A DNA stretch of 64,000 nucleotides, from contig CM119371.1 in the NCBI GenBank assembly GCA_051294905.1, positions 21,392,001-21,456,000 on the forward strand, read 5' to 3'. The stretch comes from Botryllus schlosseri. Lineage: Eukaryota. Positions 1-64,000 of the stretch are shown in pieces; positions within the stretch are counted from its first letter, which is position 1, and every line of letters starts with the position of its first letter. The position numbers and the translations under genes are program-made. The notes beneath the pieces were generated by a model. That model had not been told where the DNA came from. It did not search any database and was given only the letters and a program-made list of their open reading frames with translations.

Positions 1-519
1 CCCACACGTGTGTTTAAATACATTGATTCCGCCTAATGCGACGAAGAATACAATGATATGCTCGCTATGCCCTGTCTAAATAAACCGTCGTTTAGACTTA
101 TTATTATTACTAATATGCCGTTATCAAACGGTACATATTGAGGGTGTTTAAAAGGATATTTGAATCATCGGTAAGGAATGTTGATATATACATGGTGTTT
201 CGACACAAAGCCACAATGTCGACAGCATCATTGCTTATTCGGCAATTAGGTTTTTGCTAACTCTCGTAAAGAGGATCTAATTACTCATCATGCAATTAAT
301 GTCAACATTTCCATCATACTCAATAGTAAATTGTTTTTCTATGAGCACATGACCTTTATCAGATAATTTGCAATAAGCGTCAGCAGAATAGATGAACAAT
401 ATTGGCAGAACCTCTTCGTGATAACATTTCTTGTCTGTTTTTTGTAGCCATCATTTGCGGTTGCTGTTCCTAGTCTGCGCTCCGGATTACTGAAGCACGA
501 TATCATGTAATCGACCTCG

Positions 520-2050
520 CAGGGTTGTAGCCAAGTCACGACGCTTCGAGTCCCAAGTAAATCTCATTTCTATAGTTTTGACTCGAGTCAAGTCGAGACA
601 TTTTCAATTTACTACCCCGTCAAGTCCGAGTCTGAGTCATCAAGCAGAGGTTCAAGTCCTAGTCATGGTATTTTGACTCGAGTCCGAGTCCAAGTCATTG
701 TGTTCACTGTCCAGTTTCAAGTTAAAGTCTTGCTAAATCCACTATAATAACTCTGTTTTGTGATATCAAATGTCTAGCATTATAAGATACTAATTTTCTT
801 CACTTTAACCATTTTCTGGTCGCATATGCGAGTACTTGTATCAATAGACCAGTGGTTCCCAAACGGTGGGGAATTCAATGATTTCTGGCGGGGAATAGAC
901 GCATTTGTTCAAAATTATATATGACAGGACAGCCTACATATTCACGGAGTCACATGCGCAATTAACTGCTCTGGAATGTATGTATCGAAAATTATATTAC
1001 GCGTTGTTCACAAAACCTCATTTTTAACTCTGGATGGCCAATGGTGGCGTCACAAACGTATCCAGCACGACTAGTTTACGTGAAATAACGCTATCGCGAA
1101 ATTCTGAGTGTTACTGGCACGTTTTATGTTGCAGTTAAAGGCGATTGTCTTGCATACTGGTGTGGTTGTGTGTCTTGTGTAGTCAAACCAGGAGATAGCT
1201 GCTTTTTTATGACAAAAGTGCGGGGTAGTGGGGAGCGGGCCCGTAACTGCCGCACCCCAAACCCCCCAATTGGGGGGCGAGCTCGAAGAGGCCCAACATT
1301 ATTTCGTGAATTAACATAAATTAAAGTATTTTTTTAAAAATTCATGCCACTTTATCAAAAAAATTTCGCGCTTGGTGCGCGATTTAATATTGCTGAATAT
1401 CTGATTATTCGGTAACCTTCCCCCACGAAAATAGGCTACGTAGAATTTATAGAAATGGAGACTTCGGCGTCCGCCATTACTGCGCCACGACGCACCAATG
1501 CCATGCCAATGCAACTACGAGAAGTGTGCCAGAACGATCAGCAGCGAGAAGACCTTGGCCGAGAAGGAATGGCCTTGTGGTGACCGAAAACTAAACAGTA
1601 TACCCAATGTAGCTGCTAGGTAGCGGGGAAAAAGCGTACAGGCTCAGCGGGGCTGAGTTAGGTCTATCACCCAGTGGGGGGGGGGGGGGCAAGATCAACG
1701 TTTTTTTGGCGGGGCTGACGAACTGCTGTCACGGTCCTGGTGGGGAATGAAGGCTCTGAAGAAATCTGAAGTGGGGAATGAAGACGAAAAGGTTGGGAAC
1801 CACTGCAATAGACGAAATACCAATACGGTCGTTTCATTACTATTCTTCGAAATTACAATTAAATGTCGGTCTTGGCTGTCTGAGTCTCGAGTCATATGGC
1901 TTGGGTCGAGTCTTGCGCAATGACTCGAGTCCAAGTCCAGTAAATACACATTTTTACTCGAGTCGAGTCGAGTCATGTCCGTATTTTTACAAAATGTCTC
2001 GAGCCAAGTCGAGTCATCAGAAAATCTTAACTCGAGTCATTACAATCCTG
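520..2050. mobile_element. non-autonomous hAT element, GACTCGAGTC-rich family
   Basis: Ends CAGGGTTGTA...TACAATCCTG; 8-bp flanks CGACCTCG/CCACCTCG (7/8); clusters of GACTCGAGTC palindromes at both ends; same family as 47223-49318 and 21021-21610. Confidence 0.8.
850..1805. mobile_element. hAT (Buster/Charlie-like) MITE nested in the 520-2050 element
   Basis: TIRs CAGTGGTTCCCAA...TTGGGAACCACTG; perfect 8-bp TSD CAATAGAC at 842-849 and 1806-1813. Confidence 0.9.
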
Positions 2051-4775
2051 CCACCTCGGCTTCCAACACCTTCAACCTTATCGCTGGTTCTCTTATTGTA
2101 TTTTCTAGTAGCCTATTCTTTATGTAATAAGGTGTCCCTTCTTATTACCGTCTGTAGTAGGCCCAGGTGAATGTTTGATTTCAGAGACCATTCCAAGTCG
2201 CTTTGACAGCTTCCTATCTTTTCACTGTATTGCAATCTTCTGATGTTCTGATGTGACGACATTATAAATAGATTTGATACCGCATGAAACTGTTTTTAGC
2301 TATATAAGTATTAATTTACTTGCAGCTTCAAGGACCTTTGTGTCGCTGTAATTTACCAGATACATGAGTCGCGATCGAAACTCATACTATTACGGAAAAT
2401 AATTTGCTGAGTTGTGCGGGATCATACGCAATTTAAGTGAATACATGGTTTGGACAGACTGACGAAAATTCCAGCTCTCATTTCCTATAGCAATGGCTTT
2501 ATATATAATTTGTGGAAATCAGCGGTGGTCACAGCCGTTTTGAGCTCGCAGCACTATAAAAGTTTCTAAAATAGTTGGCGGACCATTGAAACTCAAAATT
2601 TAATGTCGACAAATGTAATGACGACTGCAGTTTGTAGCAAGTATGGTACCAGAGAGTGAAATTCTGCGTTTTTTTTCAATTAAATGCATTCCTGATTTTA
2701 TTTACGTAATTTTGCGGTAATTTATCTGCCGAGTGAAGGTACAGTTGCTTTGCCCAGTCAGGCAGCAGGTGTCGATCACAGCCTCCCATGCCGAATACCG
2801 GGGATTGGCCGACAATGCTAACTCTAATATTATTTTACTATTTGAGAATTTCGAGAGAGATAACGTTTTGAAGTCGTTTCAAACATTTTTCCCGCTACCT
2901 TGCTAATTTCTCACTCACCACAACCAAACTACGAATACAATGCGACGCACGCAAGACCTGGCAAAAGCGAGACCATGCCATCTATAAAACAGCTTAAAGA
3001 GATACTTTGGGGTACGGAACCTTAATATACAATTGAAAAGTAAATTCTTATTGCAACAAGCTAGAATATTTTTGCCTGACACTATTAGTTAGTTGGAAAG
3101 AACATTGTATGTATATCAACAATTTTCTCACAAAATATGACGTCACCGGCATGAAATTTCGAATAATCAGGGCGAAAAGAAAACAGCCTATCGAAAAAAA
3201 TGACTATGTAAACGGCGCGTATCAATGAGTCAGACCAACGTTATTGTTCGCATGTTTTCACAGCGGAGGCGGTCAAATCAAATGTTACTTATCCTAACGC
3301 TACATCACAATGTGGCTAATGACGTAGGCCTACCTAGCGAAATTTTAAATCAATTTAATTTGTGATATTTAATTTATTTTATCGATGCTTCCCACATCAT
3401 GCATTCCACAATCAGGCGCCAAATTTTAACATATCTGGCGGACCGGCGTTTGAGAACCACTACAGTAGAGCACCCATCTAGAGACCACACATTAGTTTCA
3501 AAGCTGATTCAATTCTGCTGCAATGTTTCGACGAAGAAAGAATACCTTATTGAACGAATTAATCAACCAATCAAAGAATCGAGGAATTGATGATAACTAC
3601 ATAATAATAGGGAGGTACTGGATTGTGGTCGAAGAATAACAGGAAATAAAGTGTCATGTTGTGGAAAGTCCCAGGGACAAGTCTTTGTCGTTGGACGTCT
3701 CCAGTGCCGGTATCGTACATAAAAAGAGTAATACCAAGAAACGACTTTGTAAATGTAATAACTTCTGTGCTCCTAATATTATAGACTATGTCATCAAATG
3801 TCACTGGTATCGAAAGGGTTTGTGAATATTTTCATAATGACTTAATTATTCGATTAAACAGAAGTTTAGCCTACATACACTCTTAGAAATATTCGTAGAT
3901 TTACCCAAATTATACCGGTAAATTTGTCCCGTCAGTTATATTAACGGTAAATGCCCGTCAAATTAATATACGGGCACGTCGAAAGTAAATATGCTTGTTT
4001 TTAGAGGGTAAAAAAATTACAAATTAAATTCGTAGAAGCAATTTACGGGATAACCAGTATTTCATATTTACTTTTGGATTTGTAAAAGCAATTTACTGGA
4101 AAATCAGTATTCTGGATTTACTTTTGCATTCGTAAAAGCGATTTACTGGATAATCATTAGTTGCAACATTGCTATTGCACTTACAATTCGATCATTTTAC
4201 ACGCTTACGGTCTTATGGACATATATATGTGATTTTCGTCATTACATCATGTTTCAATCATCAAGCAAATTACGCATCGATGGCCGTGCTGAATGCTAAT
4301 CGGTTAGTGGTATCCGAACATTTTGGCATTGCAGATACCATCGTTTATATCACTTTATAAATAGTATGCTTTGAGACATCAAGGTCTAGCAATAGTAGCA
4401 TGCCAAGCGAATTTGGTATGTTATGTAGCTTTGCTGCAGGTATGATCTTTTGTGTAATTATCTGTTGGACCAGTTCCGTCACCATTGTAGACTCCTTGAC
4501 GAATGTATGATGCAAACTAAATATATCTATCGAAACACTGGAGCTGGTGTATACTGTATAGCCGCCATGCTCCTTCGCTATTGCGACGAGGGTATTAAAC
4601 GTCCTTTACCTTTTTCCTGCGAATGGCCTTATGAATTGTTTGATCATGAATTCGTAGCTGCTCGAGCGAACAGTACCTTGTGACGTCATACATATTCCAG
4701 ACGTAGCGGCGTCAGACGTCAGACATATCTGAGCCTGAGCACGTGCGGCTGAATGTTCCGAGATAGATATTATAT

Positions 4776-5233
4776 TAGGCTTACCATACGTCCTCTTTTA
4801 AGAGGATTTGTCCTCTTTTTTGACTTTTTTGAAAGTGTCCTCGGAGGACGCCCTTTTGTCCTCTTTTTTGAGATTTTGTCCTCTTTTTGGAAAATTTAGG
4901 TCAGATATAGAGGAAATTGCGAGTGATATGCCGCAAATTAGCGCAGAAGTGAAGCTCCGGCGGGTATTTCGGAGGAAAAAGCGGTGATTTCAGCTCTGAG
5001 CGAAATGAAGACCTTTTTTTTTTTTTTTTTTTTAGTCATCAACCTGGCAATGTGGAGTAAAAAACGTTATTTTGAGCTCTGAGCAGAAGTGATGACCTTT
5101 TTTTTATTTTTTTAGTCAACCGCTCACAAAGTGGGAAAAATTAACCGTTTTTGAGAATTTCACTCCGGTTTTGCATGTTGCAAATTTCTGAAAAAGTGTC
5201 CTCTTTTTTGATTTCCAAAATATGGTAAGCCTA
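4776..5233. mobile_element. MITE, TAGGCTTACCATA family
   Basis: TIRs TAGGCTTACCATA...TATGGTAAGCCTA; internal TGTCCTC repeats; same family as 11750-12117. The TSD is imprecise. Confidence 0.8.
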
Positions 5234-5659
5234 TTATATCGACGCGATGTTTTCGTATTGGATAATAACAAGATGCGTTGCTGTAAGATATTGAGGGTTT
5301 CGAAGCCACTGCTTAACTTTAGCTTTAGAATATTGCAGGTGTTAATTGCAGATATTGTAGGTATAGCAGTATCCAAGCTGTTTCTGAAGACCTATGTATT
5401 TTCGTTACAGTTAATGGTGATCAGAAGCTATGGCTTTTAAGAATGTATTGCATTTTCTGACATTGAACTAAACGAAAATGGAAGTGTTATGGCATTATGA
5501 ATCATGACGTCGAATGCTTATGTGATAGAAAGGGATCATTTCGCCTCTCCCTTCCAGCACGGTGCGTGCGAAATGCTTTGGACGTGCGATGCAAAGGAAC
5601 ATTGCCAGAAAAGTTTGCAATCACGCTGGAAAAGATGATTCAGGTACGAAGTCCTAGGC

Positions 5660-6538
5660 CAGGGGTATCAAACTCAACTTGCGTCGCTGGCCGGCGGAGT
5701 CAAACTTTCAAACCGCTCGCGTGCCGGATCAGTCAAATCATTTCAAAATGTTACGGTAGGCCTACATCAAAACGCCCGCCCTTACTTTTCGCTTGAATAG
5801 TTTATTATCAATCCTGTATACATTTTGGTATATTACAGATAATTCACGATCATATCATATGGATATATTCTAGCAGCACCTTTACTCGCAAACAACGGAA
5901 TTTTGGCAAAAATTCAAAGATTGATTGTTTGAATTCAAGCGCTAAAACAATGACTCTAACGACGGAATAAGCTGACATATTTGTATGCTCCCTTTGTTTT
6001 ATTCGTAATCTGCCGTTAACTCATCGTATGTGCTTTGAGGAACACAAGTGATTTAATTGTAAACGCAGACGTTAGAATTTGGCTCATTATTATTCGTCAT
6101 ATGGGTTTCTCTGTCTGTCTGGGGCCTTTGAGTAGAAGTGATACAGCAGTGCGACCAAATATATTTGAATTGTATATTTTGTAACTATTATATTCTCCAT
6201 GCGAGCTGCATATAACATTTTCTTTCTCACTTCACAAATAACTACTTTTTGGCTCATTTTTTCATAAAAATACGAACTCAGTGTGCAGTTTTGGGAATTG
6301 GATGTCAGTATCACCAACTTGTTCCTGATGATGACTAGAGTAAAACCTTAACACCACTGTCGGATAATTATTTTATGGCCTATGATCTTGATATTTGTGG
6401 CCTTGCGGGAAGTATTTCTTACAATAATATCTCAACATTTGTTAGAAAATGTGCTGGGTAATACAGGGATTTTTCAAACTACTCAGAATTGCTTCACAGG
6501 CCGCATGCGGCTTGCGGGCCTTATGTTCGACACCGCTA
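5660..6538. mobile_element. hAT MITE, CAGGGGT family
   Basis: Starts CAGGGGTATCAAAC, ends GTTCGACACCGCTA; perfect TSD TCCTAGGC at 5652-5659 and 6539-6546. Confidence 0.8.
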
Positions 6539-8267
6539 TCCTAGGCCATCATTATTCGAGAAATTGACAAGAATATGAAAAGTTGCAGTATGTCATACTA
6601 TAGCGTCTCAAAGTTTCCAAATTGTAACTGTGTTGATGACTGCATAATATTCAGATTATAGAAGAACCGACAAAAGAGCATGGCCCAAAGTACAGTCCTT
6701 CAACTGCTGCTGAAGTTTTGATGAAGCCCGCTTCATTCAGGCAGTTGCTGACTGATGATCTTCACAAGAAAGACTGGATTTTCGTCATTATCCACACTTA
6801 CTTTTTTTTTACGTGTTCCCGCAACAAATAAACCTGATTCAAATTTACTGGTCTCAGGAAAGTAAAACTGCTGCAAGGGACCAGACGAGTATATTGATGT
6901 TACAGCAGATTTCTGTTACCTTTAGTTACGGAAATTTTCCGTAAAACTTCCTACGGTCACTCGGTCAGCATATGTAAAATCATATTACGGGGAGACTGAT
7001 TTCGAATTTACTGGTCTCATCAGTGTAAAACTGCTGCACTGGACCCGACCAGTAACTTGGTATTACAGCCGTTTTCCGTTACGCCAGGTAGCGGGGATTT
7101 TCCGTAAAAATTTCAACAGTCAGTCTTTGTAAAAATAAATTACGGTCAATATTATTTACGGGAAAATATTTATCAAATTTACCGATCTCAGAGTCGTAAA
7201 ACTGCTGCCAGGACCAGACCAGTAATTTGGCATGGAATATTTTTAACAGTGTAGCAGTTACAAATTCTTCGACAATGATTTTCTGGTAGTATTACATTTT
7301 GCGATATAATATGTTGGCGTCAACACGAGAAACTAATTTCATATCAATGATACGGCAATCTGGAAGGAACATACTTGTTTTGCTTTACCGGGGCCGAATA
7401 TGTCATTGATATGTGCTTTCAAGTCGGTTCATTGCAAACCATGTCACTCCTTATCGCCTATACCTATTTCATTCCGTCAATAAAGCAATCCCGATGGTAA
7501 TCTCGTTAATTTGCCGACATGAGAATTGTCGAATATTGAACTCAAACGATAATTTTAGTCACCAGGCGGCTGGTACTAATTAATTACACTTACGCGGTGA
7601 TGAATTCGTTCGCTTGTCGATATGTCCATTATCAAATATTGATACAGCAATTAGTGTTGCATTTGACATTTTATCGCCAAGCAAGAGCACCCTTCAGGCA
7701 GGACTTTAGTTAATATAGATCCGTACAACTCAACTATTATTCACGTAGTGAACCAATAATGCTGTACACAACTATCACGATATCACTATTCATGACTGTT
7801 AAAAGGTTGCTGAAATTCTGAGCTACATGCCCATAATGGTCACTTCCTAACCACGATTTGCTTCTTAATAAGAGGCCTATATTAGGAACGAATTCCCGAC
7901 GAAGAAGCGCTTAGGAAAGGCACTGAATTATATCGGTGACAAGATAACAGGAAGTACTGATTGACAGTCTTTAAACAACGTGATACCGTCATTTCTCATG
8001 GTTACACGACCCACCAAGACCTTTGAAGTTCCGGCCAACATGCGGAGTCGCAAAAGGTGTTACCAAATAAAACATTGACTGAAAATTTCAGCCACATGTT
8101 GACTTATAGCAGGGCTCTTAAACACGCGGCCCGTGAGACCATCTTGTGCGACCCGCGTCGTAATTTTGTTTTTTCAAGTATTTACTAATATTTAGGTACC
8201 ACATATCTTTTTTCAGAAATTACTTTAAAATTGCTCCAAAATCAGAAAGCTACTCATCAAACATCAT

Positions 8268-8858
8268 ATGCAGTCGCTACCACACGGTATTAAGTCATAT
8301 TGTCTATTCATGATGATAAGACTCCGCAAATATGTCCGTACTGAGTGGCAGACCGAGTACCGTTCAATAGAGACGGGAAACCACTACAAACGTTTCCATC
8401 AAACGGTACAAACAACGTTTACCTCGATGCAAAGATTGCGTTTGTATGAAACGATAATATTCCGTCTCCGATCCGACCATTGTCGCCTAAAAGGGCCTTT
8501 ATTTAAAATAGTCTGCAGCGACACGCCTTTGTCTGACTTATGCCTCGTACCCGAGAATATGGATCAATTCCTCCTCGCATGCCCAAAATACGATTGGCAC
8601 CGAGCATATTTGATTGATATCTGCTTGAACTGGAAAGACGATTTCACCACATATAACCTTCTCGTACGGTCAGAACTTATCTCGCCTCTCGTTGAGTTCG
8701 TCCTCGCCAGCAATGTGTTGATTTGAACTTTTTTTTTTTTCAGGTACACGATTTGCGACATGTAATACGACATTTCTGTCGTGGCTCACCAGATCGATAA
8801 GGTGACAAGCGCCAGAATGTCCCATTTTCACAAATAATATTAATATTATTAATGATAA
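8268..8858 (+). mobile_element. 5'-truncated LINE remnant (ORF2 C-terminus, I/Nimb-like)
   Basis: ORF 8268-8726 contains IFRLRSDHCRL...LCLVPENMDQFLLACPKYDWHR, resembling the RLRTGH...C..E...HFLL.C..Y...R C-terminal zinc-knuckle region of non-LTR ORF2. It is followed by a short 3' UTR ending in an AAT-rich tail. Confidence 0.7.
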
Positions 8859-9155
8859 GACTCGATGACCATGGATGATATTTGTTAATCACAATCGCCT
8901 TTGTTAACCCTTGGTGGATAGTTAGTTACATCTGGCTCCCTTTACCCATGTTTTGACGAGAAAGAAAATAAAACTTAGCGGTATATGCTTCACAACTGTA
9001 ACACCGATGGGTTGTTAGGCGATTGTACATTCCTCCTGTTATGACACAATATTTATTATATTCATGATGCTAATTATCTGTGCCAATATTCGAAGGTAAA
9101 ACTAACGCGGTTTTAATATTACTAGGACTATGTGATGTTCGCTAGCATATTTATC

Positions 9156-9452
9156 GGTGTCCATTCAATACCGAGAAAACAAATTCCGACAATGCCATTA
9201 CCGAGAATAGACACCAACGAGAATGGACATTACCGAGAACGGACACCACCGTGAACGAACATTACCAAGAATGCAATATATACAATGCAGGCATGCAATG
9301 CATACGTACAGGTCGTGTGTATGTGCATCGCTGCGTTATCACACTCAGTGGCGATTATCGGATATAAATCTTGTCAATGGCCGTCGCAGTAAGTTGGATT
9401 CTTGGCATTGGCAATTCTCGGTAATGGTTTTCTCGGTTTTATTATAGAGCTC
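9156..9452. repeat. small foldback-like element with 15-bp subterminal tandem repeats
   Basis: Units like GGACATTACCGAGAA at 9175-9272, inverted copies (TTCTCGGTAATGG) near 9415-9437; flanks TATTTATC/AATTTATC. Confidence 0.6.
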
Positions 9453-11749
9453 AATTTATCAGGAGTATATCTGACGCCTGCATTAGGCTACATTTCTCAA
9501 AACGCTGTGATATCAGATCAATCTATGTCAAAATCTAAACTATTCCACATCTAGCTGTGGCTTGTCAATAACTGCTAGCTGCAAAATTATAACACTATAC
9601 AGTTTTTCATTTGTCAACTCGCTTAGGCTATCTCATAATCTTGACAAATTATGCTTACTCTCTACCAAGTAAAACAATTTTACTCAGGTATTTATACACG
9701 AAATTTCACCTAGTGCCAGGTATGAATTGCTACAATGATGAATCACATTTTCACGATGTGAGTAAAATGTCAATCGGCCATTGGCTCATTTACAATAGGA
9801 CTATTTCATGACATCAAATAAGGCTTACCGGAAAGTAATTGGATAGCTCTTTTGATGTTGCGGCTCGCGGAGTCCTCAAAAATTAGGAAATTGGGCTGAC
9901 GAAGTAGGCCTACTGCTCGGCCCTACAATGTACAAATACCTATACTAGTACAGCCGATAATATTAGCTTATTTTCTTTTACCAGCTTTGTCGAAATTGGA
10001 ATAAATCGGGGACGATTTTTTCGAATTTCAGCTATTTTATCCGTAGTTTCAGAAAGAAGTTGGTAGCCCTATTGAAAAGTGCCTTTTACCTTCCATTCGA
10101 TGCCTATATCTGTATAGTAGAATATTGACCCGTTGTACGGTTAAACTTCCTGACAGGACCAATGCAAGTACACTTGTGACACTATAAATTCGCGACTAAG
10201 TTCTGTTGCGAACGAGTACGCGAACCTCCAAATTACCAAGAATTGCAAAATACCGAATATTCCTAAATCGATCGCCTCCACTATCTCACGCTCATTCCGT
10301 CGGTATTCCGCCCACTAGCAGTTCATATTCGACGAGACGAGACGAAGACATAGCGTAGAAGTAGGACATTTGTTGTCGGTTGGTAGGACTTGGGTTCGAT
10401 CCACAACAGGGCTGAAAAGAATATTCTGCTTATGGACTAGTAGCCGCAGCTCCGCTCCATAAGGCGGTTATGTCAGTTGATTTGATCCGTATTTTGAGTT
10501 ACTTGGGTATCGCAACAAAGAATATAGAGGACTACATTCGGCTTTCGACTGTATAGTAATACGAATTATATCAAGACTTCATGAGCAATTGCGACTAGTG
10601 TTGCATTCAAATTATAATAAATTTAAAACTCACATGTTTAAAACACATAATCCTTATTCAAAACATACGATAATTTTGTTCAGTCATGACATAATCCATC
10701 TTCAGTCCTGACGTCACCATGGATTGACGATTGATATGGTTTCATGAGCATTATATTTAAAAATATTGGTGACTGGTACTAATGAATTCCACTTATGTGA
10801 TTATGAGTTGTTTATTTGTCGACATGCGGTTCATCAAATATTGACACAGCAATTAGTTGTCCATTCGGCATGATTTAAATCTACTTATTTTTACATGATA
10901 GATCGATAAGGTTCTGCACTGCACACACATATTAAGTTGCATGATATGTCACGATGTCATGATGTGATATGTATTAAAATGATTGCACACTCGGTTAAAT
11001 GATCATAACTAGATTCTCGGAGGTAGATTATGAGATTATTGCAGTCGCAGTCGAGTACCATTTGGTTCGATATCAGTCGTGTGGGTCAATGGTCTTCAAC
11101 CTTATCTATTCGTGTCTCCGTTCCCGTTTTGAATATATCCAGTGCATGGTCTACCTCTTAGAGCAGTTGTTCTGACCAGGACACTAGTGTGACGATTGGA
11201 CTGCTCAGGTTTACCCCAAGCAAATGTGGTAAACAACGTCGATGTATAACATAATTTACGGAGTCCCAATTTCGAGTTTGGCATAATCGTGTGTCTGTTA
11301 ATTTTACCTGTTCAATACACAATGTACAATGTGATGTGGTGAAAAGATACCAGGATGCCAAAACGATGAAGTGCGCCCTAGCAATTTGGCACACCCTCAG
11401 TGCAATATCCCGAGTAACAGTGCTCCCTTGCTATCTATCATTTTTAGACATCCTCGCTTCCTTTCTTTCCATTACTCGAATTGGTCGTTGGTCGTTTTTC
11501 TTTCGAGGATTGTTTGTAAAGACGCTGTTAGCACATCGATATATGGGAAAAGAATCTCAGATAGACATCCGATGCGTCTGAAATTGCCACTGCCCAACGC
11601 AAACCAGGGCCTCCAACGCCAATAGTTGCGGAGCAGAAACTCCCCCGAATATATTAGCATTTGGGAAGGTCGATTTCCAAAATAGCATTGAAGATAGGCG
11701 ATTTCAGAATTATTCTTTATATTCTCAAATAACTTTGTTTGCACTGGCG

Positions 11750-12117
11750 TAGGGTTACCATACGTCCTCCTTTAAGATGATTTGTCATCCTTCTTCAGGT
11801 TTTGTTTGTCCTCCGGAGACGCCTAAATGTCCTCATTTTTGAGATTTTGTCCCCTTTTTCTAGAATTATTGTGGAATATAAGGCAAAATTGGACTGAGAT
11901 ACAGTAATTCATCATTGAAGTAACGCTCCGGCGGCTATTTCGAGAGCTAAGCAGGAAAGTTGACTTATTTTTAGCGAGAAATTTGATCTTTTTTTCAGTA
12001 AACCGACCACGATGTCGGAAATAATTTACCAGTTTTTCGAGATTTTCCTCCGGTATTCTAAGTTTGAAAATTTTGAAAAGTGTCCTCGTTTCCCGAATCC
12101 AAAATATGGTAACCCTA
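11750..12117. mobile_element. MITE, TAGGGTTACCATA family
   Basis: TIRs TAGGGTTACCATA...TATGGTAACCCTA; TSD CACTGGCG/CACCGGCG (7/8). Confidence 0.85.
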
Positions 12118-12364
12118 CACCGGCGTCAATTTCTTTTGCGACATTGTTGTAGAAATCTTTTCATTTTCGTAAGGTTGACAGTAAAATTATTGAAAAAAAA
12201 ATAAAATAAATTAGAAAAATTCCATTGCTTCTGTGTCGTTTTATTTTGGATGGAAATTGAGCCAAATTTGGTGGACAGCCTTTTATTGCCAATCTAACAA
12301 TTTAATCAGTGAATTCCCGTAATCCGGAAAAAAGGTTATTTTAGAATAACCTAACTGTATATAG

Positions 12365-13196
12365 CAGGGGCAGGCAACATACGCCGCGAAGGGATTTTGT
12401 TCGGCCCGCGGACAGTTTTCCATCTGCCGAGATTCCCCACTACTTGCTTACTACGTCAAATTTTAATGACTGTATGTTATTATCTACATGCATGCGCAAT
12501 GCGCAGCGTGCGAGAGTGGCGCTTGCGCGTAGGTTCGTCGAAGTTGGAAGACTTGCATTGTCGGCATTGCGATGTACTCCACCCTAAAATCGTTTGTGCT
12601 AATCGTGGTGTTTGTCGACTACAATGGTCATTTACACCAGGCCGATATTTCTTATTTTCGATTCAGTAACCGCCGTCTTGTAGCACAGCACACTTCTAGG
12701 CTTTTGTAAGACACCGCTTATGCCAGGGGTCGCCAACTCAAAACGGGTCGCGGGCCACTTTTCAAATGTCGTAGAAGCCGCGGGCAGCATGAATTCAATA
12801 TCGAGATAAAATAGGCCACACAGTCGAACAGCGACGCTATCTCGTCACCGACTAAGCCCTGATGAATCGATATCTTGGTAAATTTGGGGTACCGGGCTTA
12901 TCGAACGCTCTGAAATTTTAATTACGGATTGCACCGTGTGTTGATTGATTAGAGAGAAGAAGACATGGCGGCGCCTGTATGACAATGCTATTCTCGAATC
13001 CACATTGTGTTCGTCATCATCGACGAGAATGGCTTTGAAGTGACATTGCTGTCGTTTAAATACATTCATTAAATACGATTTACACCTTGTATATGTTGAT
13101 AAATGGGCGAATAATGTATCGATTCTGCAATCCGGTCCGCAAAGTAGTTAATTTTCCTGTATCCGGCCCGCCGACTAGAGAAGTTGTCCGCCCCTG
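12365..13196. mobile_element. hAT MITE (CAGGGG family) containing a SINE 3' fragment and a second MITE end
   Basis: Ends CAGGGGCAGGCAAC...GTTGTCCGCCCCTG; TSD GTATATAG/GTCTATAG. 12604-12717 matches the 3' part of the SINE at 34562-34839; 12724 onward matches the start of the 36961 element. Confidence 0.75.
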
Positions 13197-14758
13197 GTCT
13201 ATAGGCAGGTCATGTAACCACAAAACGTCGCTATGCCAGAAACATCAATCCATGGGTTTTTAGCTACTCATACATTTATGTCCCGTAGTTTTCAGATCGA
13301 CTGAGCTACATGCGCGATTCATTACGAAATGTCGCAGTAGAACCATATTTTCAATTCCTAATTGTTTGTAAACTGCCATTGTGATTGGTTCTTTATTTAA
13401 ACAATATGATCTATATCGGTGGCGTATAATTAGGCTACAGCGAATACACAGTGGTTCACAACTGGGGCTCCGCAATGTAGTTCGATGGGGTGCGCGAGGC
13501 CGCTAAATTTACAAAATGATTGAAACCCGTATTTTTATTTTATTTTGAAATAAATAAAACCATACGAGGCTATTTCGCTTCATTACTGCTACAACTCTTG
13601 ACTCACATCAAACGAATGATCGTCTGAGATGAAATATCCTACTGTGCAATTTCATTTTAATTGCCAAATTCCCAATGGCCTACCGGTAACAACATATTGC
13701 TGTTTAGTGAGGTTTTGCTGGGATTTGTGGAACAGTTAAAAAAGTAATAATAGAAAGGTCAATCAGCCTGATTCAAATGTGTGCGAAAATCCATTTTTCC
13801 TGTGATATAGGGGAGTTGTGGTACCGATGGATCTTGGAAATAAAATTGGAAAATGATCTATGGCTCCCAAAATAGGCGCCACATCTGCCCGACATACTCG
13901 CGATTCCACAACAACTACAAGATGAGCTGCTAAATATGAATGACTAGGATTGACGTTCTATGTTTGACAAAAAAAATCGGTTTATCAATTTTGGTGGCTT
14001 ATATGATGCAATCATACCCATAGGGGTCGTCAGAAGTGCATTATTAGGCTATTCGACATCATCTATTTTTGTGGACATAAATTCTTGTCACTCGTTCATA
14101 TCAAATCGAAGGCGCGGATTTCCAAGTCACGACCATGTATTTCAAGAAATGCAGCTGCAGAAATTGCTACCGTCTACCCAATTTCCACATAGACCGCGTG
14201 ATGTTATTCCCAGGAATAGTAATTTTGCTGCTATTTGGTAATGCAAAAAAACAGTTATTAATCGCAAAACATAATAATGGTTACACGACAATTGAGATAA
14301 TTTTGAACAAATTTGGGCGGTCCGCGGGGGTCCTTGACGGTCGAAAAGGGCTCCGCGGAGACAAAAACTTGAAAACCACTGGAGCACAATGAAGAATTTT
14401 TAAAAGTAGTCATTAATCATGCACGGAGCAGAGATTATAAGTGACTGTAAGTGAAATGATTTGACTTCACCGTAATATCTTATCGCAGGATGTTCTAACA
14501 AGTCGTTGGTAAATTTCTAATAAAACCAAGGCTCCTTTCTGACTGCATGTAGCATGTACCCATATATTGCGAGAATGAGAATTCTCGGATCCCGGGCCTC
14601 TCATATACCGTTTTCGCATCGTCAGGCATAATTCTGCAATCACACGTGAAGATAAAGGCATAGTTCATGTACAGTGACGGAAGTCAGTCATCTTTAAATA
14701 ACCACTTAAATTAGTATGATATGTCACGCGAAGTCGGTGTAATTGATGTCGTCACAAA

Positions 14759-16905
14759 CAGGGATGGTGTGATCCTATGAAAGGTTTAGATTCATGTGAA
14801 CGCTAACCATATTAAAAGGTTCTGTGTGAACGGGAACGTGAACCTCATGACGTCTCGTGACGTCATACTGCTAATTCCAAACCTGGATTTCAGTGAAGTG
14901 ATAGCCTATATGCCCTATATCAGAGGTCTCAAAATCAAATGTCCTTGCGGGCTAATTTCCTACTTTTTGATCTCGCCGCGGGCTGCAGCACCAATAATGG
15001 AGATTCAATGTATTTCCAAGAAGGACTTATTTGACGGGACCTTGCAGACTGACATTCCACACACATCGTGAAAATGTGATTCGCTGTTGTGAATTCTCGC
15101 CTGGCACGAAAAAAATCAAATTTTAAATTTTTTTAATAAAATTGTTGCTGTACGTGGCATAGTAGTTGTATATTTAGTTGTAGACACCGTGCGAGAGTAC
15201 AAAGGCATCAAAACGTTAAAATTTTGCAGCTATTGGACATTTGACGTAGTGTTACAATTATAGGAATAATATATTTGAATTTTAAAAATATCGATCTGAT
15301 ATTAGATCATGGTGTCAGTACAGCCTAATCCTGGTTTCGAGCATACTCATGATGACAAGGCTATTGATCGTGTCATTATCAAAGTCAACCAAATTAAATC
15401 AGCGTCATATCTACCTTCAAATATTGGAACAGATCTATAACAACTTGATATAATTATTACTCTGCCGTAGCAATAGAAATGTCCAATCGCCGAAGAATTA
15501 ATTGGTGTTACTGCTGTGAAGCGTATGCTCTGACTACTTTATACTCGCCACATGGAACTGGCGATAATAACAAGGATAAAGATAACCAAGGATGTAGGCT
15601 AACTAACTATACACATCAAGATGGAAACACAATGCCAATGGTTGACATATCGACCTGCTTAGATATCTAAATAAGCTACGCAGCACAAGCTAAGACCTTT
15701 TGATATATTACCATTACCCAAAACAATTTGATGGTTTGTTGCGTCCGTGGTTGTACCAAGTTATGGCGTTTCGAGTCACAATAAGTCCTTCTCTGATTGT
15801 AACGTTTGACGCGACTCAACTAGAGTAATTTTCATTTTATCGCACATTAAGTCCGAGTTCGAGTAATTCTACAAAAGGTCGCCACCAAGTCCAAATCACA
15901 ATTTTTAGTCACGAATCATCAACGGGTCATGTTTTACTATCATAAACAAGTAATGTGACGCAATAGTTGATCTTCCACTGCACCTTTTGAAAGTGATGTA
16001 ATATAGCGAAGTTTGCTGAGTAGTTTTAGAGCGAATTTCCGGTTCTCAAATAGAAAAAAAGATACTTAGCAGTTAAATATTGTCAAATATTCGAAATCAA
16101 AAATGCCGTCGTAGGCCGCACAAAATGAGTGTGCCTTATATTAATGTACGCGATACCCAGCAGCGACTCGGGCCACACAATGCCACAATGCTGAAGTACA
16201 TACTGACCTTTCAGACGTCAGTAAATGTATCAATCGGAGCAATCAAATGATATAATATTCCCATAAAATCAATATCTTCCGTTGCTTCGCCAACAATTTC
16301 GACGGGGATTTGTAGGAGAATATAAGCTGACGTCTGGGGGGGGTCATAGGGTCTGGTTTTACCCTAGTAGCAAGTTATACAGCAGTACCCAACACCCCAA
16401 TCGCACGGATTTGGTTTTTATAATGCAACAAACATTTAAAATCTACGTGGACCCCCCACGCTTGCTAGATTTTTTACATTAGACAATGATCGAAATTTCA
16501 ATGATTGTTTTAATGAGTATCATTCGCTGACTACCTACATTTCACGTATTTCGCTCTTGATGTCGCATGAGAACGGGTCAAGCTCACAGCAGAGAATCAC
16601 TAAATATTCACAAACAGAAGGCTGGATATTTCGAGCAAACTTGTTACAAAGCAGGTTCAATTTTGGAGATTGTCAAGGTGCATGCTCGTTTAGTGTTAAT
16701 TTATTATGTTGTCAGCGCCATGCATAGAGTGGCCCACAGTTGAAATGCAATAAATTTCAACAAAAGATGTTACAATGTAATTGTAATATATGAAAAAAGT
16801 TCACAGTGCAGAACCTACCAAGATTCGTTTGTAAACGTGAACCTCTAAATTCCCGAGGTTCACACACGGAACGCGAACGTGAACCTCGCGTTCACAACAA
16901 CCCTA
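14759..16905. mobile_element. older hAT-like non-autonomous element with GTGAAC subterminal repeats
   Basis: Degenerate TIRs CAGGGATGGTGTGA / TCACAACAACCCTA; GTGAACC repeats at both ends; flanks GTCACAAA/CTCACAAG. Confidence 0.55.
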
Positions 16906-17480
16906 CTCACAAGTTTTGTGCTCTATTTGCGTTCTTGCTGCAATGGTTATGATATCAAGATGAAATCCATAGAATTTTGATGATATATGGTAAAATTCCT
17001 TGAAAACAGATAGGTAAAACATTTTCAGAAGAGATTTCAGAAAAAGATTTTCAGAACCTTCAAAGTTTCGTTTATGAATGCGAACCTCTTTATTTGTACA
17101 CTGCTGCATAACTCATCATACACTATTGTCACTTGACATTTTTGATTATACTCTTCCATACAATAGCGGAAATGCAAAAGTTGCAGCAATATTCAAGATT
17201 ATATTACTAGTTTTATAAGCCCATGCCAAAAACTCCTGACACGAACCACATATATTTAAAATTGATTCCTGTATCTGAATGTATAGGTGTGACGACACCG
17301 AAAATGTGATTCAAATGTATCTATGGAACTCTTTGGCTCGAATATAGGTTTCGAGGTATCGGGTGATTATCGTCTCATGCTATCCCATGTATCTGTTCAT
17401 ACAGCGGATTTACCGCGAATTTAGAATCAAATTGCAATTGGGATTTTAATTGAATGATTTGAAGATATTGTTGTCATGGA

Positions 17481-17638
17481 CAATGTTCCCTCTAATTTTT
17501 GACGCGTCTGCGCACACTCAGCATCATACTGCGCAGATCCTAAGAAAACAGTGCGTAACGACTGAAAAACGATTAAAAAAGGTCATAACTTTTGATTTTT
17601 TGTGCGCAACTTACATTTTCTGTGCGCAGGGAACATTG
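17481..17638. mobile_element. 158-bp hAT MITE, CAATGTTCCC family
   Basis: TIRs CAATGTTCCCT...AGGGAACATTG; perfect TSD GTCATGGA. Other copies at 27746-27941, ~56060-56202 (inverted) and starting at 63978. Confidence 0.9.
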
Positions 17639-19804
17639 GTCATGGATATAACTAGCTATATTATTAATTCTACTGAAATTCGCAATAAATCGTGAGGTAA
17701 GCCACACCGACGTCCACATTCGCTTATTGCTAACGCTATTTGTTATTCGGTTAAACTTATAAATCAAATGCACACGCGCTATCCACTAAACCATAGCGGG
17801 CAACTTCTCCGATCGGCGGGCCGGATATGGGGATATACAGAATATATATGTTGATCGCATACATATCCACATATACAAGGAATAAATCGTATTTGATGTA
17901 AACTTTAAGCTCAAATCATAGAGACGAAAAGAGAATTTGATTAATTTATTAACAGTAGCTGTTGAAGTCAATCAGACATCTGTGGACGATCAGAATTGTC
18001 AGCAAGTTCTTTGCACTCTGGTTGCATACCCGCATGTAGACACCCTTAGTAAAGACTGCACGCTAACATTAGTTATATTGGAACGCAGCCTTGCCTCGTT
18101 AATGTTCTGTTCGTAGTCGAAAATATATATAGGGCCTACACCCGAAAAAAGCAACTCGTTTAACGTCCATCATTCTCAGGTTTGCAGACTTGGATTCATT
18201 CTGTAACACCAAAAATTTCTATACTTTCAGTATAAAATTTCAATTTCCGGGTAGAAAGACCCGGGTCTATATCCCCGGGTTTGGCCCGCGGGTCATATGT
18301 TGGCCGTCCCTGCACTGAACACACACACGCTCGATACCCATTTGATTGTAACGAGTCAAAGCTTCTAGGACCAAGTTATGACACAATTCGCATATCAACA
18401 ATCAACATATATTCAGAACCTTTATCTACTTATTACAGTCATGAAATTCACAATGGTAAACAATTTAATTTCAATTGCAAGACAATAGTTATTTTGAAAT
18501 GGGAAATAAGCTCGTGGCCAAAAAATGTTGGAAACTGCCCGATGTGTATTTTATAGTAATATACGGCAGAACTGATATTATTGACAGAATTAATTCACCA
18601 GGTATGACAAGCAGATGCATATAGTAAGCCGACAAGAAGTTACATCGATTACCATATGGTTGACCCTTGATTGGTGCTCATTTTTCTGGGCGGAAGTCAC
18701 TGAAAAAAATGTTATTTCGGACCTGTTTACAACCAGGTAACCGCATCAGCCTAACATTATAGCAGGGCTGTCAAACACACAACAGGAGCACCGCATAAGG
18801 TCCAACCGACGATTTCATCAGGTCCGTGAAGAAATCTGTGTCAGTCACAAGCAATCACCAGAGTCCACAATAGAGGCCCAACTCCAAACCTATGTTTAAT
18901 TCCACTCCTGTATACAATGGATAGGCGAGGCTTTGGCAGTGTGACATCGTATTGACTGACAATGTGTTCATACCTCATAGTAAAATCCGCAAGATGGCGC
19001 TAAAGAGTGCCCGGCATTTGATTAAGAAAATATGGTAACTCTAGTATGGAAGTGGTTGGTTTCGCAATTGTCTGAGGTCCACAAATAATGACCAAGGTCG
19101 TCTCAAGTCCCTTTCCAAGTGTTAAGGTCTATTTAGGCTCCTTCTTCCGAAGTTGTCTGCGTAAGCAGAGTTTCAACAAACCAAAATGCGTAGCAGTGGG
19201 CCGTGTTAGAAGTCGGCAGAAACGGGATACTGCATATCACAATCGAACAAATAAGGCAGCATTGCGGTTTTCAGTCAAGGTTGACGATGACTCATTCGTT
19301 CACGCAATCAACGTGAAATCGAACCGAAACTTTAGAAAATTTACAATAGGAAACAGTATGTCGACGGTTGCATTCGGTTCTATGAAAAATCTATCTAAAT
19401 TTTCATTCGGTGGGTTACCCGTGAAAATGGCAAGAATTGTCAGATTTGTAAATCAGCAAGAAAATGAATAAAGCGGAAAAAAATTGCCATAAATTACAAA
19501 TTTCCTGTTCTCAACTACACTGTAGAGTTGAGGCAAGACAACTTACGGCGATTTATATCATTAACCAACAATCACAATGAATATGAATATTGATCAACTT
19601 ATCGTATATTTTTGTATATGAATTGGTTTTACTTTCCGGCGTATTTACTGTCGATGATCGTTAGTAGCCATGAATAACGTAGTCGTGAAAATATTTTCAC
19701 AGATTTTATGAACACTTGATCAGTAGGTCTATTTCGGTTCGAGGAGCTTCATGAAGTTTGGTAAAGGACTCAAGAAAGGGGTAAGTCTAGATTTGAATTG
19801 CATA

Positions 19805-20952
19805 CAGGGATTTGGAGCTGGAGCCGGAGCATGGAGCCGGAGTGCCGTGCATTTTCAACGGATAAGGTGCTGGAGCCGGAGCTCTATATCAAATTCAGGT
19901 GGATCCGGAGCCGGAGCTGGAGCCATTGTTTGAAAAGTAGCGCCGGCTCAGATGTATTTCATAATATGCTAAGCTACTACAGTGGGCTGAATTCACGTAG
20001 TTGTATGGTAATTGCTCATAAAACTAGGAACTGTTGCGTCTTAGGCTCTACTTTTCTAGCTAAGCATGTCCATAGGTGCCAAACCTGGGTAGGCTAGATA
20101 TTCCGCGACTTACTCCGTAATTACCGCGTTGTGGGTATTCGTCATACCTGCAATATCGTCATCAACACAACACCGATGACCATGGAATTGTACAGATCGA
20201 AAGGTAATGATCACCAGGCATTCCAAATAACGGGATTTGTGCTTTTGTGAGCTGAGCAATATAACTAACTAGTAATCAGGTAAATATGTAAGTAACGCCA
20301 GATGATATAAACGTGACCTTGCTACACAGTGTACGTGTCGATTTGGAGGCACACACGCAGCGAAACATTATCTCTTATCGAACTAATCGACTAAATAAAT
20401 GCATATTCTTTGGTAATATTTTTTTAATCGTGGACAGTGCGTTATTGTGTATGCCTATATAATGCATACGAATTAAAATTCATTCCAGAGCATTGTCGTT
20501 TACTCCGGTGGCGAGATAGCGCAGTGGTATAATCCGCTGCTGCCACACCAATGGGTTTGCTGGTTCGAGTCCGACCGAGGTCGACTTCCGAATTCATATA
20601 CTTAAGTGTTGGAGGTTTATCTAGGCTCCGCCTCGCCATGTCATCCCCGTCAGCGGAGTCATCCGCGTCAGCGGCTCAACGTGTAGTCCGTTCACGTGCG
20701 GCTATGACGCTCTCGACAGACGACACGATGTAATTATCACGTCAAAGGACTTCACATACCCACATAAAATTCCATTTCCGTGCGACGGCTACAACCGAAC
20801 CATTCGATAGATTTCGGAGCCAGAGCTGGAGCTGGAGCCGCATCCGTGATAGCAATGAGCTCCGGAGCTGGAGCCAGAGCTAATTTAGGATAGAAGAGAG
20901 CTGTTAAGTTGGAGCCGGAGCAGTTATAAATTTACAGCTGCTCCAAGCCCTG
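19805..20952. mobile_element. hAT non-autonomous element with GGAGCC subterminal repeats
   Basis: Ends CAGGGATTTGGAGC...GCTCCAAGCCCTG; TSD ATTGCATA/ATTGCAGA; (GGAGCC/T)n arrays. Partial copies at 24450-24600 and 38215-38366. Confidence 0.8.
20507..20658 (+). mobile_element. tRNA-derived SINE, 5' half
   Basis: A box TAGCGCAGTGG and B box GGTTCGAGTCC; closely matches the reverse complement of 34690-34838. Confidence 0.8.
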
Positions 20953-21020
20953 ATTGCAGATACTACCGTATCAGGGTTTATCAATTTTTTGAGAAACACG
21001 CTTGCGAGAGATGGAAATTA

Positions 21021-21610
21021 CACGTTGTAATGACTAGAGTCATGACTTGACTCGAGTCCAGCTCGAGTCACGATTTTTTTGATGACTCGACTTGACTCGA
21101 GTCAAATCATTTTTTCAAAATACAGAAATAATTCGACTCGACTCGAGTCATATGTGCATTGACTCGACTTCAAATCGAGTCATTGCGTATGACTCGAACC
21201 AAGCCATATGACTTGAGACTCTGACGGTCAAGACTGACATCTCATTGTAATTTCGAAGTTTAGTGAAGTATCCACGCTATTGGGATTTCGTCTATTGGTA
21301 CTGGTACTTGGAATTCGACCAGAAACTGCTAAAAGCTAGGAAAACTAGTATATCATAAATGCGAACCATTCGGTATCACCAAACAGAGTTATAAAAAGTG
21401 GGTTTAAGAAGACTTAAAATAGAATCTGGGCAGTCAACACAATAACTCGGACATTGACTCTAGTCATAATACCATGACTCGGTCTCGACCCTCCGCTCGC
21501 TGACTTGGACTCGGACTTGACTCGGCGTTGAATTGAAAATGACTTGATTCAAAGCTATAAAAGTGGAATTGACTTGTGACTCGGAGCTTGGTGACTTGGT
21601 TACAACCCTG
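21021..21610. mobile_element. hAT MITE, GACTCGAGTC family (inverted relative to 520-2050)
   Basis: Right end GTTACAACCCTG, left end degenerate; internal sequence is the reverse-complement homolog of 520-850 and 1806-2050. Confidence 0.75.
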
Positions 21611-23189
21611 AGAAATTTTATCTGACATGGTGTTAGCCATGAAATCGTAGTCTTGTGATAATAAACGTGAGACCTGCTAGAACCCTTATCATCACAGGGA
21701 TTTTAGGTGACTTAATCGGCACACACGTTGACAAATTATCAACCTGGTATTTACTAGTGTTTTTCAATGCAATGACGCTAGTCTCGTAGTGAATTTGTTC
21801 TTTCAAAGGATTATATATTGATCAAACCTTTAGAAATGATCATTGATACTAATTTGGAGGACTGTTTTAGCTGGAGCAAGTCAAAAATCTACGAGAAATG
21901 TCAAAGTTTGCACTATTTTCTTCCACTTACGGATGATGATTCCGGAAAATGTAATTGACGTTCGGGCTCGGGACTCGTGCACTTCTGAACCAAAAACACA
22001 TTTTCTCCGTAAGGCTGAGTTTTGGAGTTTGGTCCTAAAGTGAACGAGCCCCGTCCTGGTCCGGCTCCGTCAAATTCGAATTTGGAAATTAAGCTGCGTG
22101 GTTCGCAACATACCACTTTTCAAATGTTAATCACCTTAATAGCTCTGAGAGAAATGCAGAGATATCTCAAATATGTGACTGGGGGTATTGAACTTAAATA
22201 GTTCTCTCAGCACCACATTCACCGCACCACCCCCTCAAAAATCTTCGTGTGCCCTCATCAAAGAGTTAACGGCACAATAACAAGCACAAAGACTGTCTGT
22301 ACAATCCTAAAATATCCAATAAAATACCGCTTATCGTCCGTGAAAGGTGTTGCATGATTTGATTTTCTCTTGTACCTTTGTTATGACTGCCGCAGTACGG
22401 GTACAGCTGGTAGCGTTCCTTTTTATGATTGCGAAGAAACAATATTGGACCCTGCCGAACTTTCCCGATTGGGGGTTTGGGATGCGGCGGTTACCGCCCT
22501 GGTGGATTGTATGAGTATTGTATACATTATAGTCATCTGCTGTTTCACTCACGTCGCGAATCCCAATGATGTTATCCCCGCTGTCTGATCGGCGTCTTCG
22601 TTCCACTATGGTGGGGAACAATATAATTATTCTGGGTCAGCTTCAAACAGTTCTTTGGTGAATTGGATACTATACCTAGATGTGGAAAATGCATTTTTTA
22701 TATGCAAGCTGTCAAATGTATATTGTAGGCATATGTCTTCGTACCTACTGAATTGGTGATGTCAGAACATTCAATCCGATGATACATTTATTCATGCGAC
22801 TCCTACATTATGCACAATGATTTCAAGGCGTAAATTTTAACCAACTCCATAGATTAATGTTCTGGGCTAAATCCTCCATCCATTATAATTGGTTGCAGTG
22901 GTGCCGTATACTTCCTCAGCCAGTTGATAATAATTGATAGTATATGGCAATCTCGGCGAATTTTATGTTACAATAGTACGACACGCGGAATTGCCGTAAA
23001 TCTGCATCAAATACACCTCAGTCTTTGTTTAATGCAAATTCCACATCCTTTTTAATGGCATACGACGAATAACCCTGCTGGAATACTTTATTACTTCGGC
23101 ATGAACTTCCAGTCATTTTACAGCTGCAGATTGTCATAGCCGGGTGACAAAAGCCGCTGTTCCTCCTCCAATTTTCAACTTCTACATTG

Positions 23190-24184
23190 TAATGTTGGGA
23201 TGACTCGAGTCATGACTTTACTCGAATCAGACTCGAGTCACATTTTTCGAGTGACTTGACTTGACTCGAGTCACTTTGCTAAAATGACTTGACTTGACTT
23301 GACTTGGCGTAGCAGAAATTTGGATTGACTCGTGACTCGGAGCAAAATTCACAAGTCAATTTTAAGTCATTAAGTAATTGGTGTCGATAAAAATCACTGT
23401 GTCTTCCATATGTTCGGATTGTTCGCAAAACGCTGGTGTAACCCGTGAAAGCGAACAATCATTCAATGATCATGTGTTTCACTAATGAATGTAAACATTC
23501 GATAGTTTCACTGAGCCTCCATTGTTCTCTTACAAATAAATCGACCACAAACGAAGTGATCGAAACTTACAGCTCACGTTGTCGTAAACCAATGGTAAAG
23601 TAATTTATTAGCTAGATATCCATTTCTGTTCTCTGTTCTCGCCTTAACCAAACATCTTGTTTTATTGCAATTGAATTCGAATATGGTTTATATGCTCTTC
23701 AATCATCGGCGCAGGATCGAATTGTATCATATAACTATGTAAATGGGAAATGTGTTTCATCTTATCAATTCTTTTCTCTCTTTTGGCTGGTAACTATAAA
23801 CTGAGACTATGCAATTACTTACGTAGTTGAACAGTTCTACGTATATTCGAGCAATACAGCGCCTTCTTGCGTGTATATTTAACTCTAAATTTGATCATCC
23901 GTTCCGAATCAATGACCACGCAATCTGTATTTCAGACAGGTAGCAAAATGCAATGACGTAATCATGCCTCATACTTCGAAAAGGCAACTTGACTTGAACT
24001 GTGACTTGACTCGTGACTTGACTTGACTTGACTCGACTTGAATCGAGTCACCTCCAAAAATCGAGTGACTTGACTTGACTCGAGTCACGTTCGAAAATCG
24101 ATTGAGTTAACTTGACTCGAGTCAAGATGTGCAATGACTCGAAATGACTCGTGACGTGAAGATAGTGAATTGATCCCAAAACTG
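23190..24184. mobile_element. hAT MITE, CAGTGTTGGGAT family (older copy)
   Basis: Degenerate TIRs TAATGTTGGGAT...ATCCCAAAACTG; perfect TSD CTACATTG; colinear with 32620-33560. Confidence 0.9.
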
Positions 24185-26359
24185 CTACATTGTGACTCCA
24201 CAGGTGCCACAACGTCTCATCACAGTCGACCGAAAAACTTTATGTATCCTACGTATAATTCGAATAAATGAATATATTTTTGGGCGAATAATATAACAAA
24301 TATGACTAAACGCTCAATAATTTTGCAATTTTTCAAGTAGTTCTATGGCCCATCTTAAAATGCTCCTGTGGCCCTCTGTTTGAAAACCCCAAGTCTAGAC
24401 CTAATTACGTTCTTTTAAAATCCAGTATTTTGTATAATTATGTCACAATCAGGGCTTTGGAGCAGCCAGAAATTTAAACTGCTCCAGCTCCGGCACCGGA
24501 GCTCTCTTCTATCATACATTAGCTCCGGCTCCAGCTTCGGAGCCGCATTATTACCACTGCTCCGGCTCCAGCTCCGGCTCCGGCTCTGAAATTATCGAAT
24601 AGGCCTATCTATATCAGGGGTTGTCAACCCGCGGGCCAAATCTGGCCCGCCAGCGGTTTTGCGTGGCCCGCGAGGTAATTTCCTATTATATTATCGAAAA
24701 TGAATTTCTCAGATTGTGAAATCGCTAGGCCAACCAAAATTCCAAATCTGGCTGCGACACTTGGGATGTTGATGACCAAAATATCAGTTCCAACGCATTG
24801 GCAGATCCAGGGTCCAATCACATTTTCAGAAAATCGTCGTACATTACAATAAACTCAAATAGTAGCGAAATTTTTCTTCATGCTTCGCGTGTTTTAAGGG
24901 TGGAGGCCAAAAATATAGATCAAATAATAGATCTGGCGATTTTGCACGTTGCTGGATTTTCTGCGGACCAGAAAGGTAGATTAGTAAGATTCTGCCACAA
25001 CCGATTGAGTATAGACTGCTGCTTCTTGATCCTGGTCGCTACCAGGATTAAAGTCTCGATTAAGGTACACAAGCATATAAATTTGGCGAGGTTTGTAATA
25101 GTTAGGACATTGTAGATTGGAATTGCTTATCTGAGGTTCGTTATAAAGATAGTGAAGATTGCATGTTGACGATATTTTGTTACCGGTACTCAATTGTGCT
25201 TCTCCTTATTGACTGATGATCATGTTATTACAGAATGTATAATGATAATGATAATTGCATACAAACTATGTAATAAATGAGTTCAGCCGTTCTCTTGCAT
25301 TGGATACAATCAACCAAGCCGTGAAATGCTACATCGCCAAACATGGCAAAAGAACAGCAGAACAGTAATTGAAGGTTGCTTCAAAACAAGAGAAAGTGCC
25401 CAAACTGAAAATGCCAGTTGAAGCCTTCAGAACATCAATTGGAAGAGTGACTGAAGATATGGTATCTGACCCGGTGATGGTGCTATTTATTTCAAGGTAA
25501 ATTTGTAGACATTGATTATATCCATAATGCAGCGCATATCAGTAAATTAATGGTTATAGCTGTCATACCAGCATAGGATCAGCCACTTGAACATCATTTT
25601 AAAAGTGATTCCACCGTATTGTCTGTAGTTACTGCAGAAAATCAATCATGTAAGTTATATTGCGAGAGAGTAATGAGAACTTGTTCGATATATTGACCGC
25701 ATTGAGAAGTGTTCCCCATGATGATGATCGGTTCGTGTCAGAGGCAACTCTTCTCGTTATTTTCATCACTACTTTTTGCTAACATATCAATTGTACGAGT
25801 GTAGATGTATATTATATCGAATTCTTTTCCAGTGGTGTATTGAAGGGAATGCATTCACGATATCAAACGTTTTTGTCATGAACATTCAGCGATTTTATAA
25901 TGAGATTTTTTGCTAGTCGCCAAATGATCGGTTTCAGTATTTGCCACCATACTAGCAAATATGCATGTGCATTGTGCATGTGTAAACATACGTATAGCCT
26001 CAAATCCTACTGGAACATCCACATGTTTTCCAGAAACAAGCTACATGGAATCGCAGTCAACATGCGTGACATAGACAAGTGATCTGCCGATCTGCCACCT
26101 GGTATGTAGCTTAAACTCATTTGAATTTCATGTCGGGTTGATATTTCAAAATATACAATCTTGCAGTTTGGCAAACTTTTGCTCCACTGCCCCAACTATT
26201 GTTATGTAAAAAATTAGCACATTGTACTGAGATTGCTAGTGAAGTGTATCTGCGAACGATAGAGTTGGAAATGGTGTTTGACTGCTTGAAAGATTGCTGA
26301 TTACCAGTGCAATGCACATAGTTACAATCCTGTAACAATTGATATAAGATGGTATACAA

Positions 26360-27093
26360 TGGAGCCTGACCGATTATATCGCTTTGCCGATAATATATAC
26401 TCGATATCACTCTTTGAAAGAATTATTGGTATCGGCCATTGAAAATGAATATATATGGGCAGTTTTCGTGAGGTCAAAGCATGGTGATAGGAAGTCCATA
26501 AACTATAATCTTTGACCACTAGACTGAGAATATTGATATATTTTGAATATATTACACTTTACAGGTGTCCTGATACAGCCTTTCTAGTTTATTTCCTGTC
26601 CAAGTATAGCATTGGCTGTAAAGCGGATCAAATAGATGCCCTGAAGGTTTTCAAATGCACATTTTAAGGTATTCCACACAATTTGAATATAGGCTATAGT
26701 GCAGTGGTTGTCAACCTTTTTTGAGACACGCCCCTCTTTATGATAGTGAAAAATTTCGCGCCCCCAAACCCCCCCCCCCTTATCGTCATATCACAAAATC
26801 CAACCAGGATGCTAGCAACCCCAACAGATTGTTTGATGGCATGGAAGGTTATGACTGTTGAAGAGAGTAATCGAAAATATGAAATTCGGTCTATATATGG
26901 AGAAACACGTGTGAATTTGGGGTAAATCGCGCACAGCGCAAAAAAATTTCAGTTGAGCGTTTCTTCGTGCCCCCCTTCAGATGCCTTCACGCCCCCCCAG
27001 GTTGAGAACCACTGCTATAGTGGTTATCGGTGAAGGGGTTAGATATTGGTTTTATCGGTATCGGCCCAAAACTCCAATATCAGTCGGCCTCTA
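26360..27093. mobile_element. hAT MITE with ATCGG subterminal repeats
   Basis: Degenerate TIRs TGGAGCCTGACCGAT / ATCAGTCGGCCTCTA; TSD GTATACAA/GTATACAT; related to 34957-36219. Confidence 0.75.
26702..27014. mobile_element. hAT (Buster-like) MITE nested in 26360-27093
   Basis: TIRs CAGTGGTTGTCAACCT...AGGTTGAGAACCACTG; perfect TSD CTATAGTG. Confidence 0.9.
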
Positions 27094-27417
27094 GTATACA
27101 TATACAATACATTGAAAACTACCAATTCTGCACTTTATGATCAGCTGGTTGCAGAATTACAAGAATTTAATGACAAGCTACTGACCGATTATTGGTTCAC
27201 CGCTCATATCGAATGGATACCCCACTTGGAAACAGATATTGATAACAGTCATTAGAGGAAAAATATCAGCCAACTAGGCAGGGAAAATTTCCAAATGATT
27301 TCTTTGTGATTAGCTTCCAAATACAAGTTTTAGTTTAATCATAGGTTACTAACTAACCGCAAGTTCATCATACGTTACTACCTCATCGCAGAGTCAATAT
27401 GAACTTCTTTTATTCAG

Positions 27418-27570
27418 ATAAACAATGAGCTGAGCATTAGACTGACGGTGTCCAAGATTGAGGAGCTCAAAGAAAGAAAAGATATGAGAGACGAAAAAAG
27501 ATATTTCAGAAAGCAAGAATTCGAAATGCGTATTGAAGAACATGTGATAAAAATGGAAAATATAGATTAG
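27418..27570 (+). pseudogene. candidate last exon of the Harbinger second (accessory/Myb-like) gene, charged coiled-coil
   Basis: Acceptor TTCTTTTATTCAG, then INNELSIRLTVSKIEELKERKDMRDEKRYFRKQEFEMRIEEHVIKMENID*, convergent on the transposase. No Myb domain was recognised. Confidence 0.4.
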
Positions 27571-27745
27571 AACTTGGACAATTGAGGAATTAGTGACATC
27601 TGTAATGCAATATTTCTTTGTTCAATCATTTCATTGTGCCTTCCTGTCAAGTTATGTAAATAGCCGAATACTCATTTTCTGAAAAGCAGCATTTCTTTAT
27701 AATATTTCATTGTGCCTGCCTGCCAAGTGTTCCTCGCCTTATAGG

Positions 27746-27941
27746 CAATGTTCCCTCTAATTTTCGACGAGTTTGCGCACACTCAGCAACTCACTACACA
27801 GACCCTTGGACAACAGTGCGTAAACGTCTGTAAAAAAAGTCATAACTTCGGATTTTTTCGTGCGCAACTTGGATTTTCTGTGCGCAGAGACCATGTCAGC
27901 ACTGCGCATTTGCACACGTGAGTAGCTTAGAGGGAACATTG
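27746..27941. mobile_element. hAT MITE, CAATGTTCCC family
   Basis: TIRs CAATGTTCCCTCTAA...TTAGAGGGAACATTG; TSD CTTATAGG/CTTATAGA. Confidence 0.9.
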
Positions 27942-28248
27942 CTTATAGATATTATTGACGGTGCACATTTTAGAAATGCAACATTTCTTTATAATATTTC
28001 ATTGTGCCTGCCTGCCAAGTGTTCCTCGCCTTATAGGTATTGTCGACGGCGCAAATATTTTGGTACATTTTTTCAATTCATATTAGTCAATTTGAATACA
28101 AATAATGGGACACTGCTCTTTGTTTATTACGTACAGTGCAATTGTAGTTGAATCTTTCATTCCACGAAGTCATGCACATTTCATTCTCTTTATTATTTTT
28201 ACACCAGCACGGTTTACTGTGTTCGTTAAAATTTTAAAATAAACATAT

Positions 28249-29190
28249 TTAGTAGAAATATGTGTTGATCTTATTTTCAAGATAGGCTATTGCGTCAGTG
28301 TATCCAACTTCAGATGTTATATCCGTAGCTTCCTCGGGAGCAACTGCAATATCAGGAACTGGCTCATTGTTTTTTGTAGCAAAATTGTGCAAACATATTG
28401 TTGCAATGATTGCCAGGATGGTGTTTTCGATTTGCATTCGCATAGGATTTAGCAACATCTGGAAACGCTGTTTCAGAACGCAAAAGCATTGCTCGATCAG
28501 CATGCATGTCTTTGAGTGCATATAGCTGTATTTTTTTTTCTTGTGCAAGCTGTGGATTTGTTAATGGAGTCATCAGGTACATTTTTGGAGCATAGAGCCT
28601 CTGTCTCCCAGCACAACAGCATTAGTCACTACCGGTGTTCCCTGGGCATTGCAGTCCATTTGACAGTTCGAAGAAAAATATCCTTCCCTGCAATGATAAA
28701 TTTTCTGGTACAGAGCCACCTGGGGACTTTATTGGAATATGGGTATTGGGTACCATCAATTCAACCGATGACATTTGGAACTCCAGTATGTCGAAAGAAA
28801 TCACTCTTGGTTGGTAACGAATCATCCAATCGTGGTATAAATTTTCTCTATTCTCTGATAATACCCGAGAAATGCAGTGGATGATTCGGCGTGCAGTTGT
28901 CCGGCTTACACCAATCAAGTCAGCATCTGTTTGTTGAAAATGACCGTAGCAAAAAATCGGAGAGCACAGAGTAATTGCATCATGGGGTGCAAAGCTTGGC
29001 ACCGTACATCCAACCATGGGTCGTCTTTAATCATGTCCAATAGAATTACCGTAGCTCCCTTGTAAAATCCGTATAGCGGTCAACGAATTCATTTTCTGGG
29101 TATTTTACAAATGAGTCCGATATGTCTGCCAAGTAATGCCTGGGCATAACAATTGTATTTTCGTCGTCCGAACTGCTATCTACGATGTAC
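28249..29190 (-). pseudogene. Harbinger/PIF DDE transposase (HARBI1-like), frameshifted and internally deleted
   Basis: Across frames: QLLCALRFF, GHFQQTDADLIGVSRTTARRIIHCIS, GVPNVIG.IDGT..HIPIKSPGG, VLGDRG, YLMTPL.NP, HSKTCMLIEQCFCVLKQRF, ATICLHNF. The PGS.HD segment appears to be missing. The 5' boundary is approximate. Confidence 0.85.
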
Positions 29191-29396
29191 AAAATATACA
29201 ACAGTACCAGTTTGCAGTGCCGTCTTTAGAACTTATACCTGTGAATAAACTACAGAGTAATATGCATTAAAGCTGCAAAGTGGCTTCAAATCAATTTCAT
29301 AAGTCTACCAGGAAACGACGGCATTCATAACACATGGCCAAAATCAACAACATTTCCAATCAGCATTGGCATTGAAGCAATATTTACTACGAAGTC

Positions 29397-29561
29397 TGTA
29401 CTGAAAACGTACTACGACCTCAACGCAAGTTTGGTTTTTATTAACTAAATGAAGACTCGAGCAACTAAACGCGGTACATAAAACACTCAATATATAAGGT
29501 AGGGTAAGATGCGGGTAATCAACACGATTGGTGAGATCACGAAGAAACAATAATCACCACA
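29397..29561 (-). repeat. 3' LTR (165 bp)
   Basis: Reads TGTGGTG...CAGTACA on the minus strand; contains TATATA and AATAAA; identical by eye to the 5' LTR once the SINE is removed. Confidence 0.95.
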
Positions 29562-29574
29562 ATCACCCCTCCTT
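29562..29574 (-). other. polypurine tract
   Basis: Minus strand AAGGAGGGGTGAT immediately precedes the 3' LTR. Confidence 0.85.
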
Positions 29575-29641
29575 AAAAATAAGACTACACTATAAATAAA
29601 TCGTTACGAATGACAAATTTGTAAGCTACAAACAAAACAAT

Positions 29642-32619
29642 TTAGGCCCAATCTCCGTATCTATCAGGAGGCCGACGGATGCGAGTAGATCGACGGAGAG
29701 ATGTTGCAGGCATCGGACTGCCATCGACGTCGTCTGAGCGATCTACGTGAGAATCGGTGTTCGTGCGCTCCTTCTCAACTGACCGAATCGATTCTTCAAC
29801 CACTTGTTCAGGTTCACGCTCCGGAATCTCCATATCTTCCTCAGTTTCGGACTTTGAACGCAGGGATTCTGTTCGTTCACGAGGAGGACACGGAGCAAGG
29901 TCTTTCACAGATACCGTACTTTCACGACCGTCTCGGCGCTTTACAAGAGCATACTTTGGATTTACTTCAATGAGTTCGACATATTCGCAGAGAGGATCGC
30001 TTTTATTTCGGACGAATTTCCTCAGGAGCGCATCTTTGCTAGATATCATCCAATCTGGAATAGATTGACCGTGCATCGATCGACGACAAAATGAAAAGAA
30101 ACGTTCATGTGGAGTGACTCCGGTGGCAGTACATAATAATGACCTTATAGAGTGTAAGGCGTCTGCTAACACCGCTTCCCAAGCGCTCTCTGGCAATTTG
30201 TGAGATGCGAGTAAAAGTTTAATTGACCTCCATATCGTCTGATTAGCCCGCTCACATTGACTGTTACCCGTAGGGTGATAGGGAGTGGTACGACTGGTCG
30301 CAACACCCTTTCGGATCAAAAACTCGTGGACATCTTTAGAGAGAAAAGACTTTCCCCTGTCACTATGTACATAGCCAGGTAATCCAAACAAAGCGAACAA
30401 TGACGATAAACAGCTAATAACAGTCTGCGACGTCATATCGGCGCATGGGAAGACGAAAGGAAAACGACTGAATTCGTCGATTACAACAAGCAAGTAAGGT
30501 CGCTTTCCAGCGACTGGTCCCTTGAAATCCATACTCACGCGATCCCATGCCCTAATAGCTTTGACGAGAGTATAAGCTTCTGGTCTGAAAAATCGAGGTT
30601 TAATTTCAGCACATTCTGGGCAATCTCGGCACTCCTTCTTTATTTCTTCTGTGGAAAAAGGTAAACATTTAGCTCGAACGAAGTGCATCATCCGTCGCAC
30701 TCCTGGGTGCGACAGTGTTACGTGAATATTACGTAAGCTCGATCCTGTAAAGGCACAAACTCTCGACATCGAATCGGCGGCTACGTTGTCTTTACCTGGT
30801 CGATGTTTGATGCGGTATTTGAATGCACTTAATTCGAGTTTCCACAAGGACAATTTTGTATTCTTTATCTTACTGCGATGAGATTTCGCGAATATGAAGG
30901 ACAGTGCCTTTTGATCCGTGATCAAGGTAAACGGTTTTATATGAAGTAGATAGCCCCACTTACGTACTGCCTCAATAATGGCAGCTGCTTCTTTTTCTAC
31001 GGCAGCGTACCTCTTCTCATGCTTGTTCAGCGTTCTGTGCGCAAACGCTACCGGCCTACCTCTTTGGCTGAGTATTGCAGCAATGGCGTATTCAGAAGCA
31101 TCACACTCGATGGTAAATTCTTCATCCTCCAGAATACAGCCGAGACTTGACCGTAGGAGATCGTTCTTCAATTGCCGAAATGCCATCAAGGCTTCGCTGC
31201 TTAAGGGAAATGTCAAATCGTTGTTACATAGCGGACCAATTTTACCGGAAAAATTCGATATCCACTTCGAATAGTAAGAAAACATTCCCAGACAACGTTT
31301 CAAACTTTTTCCGTCAGAAGGCGCAGGTAAGTCAACTAGAGGCTTCAGATGAGCAGGATCGGGCTTTATGGAGTCGTGAGCGACGAGGTGTCCCAAAATG
31401 GACAATTCCTTGACACAGAACTTGCACTTGTTAACATTCAGAGTTAGATCACAAACCTTCGCGGCGGTTATAAAAGCATGCAAACGTTCATCATGCTGTT
31501 GCTTTGTATCGCCATAAATGGTAATGTCGTCTAGATAAGCGACAGTGCCTTTCAGTCCGTTGCCTTCTATAAATCTGTCAATAAAGCGTTGAAACGCAGC
31601 AACTCCATTAGTGACTCCAAAGGGAAGCCTGCAAAATTGATATAGACGACCACAAGCTTCGAATGCAGTAAAAGGCTTATCATTACTTCCAAGAGGTACC
31701 TGATGGTAAGCGGACTTCAAATCTATCGCACTGTACCATTTACCTCGAGCTACTTCATTTACGACGTTTTCAATCTTCGGAAGCGGATACGCATCTAGCG
31801 GAGTATAGCGGTTGATTGTTTGAGAGTAATCAACGACCAATCTCTTCTTGTGTCTGGAGTCCTTTACCACCAATACCTGAGCTCTCCACGGAGACGAGGA
31901 AGGTTCAATCACCCCAGAATCCAGAAGTTTTGAGACTTCGTCACGTATAAACACCTTGTCATCATTACTGTAGTTTTTGGACTTGGTAGCCAAGGGCTGC
32001 ACGTTCCCATCTACAAACCGAAAAATACACGGCGTCTCATCCACTTTAGCAGCTATCACATTACAGGCATCAGTTGCTGCTGCTGCTGTATCAGCGCTCC
32101 CGTCAGCGCTTTCATTTGTAACCAGCCCATCGCCTCCGCCACTTGCTCTGCCGCTGTTGATGGTTAGATCTCCATCGCCACTGAATTCAAAAACAACTCT
32201 TTTATGCTTTTCGAAGAAATTATGGCCTAGAACCAAATCGCAACAAAGATCGTCAAGAACGCCGAACCGAATAGATTTATATATTCGATTACCCAAATCC
32301 ACAGGAACACAAACGAAACCGTTGACTTCGGCGGCGAATTGTCCTGAAGCGAGTTTGATCATGGTTTGCAGACCTCTGCCTTTCAACCCAAGCGAAGCGG
32401 CTACTTTAGAATCCATGTAATTTTCCCAAGCTCCGGAATCCAGTAAGGCACGCAACTTTGCTTTACGAATGTAAGCTGGCACAGTAGTGTTGGACAGCGA
32501 GGAACAGCCATTAGATGCAAGAATGGACGAGATTCGAGGTTCAGTGACAGACGCAGCTGTTTTCACTACTTGGGATCGACACATTTTACTGAAATGTCCT
32601 TGCTTTTGGCACTTGAAAC
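29642..32619 (-). CDS. pol: gag C-terminus plus pol polyprotein (protease, RT, RNase H, integrase)
   Basis: 980-aa ORF 29642-32584: protease LLDSGA; RT IDLKSAYHQ, LPFG, YLDD; RNase H ECDAS/EKE/TDQ/ADSMSR; integrase H..H..CPEC, MDFKG, HSDRG, QCER. The frame stays open up to the MITE junction. No chromodomain seen. Confidence 0.97.
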
Positions 32620-33560
32620 CAGTGTTGGGATGACTCGAGTCATGACTTGACTCGAGTCAGACTCGAGTCACCTTTTTTGAATGACTTTACTTGACTCGAG
32701 TCACTTTGCTAAAATGACTTGACTTGACTTGACTCGGCGTATCAGAAATATGGATTGACTCGTGACTCGGAGCAAAATTCACGAGTCAATTTCAAGTCAT
32801 CAAGTAATCGATGTCGATAAAAATCAATGGATCTTGCATATGTTCGGATTGTTCGCGAAACGCTGGTAAAACCCGCGAGAGCGACCAATCATTTAATGAT
32901 CGTGCGTTTTACTGAGCCTCCATTGTTCCCTCACAAATAAATTGACCGCAAACGAAGTGATCGAAGAATATAGCTCACGTTGTCGTAAACTAGTATAAGC
33001 TAGGACAGTAAAGTAATTAATCTCTGGTTTTACGTTGACTAAACCTCTTGTTTTATTGAAATTGAATTCGAATATAGTTTATATAGTCCTCAACCATTGG
33101 CGCAGGCTCGAATTGTATCAGATCGATTTGTAAATGGGTTATGTATTTCATCCTATCAATTCGTATCTATTATCTATTTTGGCTGGAAACTATATATTGT
33201 GGTTTAGCAGTTCTACGTATATGTGAGCGATACAGCGCCTTCTTGCGTGTATATTTAACTCTATGTTCGTTCATCGGTTCAAAATCAATAACCACTCAAT
33301 CTGTATTTCAGACAGATAGCAAAATGCAATAACGTTGTCATGCCCCAGACTTCGAAAAGGCAACTTGACTTGAATTGTGACTTGACTCGTGACTTGACTT
33401 GACTTGACTCGACTTGACTCGAGTCACCTCCAAAAATCGAGTGACTTGACTTGACTCGAGTCACCTTTGAAAATCGATTGACTTGACTTGACTCGAGTCA
33501 AAATGGGCAATGACTCGAAATGACTCGTGACTTTAAGGTAGTGACTTGATCCCAACACTG
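32620..33560. mobile_element. 941-bp hAT MITE inserted in the gag zinc knuckle
   Basis: Perfect TIRs CAGTGTTGGGAT...ATCCCAACACTG; perfect TSD CTTGAAAC (32612-32619, 33561-33568); GACTT/GACTCGAGTC arrays. Confidence 0.97.
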
Positions 33561-34397
33561 CTTGAAACACCTCACGTACCGAGCAGGGCATAGGGCACGG
33601 TCTAAAACGTGACTGTTACCACAAAATATACACTTCGACGATTGACGACGGACTACCCCGACTTCACTTACGCCATTATTCGAAGATGTACAATCCGTGC
33701 GAGCCACGCTATTCACATTAGCGATCTCGCTCGCATCATTATTCGCAGCAATGTGTGCGGATGCGCAATCTATGCGAGCCATGCTACTCACAGTAGCGGT
33801 GGTCTCGTAGGAACGAGAGAAGCACTCTGCTTTCTCCATAGTGTCTGCAACTTGAAGCGCTTTATCCAAAGATAGTTCCTCGTGTTCCAGAAGACGGAGA
33901 CGTATATTTGCTGATCGCAATCCAGAAATGAACGCATCGCGTACAGATTCTTCCAAATGCGTTTCTGCGGTAACCGACTTGAACTCGCATTTCTTGCCCA
34001 ATGTTAACAATTCTTGTGCAAATTCAGATACGCTCTCACTCGTCATTTGTTTTCTGGCCGAGAGGTTATGACGAGCGTAAATAGTATTGTTCTTCTTGAC
34101 ATACATCTTCTTCAATTTCTCCATTGCTTCAAGGTAGTTCTCCTTATCTTCGATATACGAAAATATCTCAGCAGACATGTATCCACCCATAATAGCGATC
34201 TTATTGATGGCGGAAAGTGCGGGTGAATCCGACCCACTCCCAGACGATGCGGAGCCGGCATTTCTTGATTGCTCAACGGCTTCAATATAGCTCTCCAACA
34301 TACGCTTCCAATGGTTGAAAACCTTCTGCGAATCCACTGCACGTGGTAACACCTCCAACACTGGTACGCGGATGAGCTTCTCGTTGTAAGCAGCCAT
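33561..34397 (-). CDS. gag: gag (capsid-like region plus zinc knuckles), interrupted by the MITE
   Basis: RKQMTSESVSEFAQELLTLGKKCEF...VRDAFISGLRS...RLLE; first knuckle CIFCGNSHVLDRALC; second knuckle begins CFK at the MITE junction. Confidence 0.92.
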
Positions 34398-34441
34398 GTC
34401 TTTTACGGAAAAGACGACAACGTTCGTTTAGTTAATAAAAT

Positions 34442-34897
34442 TGTACTGAAAACGTACTACGACCTCAACGCAAGTTTGGTTTTTATTAACTAAATGAAGA
34501 CTCGAGCAACTAAACGCGGTACATAAAACACTCAATATATAAGGTAGGGTAAGATGCGGGTTTGTTTGTTTTTTGGGTATTCATGGTGTTTATCGACTAC
34601 TATGGTCATTTACACCAGGCCGATATTCTTCTTGTTTTTCCGTAACTGCCGACTTATAGCACGGCCCACCTCTAGGCTTTTTGTAAGACACCGCTGACGC
34701 GGATGAGGTGGCGAGGAGGAGCCTAGGTAAACCTCCAACACTTAGATATCGGAATTCGGAAGTCGACCTCGGTCGGACTCGAACCCGCACCCATTGGTGT
34801 TGCAGCCGCGGATTATACCACTGCGCTATCTCGCCACATGTAAGATGCGGGTAATCAACACGATTGGTGAGATCACGAAGAAACAATAATCACCACA
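34442..34897 (-). repeat. 5' LTR, interrupted by a SINE
   Basis: 456 bp = 165-bp LTR + 278-bp SINE + 13-bp TSD. Confidence 0.95.
34562..34839 (-). mobile_element. full-length tRNA-derived SINE (278 bp)
   Basis: Minus strand begins ATGTGGCGAGATAGCGCAGTGG (A box) ... GGTTCGAGTCC (B box) and ends in an A-rich tail CCCAAAAAACAAACAA; 13-bp TSD GTAAGATGCGGGT (34549-34561, 34840-34852). Confidence 0.93.
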
Positions 34898-34956
34898 AAG
34901 TCGATGGGTTGACATGGCAACCTTCCACGGATCACTACATTTTGCGTCATTTTGAC

Positions 34957-36219
34957 TAGAGCCCGACCGATTATCGGCTCGCCGGTAATATCGAGTCGAT
35001 ATCACGCTTGGAAAGAAATATCGGTATCGGCCATCGAAGGTAAAAAGATATCGGCCATATTCGTGACGTCACAACATGGTGGCAGGGAGTCAGAGAAATC
35101 GATAGAAGACGCGAGGACGGTAAATTACAAAAATAAATGGCCAAGCTGCATATAGTGCATACTGCATACAGGGCAGTAGGCGTGCCTATATGAAAAATAT
35201 TATAGATGACTAACCACCGCTATGCTCCACTGACTTCGTGGGAATCCCCCTTCAGTGATCGATTACGTAAGACAGAGAGCAGCTGGATGGATAGTTGTCT
35301 GCGGAAGATTTCAATCAGTAAGAGAAATGAGAACTCCAATCATGCTGGACTGACCATCGAAATGACAGAGAAAATCGTCGCGTCGAAACATTTCTCGGTT
35401 CGGTACCAACAGAGCTAATTATACCATTAATGTATGAAGTCTGACTGAGGCCTGCGGCTGCGGGGTTACCATGATGGGAAATATGCGAGCATAGAGGGCA
35501 AGAAAATCAAGCAAACGTGGAGTAAAGCCAATAATTGATATGAACATTTTTGATTCCATGATGACATTGGCCAATTCTGACAAAAGAGCGTAAAATAGTG
35601 ATCGATTGATTGTTGAAATGCTGGTCATGGTCAAGGCCCAAGGGGGATGGGTGGAGCAGTTGCAGACGTGGACAATTTGAGTTGTTTTGCACATTCTCTT
35701 CAGCTATTTGTTGATGTGCTGAAAGCTCCAGGTGCACTGCCAGAACAATATCGATATAATAATCAATATTTGGTGAAACCATTGAAGGAAAGATCCCCTG
35801 CAAGGGAGTGGTGAAACCGAAATGAAGAAAGATTTCCAATTCTTGCTGTGCCACTAACTATGGTACCAAGTGAAAGACTGCTCACTGTGTTTAGTACTAT
35901 ATACATCATCTATGGAAGACCACAGAAGTTCACTATTTGGAGAAAGGGCCAAGAAATTGTGCTTCATGAACTGTAATCTGCAACTGCTGGATTGGTGCTT
36001 TTGATATATTTTTATAGTTCCTTGATCATTTATTTCATGTTCAAGCATATCAATGGCTGTGAAGTTGTTAAAAGAAATGCTCTGAGGTGTTAGATATGGG
36101 CCTGGAGCTAGATTCCATATCTTTTGAATATCGGCTGAATATATCGGGGTTATCGGTGGAGGTACTGGATATCGGTCTTATCGGTATCGGCTCAGAAATC
36201 CAATATCGGTCGGGCTCTA
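34957..36219 (+). mobile_element. hAT internal-deletion derivative with transposase C-terminal remnant
   Basis: Perfect TIRs TAGAGCCCGACCGAT...ATCGGTCGGGCTCTA; perfect TSD ATTTTGAC. ~35790-35995 encodes, with frameshifts, DPLQ..NEERFPILA..PLTMVPSERL..DHRSSLFGERAKKLCFMNCNL, a hAT dimerization domain. Confidence 0.9.
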
Positions 36220-36960
36220 ATTTTGACGCAAAAGCGTCCTACATCCTGGATTTGTAGATCTACTAACTTCGCACGAACATCCAATGTTTTGGCGTGCGGA
36301 TCATCTACTTCTAAATCGGGAGATCTTGGAACTCGCAGATTAAGCGAAAATCCAGGATGTTTTTACTCAGCTTTTTGGCCTCCACCCAAATTGTCATAAG
36401 ATTTCTTGCTTGGTAGCCTACCCCCTACTGACAATGAAAAAAAAACGCCCAATTGACCCGATTGAGTCTAACTGTATTCGTAATCACGCAAGACAGTATT
36501 TTCGCGCTCGCATAAAGATCGTCGACGGTGAAATGTAGGCACAAAATTATTGTCGCATATTATCGGAGACCTTCGATATTGACGTGACCAGACGCCGAAC
36601 AGTCGTGTCCTTGCAAACTTAGCCTAGCGGGGGGTATACAATAGACCCGCAATACTCAAGTAATAATATTATTGACCTAGTTTATTTATAAAGTTAGAAA
36701 ATTTTACCCGCTTGGCGCGGCTAGTGGGCCGCACAGTCGCTCGTCAATTGCATGTGCCACTTTAGCCGAAAAGGTTGGCGATTCCTGGTCTATATAGGTT
36801 ACTAATCTACCCATAGGTTAGTTATCTATTGTAATCTAGATTATGTCAGCCGTCAGTAACATCCGATGTAGCAACGAAGACATATAGGTGCCGCCGTGCC
36901 AGCTTGTGACGTCATACTGAATACTTGTCAATTGGTGACAACATCATAGTTGCACTAGAA

Positions 36961-38096
36961 CAGGGGTCGCCAACTCAAAATGGGTAGCGGGCCACTTTTC
37001 CAAATTCCTCGAGGCCGCGGGCCGCATGACATCAATATTGAGATAAAAGTAGGCAACCACGTCTGATAACTCTACGTTATTAGAATGATGTGTCCTCTAA
37101 CATGGGCGACGGTTAGGCTATAGCCAGCACAAAAGAAATAATATTTTATTGAACAAACACAAATACAACAAAAAGTATCATGATCATCAATTTCATTATA
37201 TTTTGAACTATGAGCTGTACACGATATCTGACAACACTCTGTAGCCGCTAAAACAGGGGTCGCCTACATTTTTGCTATTCACGGCTGCATTTCGATTACT
37301 CATGTAGCCTGCGGCCGCATACCGTTAGTTAGCCGTGATAAACTATAGCTGGGGCCAAATACCCACGTTAAACTGTCCATGTCCATTGCCGGTACCCTCC
37401 GAACTAATCTATTTATGCATCTCGGCTTACTATGCGCACCGAAATCGTTAGTAGTTATGATGTAAAGAGCCACAGGAAACCGTTCTGGAGTCGCGCCAAG
37501 CGCGTCAAATTTTTCATATTCATGAGTGAATTTTGTCAAAATATATTAGTATAGTTTCACATATTACTATAAAATATTTATCCTTTTCCGGCCAATGTGA
37601 TCAGATTCACCGATAGAGCTGATGTAGGGGTTGTCTTCGGAAACTTAGGGTAGGTATTTAAAGTGTCGACAGCCGCATAATTTCCCTTCTAATGCCGCAG
37701 ATTGGCCACCCCTGGATTAAAGAATCAATATTGGGGTTAGCTAAACACGGTGGGCCTACTTGCTAGACAACTATCACCTCGTAAAGCTTGGTCTTTTGGA
37801 TAGCCCAAGGTGGCTTTTAAAGCGTCTCGGTCTTGGCAGTGGTGGGCCATTGCACGTCAGAGCAATATACCCATTCGTACCAACAAATTCTTCATCCATG
37901 GAATGATATTTTCATGCTGAAGCCGTATCGACTAGGAATAGTAATATTAGACACATAGAAAGGCTTACTTTGAACAACAACAACATCGTGTTTCGACTGA
38001 AATCAATTTCAGCATTTCAAGTTGATTTACTAAGCGTTCAAATCAGGTCGCGGGCCGCAAAATAGGACCTCGCGGGCCGCGTGTTGGTGACCCATG
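36961..38096. mobile_element. hAT MITE, CAGGGGT family, probably containing a second MITE at ~37254-37714
   Basis: CAGGGGTCGCCAAC...GTTGGTGACCCATG; perfect TSD CACTAGAA. Confidence 0.85.
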
Positions 38097-38418
38097 CACT
38101 AGAACCCACTTTATGCCATTTATGTGCACAGCACTAAAATTCAGGCCTGCTGTTCAATTATGATATCAGCAGATGTGGTTGTTGCATATATATATATAAT
38201 GGCATCTTATGAAATAGGTCGGAGCCGGAGCTACTCCTCAATAAGGGGCTCCAGCTCCGGCTCCGGCTCAATTTTATGTAGAGCTCCGGCTCCGGCTCCA
38301 GCTCCGGTGAAAATGCACGGCTCCGGGGCTCCGGCTCCGGGCTCCGGCTCCGGCTCCTAAGCTCTGGTCACAATCATCATTCATATTACGGAACACTATT
38401 TCATGATATTTATTTAAG

Positions 38419-38616
38419 GCGTATGAAGCTGGACACACACTCATTACGAAAGTGAAAGATGGAGATCTATATCTGGACCATACCGAATTTACCAGGTTCT
38501 TGAGGGAATCCAACATTGGCGATAAAGCCTTTTCCATAATTTCCATCTCGGGGGCTGCAAGACAGGGAAAGTCGTTCATGATGAATCTTATACTACGTTT
38601 CTTCGAGACAGAGGCG
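38419..38616 (+). CDS. atlastin-like exon, P-loop (G1)
   Basis: TTTAAG|GCG...GCG|GTATGT; ISISGAARQGKSFMMNLILRFF, compare atlastin GAFRKGKSF. Confidence 0.9.
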
Positions 38617-41600
38617 GTATGTTATGTATATGTGTTATGTTCTTGATCTTGTTTAAACAATAACTCAATACGACGAGGTTGCAATGAGAAATCAGTATAT
38701 TATCAGCAGAATAACTTTAATACATGCGACACGATCCAGAGTGCAGTTAAACGAAAGACCCCGAGACAACAGAACACAGGATATAAATACGAAGCATGAC
38801 AAACGAGGAAATAATGATTGGCGGTAATTACTAATCCTAGACAAATAAGAGACAAACGATGCCGACGTAAAATGCACGAACATAACAGTATGCGTTCTAT
38901 CGCCATACAGTATATAGTTTAGGTTTTAATAAAATATTGATATAACTTAATCTTGAGGCTGAACCTCTAGGATTGGAATATAGCAAAGTCGGGGCACCTC
39001 CCCAGTCGGCCGGCATGACATCATCATCATCATCATCAGCATCATCATCATCATTGGTTTATTAGCAATTTTATTAGTTCAATACACAACAAAAATGCGA
39101 TACAATGAAAAGACAGGAATATGTCGAATCGGTATGAGTAGTCTATGGAATCAGACACCTACCTTGGCCTAGGCGATGTAAAGAAGAGACATGCACAGTG
39201 AATGAAAGTAAAGAAGATAGTACAGAAAAAGAAATGAAGAGTAATAGGGCGACATGTCATGGAAAGCGAGATCGATAGTTCAGTCGTGGTCCAGTAATTT
39301 TGAGGATGGACTGTATTCATAGGCGCCGACTTAGGAGGTTACGAGGTGGCGGCCACCTCGTACAAAATGCTCAAACGTCCAAGTGATTTGTGACCAGTAA
39401 TTAGTAACCAGGCGAATCGATGCGACCTCGTTAGAGACGTCTTCGATTTCGCTAGGCGCGAGTGCTAGGCGCGTAGCCACGTGGGTTTCAGGGGTTTAAC
39501 TTCCCTATTTGAAACGCGAAACCCCTTCATTTTGAAATGATCATTCTAACTCTAATATTCAACTGCAATTCAATAATAGTGTTATCAGTGTTCCGCACGG
39601 CTGATTTGCGAGAAACGTGTTGTCAATTTGCGATAAGAGTCTGTGATGATCTCCGGCTGAGATGGTCGCGAAATTAGGTCATTCATTCCCGTGCGCGTGG
39701 CAATCGTCGCTAGCCTGAATTATCGTGTCTCGATCAAGCCTGGTTCCGCAGGCTTGAACAATGGACAATCGCATCTGCAATAGGCCCAGGTCAAACTATA
39801 TCAGCGCTTGCCTGCGCAATCCCATCTGCATTGGCGGCTTTGGCCTGGTGTGCAGGGTGCACGATATCATCGCTAACCTACACAATAGCATCTGCAATTG
39901 ACCTGGAGTGGAATACATCATTGCTGGCCTAACTATCGTGTTTCGGGTCTAGCATGCTTTGGCTCCTATCTCTCGCTGGTTTGGAGACAATGCGATCGAT
40001 TTTATGCTAATTAGTGATTGTTTTGTGCCATATTGATTAAAAAGCGACATCACGAAACTGAATAACATCGAATCGCTGCAAACAAACTTTAACGTCCGTT
40101 ATTGATTCCCGCTAATACTTGAACGTAACGATCAGAAGATGTGTATCGAGTTCTGAAAGACGATAGAGGTTTGAAATCGGTGCCATCAAGTTCGGAGATT
40201 TTGATTTGCGAAAGCTGTCGCCGAGACCGTGTAGGCTAATACGCGCGCCTATTTAATTGTTCACCAGATATCAGGGACTCATTAATTGACAGCAATCCCG
40301 GACTCTATGGCTAGATTATCATACATCTAAAATCGTCAATACGAAGAGATTATATGATCGCCCTTTACACATGTACTTGACCGGAATTGAATTGATGCTA
40401 TATTGTTAAATTTGAAAATATATCCAAATCCCTATAATTTTTCGACTGGCTACGCGCCTAGCGTGTACCGAGAAGCAACATCCTAGATCCTCTCCCTACC
40501 AGGCGCCGAAATAGACGTTCTGCTTTTCTGAAATCTAAGTTATGTGCGCCCATATTCGTTTACAAAACCATTCATGAGCTAGCTAGATTCGTGATGGTCT
40601 TGGTAATCGGTGTGCGAAATTGGAGGGAGTGTTGCAGTGTGCCTGCGAATTGAAATTCATTTCTGTGCAGATTCGTTTCTCTAACAAGGCTTTGCCAGTA
40701 ACATTACTCGGGAAATGCAGCAATACAGCTTAAACACCGATATACAGAAAACAATTGCCGCGACGCAAGCTACTCAATACGGTGTCAGACTCAAAACTAA
40801 TTCGTGGCGATACTGATTCACGGTGAAATTGACATTAAAAAATGATCGCAAACCGAGAATGTTATAAACTGTTTCATGGTATCATCATCTTATCACCTAT
40901 GTCAGTATGGAACACAGTTAATATTGGCATAGATACGCGTCACAAGATTCTGGGTGACACAAATTCTGATTTATTCGATTCGTATGAACAGGGAACCTTT
41001 TGCATTCCGATAAACTTGATTGCTGGATGTACTCGTATCTAGAACAACAATATCGAATAATAAACTATTAGGCATTAGATAGACAGTGGATTTCTATTGA
41101 TATGATCGCGGCATGCGCCCGGAAGTGGAATTATTTCTAGCGCAGGGGTGGCCAACGCACGGCCGTTGAAGGAAATTTGTGCGGCCGTCAACACGTAATT
41201 CAATTAGTATGTTTTGGTGACCGTCGACATGCAGATTGAATTTGCGAATTGGCCGATGTACTCCCGAAATGCTTCGCGAAGTAAACCGGGAAATGAATCG
41301 ATGCCTCGGAAATTGCCGTTTTAATCAGCAAACAATTGCCGCGATGCGAGTCGTTCAATGCGAAGCAAGCAACCGCAAGAGACAATTACTGATTGGCTGC
41401 GCGATTTCGCGTTTGTAATCATCGTTATCGTCTGCTTGAAGTATTCGAGAGTGGTCGTGTGTTACTAGCAAGGCCAGTGCATAGTGTATTTCGTTACTCA
41501 CACGGGGGATTGCGCGTGAATAACATCGTTGCAACTGCAGATTCTCAGTGAAATAAATTTGATATTAATGAGTGTAGGGCCGATATTAAAACGTCACGCG

Positions 41601-44600
41601 AATGGTTTAACTCTGCACGTACACCAACGGCATGTAGTAAAGTGCGTTTTCGTGAGACGATGACGCCTCGATACGGAACAATTATGACGTCACAAGACTT
41701 CGCCACCTCGTAAAAAATTAAAAGTCGGCGCCTATGACTGTATTTATTTAGTAGTAATAGCTTGTATTGCGACTTGAATGAGGACATGCTCGTCGACTTT
41801 CGAATGGTCGGGGGGATACTGCTCCACACATCAGGTCCGGCATATTTGATAGAACGATGATCGTTTCGGTCGATCATATAATATTTGGACGACATGGACG
41901 CGCGTGTGTTGTAGGTTACTTGCGCGCTTTTGATTCAGAGGTAAAAGAAGTCTTTGCAGTGGTTTGAGTGCAGTTTTACTGGCAGCCCCCCCCCCCAAAG
42001 AGGAAGCCACAATGTAACTTCGATTGGAGGATTTAAAGAGTATCAGAATAACCCATGCTGGCATGAAGCGCTAAGGCTGTAGAACAGGTCGCACTTCGGA
42101 GATAATTTAGTTTCTAGGGACTGAATATGAGTCTTCCAGGGAACACGAATTACTTGACGGTTATGATTCCTGAATTAAAGTATTATTCTCCTATTCATCG
42201 ATCTATTCAAGGAATGGACTGTATTTAATGTAAACGTTGCCTATAAAGCATTGAGACCAAAAACAGTATGCAATGATCTATTAGCTTAGTGTAGGTTAAT
42301 TTAATAGGTTCTAAATCTTCAACATCTGTGGTCGATCGAAGTTGTGAACAAGCCTTTGGAATTCCGGCTGCATATCGGGCGTAGAACGCTTTAGTAGAGA
42401 ATGCACGTGACCATCGGTTAGATTAGAACGTAGCTTTGTCTTGTTAATGCCGCGGGCCACGATATTATGTACGACAAGGAGCCGGCCGCGGCTGCTCACG
42501 ATCCCGTCGCTAGCCGGATTCGGCCCACGGTTCGTATGTGTTGCCGACCGCTACAATATAAAATTTCAAATATTTCAAATACCTTATAACGGTGCTTCTT
42601 TACTGAAATACGTTTCAATATCCGCTATCATCACTGAGTCATTAAATATTTTTCTCATTAACTTCTGGTCAACACGAATTCAACGAGAATTTCGAAACGG
42701 TCATTTTCGCACAGAAACAATGAAACCAAAGCAAGTTGTTGTTTTATTATACACGGTGATTCCTATACTTCAATCTGTTTACATCTGTCCGATGTTTATC
42801 ATTGTTGATTCCCCAGCAAACTATTAGCAACAGCCACTTTCGGCCGAGGCTTTTTGAGAAACACTTGGATCACATGGCGAGCAGCTGAGATGAAAACCAG
42901 GGCTCGGATAACTCCAGTCGAGCCATAATATTGAATGACATATGGGAAATATGAAATTATTCGTGACTCGGACTAAATTTTCATATAATTTTAAACTTCC
43001 ACATCCCAGAGCATTTTTAATTTGTCAGTTGGATTAAGCAGTGATCACATCATCGACACTAATTATTTATTGACTGGAATCCATCTCCTTTCACGTTTTC
43101 GAGATGCTTAGTTGGTCACATTGTTCGGCAGCAACATCGCAGAAGGAACAGCTTCGATATACCTTTAATTTTAAAAATCTTTTTCAGCATTATATTATGA
43201 TAAAAATAATCATACGTAAACTTGTTCAATCACTATTGCTTGTGCAAAGGTATAACTGAGGCTTTGCATAGTTGAATATATGTGTAATTGTTTAATATAT
43301 CTGTATGAATCGGTCTAGAGCTGTATATGATATTGCAATTGCGGTTTACGACAGCCAATAATGGGCGATCGTTTTGAGATAATGATGCGAGTTGCACGAT
43401 GTTGCTGAGTTCGGCCGTTGTCTTCCATGCCCCACTGATGATTTGCATGAAATATAGATCTGTCGATGTAATGTACAAAATGCATACTGTCATTGAATAA
43501 AAATATGTTTCGCTGGCCACAGAAGTTGGCTATTTCTTGGCCATTTCAGCATCATTTGGTAACGGGATTCTCCCGAATGCTCAAATATGACTTTTCCGCC
43601 ATACAAGTATGACATTTTCACCGTAATAAGCGCCAGTGCATTAAATTAGGCTCCCTTCTCGATTACCATCGAGTATAAACTGTAAGAATCCTTATCAGCA
43701 ACTTTCATAAATAATTCGTGACGCAAATCATTTTAGTAGTTCTGAAATAACAAGGAACCAGTTTGACACTGTTTAGCGATGGCCTATATGCATCTCCATT
43801 TGCATCTTCACATAGTATATAAGATGTCAAGGTTCCATCATGCTCCTTTTACGCCATCACAAAGAATATAATGTCTGTTATCCGTCACATTAAAGATACT
43901 TTGGTAATATTTCAACCCGACCGATTTCATTTCACTTTGTGGCAATGTAGTGGGAGGATAATAACTTCGGAATTTAATAATTCCAGTCACGTTCGTACGA
44001 CCGTACGACGTACGACCAATCAAGTTTTCGATGCTTCCGCAGTGGAAAATCTTTTCGGAGTCATAATTCTCGTCGATAATGTATCTTTCAGTGGCGAGCA
44101 GCGTTTAATCTCAGTACTCGAAAATATCATATTTTGCTGTTCGACGTGAATCATTAAAATAATTATTCTGTTCAGATTGGAGTACTCGAATCATTGTGCC
44201 CTGCCCAATGTGCACATTAATTCAAACTCCATAAACAAAAATTATATGATGACTTAGAATTGACTTGAAGTTCAACATGTTTATACATGACTTGAATTGA
44301 TAATTTGTCTGACATGACTCGAAATCTGCATAGAATGGAAGTGAATTGCCACTTAGAGTGGTTGACTTGATCCAAACATTTCGGAATATATATCAAGTCG
44401 AATATCTTATTCTGTGTTTTGCTTTGCCGATATTTGACTTCATAAAGTAAATCGCCAGTAAGTCAATTTACAAAGCCGCTGAAGTGCTCCTGACAACGTT
44501 TTCATGAACTTTTCATTCAGTGTACATGCCTCTTATTTACTTCGCCTAGGCTAAGGTGGGTGTCTGATCTTAATGGCTACTCCAAGTTGTCTCGACACCT

Positions 44601-47600
44601 TCCTATCTTTTAATTGTATCGCAGTCTTGTGATGATTTGAAACGATTAAAATAATAATAAACCTTGTTGATTTATTGATTGAACCTCTTTTTACCACTTA
44701 TTTATATCATAAGTAGGGCTATTTTATACCTAAAATAAGGTAATTTTTGACTTTTTTTGACCTAAGCAAACTGGATTTTGACCAGATTTGACCACGCGTT
44801 TGCAAATTAGGTGTTTTCCCACATAATGTTGAAATTGTACAATTTATATCCATTTCTGGTTGGAACTGGCTGTCCTAACGAAGTAGTTTGGCCTGAAAAA
44901 CGATTTTGGCTTCGAAACAGGCAACATTTTACACCAGTGGTTCCCAACCTTTTTCGACCCATCTCCCCCTTTTCAAGGTAAACCACGATCATCCGCCCCC
45001 AAATTTTGTGTACCGAAATTGGGAATACAAACTGTATTCACCGGTGGGTTGACTAAAAAAAGGTCAAATTTTCGGCTCGATGTCTAATTTGACACAGTTT
45101 TGTAACTAAATTACCGTGGATTGACTAAAAAATAAGTCTCCCGTTCTACCGCGTCATCGCCCCGCAATCGGCCCATTCGCTTTTTTCGCCCCCCGTCGCC
45201 CCTTCGTCATTTTCGCCCCTCTAGACCGCCAAATCGCCCCCTGGGGGCGATATCGCCCACGTTGGGAACCACTGATTTACACGAATAAAAAATATTTTAT
45301 CGAAATCTGGCCCTATGAAGAATTCCAGTGGTTATAATAGCCTATGTATCATGGTAGAAATAATTAAAAAAATGTATTACAACGAAAGATACGTTCCAAC
45401 ATTCTTGCGTGGAAAGTGCAAGTCCTTACTAAGAAGCTTTCCACGGACGTTCAGCAGCAGCAATTGTTGGCTGACAACAGTCAAGTTGTGGGTACACTGC
45501 TGGTGACACACCGTGTTGCTTCATTCTGAAAATGGTGTTTATATTATAATTTGTCATCGTGCAATTCTTAATATAAGAAAGATGCAATGCCCAAGAAATC
45601 TTTCTTCAGTTACGATAATGCGGTACGTTCACCATAACACGATGTCTACCAATTTGTTTTATTTGACCTTTTATGATTCACAATGAGCAAATAATTGACC
45701 GTTTACAACGGTAGGCCTCTAAAGTAGGTTACAAGCTGTAAAATATCAAATGATAAGTTCACCGACACTGCAAAATCTATGATACAAACGAAATGCAGAG
45801 GTTAAAAGATTTATGACTTTACCTAACGCTAAAATTTTCACAAAATTTTGACAAATTTTGACATGTCCAAAAAAAAACGCCCTAATCGGAAGTCCTTTGG
45901 AAATTTCTTCTCTCGTCATTATATATAAGATAGGTGCTGCCCAGCAATGCATCAAAAACGTAACTTCGCGACAAAGGTGATCAATGCAGCGATTGCTTCT
46001 ACTTTTGGAAGTCCCAACGGCAGTGTATCGAAATATTGTTCGTAGGGTCGCATCTTTTCATGCAGTTTACAATTGCAATTGCAGTGGACAACTTGCAATA
46101 CGATGAATACTAAAGAAGAGAAGTTGCGGATGACAGCATTCAAAGTAGATTCGGGATACAAATCTGTAACGACGGGAATTCTGCTCTACAATCATACTTT
46201 CGAAGTGAAGTGGAAAGGAAAACCGGTAACTATAGCCTACCACCCGCTAAGAGTATAAAGAATTATTGTATATATCAACAATCGTATCACGAAATATGAC
46301 ATTACCAACATTAAAATTCGAAGGACAATCGGTACCAGCAGGCGGCTTGAGCTCGATGTACTATTCTCCGATTACACTGGTCTGCACGATTTCTGCGCCA
46401 TGATATCTTTGGGTCGTTTTACCCAATTTGTGGGCGCTAAATCCGAATCTGGAAAAATTTTTGCTCCATCACATTATGTTTATTAGATAATATATATGTC
46501 GATGATTACTACTTTTTCGGGGTACTCAAGTAGATTTTGCATACTCACGGGAGTTGCTGAAGTATTTATGTTTTCATACTACTTCCACTTCTACCTGAAC
46601 AGTATTTTGTATAAAATATGTACTTTCGTAATTTGGATTTTGAAAAGTAGAATGTAGATTATGGATAATATTGCACCACTCTCATAGTTAAATCGGCATC
46701 TGAACGGCGTAAATTGGCCCCTGAATCACGGTTACTGAATATATTTACGAAGATTCTACCAATGTATAGTCTCATTATAGTCACTTCGCGCTAGCCGAGA
46801 AGATACACTAAGTGATATTGAATGGGGCTACCTCCGAGTAACTGCTAAATGCATGTACCCACCACCTTCTCCCTCCCGAACACACCAAATATACTCAGAC
46901 ACACACTCACTTTAGTAGGCTACTTCTCAGACCTTTCATTCATCCCTCCCACCTGAAGCAGTTTCGACATGTCTCAGAAATTACAAATTCTACTTGCAAT
47001 TGAGTAGAAAGGTATGACGTAAATTTTTCTACTTGAGTAGCAACGCTCACACCTTGGACAACTTATGAGTTATAAATAATCAATAGTGAAATATTACGAC
47101 AAATCAGAAAACGTCATGAAATGTCATGGTAATTTAGTCAGAACAACCAAGGCGTAATTATGCAAAACACATACATAAAGTCTCGAAATCATGTAAAACA
47201 ATCACTACCAATTCACCACTGCCAGGGTTGTAACCAAGTCACATGGTTCCGAATCACGAGTCAATCTGACTTTTGTGGTTTTGACTCGAGTCGAGTCGAG
47301 TCATTTCCAATTCATCACCGACTCGAGTCCGAGTCCAAGTCACCGTTTTAAGGGTCAAGTCCGAGTCATAGTGTTATGACTCGAGTCGAGTCCAAGTCAC
47401 AGTATTGAAGTCATGTTCAACTTATGTTTTCAATCCTACTTGGGTGATATCGAATTCCTTGCTTGCCAAACATGCTTATTTTGTCCCTATCATAGTCTCG
47501 GCACAAGTTTATTTAGTTAGGCAGATAACAGACAGTTCCTGGCCTCATATACCGATGCTACAGATAGACGAGACAGGCCGCCAATACGATAACGTTACTA

Positions 47601-50600
47601 ATCTTAAAACTTTAAATCAAGTATCTGTCTTGTAAGTCACAAATAAAAGCATTCAGTTTTTATTACGAGCACATCGACGACCACTCACAAATAGCTTATA
47701 GAGAATTAACGAATTCACGTCTACATACTATCTGATAGAAGACCTACGAATTCACGTCTAGCTAGATACAAGCTGGTAAAGAATCAACAGATAAACGCTT
47801 ATGTAGAGGTACAGTTTTGCTTCCACAACATATCAGGTGGTTGACCAGAAAAAAGGTCAACTTTCCTGCTCAGCTGCCGAAATAGTCGCCGGAGCGTTAC
47901 TTTAATGCTGATTTACTGTTGTCTTAGTCTAATTTGCCCTACATTTACCAAAAATATTCTCAAAAATGAGGACAGAATCTAAAAAAAGAGGCTACTTCTT
48001 AAAATTGTTAGATTATCTAAAAAGAACTTAAATTTGGCTTAATTCCAACCAGTAGAAAGCAATGCTAAGAGAAAATATTTTGGATTAATTACAAATAGAG
48101 ACTTTCGAAATATACCGGCAACCTCATGATATTGTTAGATTGTGTAAAAATATGATTCAAAGAAAATTTGGCTCAATTCCAACTAGAAGAAGCGGAGTTA
48201 TTAGAGTGGAATATTTTGGATTTGAAAAAATAGTCGACTTACTGCTAGTATGTAATTATATTATATGAAATTATTTCTCACTAAAAATACTCCATGTATT
48301 TTCAAATCCAAAATTTTCTCCTCTCATTTCATTGATTCCACTTTTTCAAATTAGGCCAGATTCAGTGTTATTTTTATGCAACGTAGCAATTTTATCAAGT
48401 AGCCACCCAGTAGAATAAAAAAGAATGTATTTTTGATCGGCCCTATTGTACAAATATCACACAACATTAGCCATTCATTATTATCACGTGCACAATGCAC
48501 ATACCTAACAAAACGTCAAACGGACGGAGGGTATTGTGTGTTTTCACAGACAGCAGATCAAATCAATGAGTTACACTTGAAAAATACTAAAGTGAAAAGG
48601 AGATTCTCATATATGTTGAGGCGGCATGGCCTTAGAATAATCCACATCCACTGGATACACGTTCCTCTGGTGCATTAGATGCAGGAATTGAAAAGCAATT
48701 TTGAACCACACTGAAGAGCATTAGATACTCATCCATTCTAGTCGGCCAAAAATGCAAAGAATCATCGCCTTCATATCTACCCATGAGCTTATCAGTCTCT
48801 TCCAAGTAGGCTACTTCACCATCTGAGTCATTTCTTTGGCTCTAATTGGACTTTGCTTCGATTGTTTGCTTGTATAATTGAAATGTCTTGAGTACTTTGG
48901 TGGCGGAGGATCTATTACCTCTTCATCACTGGATGATTTTGTACAATGCATTGCTCTTTGCTACTATGTACCATTGTCTTTTGTTTTTACGGCGGCGCAT
49001 ATCTGATATCAGACGAGTGCAACGAAAGCAGTGGTGACAAATAGCGATGTCGACAGAATTCGTCATATGCGTTGATCTAACCATTGTGATTCGCAACTTT
49101 CTTCACCTTCAAGTCACATAAAATAAGCCGAGTCAATGACTTGAGTCGAGTCATGCGTAATGACTCGAGTACAAGTCGAGTCAATCCAAATATTGACTCT
49201 AGTCAAGTCGAGTCATTTTCCCATTTCAAGAAAATGACTCGAGTCAAGTCGAGTCACAAAAAAATCGTGACTCGAGTCTGACTCGAGTCGAGTCATGACT
49301 CGAGTCATTACAACCCTGACCACTGCTATGTTTGGCTCTGTCCTAGAACCAAATTCTATTCTCAAGCAACACATATACGTCAGGCTTTGTTTTGAGCTGC
49401 CAATAAACAGTCTCTATTCATATGGTTGTCTATAATAGGCGATGCAGAAGAAGGCCTTTACATCATGAAAATAAAGAAGAAAAGTATTTAAGCTTCAGCT
49501 TTCCTGGATTCCGATAAAATGTGATGGTATATCCACACTAGAGAACGGGTTGAATCATCAAATTGCTCGCTAGGACAAACTCAATTAGAGGAGATAGAAG
49601 CTATGGCCAGATCGGCAGGTTATAGGTCGTCAATTTTACGTTCAAGCTCGAACATAAATTATTGCAAATCGATCGGTGTCGAGAGTATTTCGGGCAAAAA
49701 GTTTTCTCGGGTAAATTACAGTCCCTCGAACGCGGCATAAATCACAAGATGGTGTTAGTGAAATGTTGTTTTGCTCAGTCCCCCAAACGGTGTGTAGACG
49801 TCTTCTTTCCAATTAACCACAGTAGCAGTGGGAACTGAATTGATGGATTATAACAATTTGTTGAAATGCAGTAATTATGCCCTTTAGCGCGGTGCATTTG
49901 AGTTTTCGTAACGATCACATCTGCCTTCACTGTACCGCAGTGGTTCCCAACCTTTTTCCACCCACGTACCATTTCGAGGTTTTATGCAGTGCTCGCGTAC
50001 CGCCTACTTGAGTTACGTGCACCGAATGCGGCTTAAAATGTTGTCACAGAGTTGAGCTGCCGAAGGCAGCGAAAGAGAACATTATTAGCCCGTTTTAAGG
50101 CGCAATATATGAGTTCTGTAGTGGATCCATTTGGAATTCTTGTGGTCAAATATATTAAAACAGAATTCGGTAAGGCAATAATCCGAATGCTTTACGACTA
50201 GATCTCTTCCCATTAGGCTGTCATTGATGGAATTGCCCCTACCCACGATGACGAACTTGCCACGACGAGGGCTTTAAAAAAACTCCAAATAAGCCTCACC
50301 AGAACTAATAACTTTCTTCGGTCGAAAATGAACAGAATCTACTCGGATACCACCTAGAATACCTTCGCGTACCACTAGTGGTACGCGAACCACATGTTGG
50401 GAACCACTGCCGTACCGTAACAGTTGCTGAACAATTGTATTTTAAAAACGGGTGAATTGGCAGGGATATCTGAAACTACTACTAGGTATCCCTGGAAAAT
50501 GGAAACAAGTCATAGTGAATTAATATATTCACCTCTGCTGTAATTCGTGCGTTTAATTGTATTTATTTCTTCTCGATACAACAGTTCAGCGTATTCAGGG

Positions 50601-53600
50601 TAACTGTTATCTATTAAGATTTTGCGTGTGTTGTAAAGCAAAGTTGTTAAAGTCAACTGACGTTGCTGTCCGGATTCAATACTTCAGATCTCTTGCGGAC
50701 GACGCCAAAATTCCACCATCCCAAGATACCTCAAAATTAATACTCTCATTCTTCATTTGAATACTTCATTAACCAGCCTATATACATTATAGTATATTAT
50801 ATTATAGTACGGATCATAGGGGCACTATTTTAGCAGCACCTTTATTCGCTGCCATTTGGAATTAGCAATATTACGATGTTTGGGCGGCTGAATACAGTTA
50901 TAAATACCGATAAAACAGTGGCTCTAACGATCATATCAGTTGGCATATTTCTATGCTACCTCCATTTTAGTGATATATTTGCATCGCCACTGCGTATGCG
51001 TTTTAGGGAATGCAAATGATTCAACTGTCAACTCGGACATTGAAATTTGCTTCATATTATTATCTCGCAATTCGGGTTGATCTCGAGGCTGGAGACTTCT
51101 GCTATATTTTTCATGTAATCGGCATATATTCGTTCGGCCATAACACGAATGACTAGTTTTTGGTTGGTGAATTGAATTCGGACTTTCTTGCCTTCTAGGA
51201 ATTAGGTGAGTGGTTTTAATGTGGCCCATAGACATACTCGACATGTGCCGTCTTGAAGGACTTTGGAAGTATTTACCAAATACCAGAAAATTTGTGAGAA
51301 ATTTGCCGGATAATACACGCATTTTTTAATCTAATCAAAATTGCTTCGGGAGCCGGATGAAGTCATCTGGCAGGCTGGATGCGGCCCGCAGGCATAATGA
51401 TTGACACCCGTGCTGCTGTAAATCGCCAAGGTCAGTTTGTTAACCAAACGGATCATCAAAGCTCTATGCACGAGAGAGATTATAGGGTTGGCTTTTGTGG
51501 GTTGGCTTTCCACAAGATTCAAACTTGTTGGTAATTTTCTTTTCGACGAAAACTTCCAACAAAAGAAAGTGAGTTATTGCGTTCTATTGCAACTGTGAAC
51601 CGCAGGAGATGATGAAGCGAGTTACAGGGGACAAGCAGTTTACCACATTTCGACTCATTATTGACTATGTATGAAGTACCACCGAGATGTCGGAGATACG
51701 TCAATATTTTGATAGACTCACGTTTAGAGAGAAAATCTTCAGGCCAAATTCGGTCCTGAAGGTGATTCCATTGCCACGGATTCGATTCATCGATACGTAT
51801 CATCGTTGAGGCGAAACTCGAAGGAACAAATTGCGGGGTGTAAAATCCAAACGAAAACTTTACGAAATAATGATGTAGGGCACGTAGGCTATAATCGAAA
51901 TTAGTTAGCAAGTGCTGCGAAAGATCTTCGTTTTATGAGCACCATTGCATGATTTTATACATTATTATTAATAATGAATACAAGTAGCTTAAAATACTTG
52001 TCAGAGGAGTATGAGACATACGTATATTAACCCCAAATAAACCGGATTTCATCAGATTCCTTTTCGAAGAACCGAGTAAATATGAATGGCTCTGCGCAAC
52101 TTATCACTTTTCACTTATCATTTTTTGTTGCACAAAAACTGCAAGAAAGTTGCATTGAATTTTGAGAAAATTTGCAGTAAAAAGTTGCATTTAAACTTTT
52201 TGTTGAATTAGTAGTGTATGGGATACCCGAAAGATTCCGTGGTTTAACGTAGTTTCTGCAGAGCTGTCCAATTTGTCACTTTGCCATTTACGGACATTCT
52301 GGCGGGACCGCATAAAAATTACATTTTTTCCCGGTACACAGCAAGAAAATTACACAATGCGTTCCCCCAAAAGCCAAACAGCATAACGATAACCCCTCCT
52401 GCTAAAACAAGTCAAGTAACGCACCCCAAACCCCCTAGGTCTGCAAACTTGACCCAAGGCGTTCCTGAAAAACTCACTTGGCGACTTTAACAAAATCAAT
52501 GGTGTTAGAAAAGTGACCCATGCAGTGAAAATGTTATTTTCGGTGGTCTCGCCTGGGCATTCATGAAATGGGAAATCTCAAATTGAAACGACAGAATTAA
52601 TAACGCGATCTATTAACATAGTGTTCGGGCACGGTCGTGCTTGGCAAGGGGGTTTGAACTTATTGCTTGCAAACTATTGTGTCATAGATAGTGAGATGCC
52701 GCTAACCCATCATATAGCTCTTTGTTATGCAAATCAAAGAGAATAGAATCATATTATAAATAGTTAATCTTTATAGCCTGTTTTTAAATCATTCCTATAC
52801 ATTTCTACGCAATATTTGACAGAAGTTGCAGTAAAAATTGGGTATGAAAAATTGAGAAAAGTTGCACAAAGTTGCACTATAAAATCCCTTCAAACATCCT
52901 GAAACACCATAGTACATAGATTACGAGTATCTACGAAGCTGTCGGAAGCTGTAAAAAAAAATTCAAAAGTTGCAGGAACTTGCCCTACTTTTCACTTACT
53001 TGGATCTTCGCATAGTCGTTGCGATGTTAGTTTATATATACATTCGTAAATATTTCCTCACTCCTAATATTGTATCACGATCAACAAAAACCCACTTTTA
53101 AAATGTTCTTTAGATGGTGATCATCCTAATGGACACACAGGGGATTTTCGATCGAACGACGACAAAAAAGAATGAAGCCTTCATACTGACCATTGCAACA
53201 TTGATGAGCTCAGTACAAATATTCAATGTGCTGGGTTCGGTTGATACGTCTCGATTTGAGGCATTGGATGTGAGTTACTTATCTCTATCGATCAAAATTT
53301 CGGTTCAGCTGTTTAGTAAATCCCAATTCGTGAAATTATCAATTCATAAACATCTTATCAACTGTAATATACGAACGGTGGTATTTATTGAGATGAATTG
53401 GCCATTTCTGTATTGCCTGGGCGTGTCATTTGTTTCAAACACTGCCTAAAAACTTGGTTAAACAATGTGTTGTAACACAACTCAGCCACCTTATCTATGG
53501 TCATTAGTGCTATAGGCTAACACATGGTTCCTTGGCCATGTGTTCCCGGATTTCGGAGGTGGTACTTTACTTCTCAATTCTCAAATTTGTCGCCTGCAAC

Positions 53601-56600
53601 ATTACGTTGCGCCCTGAGCCTACATTTTACCTGCAGTGCTGGCACGCTAGCTAACAATCGTATTGTGAATGGGTATTTTGACAACTCTAATTTAAAAACG
53701 TGAACATCACTGCCATATGAGTTCATTTCTCGATCGTGGGAATGCCTTCTTATTGGTGTTGGACGCTATATAGGCTCCTACTCGTCCTCCGATCTGCAAA
53801 AGCAGTGTATTACAAAAAAGTGGGCCGTGGTATGTGTCGGCGTTTCAGGAATCAAAATACGTAATATCGGTATGGTGTAAAATGATCATCGATGTCGAAG
53901 ACATGGCAAGAATACGACTACAAATAGACACAGAAAAAAAGGTCATCAACCTGTGTCATGTCCCTGTTCTGCCTCCGGTTATGATGGGTGACAAGTAAAA
54001 GATGAACACCTTCGGTCATACCTAAACGACACGGTCCAATTGCCCGAGTTTAGTTATCACCGTTATAAATGCTAGTATATATGGGCAAACTAGCGTAAAA
54101 CACCCATTGACGGTGAAAGCTCCAGTTTGATTCATGGGAGTGCAATAGCAAGTTACGAAGAGTTTCAGATTTATGAGATTCTCCGCCCCGAAACGTCGCT
54201 GTGCTCAGAGCGTCTTTACAATAAAAAGCCAGAGAAATACCCAATCCATGACCTAATGGGGATGCCAGATTGAGATTGTAGATTGAGATAATGTAATTAT
54301 GGTCGTCTCGACATCCTTGTATCTGTTCACTGCATCGGATTGTACATCGCGTGTCTTGTTCGGGTAAATTCAACAGAAAAACGAACAATGACACACTCAT
54401 AATTTGGACTTTTGTTATACTTCGACCTAGCTTACGACATTTGGTCGCGGCACCCTTGAGCAGTCAAATTGGCTCACCAGTGTGCCGCGGCACAACGGTT
54501 GAGAACCACTGTCGTATGTAACCCTATTTATCTGAATTGCCATCGAACAGAATTGGTAGGTTAACTCGCCAATACAGGCCAACAAAATAAAATAAGCCGT
54601 TTCTGGGGTTTTTGAGATTGCTGATTGCGAATATCACAATAGTTTTGCCAAATTGGCTCTTTGTCCGAAGATATTTATACCCCTAAAAAGTCAAAAATTA
54701 CTGTATCTACCCTTGAATATTTCACTTGCTAGGAAGAAAATCGTAGTTTTTCATAATTTCACACTGTGCATAAACATATAATTGACTATAAAGAACCCTC
54801 ATGTCGTTCTCAGTCATTATATCATAGAACATGACATGATGCGAAATATTTGTTTGTCATAAAAGCAGTTTGTGAAGCCTAAAAATTGTACTTTTGCACG
54901 ACCGTAAATACATAGGCCTATTCTTCTGTATCAATTGATTATTCTACCAAGATTAAAGAGGATTATAAAACTATAAATTTTGTCCGTGCAAAGCTTAACT
55001 GCAATACTCGAATGCGTCTCATTTCTTTTGACTGATAAATGGATAATTTTCCAACAAAGTGGGTATATCTAGTAACCTTATCAAACGAGAAGCTTAAATC
55101 TGGTATCCGGTATATTAGAATTTGAATGAAAGATTCCAATTTCGCATTAGGAAGGAGTTGACTGCATGTAATTTCTCCTAAGATGTAGTAAATATAATTT
55201 TTAAGATGATCACAAAGCACCCAACTACCAACAGTTGGTCTGAAAACTAGTAGCTGCATATCGAAAACTCGAGCATAAACATGAGCATGAAAGTTCACTT
55301 CCTGTTCAGTCATCTTGATTTTATTTCCTGATCATCTAGTTCAGTGGTTCTTAACCTTTTTTCCTCCAGCGCCCCCTTTCAAAAATTATCGTGCTCCAGC
55401 GCCCCCCGCCAACTTCATAATGTAAGGAATGTAATAAAGACAATGAGTAAGGGGGAGGGCACTTCGTCAACCCCCTAAAAACGATTGCCTTGCGCACCCA
55501 AAGCGTGATAAACCGAACTTCTGAGGGCTTCGCCCCCAAGAACCCCATATCGTGATTTGGATGGTTTGTGTGGCCTGGTCGCCCTAGGTACCAAAATATT
55601 CTACAATGCATGAATGAATAGGTGGTAATTACATATATAAGTCGCTATAAACTTTTTATCCTGTCAGCCCACGTAATCAGATTTACCAGTAGCACTGAGT
55701 GAGCTGTTGTATAGGAAAATAAATGGCACGTAATTAATAATTAAACATATTCGGGCGTGCCCGCAGGTACAATTATTCGTTCCCAGGGCCGTAACAGAAC
55801 TTCGTCACCCCGGACCCCCCAAACAAGAAACGTTGGTCCTAGGCCCCCATCGGGTGATAAACCAAGCTTCCGGGGGACTTCACTCCCAGACCCCCATTAG
55901 GCTGTCCTCTATTTGCTGATAGCCTATTAGGTATCTACATTGGGTGTGCATTTACTGAGGCAGCTATTCTCGCCTAGTCGCGCGAAGCGCGAAAAATTTC
56001 ACTAATTAATGATTGAATTGGTCAATATCATCGGGAATTGCATGTAAATTGCTAACACGGTCTCTGCGCACAGAAAATCTACGTTGCGCACAACAAATCC
56101 GAAGTCATTATTTTTTTTTAGTCGTTACGCACTGTTGTCCAGGGGTCAGTGCAGTGAGTTGTTGAGTGTGCGCAGACTCATCAAAACTTAAAGCGAACAT
56201 TGTGAGGTTTCTTGGAAACTGTAGGGCCCGTAACTAATATTTAAACATATTCGGGCCGGCGAACCCGTTGGTATGACTTCGTTGCATGATGCTATTTCGT
56301 GATCCCCTGTCTGCAATATCAAAAGATATAGAATCGCTCAACGGGGATATCGCCCAACAGGAATATCCCTGTCGCCCAATCGTACTAAACTACAAGACGC
56401 ACACGATTTCAGATTGGTATTTCTTCACTGACATAAAACTTTTCCCTGCCAGATGGAATTCGTCTTCTGGGGTTCAGATTGCCAAGACAGGAACATTCGG
56501 TGTCAGTCATTTAGGCGTCCATGGACAATTAAACCTATATGTATTTTGAAGGCAATATGTAACGAAGTTTTCGGTGTTAATTTGCTCTGAATACTCATTA

Positions 56601-59600
56601 AGGATATGTCCTATCACCAGATCATCTACTGCAAAGCCATTTTTCTCCAGCGCCCCCCCCATACTGCCCCCCTGAGCCCAGCGCCCCCCATATCGCCCCC
56701 TGAGCGTTTCCGCCCCCCTTCAAAATCGCCAGCGCCCCCTGGGGGGCGCTGGGGGCAAGGTTAAGAACCACTGATCTAGTTGATTAGCAAGGGGAGAGGT
56801 TCTACCAAGACATAAGAACAACAAAAGAAATATATCAGGGCAGATGAGATGAATAATTGAACCTAGTATGGCAGACCATTGCCGGAACCTTTCGAGAAAC
56901 TGCACTAACTAGCTTACAGGCGAAAATCGTACAAAAACAATTGTGCTTTAAAATAACGAATAATATTATATTCCAACTAATTATTTCAAATTTACAATAG
57001 GTGGTCAACGTAAAACTGATTAAATTATTGCCACGTTATTTGAGTATCTAGGTAAATACCTATATACATGACTGGAGTTTATTTATGTGCATGATACCCG
57101 TGAAAGTCTGTAACTATGATAAATCTATTACCCCAAAATTACCGTGCTGCTGCTGTATTCTGATTTAAAAGTGTCTTCTGTGTGTAAAAACAACAGATAA
57201 ATTTAATTTATAAACTATATTGTACGACTGAGCCGATATTATATCTAGTCATTACCTCGAAAATGGGAGATTTTGGTCGAAATAGCCCCATGGGTTATCT
57301 CCACAACAAGAGCCAATTTGAAAAAACTAAGGTCATATTCGAAATCAGTTGCCTTCAGAACCCCCAAAACCACTCTTACTTTGTTTGCCTAAAATATGTT
57401 TTGACCAGTGTTATAATTCTAATTCAGAACGCAATTAAGTATGGGCAATTGACGGCTCGTGACGGCCAATACTTGAAAGTAAGAATGTCATGTCCGTCAA
57501 TATTTCCAATTGGGCATTACCGCGCTTTTTTTTATCTTGTAGCTCCAGAATTTGATTTTTCTCGTAAGAGATAAGAGAAGGACAGAGGAAGAGTGTCAAT
57601 CATATTTGAAGGATTTACTGGAGAACAACAAAGGCTGTTCAGACGAATATAAAGCTATCCGATTTGCAATAAAGGAAACCTTTTCTCTTGTGAATCTTTT
57701 TTGCTTGCCGAGACCTGGAGACGCAGTTGAGGATTTGACGATGGACCAATGTGAGATTGAGGATAAAGGTAATTGTCGATTATATCATATCAGTAAAATA
57801 ACAACTTGAATTGTGCATAATACGACATGATGAAGGCATCGTTGGATAATCACGACGGCAATCGATTCTGTTATTCAAAGATATTTCATCTAATTTTGAG
57901 GCGATAAAAGTAAGACTGATATTTTCGTGCGGATAAATCCCGCAGGATTTTCGAATAGATAATCAAATATTTGTATCAGTATTATTACCACGCACCAGCA
58001 TGCATTGACTGATCCTTCTTTAGGGTTCAGCACCCCAATTTTAGAGGTGGGCCGCGGAACATTTTCAGATCGAACTTTTGGTCCCAACCTAAAAATGCTG
58101 CGAACCCCTGTAATGTATAAGATGGTTTCAAGTATATAGTACAAAGGTTCATGCTAATACGCGCCTAGTCTACCCACCTAGTCTATTTGTAGAAGTACTT
58201 CAAGTATTATTATTATTATTATTACACGGGTATTACAGTGACGCTTATCGCCGTTTAGGCCTTGTGCGTCACGACACAGATATAGGTACAGTTCAGTTTC
58301 ATTGTACAGTTCAGATTCATCGTACAGTCAGTATCTTCAACATCATGCATTGCATTGTTGGACGACTTTCACTCAGCGCATTCACTCTTTCACTCTTTCT
58401 CTTTCTCTTGCATGCGTCCGTCTTCGGGTCTCAGCTGCCGACTTTATGAGAGCGTGGCTTGCTCTGTGTCTGGGCTTTTTAACACACTGTTAGTACAGTG
58501 GGATCCTCAAGTATATTAACCTACCTGCATTACTTCCTAAAGGAGTTATGACTATAGACTACTTCTGCTTGACAATTTACAGTTTTACAGGAAAAACTAG
58601 ATTTAAAATACTGAATTATTTACAAACTTGTAAAACGCTACTTCTACTTCTACTTTAGTACCGACGACGACGACTTTGTCCCCCTATGAGTACGCATCGG
58701 CTATTTGAATTAGACTGTTGTATATGCAACCCACTAATATCACCAGTTATCAATCGTGTTTACAGTATTTTCCTTGAGGTAAATTGTAAAATATCGGCAA
58801 GGATGTTCCCTTCCTTTCAGATATCGACGCGAGGTTTCTGGATCGCGTCGACGAATTCTTCAAATCGACGATTAGTCCTGACATATTGAAGCCCAAGCTT
58901 ACAAATGATGAAAAGCCAATTCAAATCCGTAATTTGTATAAGTTGATGATATTATGTGAAAATCAGTTCAAGAAAAGCAGTGATGGTCTTATTGACCCAA
59001 CGGCAATTATGGAGGTAATTTTTTTTGCCTTGTAATGAATGTATCATTCGCTCTTTCATTTTGATAACCGCCAAGACTGCTGAATGCTGACCTCATCTAA
59101 TGTGAACCTCAACAAGGATTCTGGTAATTGAGAGGATCACGATCATCAATACTTTACAGATATTCAAACTATATATTCTCTTGTATTAGTGTATTTTGGG
59201 TTTCATTACTCGTTATCGTTATATCATGTCGGTAGCGTATACATGGCAACCCAGAACACCATCCCAACCAGGGGTCGTCAACCGTGGTCCACAAAGAAAG
59301 TTTTGAGTAACCCGCGAGGAAAATTATCTGCAATATCATAATTTATTGAGAACTTCCGAGGCCAACAAATTATATAATTAACCTGACTGCAAAATGGACT
59401 ATATTGATGGATGAAATATGAGTTCTGATGCATTGGCGTGCTGGTCAGGGGGTCCGTCTCAACTTTAGTAGATCTTCGGATATCGCCATGAAGTAAAATA
59501 TTTCGAAGAAGATTTATTTCACTCGATCGCCTGCTTTTAATATTGGTACCCCCACAGAAAATTAATAACACCTCCTATTTACAGATTTGAGTCCAACTAT

Positions 59601-62600
59601 ATTCGCAATTATTAGATAACATATCGACCAACATGCGGTAAATAGTTTCTAAATTGCATGTGGTCCTTGGACCAAAAAGGTTGACCACCCCTGATATATA
59701 TACCCTGCTTTCAATGGTCACTTTATATAAAAATATTGACGTTGTTGCTGCTGTTTTAATTGTATTGTTTTTATATACTGCCTCGTATAGGTTTTCTGTA
59801 AAACGCTATATTTAGTTGTAGATGTCATTCCTAATAAAACATATGATGAGTTTTCAAGAACGAGCTATTTCAAGCACTATATATCATTTTATACTATCAA
59901 CATTATCGCAACAAACAATATATTGATATTTTCAAATTCATTCCACTCAAGATTTTGGACTGACGCTCATCACGAGCTGAAGTCAGTAAATGCGGTAGCA
60001 AAATTTAAAGTATAGAAAGTTTGACGTTATGCCATAGTAATGAAAAGTAAACATAGTGAAGAACGGTAACAACAACTCACAAATGTAATGTGACATACAT
60101 ATATTTAGCTTCAAAACAACCGAATACCAACATATAACTAATGAAATATTCCCACAATATATAAATGCCATTTTGGCAGCAGAGAATTGGCTGTTCCGGC
60201 TTTATGATAAATAATATCAAAAAATTAGTGATCACTAGAGCAAGTTTTTGTTGCAGTTAAATCCGTGGAATGTTGCATTTATTTTTGAAAAAAGTTGCAG
60301 AAGTTGCATTCTGACCACATTTTGCTCGGTTGACTAAAAAAAAGGTCAACTTCCCAGAATCAAAAATACTTTCATGAAAAATCGCAAATTGCAAAAAGTT
60401 GCATGAAAAAAATGGACGAAAGTTGAAAAAAGTTGCACTAGAAAATTCCTTCAAACAGCTTGAAACAGCATTCTACATATTTTACGAGTATTTAGGAAGC
60501 TGCTGGAAGCTGTAAAAAAAGTTGCAAAAGCTGCAAAATCTTGCCCTAGTGATCACGAGTAACTATGGAAACTGATAAGAATAGGACGTTGTGTATTTTG
60601 TAGTTGATGAGTTTACAGCTTATGCACCGAACCGTGATATTTATATTACACACGATCTGTATATTGTATACGTATAACATGAGTGCATAATGGTCTAACG
60701 CTGCTGGACAATAAAGGTGTGAAAATAGACTTGCAAAGCTCCCTAAGTCATGCATCGCCCTTCTATGCTATCCCGGAAATACTGGACGTCGGGCAAAAGT
60801 CACTGATACCAGTTTTGCAGATCAGGTCTATGGTCGGACCCGGTCGGGGCTCGACTCCATGATTTGCCTATCAAGATGCCGAGCTCTTCGTCATTCTAAT
60901 ATAATTTTGGGTAAATGTGCGGTGCTTAAAAAGGTGTTTGCCTATGGCAGAATTGCAAGTAGTTTTTGTAATCGTGGTTGCGCATGAAATGTGAAGACCG
61001 TGATGATGTGATAGCAAAGTGCTCAAATTTATCCATGCTTTTTCCTAAACCATACAACATAGTGCGAATGGCATGCGATGTCGAATTCAGCTCAATATAA
61101 TAAGATGGTATTCAGTGTAGACCTACATTAAATGAATTATTGACTGCGAGGATGCAATTTCGAATCAGGCAAGATGTGGTAAATTTGCAGCATGACGTGT
61201 CCAAGATACAGCAAGTCACTCTGGAACATTTTGGTACACTTGATTGGAGGCATGATTCATTAGTCCCCAGGTCACGTGTCGCCGTGCCCATTGGATGGGA
61301 AACGATGATTCGTTTGAGCAACAATTCCTAAACGTTCATATTTGTTTTTAAGAAGGCGGAGTTTCGTGAATGGAGAGTTCAGCGTAGTGAGCCGGAACTA
61401 ACGTTATGAGTAATAAATAGATCTGTTGTCCTCGGTTAAATATTTCGGACTCGACGAGTATTTATATATTTCCGTTTATCCGATCCACAAATCCCTTACA
61501 CCCAAAATTTAGCTTGCAGACAGGTCCGGTTCTCCTCCATAAATTTGATCCTATTACAATTGATAAAGGTTTATTTGGACAGGCGGAGGACAGAGTTGCG
61601 TATGAAAGCAAGTTCGAACAGTTGTATAACGAATTCGTCGATGGGATCCAGGTGGGGATAGTATGGATTTATCAATATACAAGACCAACGAAAATATGAA
61701 ATCTGCTAGTATTGCACCATGAACATTTAAATTCTAGATCGAACCCTTTACGACGGTAGTTTAATATGGAAGGCTTGCCGTAGTAAAAAATTAAATTTGC
61801 GAGTACGGCCGATGACCATCACTCGTCGCACCCCAGTAAACGGTCAACGGGGGTTAACCCAAACTACTTCGTTAGGACATACATTTCCAACCAGAAATGA
61901 AGATACGATTGTAACATTATACACGAAAACACCTAATTTACATAGAAAATGGCAAAATTATTTCAAAATGGAATTATTTATGGTCATAAGATATCGAAAA
62001 TTTGATTTTTTTCGTAACAATTTTCCGTTTCAGGCAAATAATATCACCCTAATTAAAAGATAATATTGGTAACAGATTTCTTGAGTGCCAATTTCACGAC
62101 TATGAAGAAGATAACATGGTACTACATCAATGATTAGACAAGTAATCACCACCAGCTGATGCAATCACAAGTTGGGTTTGCAGGGTTGAAAGAAGTGATG
62201 GTGCCCAACCTCCAACTACGCAGACCACATGGATTAACGTTTCGTTAGACATTTATCTGGAGTCCTCTTTCCTTCTGTATTTACTGTGTCAAATCACAGA
62301 GATGTAGAAAAAAATCTAATACCAAAAACAACAATGGAGAGATGAGAGAAGTAAAATTTCAAAATCCAAGCAATGTTACCTTAGGTAGCAGAGTCGAGCC
62401 GAGCTGGATGCCTGTTGCGGTCGCTGCTGCCCGTATGATTCCTTGTAAAGCTGTCTTCCCTTCATCTATTAGCGCCGCAAACTCCTATATTCTCCCCAAT
62501 GTAAACATCCGCGATCCTGAAGCATTTTCAGTATATTGCCCAACAAGACTGGTAAATACAGTGGGGGACGTCCAGAGAGCCGATTAATATTGTTACACAC

Positions 62601-63905
62601 AGTACGCTATGACAGCTATATCCGGAATAGTCCCGTAAAAAATACCAATTAATGTAGTCAAGCATGCGTAATCCGAATACAAATATGGCTCTTAAATTAT
62701 TGACCCCCAGAACGAAACATGAAATGCCCAAAGTAACAATGTCAGATGGATAGACCGTAGCTGGCCGTTTCGGCATCCTCTTCTATATCTTGTTTATTGC
62801 ATGTTTGTTACGTAACGGATGAAAAGATCTGAATTGACGAATATTACAATCATTTCTGAATTATAAAGTAAAGACATGTTATAGTGCGACTATAAACGGA
62901 ATTTTTGAACTTCGACAATTTTAGCTAGGTATGATTCTGACAATTCTGTACAGGCTACATTTCATCAAAGTTTGTGTAACCATATCTATTAACGACAAAC
63001 TACCCAGGATACAAATGAGAATATACATTTGCAGGATGTAGGTGGCGAATCGGAAGAAGAAGTCGAGAGTTCTTGTAGAAGTCTTTCAAAAACAATCCTT
63101 CAGAAGTTCAATGAAGAAGTATCACAATGGAAAGTCAGTGATGGCGGAAAGCAGTACGAAACGAAATACAGAGATAGACTCACGGAGCAAATCAAAATTG
63201 CCATATCAGGGCGGGTTTCGAAATGGATCAACCAGCAGGTATATTCCGGTCTTAAGCGAATTCATGAAAATATGTTAATTGTCCTTATGTTTATATTATA
63301 TATATATTCAAATGAGGGTATACTGCTTATGAAATTGGTAATGCTTTCGGATGCGCCCTGTCAGTGCATTGAATTTATTTAAGTTATGTTCGTAATCCAT
63401 CATAGTCATAATGTAATTGAATATATAGAAACACATTTTATTTTAATATTGCAGTATTCCTGATAAGAGCCTGACTGATTGTGTTCAGACAATATACCGA
63501 CTCCATATCCTATTTGAGATAATTATTAATATATGCCGTGTTGTGTTGACATTTTTAACCCATACCAGATGATATCATAGTCTCTTCACACACCACTAAT
63601 CACGTTATTGCAATGTGCCAAGCAGAATCGGTAAAGAACATGTCTTCGACATAGCGTTCGCCTTCTGTATATTGAAAATCTCGTCAAGTTTAGATATCGA
63701 TAACAATTGCCTAATAGTATTTTTATTATTGTGGGATTACAATTGTTATGTCGGGATTAAGTTCCAAAAATATATAAATTACGATCATAAAGCGTGAAGT
63801 ATGTCTTCAATAATTGTATTATTACTCTTACATCAGGCTAGAAAGAAGCTGGAAATGAAAATTCAGACTGAACATTTATTGAAAGAGTACGATACCAGTA
63901 TTAAG
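38419..63905 (+). CDS. multi-exon atlastin/GBP-family (GB1/RHD3-type) large GTPase; first exon not identified, gene continues past the window
   Basis: Phase-compatible AG/GT exons at 38419-38616, 46085-46225, 53114-53269, 57428-57478, 57543-57768, 58821-59014, then 61116-61270 (tentative), 61513-61651, 62034-62118 (frameshifted), 63035-63238, 63837-63905. Motifs G1 GAARQGKS, G2 VTTG, G3 DTQG, G4 FLVRD. Confidence 0.85.
39017..42064 (-). mobile_element. CR1/L2-type LINE 3' remnant split by a hAT element
   Basis: 41740-41895 encodes SIKYAGPDVWSSIPPTIRKSTSMSSFKSQYKLLLL, a typical ORF2 C-terminus. The 3' UTR resumes at 39309 and ends in AATAAACCAA(TGA)n near 39017-39063. Confidence 0.7.
39318..41736. 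mobile_element. 2.4-kb hAT non-autonomous element
   Basis: TIRs CATAGGCGCCGACTT...AAGTCGGCGCCTATG; perfect TSD ACTGTATT; contains a nested element 39466-40460 (TAGGCGCGTAGCCA TIRs). Confidence 0.9.
44935..45274. mobile_element. hAT (Buster-like) MITE
   Basis: CAGTGGTTCCCAAC...GTTGGGAACCACTG; TSD TTTTACAC/ATTTACAC; TCGCCCC repeats. Confidence 0.88.
46085..46225 (+). CDS. atlastin-like exon, switch I (G2)
   Basis: TTGCAG|TGG...CCG|GTAACT; AFKVDSGYKSVTTGILLYNHTF, compare atlastin GFSWRGGSERETTGI. Confidence 0.8.
47223..49318 (-). mobile_element. hAT deletion derivative, GACTCGAGTC family, with transposase remnant
   Basis: TIRs CAGGGTTGTAA...TTACAACCCTG; perfect TSD ACCACTGC. Minus strand ~48565-48830 encodes DSLHFWPTRMDEYLMLFSVVQNCFSIPASNAPEERVSS...ILRPCRLNIYENLLFTLVFFKCN, a hAT dimerization domain. 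Confidence 0.9.
49938..50409. mobile_element. hAT (Buster-like) MITE
   Basis: CAGTGGTTCCCAAC...GTTGGGAACCACTG; TSD CTGTACCG/CCGTACCG. Confidence 0.88.
51420..51920 (-). mobile_element. degenerate Penelope-like reverse transcriptase remnant
   Basis: YLRHLGGTSYIVNNE...NSLHHLLRFTVAIERNNSLSFV and ISLVHRAL resemble the PLE RT motifs RYVDD...LNSLHP.LKFT.E.E.N..LSFLD and LVHRA. Confidence 0.55.
53114..53269 (+). CDS. atlastin-like exon, G3
   Basis: TCTTTAG|ATG...GAT|GTGAGT; IILMDTQGIFD...TIATLMSSVQIFNV. Confidence 0.92.
55342..56773. mobile_element. hAT (Buster-like) composite element
   Basis: CAGTGGTTCTTAACC...GGTTAAGAACCACTG; perfect TSD ATCTAGTT; GCGCCCCCC repeats; contains other repeat fragments. 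Confidence 0.88.
57428..57478 (+). CDS. atlastin-like short exon
   Basis: TTCAG|AAC...AAA|GTAAGA; NAIKYGQLTARDGQYLK, compare atlastin TEYGRLA. Confidence 0.75.
57543..57768 (+). CDS. atlastin-like exon, G4 (RD motif)
   Basis: TTGTAG|CTC...AAAG|GTAATT; LQNLIFLVRD...IKETFSLVNLFCLPRPG. Confidence 0.9.
58208..58506 (-). mobile_element. short non-LTR retroposon insertion with (TAA)n tail
   Basis: (ATT)n run at the left end; TCAAGTAT duplicated on both sides; interrupts another repeat. Confidence 0.55.
58821..59014 (+). CDS. atlastin-like exon, end of GTPase domain and linker
   Basis: CCTTTCAG|AT...GAG|GTAATT; phase 1 matches the previous exon; DIDARFLDRVDEFFKSTISPDILKPKL...LIDPTAIME. Not listed in the ORF track. 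Confidence 0.85.
60236..60548. mobile_element. hAT MITE with AAGTTGCA repeats
   Basis: TAGAGCAAG...CTTGCCCTA; perfect TSD GTGATCAC. Related copy at 52115-52987 (TSD CTTTTCAC). Confidence 0.85.
61513..61651 (+). CDS. atlastin-like helical-bundle exon (repeat 1)
   Basis: TTTAG|C...CAG|GTGGGG; LHKF...GLFGQAEDRVAYESKFEQLYNEF, resembling atlastin VKLF..[20 protein letters not shown]. Confidence 0.6.
63035..63238 (+). CDS. atlastin-like helical-bundle exon (repeat 2)
   Basis: TTTGCAG|GAT...CAG|GTATAT, 68 codons; SKTILQKF...DGGKQYETKYRDRLTEQI. Confidence 0.75.
63837..63905 (+). CDS. short helical exon (start of a possible repeat 3)
   Basis: CATCAG|GCT...AAG|GTAAAT, 23 codons: ARKKLEMKIQTEHLLKEYDTSIK. 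Confidence 0.65.
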
Positions 63906-64000
63906 GTAAATATCGTTTGCACTCAATATTCAGCAGACATTGACGTACAATATCGAAATACCGGTTACAGTTGTAGGCAATGTTCCCTCTAATTTTTGAC

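Follow-up and report, generated by a model that had tools for sequence, protein, structure and literature searches.

How does a Ty3/gypsy retrotransposon begin reverse transcription when the TGG that opens a tRNA primer-binding site is missing behind its 5′ LTR? The question is raised by an element on the minus strand of the window, by which we mean the whole 64-kb stretch of DNA analyzed here, and the first-pass annotation of this DNA had offered an answer in proposing that the element primes from a segment of its own LTR. To our knowledge, self-priming of reverse transcription has been demonstrated only for the Tf1-type elements of fission yeast, and the predictions of self-priming known to us concern mainly the chromovirus relatives of those elements and one plant copia lineage. 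Comparison of the window copy with its own family, with other families in the same genome and with relatives in metagenome contigs reveals a conserved and compensated pairing, from which we judge it likely that a large, recently active Ty3/gypsy lineage, lacking both a chromodomain and a tRNA primer-binding site, primes its minus-strand DNA with its own RNA, as Tf1 does.

The element is an LTR retrotransposon with the domain order PR-RT-RNase H-IN and LTRs of the form TG...CA; together with a short target duplication and a polypurine tract, both present, these features place it in the Ty3/gypsy group (Metaviridae). Its parts are collected in Table 1. A first look took the LTR to be a 120-nt repeat, which was wrong: the true LTR is 165 nt long, and a SINE interrupts its 5′ copy (34897-34442) past the first 58 nt, so that a repeat search yields only the 120 nt that are 100% identical. 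The SINE is outside the priming device, and neither ARAGORN, run over the whole window, nor Rfam, run over 34300-34950, returned a hit that would name it. The gag region is also interrupted, within its second zinc knuckle, by a 941-bp DNA transposon. With a SINE-split 5′ LTR and a transposon-split gag the window copy is therefore dead; its LTRs are nonetheless identical.

Table 1. Positions in the window of the retrotransposon, its candidate priming segments and the sequences inserted into it.
Feature	Positions	Strand	Basis
Target-site duplication GACTT, 5′ side	34898..34902	(-)	Direct reading; same 5 nt at 29392-29396
5′ LTR, first 58 nt (TGTGGTG...CATCTTAC), upstream of SINE	34840..34897	(-)	Matches start of 3′ LTR by eye
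tRNA-like SINE, ~278 bp, with A-rich tail, inside 5′ LTR; 12-13-nt duplication (A)CCCGCATCTTAC	34562..34839	(-)	Comparison with intact 3′ LTR
5′ LTR, last 120 nt, with TATA-like box, arm and AATAAA; ends ...GTACA	34442..34561	(-)	100% identity to 29397-29516
TATA-like box TATATAT	34536..34542	(-)	Motif match
Second, 9-nt complement CGTTTAGTT, to 34425-34433	34508..34516	(-)	
LTR arm TTCATTTAGTTAATAAAA, core 34481-34494, candidate self-primer; AATAAA at 34482-34487; followed by ACC	34481..34498	(-)	
Spacer, single A, between LTR end and primer site	34441	(-)	
Primer-binding position TTTTATTAACTAAACGAA, complementary to arm (14 perfect, 17/18)	34423..34440	(-)	
gag, from ATG to insertion	33561..34397	(-)	
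Non-autonomous DNA transposon, 941 bp; terminal inverted repeats CAGTGTTGGGAT, 8-bp duplication GTTTCAAG	32620..33560	(-)	
Remaining gag-pol: protease, reverse transcriptase, RNase H, integrase; chromodomain absent	29642..32619	(-)	
Polypurine tract AAGGAGGGG(TGAT), adjoining 3′ LTR	29562..29574	(-)	
3′ LTR, intact, 165 nt, TGTGGTG...GTACA	29397..29561	(-)	
Target-site duplication GACTT, 3′ side	29392..29396	(-)	

On the element strand the 5′ LTR ends in ...CAGTACA at 34442 and is followed by a single A (34441) and then directly by TTTTATTAACTAAACGAA (34440-34423), with no TGG. The first 14 nt of this stretch, which we call the site (34440-34427, TTTTATTAACTAAA), are the perfect reverse complement of an LTR segment, the arm (34494-34481, TTTAGTTAATAAAA), and on extension 17 of 18 positions pair (34498-34481 with 34440-34423), the exception being an A.C mismatch at 34426. 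The polyadenylation signal AATAAA (34487-34482) overlaps the arm and lies inside it, and a TATA box, TATATAT, is found at 34542-34536; in all of these points the sequence agrees with what the first-pass annotation had described. Mononucleotide shuffling of LTR and site, repeated 20,000 times, never gave a complement of 14 nt, the best being 13 nt, once. The predicted RNA fold of 34512-34415 includes the arm-site helix at -18.6 kcal/mol (z = -1.14, with 24 of 200 shuffles equally stable); the helix is AU-rich, and its stability is ordinary. A second complement of 9 nt, also pointed out in the annotation (34516-34508 against 34433-34425), is present as described, and proved specific to the window's family: it shortens to 7 nt in the sister copy L050, and the other families have nothing that corresponds to it. 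It was rejected as a functional primer because it is not conserved, and is probably incidental.

The LTR-leader stretch of the window copy has at least 41 matches in the 495-Mb genome from which the window comes. Among 22 copies that carry the site, position 34426 is C in 17 (17 of 18 positions paired) and T in 5 (18 of 18); the prevalence of the A.C mismatch implies that pairing past 14 nt is not required. We considered the recurrent C and T at this position as proof of primer copying and rejected it, because the position lies inside a CpG. The substitutions among these copies are uncompensated and resemble neutral decay, and one old copy, L017, has four uncompensated mismatches. A subfamily of three copies (L019, L024 and L026) has lost 27 nt of leader directly after a 17-nt site, which is retained and abuts the gag ATG region, with about 19 nt left from the LTR to the gag ATG.

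Other families were sought in the same genome with 600 amino acids of the RT-RNase H-IN region. We scored 73 of some 2,390 candidates, many of which are 58-68% identical and have open frames of 1200-1270 amino acids, and cut out 20 loci. Fourteen have clean LTR pairs, mostly 100% identical. The remaining six were left out: no LTR pair was found in L031 and L048, L032 has 82%-identical repeats without LTR ends, L043 has a truncated 3′ LTR, L046 carries a direct repeat of 1084 nt, and in L049 an internal deletion takes away the site. Twelve further 5′ regions and two 3′ LTRs were added later, with L055 left out as degenerate. The resulting 12 distinct arm/site pairs represent 12 families or subfamilies, in which pol is 55-68% identical to that of the window's family, the gag-pol frames span 1197-1268 amino acids and the LTR pairs are mostly 100% identical. 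G-rich tracts resembling the window's polypurine tract precede the 3′ LTR in other families as well.

All 12 families have a perfect complement of 12-18 nt beginning 1-2 nt past the LTR, a length reached by at most one of 2000 shuffles (0-1 per family). The spacer is A in 11 of them and GT in L051, and the paired LTR segment ends 34-69 nt before the LTR end. For 11 of the 12 the family's own LTR is strictly the longest match to the site, with one tie, and the site's fit to the LTR is equalled by none of 1487 internal windows of 25 nt. The minimum-energy fold holds the arm-site helix in every family. L053 has a single mismatch. The leader from LTR to gag ATG measures only 19-53 nt, and in L047 the complement takes up 16 of its 19 nt; a leader of this size leaves no room for a further primer site.

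The differences between these families are compensated, so that, for instance, where the site has gone from A to C, from A to G or from T to C the arm has changed to its complement, and in L047, L051 and L052 arm and site are wholly different in sequence and yet pair. As MAFFT misaligned these three, they were compared by anchoring, and the formal count of pairs is limited to an alignment of 10 rows. In that alignment both sides have changed in 9 of 18 pairs, and 90% of cells are paired, a share that sliding the partner lowers to 34-52%. None of 500 shuffles scored as high on four of the five measures; the fifth, the number of further pair types, was reached by 33 of 500.

The same pairing is found in relatives from metagenome contigs, where gag alignment located 80 loci with gag 30-52% identical. 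Of these, 53 can be evaluated, the other 27 having a gag match that begins after residue 15 or an upstream stretch shorter than 120 nt. Counting perfect matches only, 37 of the 53 match over 10 nt or more, a result that none of 40 shuffles attains in 35 of these cases; with one mismatch allowed, the number of paired positions is 12 or more in 39 loci, 10-11 in 5 and below 10 in 9. On inspection the low-scoring loci proved to be decayed or truncated, or to have lost the site to a guessed gag start and the limits of the search window. The metagenome relatives provide 28 distinct arm/site pairs. At each of positions 5-12 from the junction 27-28 of the 28 are paired, by 2-4 kinds of Watson-Crick pair (3-4 kinds at six of these eight positions), and each site pairs with its own arm at a mean of 11.6 of 12 positions, against 6.6 with the arms of other families. 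The LTR junction here reads ...CACAA/TTTA..., the sites starting with TTTA or TTAA and not with TGG, and the arms end in ...TAAA followed by GCC or ACC, as they do in the window's genome. A scan of IMG/VR found no relatives. The named relatives in databases include "K02A2.6-like" proteins of insects (butterflies, an aphid, a psyllid and a cockroach), a mussel, Ciona and nematodes, and there is also one from an isopod.

Pairing is thus kept, with compensatory changes, in 12 of 12 families and in 44 of the 53 evaluable metagenome relatives, and no relative combining a TGG site with absence of the complementarity was found. The covariation between the arms that the first-pass annotation had named as a check is seen both in the 10 aligned rows from the same genome and in the 28 metagenome pairs. 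The comparison therefore supports the self-priming reading through a pairing that is conserved and compensated, and from that pairing we infer the priming itself.

A single locus, L021 (G000 C7:25311167-25311373 and flanks), may preserve a trace of the process. It consists of a full LTR, the A and the site, to which LTR positions 1-143 are joined in reverse complement, exactly at the arm/site pairing; a 5-bp duplication, GATAT, flanks the whole structure. This looks like the product expected if a DNA intermediate ending in the site snapped back onto the arm, was lengthened by synthesis and went on to integrate. Read in this way, the locus shows that the pairing acted during replication; as a single case it is by itself no proof of priming.

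These data suggest a model for the start of reverse transcription in the lineage. Transcription would begin in the 5′ LTR, at or upstream of the arm, and the arm in the RNA (34498-34481) would pair with the 18 nt that follow the LTR and its single A (34440-34423), leaving a loop of about 40 nt formed by the remainder of R and U5. For this step the pairing potential, the position and the conservation are established. We propose that the element's RNase H, by analogy with Tf1, cuts directly 3′ of the arm at the conserved ...AAA/RCC junction, and that the 3′ end of the arm is then extended over the loop, which measures 36-70 nt in other families, to give a short strong-stop DNA; this DNA would be passed on to the 3′ R at a point beyond the arm. 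The polypurine tract would prime the plus-strand strong-stop DNA, whose synthesis would copy the RNA primer, so that the site is rewritten from the arm in each cycle; both sides would therefore stay complementary without the need for paired mutations.

Promoter motifs bear on the first step of this model. In the window an initiator-like TTAGTT follows the TATA-like box, its A lying 31 nt past the first T of the box by motif match. Such a motif stands 7-16 nt upstream of the arm in 6 of the 12 families and inside the arm in 7 families, and with an initiator inside the arm the RNA would retain no more than about 11 nt of the arm; across the 12 families the promoter motifs are thus ambiguous as to where transcripts may start. 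The starts of metagenome contigs were considered as transcript starts and rejected, as they are LTR edges. RNA reads on L050, from one bulk run, two single-cell runs and one contig run, are too few, at a depth below 3, and mark no start or end places.

The arm also raises the question of the polyadenylation signal, since the first-pass annotation had suggested that the same hairpin masks it in the 5′ LTR. The arm contains AATAAA in 9 of the 12 families and a close variant in others (AGTAAA in L033, ATTAAA in L051), and of the 17 metagenome arms of full length 9 have ATTAAA or AATAAA as their end. Masking thus fits most families; it does not extend to L047 and L052, in which AATAAA lies in the loop, outside the arm, nor do the remaining metagenome arms, ending in GATAAA, GTTAAA or TTTAAA, carry the signal. 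We therefore consider it possible that the duplex, which would bury the 5′ poly(A) hexamer in most families, has a second role in these, though not as a general property of the lineage. The frequent hexamer lends some weight to an alternative in which the helix is purely structural, serving 5′ poly(A) occlusion, packaging, dimerization or translation control, with reverse transcription starting from some other primer. The downstream partner of the arm exists for the 5′ LTR only, as such a role would have it, and covariation proves pairing and not priming, so that it would arise from a structural role too. Against this stand the families and metagenome arms just named, in which the signal is outside the helix or replaced; the leader, which is too short for a second primer site and offers no TGG; the start of the site, always 1-2 nt past the LTR end, precisely where a primer must sit; and the junction of L021 at the arm/site pairing. 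On balance we regard a purely structural helix as unlikely.

Self-priming could also operate in trans, with an arm fragment of another RNA copy, either a co-packaged partner or a short 5′ transcript, annealing to the site. Complementarity and covariation would fit this arrangement equally well, and the loops between arm and site (34-76 nt in the same-genome families and the metagenome relatives) are little conserved; Tf1, however, is described as self-folding, and we think a primer supplied in trans rather improbable.

A cellular RNA, whether a tRNA fragment, a mitochondrial tRNA or another small RNA ending in ...GUUAAUAAAA, might instead be the primer, with the match to the LTR as a by-product. 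The core TTTTATTAAC is common to 9 of the 12 families, which such an RNA could explain, and our comparison with host tRNAs covered 20 genes of about four types only, among which matches ran to 5-8 nt at best. In all 12 families the first nucleotides behind the LTR lack a TGG with which a CCA end could pair. The site moreover varies between families (L033, L035, L037, L047, L051 and L052, besides the 28 metagenome pairs), each time following the LTR of its own family, so that no single cellular RNA fits all of them, and a cellular primer appears very unlikely. That the match is due to chance or is a by-product of AT-rich, low-complexity sequence is scarcely credible, since even with A+T at about 80% in both arms neither the 20,000 shuffles nor the 1487 internal windows matched it, and its position is conserved and its sequence compensated over dozens of elements.

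We return to self-priming by the element's own RNA and to the place of these elements among known ones. The first-pass annotation had described the element as free of a chromodomain, and neither the window's pol nor any of five intact polyproteins gave a chromodomain hit at E <= 0.01 (0 of 6); by the one defining feature tested, the elements are therefore not members of Tf1/sushi. The CsRn1 and Mag clades are, like the elements studied here, metazoan Ty3/gypsy elements with short LTRs and no chromodomain. GyRex2 and Boudicca belong to the CsRn1 clade, whose gag differs from a gag with CCHC knuckles, and CCHC knuckles are found in the gag of our elements. The LTR start TGTGGTG corresponds to the CsRn1 motif TGTGGYG and not to the motifs of Mag A or Mag C (Table 3, PMC3601003), which is only a hint that may point to CsRn1 rather than Mag, the clade to which the first-pass annotation had likened the element. 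GyRex2 differs in its primer site, which the description of that element in PMC3587641 gives as complementary to tRNA-Trp (TGGTGACCC...) and as resembling that of Boudicca.

The closest parallel in mechanism is Tf1, in which, according to the passages on priming in PMC7175516 and PMC4600332, the first 11 bases pair with the primer-binding site and RNase H cuts between bases 11 and 12. In the same passages Tf1, Tf2, Tj1 and Tf1/sushi elements are alike in lacking a tRNA site and in having a post-LTR sequence that complements their own LTR. The fold-back, RNase H cut and extension that we propose would be common to Tf1 and the elements here, for which they are deduced from sequence. Differences lie in the chromodomain of Tf1/sushi, which our elements lack; in the length of the complement, 11 nt as stated there for Tf1 and 12-18 nt here, where it usually contains the poly(A) hexamer; and possibly in its position, as the Tf1 complement comprises bases 1-11 of the mRNA, whereas the arm here is an internal LTR segment that may lie within the RNA and not at its very 5′ end. 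Self-priming has also been predicted in silico for plant chromoviruses of the Tcn1 clade and for the TAR lineage of Ty1/copia, in the account of primer sites in PMC6317226; like ours, these predictions draw on sequence data alone, and TAR stands outside the Ty3/gypsy chromoviruses, but they concern another clade or superfamily and plant hosts. The dictyostelid element Skipper resembles the present elements as a Ty3/gypsy element without a tRNA-type site, for which the section on its primer site in PMC5006619 reports no TGG and a polypyrimidine stretch; unlike them, it is described there as having no complementary region in its left LTR. In the full-text literature searched we found no report of self-priming in metazoan Ty3/gypsy elements without a chromodomain, and a prior description in older papers is possible.

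A second, unrelated-looking lineage of self-priming Ty3/gypsy elements, numerous in an animal genome and seemingly active there, would mean that tRNA-independent priming is far commoner than assumed or has evolved more than once. Annotation pipelines that seek tRNA-complementary sites will miss or misjudge such elements, which, if the reading is true, would also be invisible to host control acting via tRNA fragments. The conserved ...AAA/RCC junction offers a precise and testable cleavage site, and the overlap of arm and poly(A) hexamer a simple model for how an LTR element might tell its 5′ from its 3′ repeat. Tentatively, and with more doubt than confidence, we extend this to a wider proposal: that a lineage of animal Ty3/gypsy elements, ancient, widely spread and active to this day in insects and other invertebrates, replicates without host tRNA; that an internal LTR segment serves it both as self-primer and as poly(A) signal; that one RNA duplex, possible at the 5′ end only, would silence premature polyadenylation and supply the primer, the two being coupled by RNase H cleavage at ...AAA/RCC; and that this device may have arisen independently of Tf1/sushi.

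Some loci met in the survey are of interest in their own right. In L041 and L040, which belong to one family, the complement to the arm is 16 nt in one and 19 nt with one mismatch in the other, a difference that would agree with rewriting of the site from primers that vary in length. L049 (G000 C7:24773656-24779955) has 159-nt LTRs that are 100% identical and an internal deletion that starts at the LTR end and reaches the gag zinc knuckle, which leaves it with no primer site. The 1084-nt direct repeat of L046 (G000 C10:3653512-3659811) replaces the normal LTR pair, and the locus probably consists of two elements in tandem or nested. Within the window, the 941-bp DNA transposon, which from the length of its 8-bp duplication we take to be hAT-like, has 12-nt inverted ends and GAGTCAAGTCA subterminal repeats, and one of its ends occurs again at 24000-24186 (94% identity, repeat family D1). 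A 120-nt direct repeat with 78% identity is found at 26377-26496 and 34972-35091, the latter copy lying just beyond the 5′ flank of the element.

What the first reader, a model, noticed from the sequence alone, without database searches (positions are those of the whole stretch)
38419..63905. Divergent atlastin-like GTPase with an apparently multiplied helical stalk
Seen: six phase-compatible exons rebuild a GB1/RHD3 GTPase domain with G1 GAARQGKS (catalytic Arg kept), G2 TTG, G3 DTQG and G4 RD. Canonical atlastin has one three-helix bundle followed by a transmembrane hairpin. Here the downstream exons alternate between a short type (ANN...Y...M at 62034; ...EY...IK at 63837) and a long type (KF...G...Y...L/F at 61513 and 63035), and no transmembrane segment appears before the window ends. 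Inference: exon-pair duplication has lengthened the stalk. This could be a lineage-specific, fast-evolving GBP-like (immune or membrane-remodelling) paralog rather than the housekeeping ER fusogen.
Basis: partly seen in the sequence, partly recalled or inferred. Interest (0 to 1): 0.7.

Follow-up and report, generated by a model that had tools for sequence, protein, structure and literature searches.

The report
Soluble atlastin with variable-length helical stalk
This sea-squirt gene encodes a relative of the membrane-fusing enzyme atlastin that has lost its membrane anchor and carries a rod of repeated helix bundles whose number differs between neighbouring gene copies; it probably binds membranes from solution, possibly in defence, which is untested.

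Summary
Real gene, partly wrong exons. Six phase-compatible exons give an atlastin-type GTPase with G1-G4 intact. The true short exons are 61583 and 63837 (69 nt); the long ones are 63035 and the next exon beyond the window. The gene runs about 62 kb past the window: at least 868 aa, no transmembrane segment, no CaaX, ending in a cationic amphipathic helix. It is one of five tandem paralogs, among about 18 divergent copies beside one canonical atlastin in an ascidian genome. Two paralogs carry six short/long exon pairs, five of them mutually similar, which shows exon-pair duplication. The window gene has two, each weakly matching atlastin's three-helix bundle but not each other; it probably lost four. 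dN/dS is below 1. One public assembly holds exon-bounded contigs; three bulk RNA runs show none. Similar TM-less multi-bundle atlastins occur in arthropods, and silkworm BmAtlastin-n is a TM-less antiviral atlastin. This scan noted the architecture before on two other paralogs. A GBP-like immune role is inferred only.

The parts
38419..38616 (+). GTPase exon with G1 P-loop (GAARQGKS, arginine finger kept); phase 0-0; first coding exon found, the start-codon exon was not found
   Evidence: Pfam GBP E 3e-4; human atlastin-1 E 2.8e-6, no GBP chain listed; 63-71% identical in four paralogs
46085..46225 (+). GTPase exon with G2 / switch I (VTTGI); 141 nt, phase 0-0
   Evidence: 141 nt in all five tandem paralogs
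53114..53269 (+). GTPase exon with G3 (DTQG); 156 nt, phase 0-0, same size as in canonical atlastin of this genome
   Evidence: Pfam GBP E 3.3e-11; atlastin chains E 1e-10 against GBP chains E 2e-3
57428..57478 (+). small GTPase exon, 51 nt, phase 0-0 (57 nt in canonical atlastin)
   Evidence: 51 nt in all five paralogs
57543..57768 (+). GTPase exon with G4 (RD); ends in phase 1
   Evidence: Pfam GBP E 0.004; contig of run X1 covers 57543-57766 with no difference and leaves the window sequence at both ends
58821..59014 (+). last GTPase-domain exon; ends in phase 0
   Evidence: conserved in four paralogs; a variant contig in X1 joins its 3' part to 61581
61583..61651 (+). short exon S1 (69 nt, phase 0-0): first helix of bundle module 1; positional match of the 72-nt exon of canonical atlastin
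   Evidence: 61-82% identical in four paralogs; joint 58995>61581 in X1
63035..63238 (+). long exon L1 (204 nt, phase 0-0): helical hairpin completing bundle module 1; ends about where the transmembrane hairpin begins in canonical atlastin
   Evidence: AlphaFold2 helices 7-30 and 36-67, pLDDT 87; copies repeated inside paralogs pA and pB; X1 contig covers 63032-63235 with no difference
63837..63905 (+). short exon S2 (69 nt, phase 0-0): first helix of bundle module 2; its long partner and eight more exons lie beyond the window (G000:C1:21458345-21517780)
   Evidence: 69-nt counterpart in four paralogs; module 2 profile matches the atlastin bundle profile, E 3e-4

Best explanation
A functional, soluble, atlastin-derived large GTPase. 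Origin (exon structure shown, order of events inferred): in canonical atlastin the bundle is a 72-nt exon plus the first ~200 nt of the exon that also holds the transmembrane hairpin. In this family a phase-0 donor falls at about that point, so the hairpin is gone and the bundle is a symmetric two-exon cassette that can be duplicated or deleted in frame. Paralogs pA and pB have six cassettes; the window gene, pC and pD have two plus an unpaired short exon, probably after loss of four. All complete copies end in a shared ~320-aa helical tail and a cationic amphipathic helix. Mechanism (inferred from atlastin and GBP biology): GTP binding dimerises the G domains, bundle 1 swings across as in atlastin, the extra bundles and tail form a rod, and the terminal helix inserts shallowly into an anionic or curved membrane. 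The protein would coat, tether or deform membranes from solution, as GBPs do, and would not fuse ER tubules. The most likely setting is cell-autonomous defence (about even odds).
For: Open, AG/GT-bounded models of 868, 1183, 1187 and 888 aa without TM after the GTPase (highest hydropathy 0.75-1.65). G1-G4 kept. dN/dS 0.27-0.47 between the window gene and pA or pD in all three regions (Fisher p under 2e-9 for the three window-gene/pD comparisons). Modules M1, M3-M6 of pA mutually similar in 10 of 10 pairs, z 3.8-15. M1, M2 and the pooled modules match a profile of public atlastin-type bundles in register (scores 21.6, 22.4, 25.0; reversed and column-shuffled controls at most 13.0). The C-terminal 15-mer ranks first or second for hydrophobic moment among 854-1173 windows in 4 of 4 complete models, net charge +3 to +4, and is a separate helix in the fold (residues 80-98, low confidence). 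About 18 divergent copies, in clusters, on long branches. BmAtlastin-n, a TM-less atlastin, is cytoplasmic and antiviral (PMC4926086).
Against: The window gene's own modules are not similar to each other, and 3 of its 5 candidate segments (MX, YZ, MT) do not match the bundle profile. The terminal exon folds as one long helix, not a hairpin. Direct comparison of M1 with the canonical bundle is not significant (hhalign 0.3-0.7%). No fold match for L1; no usable Atlas hit for L2. Three bulk RNA runs give zero depth over three exon-holding bins. Nothing here measures GTPase activity, membrane binding or immune induction. No site-level test of positive selection was run, and no regional dN/dS exceeds 1 (highest 0.78).
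Confidence: 0.6

Rival explanations
1. Same protein and architecture, but a non-immune job: a tissue-restricted membrane tether or shaper (secretory granules, gametes, tunic-forming or regenerating cells) whose rod length sets the tethering distance.
For: Atlastin ancestry; terminal amphipathic helix recalls the atlastin juxtamembrane helix (PMC10140384 passages); seen in 1 of 4 runs laid; dN/dS below 1 throughout.
Against: Clustered, fast-diverging multi-copy families with module gain and loss are more typical of defence genes (general knowledge); the one tested analogue is antiviral.
Confidence: 0.27
2. The stalk of this particular gene is not a multiplied bundle: one divergent bundle followed by an unrelated coiled-coil or GBP-like helical tail, with the 69-nt exon sizes a coincidence.
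For: No mutual similarity among M1, M2, MX, YZ, MT; M2 does not match the pooled M1/M3-6 profile; the M2 match to the bundle profile covers only 35 columns.
Against: M2 scores 22.4 against at most 13.0 in controls, in the right register; the same exon pair is repeated with clear similarity in pA and pB; PF02841 hit none of the stalk exons scanned.
Confidence: 0.08
3. A recent pseudogene or silent copy left by birth-and-death turnover.
For: No reads over three exon-holding bins in 3 of 3 bulk raw-read runs; start exon not found; a 16-kb palindrome sits in one intron.
Against: 18 exons open and canonical; purifying selection; two exon-bounded contigs identical to the window in X1.
Confidence: 0.05

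Closest known systems
Canonical atlastin (human ATL1-3, Drosophila atlastin; Styela clava atlastin-2-like P0002; this genome's copy at G000:C11:27.38 Mb)
   Same: G1-G4 motifs; best solved-structure hits; same exon phases, same 156-nt G3 exon, short phase-0 exon opening the bundle
   Different: About 30% identity to the nearest public atlastin-like proteins; no transmembrane hairpin; two to six bundles plus a long helical tail in place of one bundle; multi-copy
BmAtlastin-n (Bombyx mori; PMC4926086; abstract, introduction and first results read)
   Same: Atlastin-group GTPase, about 770 aa, helical middle domain, no TM, cytoplasmic; antiviral in cells and transgenic larvae
   Different: The part read calls the middle a coiled coil and does not describe repeats or exon cassettes. 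A 745-aa Bombyx atlastin (P0064) has five bundle hits here; whether it is BmAtlastin-n was not tested. No sign of orthology with the ascidian family
Unstudied arthropod atlastin-like proteins (Planococcus, Bactrocera, Halotydeus, Amphibalanus, Darwinula, Choristoneura, Contarinia)
   Same: 20 of 157 public proteins examined have three or more adjacent bundle hits (names)
   Different: Several end in a CaaX-like motif (P0044, P0090, P0125) or a hydrophobic tail; the ascidian subfamily ends in a cationic amphipathic helix. P0017 groups with a canonical insect atlastin (SH-aLRT 98), which points to more than one origin
Vertebrate guanylate-binding proteins (GBP1/2/5)
   Same: Soluble GB1/RHD3 GTPase with long helical stalk, clustered paralogs, birth-and-death evolution (PMC9005921 passages)
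   Different: GTPase much closer to atlastin than to GBP (44 against 21 bits); no CaaX; no PF02841 match
Sey1/RHD3
   Same: GB1/RHD3 GTPase whose stalk is a series of three-helix bundles (recalled); Sey1_3HB clusters among Atlas leads for L1 (0.80-0.85)
   Different: Keeps a TM hairpin and fuses ER (recalled); no Sey1 chain listed

Membership tests
GB1/RHD3 large GTPases | G1 GxxRxGKS-type P-loop, G2 Thr, G3 DxxG, G4 RD; Pfam PF02263 | tested here: met
GB1/RHD3 large GTPases | GTP hydrolysis and nucleotide-dependent dimerisation | not testable with these tools
   residues kept; no assay
Atlastin (ER fusogen) | GTPase domain closer to atlastin than to GBP or Sey1 | tested here: met
   exon sizes and phases as in the genome's canonical atlastin
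Atlastin (ER fusogen) | Single three-helix bundle after the G domain | tested here: not met
   two modules match the bundle profile; six exon pairs in pA and pB
Atlastin (ER fusogen) | Two tandem transmembrane segments | tested here: not met
   highest hydropathy after the GTPase 1.22 against 2.22 in the control; model is from genome comparison, not cDNA
Atlastin (ER fusogen) | C-terminal amphipathic helix | tested here: inconclusive
   a terminal amphipathic helix is present; homology to the atlastin helix was not tested
GBP | GBP-type GTPase domain | tested here: not met
   atlastin E 1e-10, GBP E 2e-3; no GBP chain
GBP | GBP_C (PF02841) middle and effector domains | tested here: inconclusive
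   no hit on the nine stalk and tail exons scanned; genome search blank but it also missed canonical atlastin; Atlas lead 0.87 to a GBP_C cluster for L1, under the tool's recognition level
GBP | C-terminal CaaX (in GBP1/2/5) | tested here: not met
   none in 4 of 4 complete models
GBP | Immune induction and recruitment to pathogen membranes | not testable with these tools
   run descriptions are coded; no challenge data seen
GBP / RNF112 / Sey1 | Placement in a tree that includes these families | not tested
   no such sequences were in hand; the tree holds atlastin-like rows only
TM-less multi-bundle atlastin-like proteins (BmAtlastin-n type) | Atlastin-type G domain, no TM, extended helical stalk | tested here: met
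TM-less multi-bundle atlastin-like proteins (BmAtlastin-n type) | Common origin with the arthropod proteins | tested here: inconclusive
   16 ascidian copies lie on one side of a branch (SH-aLRT 89) on long branches; unrooted quick tree, careful search unfinished

The most novel reading that the evidence does not exclude
Ascidians have built their own GBP-like defence system from atlastin: about 18 soluble GTPases whose bundle became an in-frame exon cassette, so that neighbouring paralogs differ in rod length (two against six bundles) while sharing one amphipathic membrane-binding tip. Rod length would act as a tunable ruler for the thickness of a target surface, and the same solution would have arisen several times in arthropods with CaaX or hydrophobic tips.
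Probability: 0.3. Interest if true: 0.78.

Novelty: new variant of a known kind. Interest (0 to 1): 0.52.

Why it matters
A review of GBPs asks whether invertebrates without GBPs use atlastins for defence (PMC9005921, passage). This family offers a chordate test case. It also gives a natural series of close paralogs with the same motor and tip but two or six bundles, which makes the question 'what does stalk length do in GBP/atlastin GTPases' directly testable. Genes of this kind are dropped from atlastin surveys as non-homologues (PMC10140384 methods passage). The gene in the window is the weaker example of the multiplication; pA and pB are the clear ones.

Tried and rejected
Exons at 62034 and 61513: rejected. 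Two candidates I first took for exons past the window (window-extended 65213 and 65590) had no paralog counterpart and broke phase; dropped. Word-based homologue searches with the long-exon alignment and the G3-exon alignment found nothing; both queries are 52-70 aa, so this is weak, and no full-length public member of this subfamily was obtained. PDB sequence search with the long exons: one chance row. Foldseek with the L1 model: no match at E 0.001 or better. Atlas: lead only for L1, nothing for L2. PF02841 genome search: 0 of 5 candidates, insensitive. No RNA holder was listed for the stretch. The start-codon exon was sought by comparing paralogs and not found. The variant transcript joined at 58995>61581 has no second match in the assembly (1 match, the gene itself); an allele or unassembled copy, unresolved. 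The careful tree did not finish in two runs; no one-clade test was run; the C7 copy was left out because only its G1 exon was held. The spliced protein could not be folded whole; only exons L1 and T were folded. No complex prediction was sent. Literature: eight full-text searches; none listed a paper on ascidian atlastin-like expansions or tandem bundles; only listings were seen except for three papers; subscription papers are not covered and no supplements were opened (Fig. S1 of PMC4926086 may show the BmAtlastin-n domain layout).

Full report
Setting. The window is G000:C1:21392001-21456000 of a 495-Mb genome. The canonical atlastin of this genome, on C11, is 70% identical over one exon to Styela clava atlastin-2-like, so the animal is most likely an ascidian. 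A PF02263 search gave 48 exon matches; 19 of the 48 are G1-bearing exons at separate places: one canonical atlastin and 18 divergent copies on C1, C2, C4, C6, C7, C10 and C13 (lower bound, 50 candidates scored). Four copies lie 0.2-0.9 Mb upstream on the same strand: pA (C1:21.24 Mb), pB (20.93), pC (20.75) and pD (20.56).

The observation. The six GTPase exons are real and phase-compatible: 38419-38616, 46085-46225, 53114-53269, 57428-57478, 57543-57768, 58821-59014, with GAARQGKS, VTTGI, DTQG and VRD. 62034-62118 has a stop in each frame; the quoted motif reads only across a frame change; it has no counterpart in the paralog regions, though its acceptor looks strong. An exon starting at 61513 is out of phase with the donor at 59014, and its first 23 codons are unmatched in 4 of 4 paralogs. 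The conserved exon is 61583-61651.

The gene. Comparison with the paralogs extends it to C1:21517780. After the GTPase every exon is phase 0-0: S1 69 nt, L1 204, S2 69, L2 177 (C1:21458345), S3 69 (21460164), then 105 (21463353), 234 (21498917), 69 (21501269; least certain, weak paralog support), 102 (21504043), 165 (21505345), 72 (21507971) and a terminal exon of 101 codons (21517475). The model is 868 aa without the unfound first exon, open and AG/GT throughout. pA and pB are 1183 and 1187 aa and pD 888 aa; pC was traced only to 689 aa. None has a TM stretch after the GTPase (highest 19-residue hydropathy 0.75-1.65; control 2.22) and none of the four complete models ends in CaaX. All four end in a cationic amphipathic helix that ranks first or second in its protein.

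RNA. One lay over 44500-64000. Run X1, whose kind is not on record, holds a 634-nt contig matching 57543-57766 and a 932-nt contig matching 63032-63235, both without differences and both continuing in other sequence. The 3-base overhang at 63032 is what a join from 61651 gives; a join from 62118 would give 1 and from 59014 would give 2. A deeper variant contig joins 58995 to 61581 with 17 other letters between, which places the donor at 59014 and the acceptor at 61583 and so links a GTPase exon to the stalk. That variant has no second match in the assembly. Only 15 of 126 joints and 8 of 4014 pieces were shown. X1 also holds low-depth intronic contigs. Against expression: raw-read runs X5, X9 and X7 (6-13% of each read) give zero depth in the bins 57520-58170, 58822-59472 and 62728-63378. 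Exons beyond the window were not tested with reads.

Is the stalk multiplied? In pA and pB, yes: six short/long pairs in a row. Modules 1, 3, 4, 5 and 6 of pA are similar in 10 of 10 pairs (z 3.8-15; at most 2 of 300 shuffles reached the score); 9 of the 10 profile pairs reach 53-98% in at least one direction, and M3/M5 does not (about 1%). In the window gene the five candidate segments are not similar to one another (10 pairs, z at most 2.5), nor is module 1 to the canonical bundle directly. Against a profile of about 220 public atlastin-type bundles, module 1 scores 21.6 (E 5e-4), module 2 22.4 (E 3e-4, 35 columns) and the pooled modules 25.0; reversed and 15 column-shuffled controls each reach at most 13.0. 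The three tail segments do not pass. L1 folds as a two-helix hairpin (pLDDT 87), as expected for the second and third helices of a bundle, but matches no solved fold specifically. The terminal exon folds as one long helix plus the tip helix, at low confidence. So two bundles are supported in this gene and six in two neighbours.

How it arose. In canonical atlastin of this genome a 72-nt phase-0 exon is followed by one exon holding the rest of the bundle and the TM hairpin. In the family the long exon stops after about 68 codons at a phase-0 donor, which removes the hairpin and makes an in-frame cassette (structure shown, order inferred). Modules within pA and pB are 16-31% identical, while module 1 is 40-54% identical between the three paralog lineages, so the duplications look older than the paralogs. 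The window gene, pC and pD keep an unpaired short exon where pA and pB have four more pairs; loss of four modules is the simpler reading (inferred; the orphan could not be assigned to one module). Copies on C13, C2 and C10 show the same short/long rhythm in candidate exon lists (not verified further).

Selection and affinity. dN/dS is 0.24-0.78 over 15 region-by-pair comparisons, highest in the pA/pB tail (0.78, not different from 1). The GTPase is atlastin-like, not GBP-like: 44 against 21 bits on solved chains, and only atlastins. The 156-nt G3 exon was picked at 15 of 17 loci where it was held. In a quick unrooted tree of 55 rows the five tandem paralogs form one group (SH-aLRT 99) on a branch of 1.5 changes per site, and the 16 divergent ascidian copies lie on one side of a branch (89); long-branch attraction is possible and no GBP, RNF112 or Sey1 row was present.

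Relatives. Of 157 public atlastin-like proteins, 147 have a bundle hit, 35 have two or more, and 20 have three or more adjacent. The named ones are arthropod; several end in CaaX-like motifs. The nearest are about 30% identical to the window gene. BmAtlastin-n is a 770-aa TM-less atlastin, cytoplasmic, midgut-enriched and antiviral (PMC4926086, part 1 of 5 read). A GBP review raises the question whether atlastins took over defence where GBPs are missing (PMC9005921, 12 passages). The atlastin crossover mechanism and amphipathic helix are from passages of PMC10140384. Eight searches listed no paper on an ascidian family or on tandem bundles (see Tried and rejected). Earlier notes of this scan describe four- and five-bundle paralogs elsewhere in this genome.

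Mechanism. Shown: intact motifs, lost hairpin, cassette exons, variable module number, terminal amphipathic helix, purifying selection. Inferred: GTP-driven head dimers and crossover, a rod stalk, peripheral membrane binding by the tip, and a GBP-like coating or tethering role, most likely in defence. It works like a GBP in layout; it is not a member of the GBP family and is not a canonical atlastin.

Verdict. New variant of a known kind; interest 0.52. The architecture is more common than the literature suggests and was already seen by this scan. What this locus adds is the two-against-six difference among tandem paralogs and the amphipathic tip.

Noticed in passing
G000:C1:21481082-21497149 (loci L033-L035), inside the 35-kb intron of the gene: A 16,072-base palindrome at 99.6% identity holding a multi-exon leucine-rich-repeat gene fragment on both arms; either a very recent inverted duplication or an assembly fold-back.
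   Followed up: partly
window 28833-34427 region, minus strand (ORFs 33498-34427 and 29642-32656): Ty3/gypsy-type retrotransposon with gag-like and 1004-aa pol-like frames, upstream of the first GTPase exon; labels recalled from motifs, not searched.
   Followed up: no
window 28249-29026, minus strand: Broken frames resembling a Harbinger/PIF-type transposase (label recalled, not tested).
   Followed up: no
window 55330-56775: A 1.4-kb element with terminal inverted repeats and an 8-base target duplication, as in hAT-type non-autonomous elements, in the intron after the G3 exon; X1 shows a joint skipping 55359-56759.
   Followed up: no
window 58943-59014 and 61581-61651: Run X1 holds a variant of these exons at about five times the depth of the contigs identical to the window, absent from the assembly: a divergent allele or an extra copy.
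   Followed up: partly
G000:C7:28680788 (L111): A sixth member of this subfamily by its G1 exon, on another contig; its long stalk exon was not found.
   Followed up: partly
G000:C4:25.26-25.33 Mb, C6:9.85-10.36 Mb, C10:0.85, 1.36 and 10.49 Mb: Further clusters of divergent atlastin-like genes on long branches, with varied G1 motifs; stalks not modelled.
   Followed up: partly
window 58255-58505: A transcribed repeat with very high read depth in all three bulk runs, inside the intron before the last GTPase exon.
   Followed up: no
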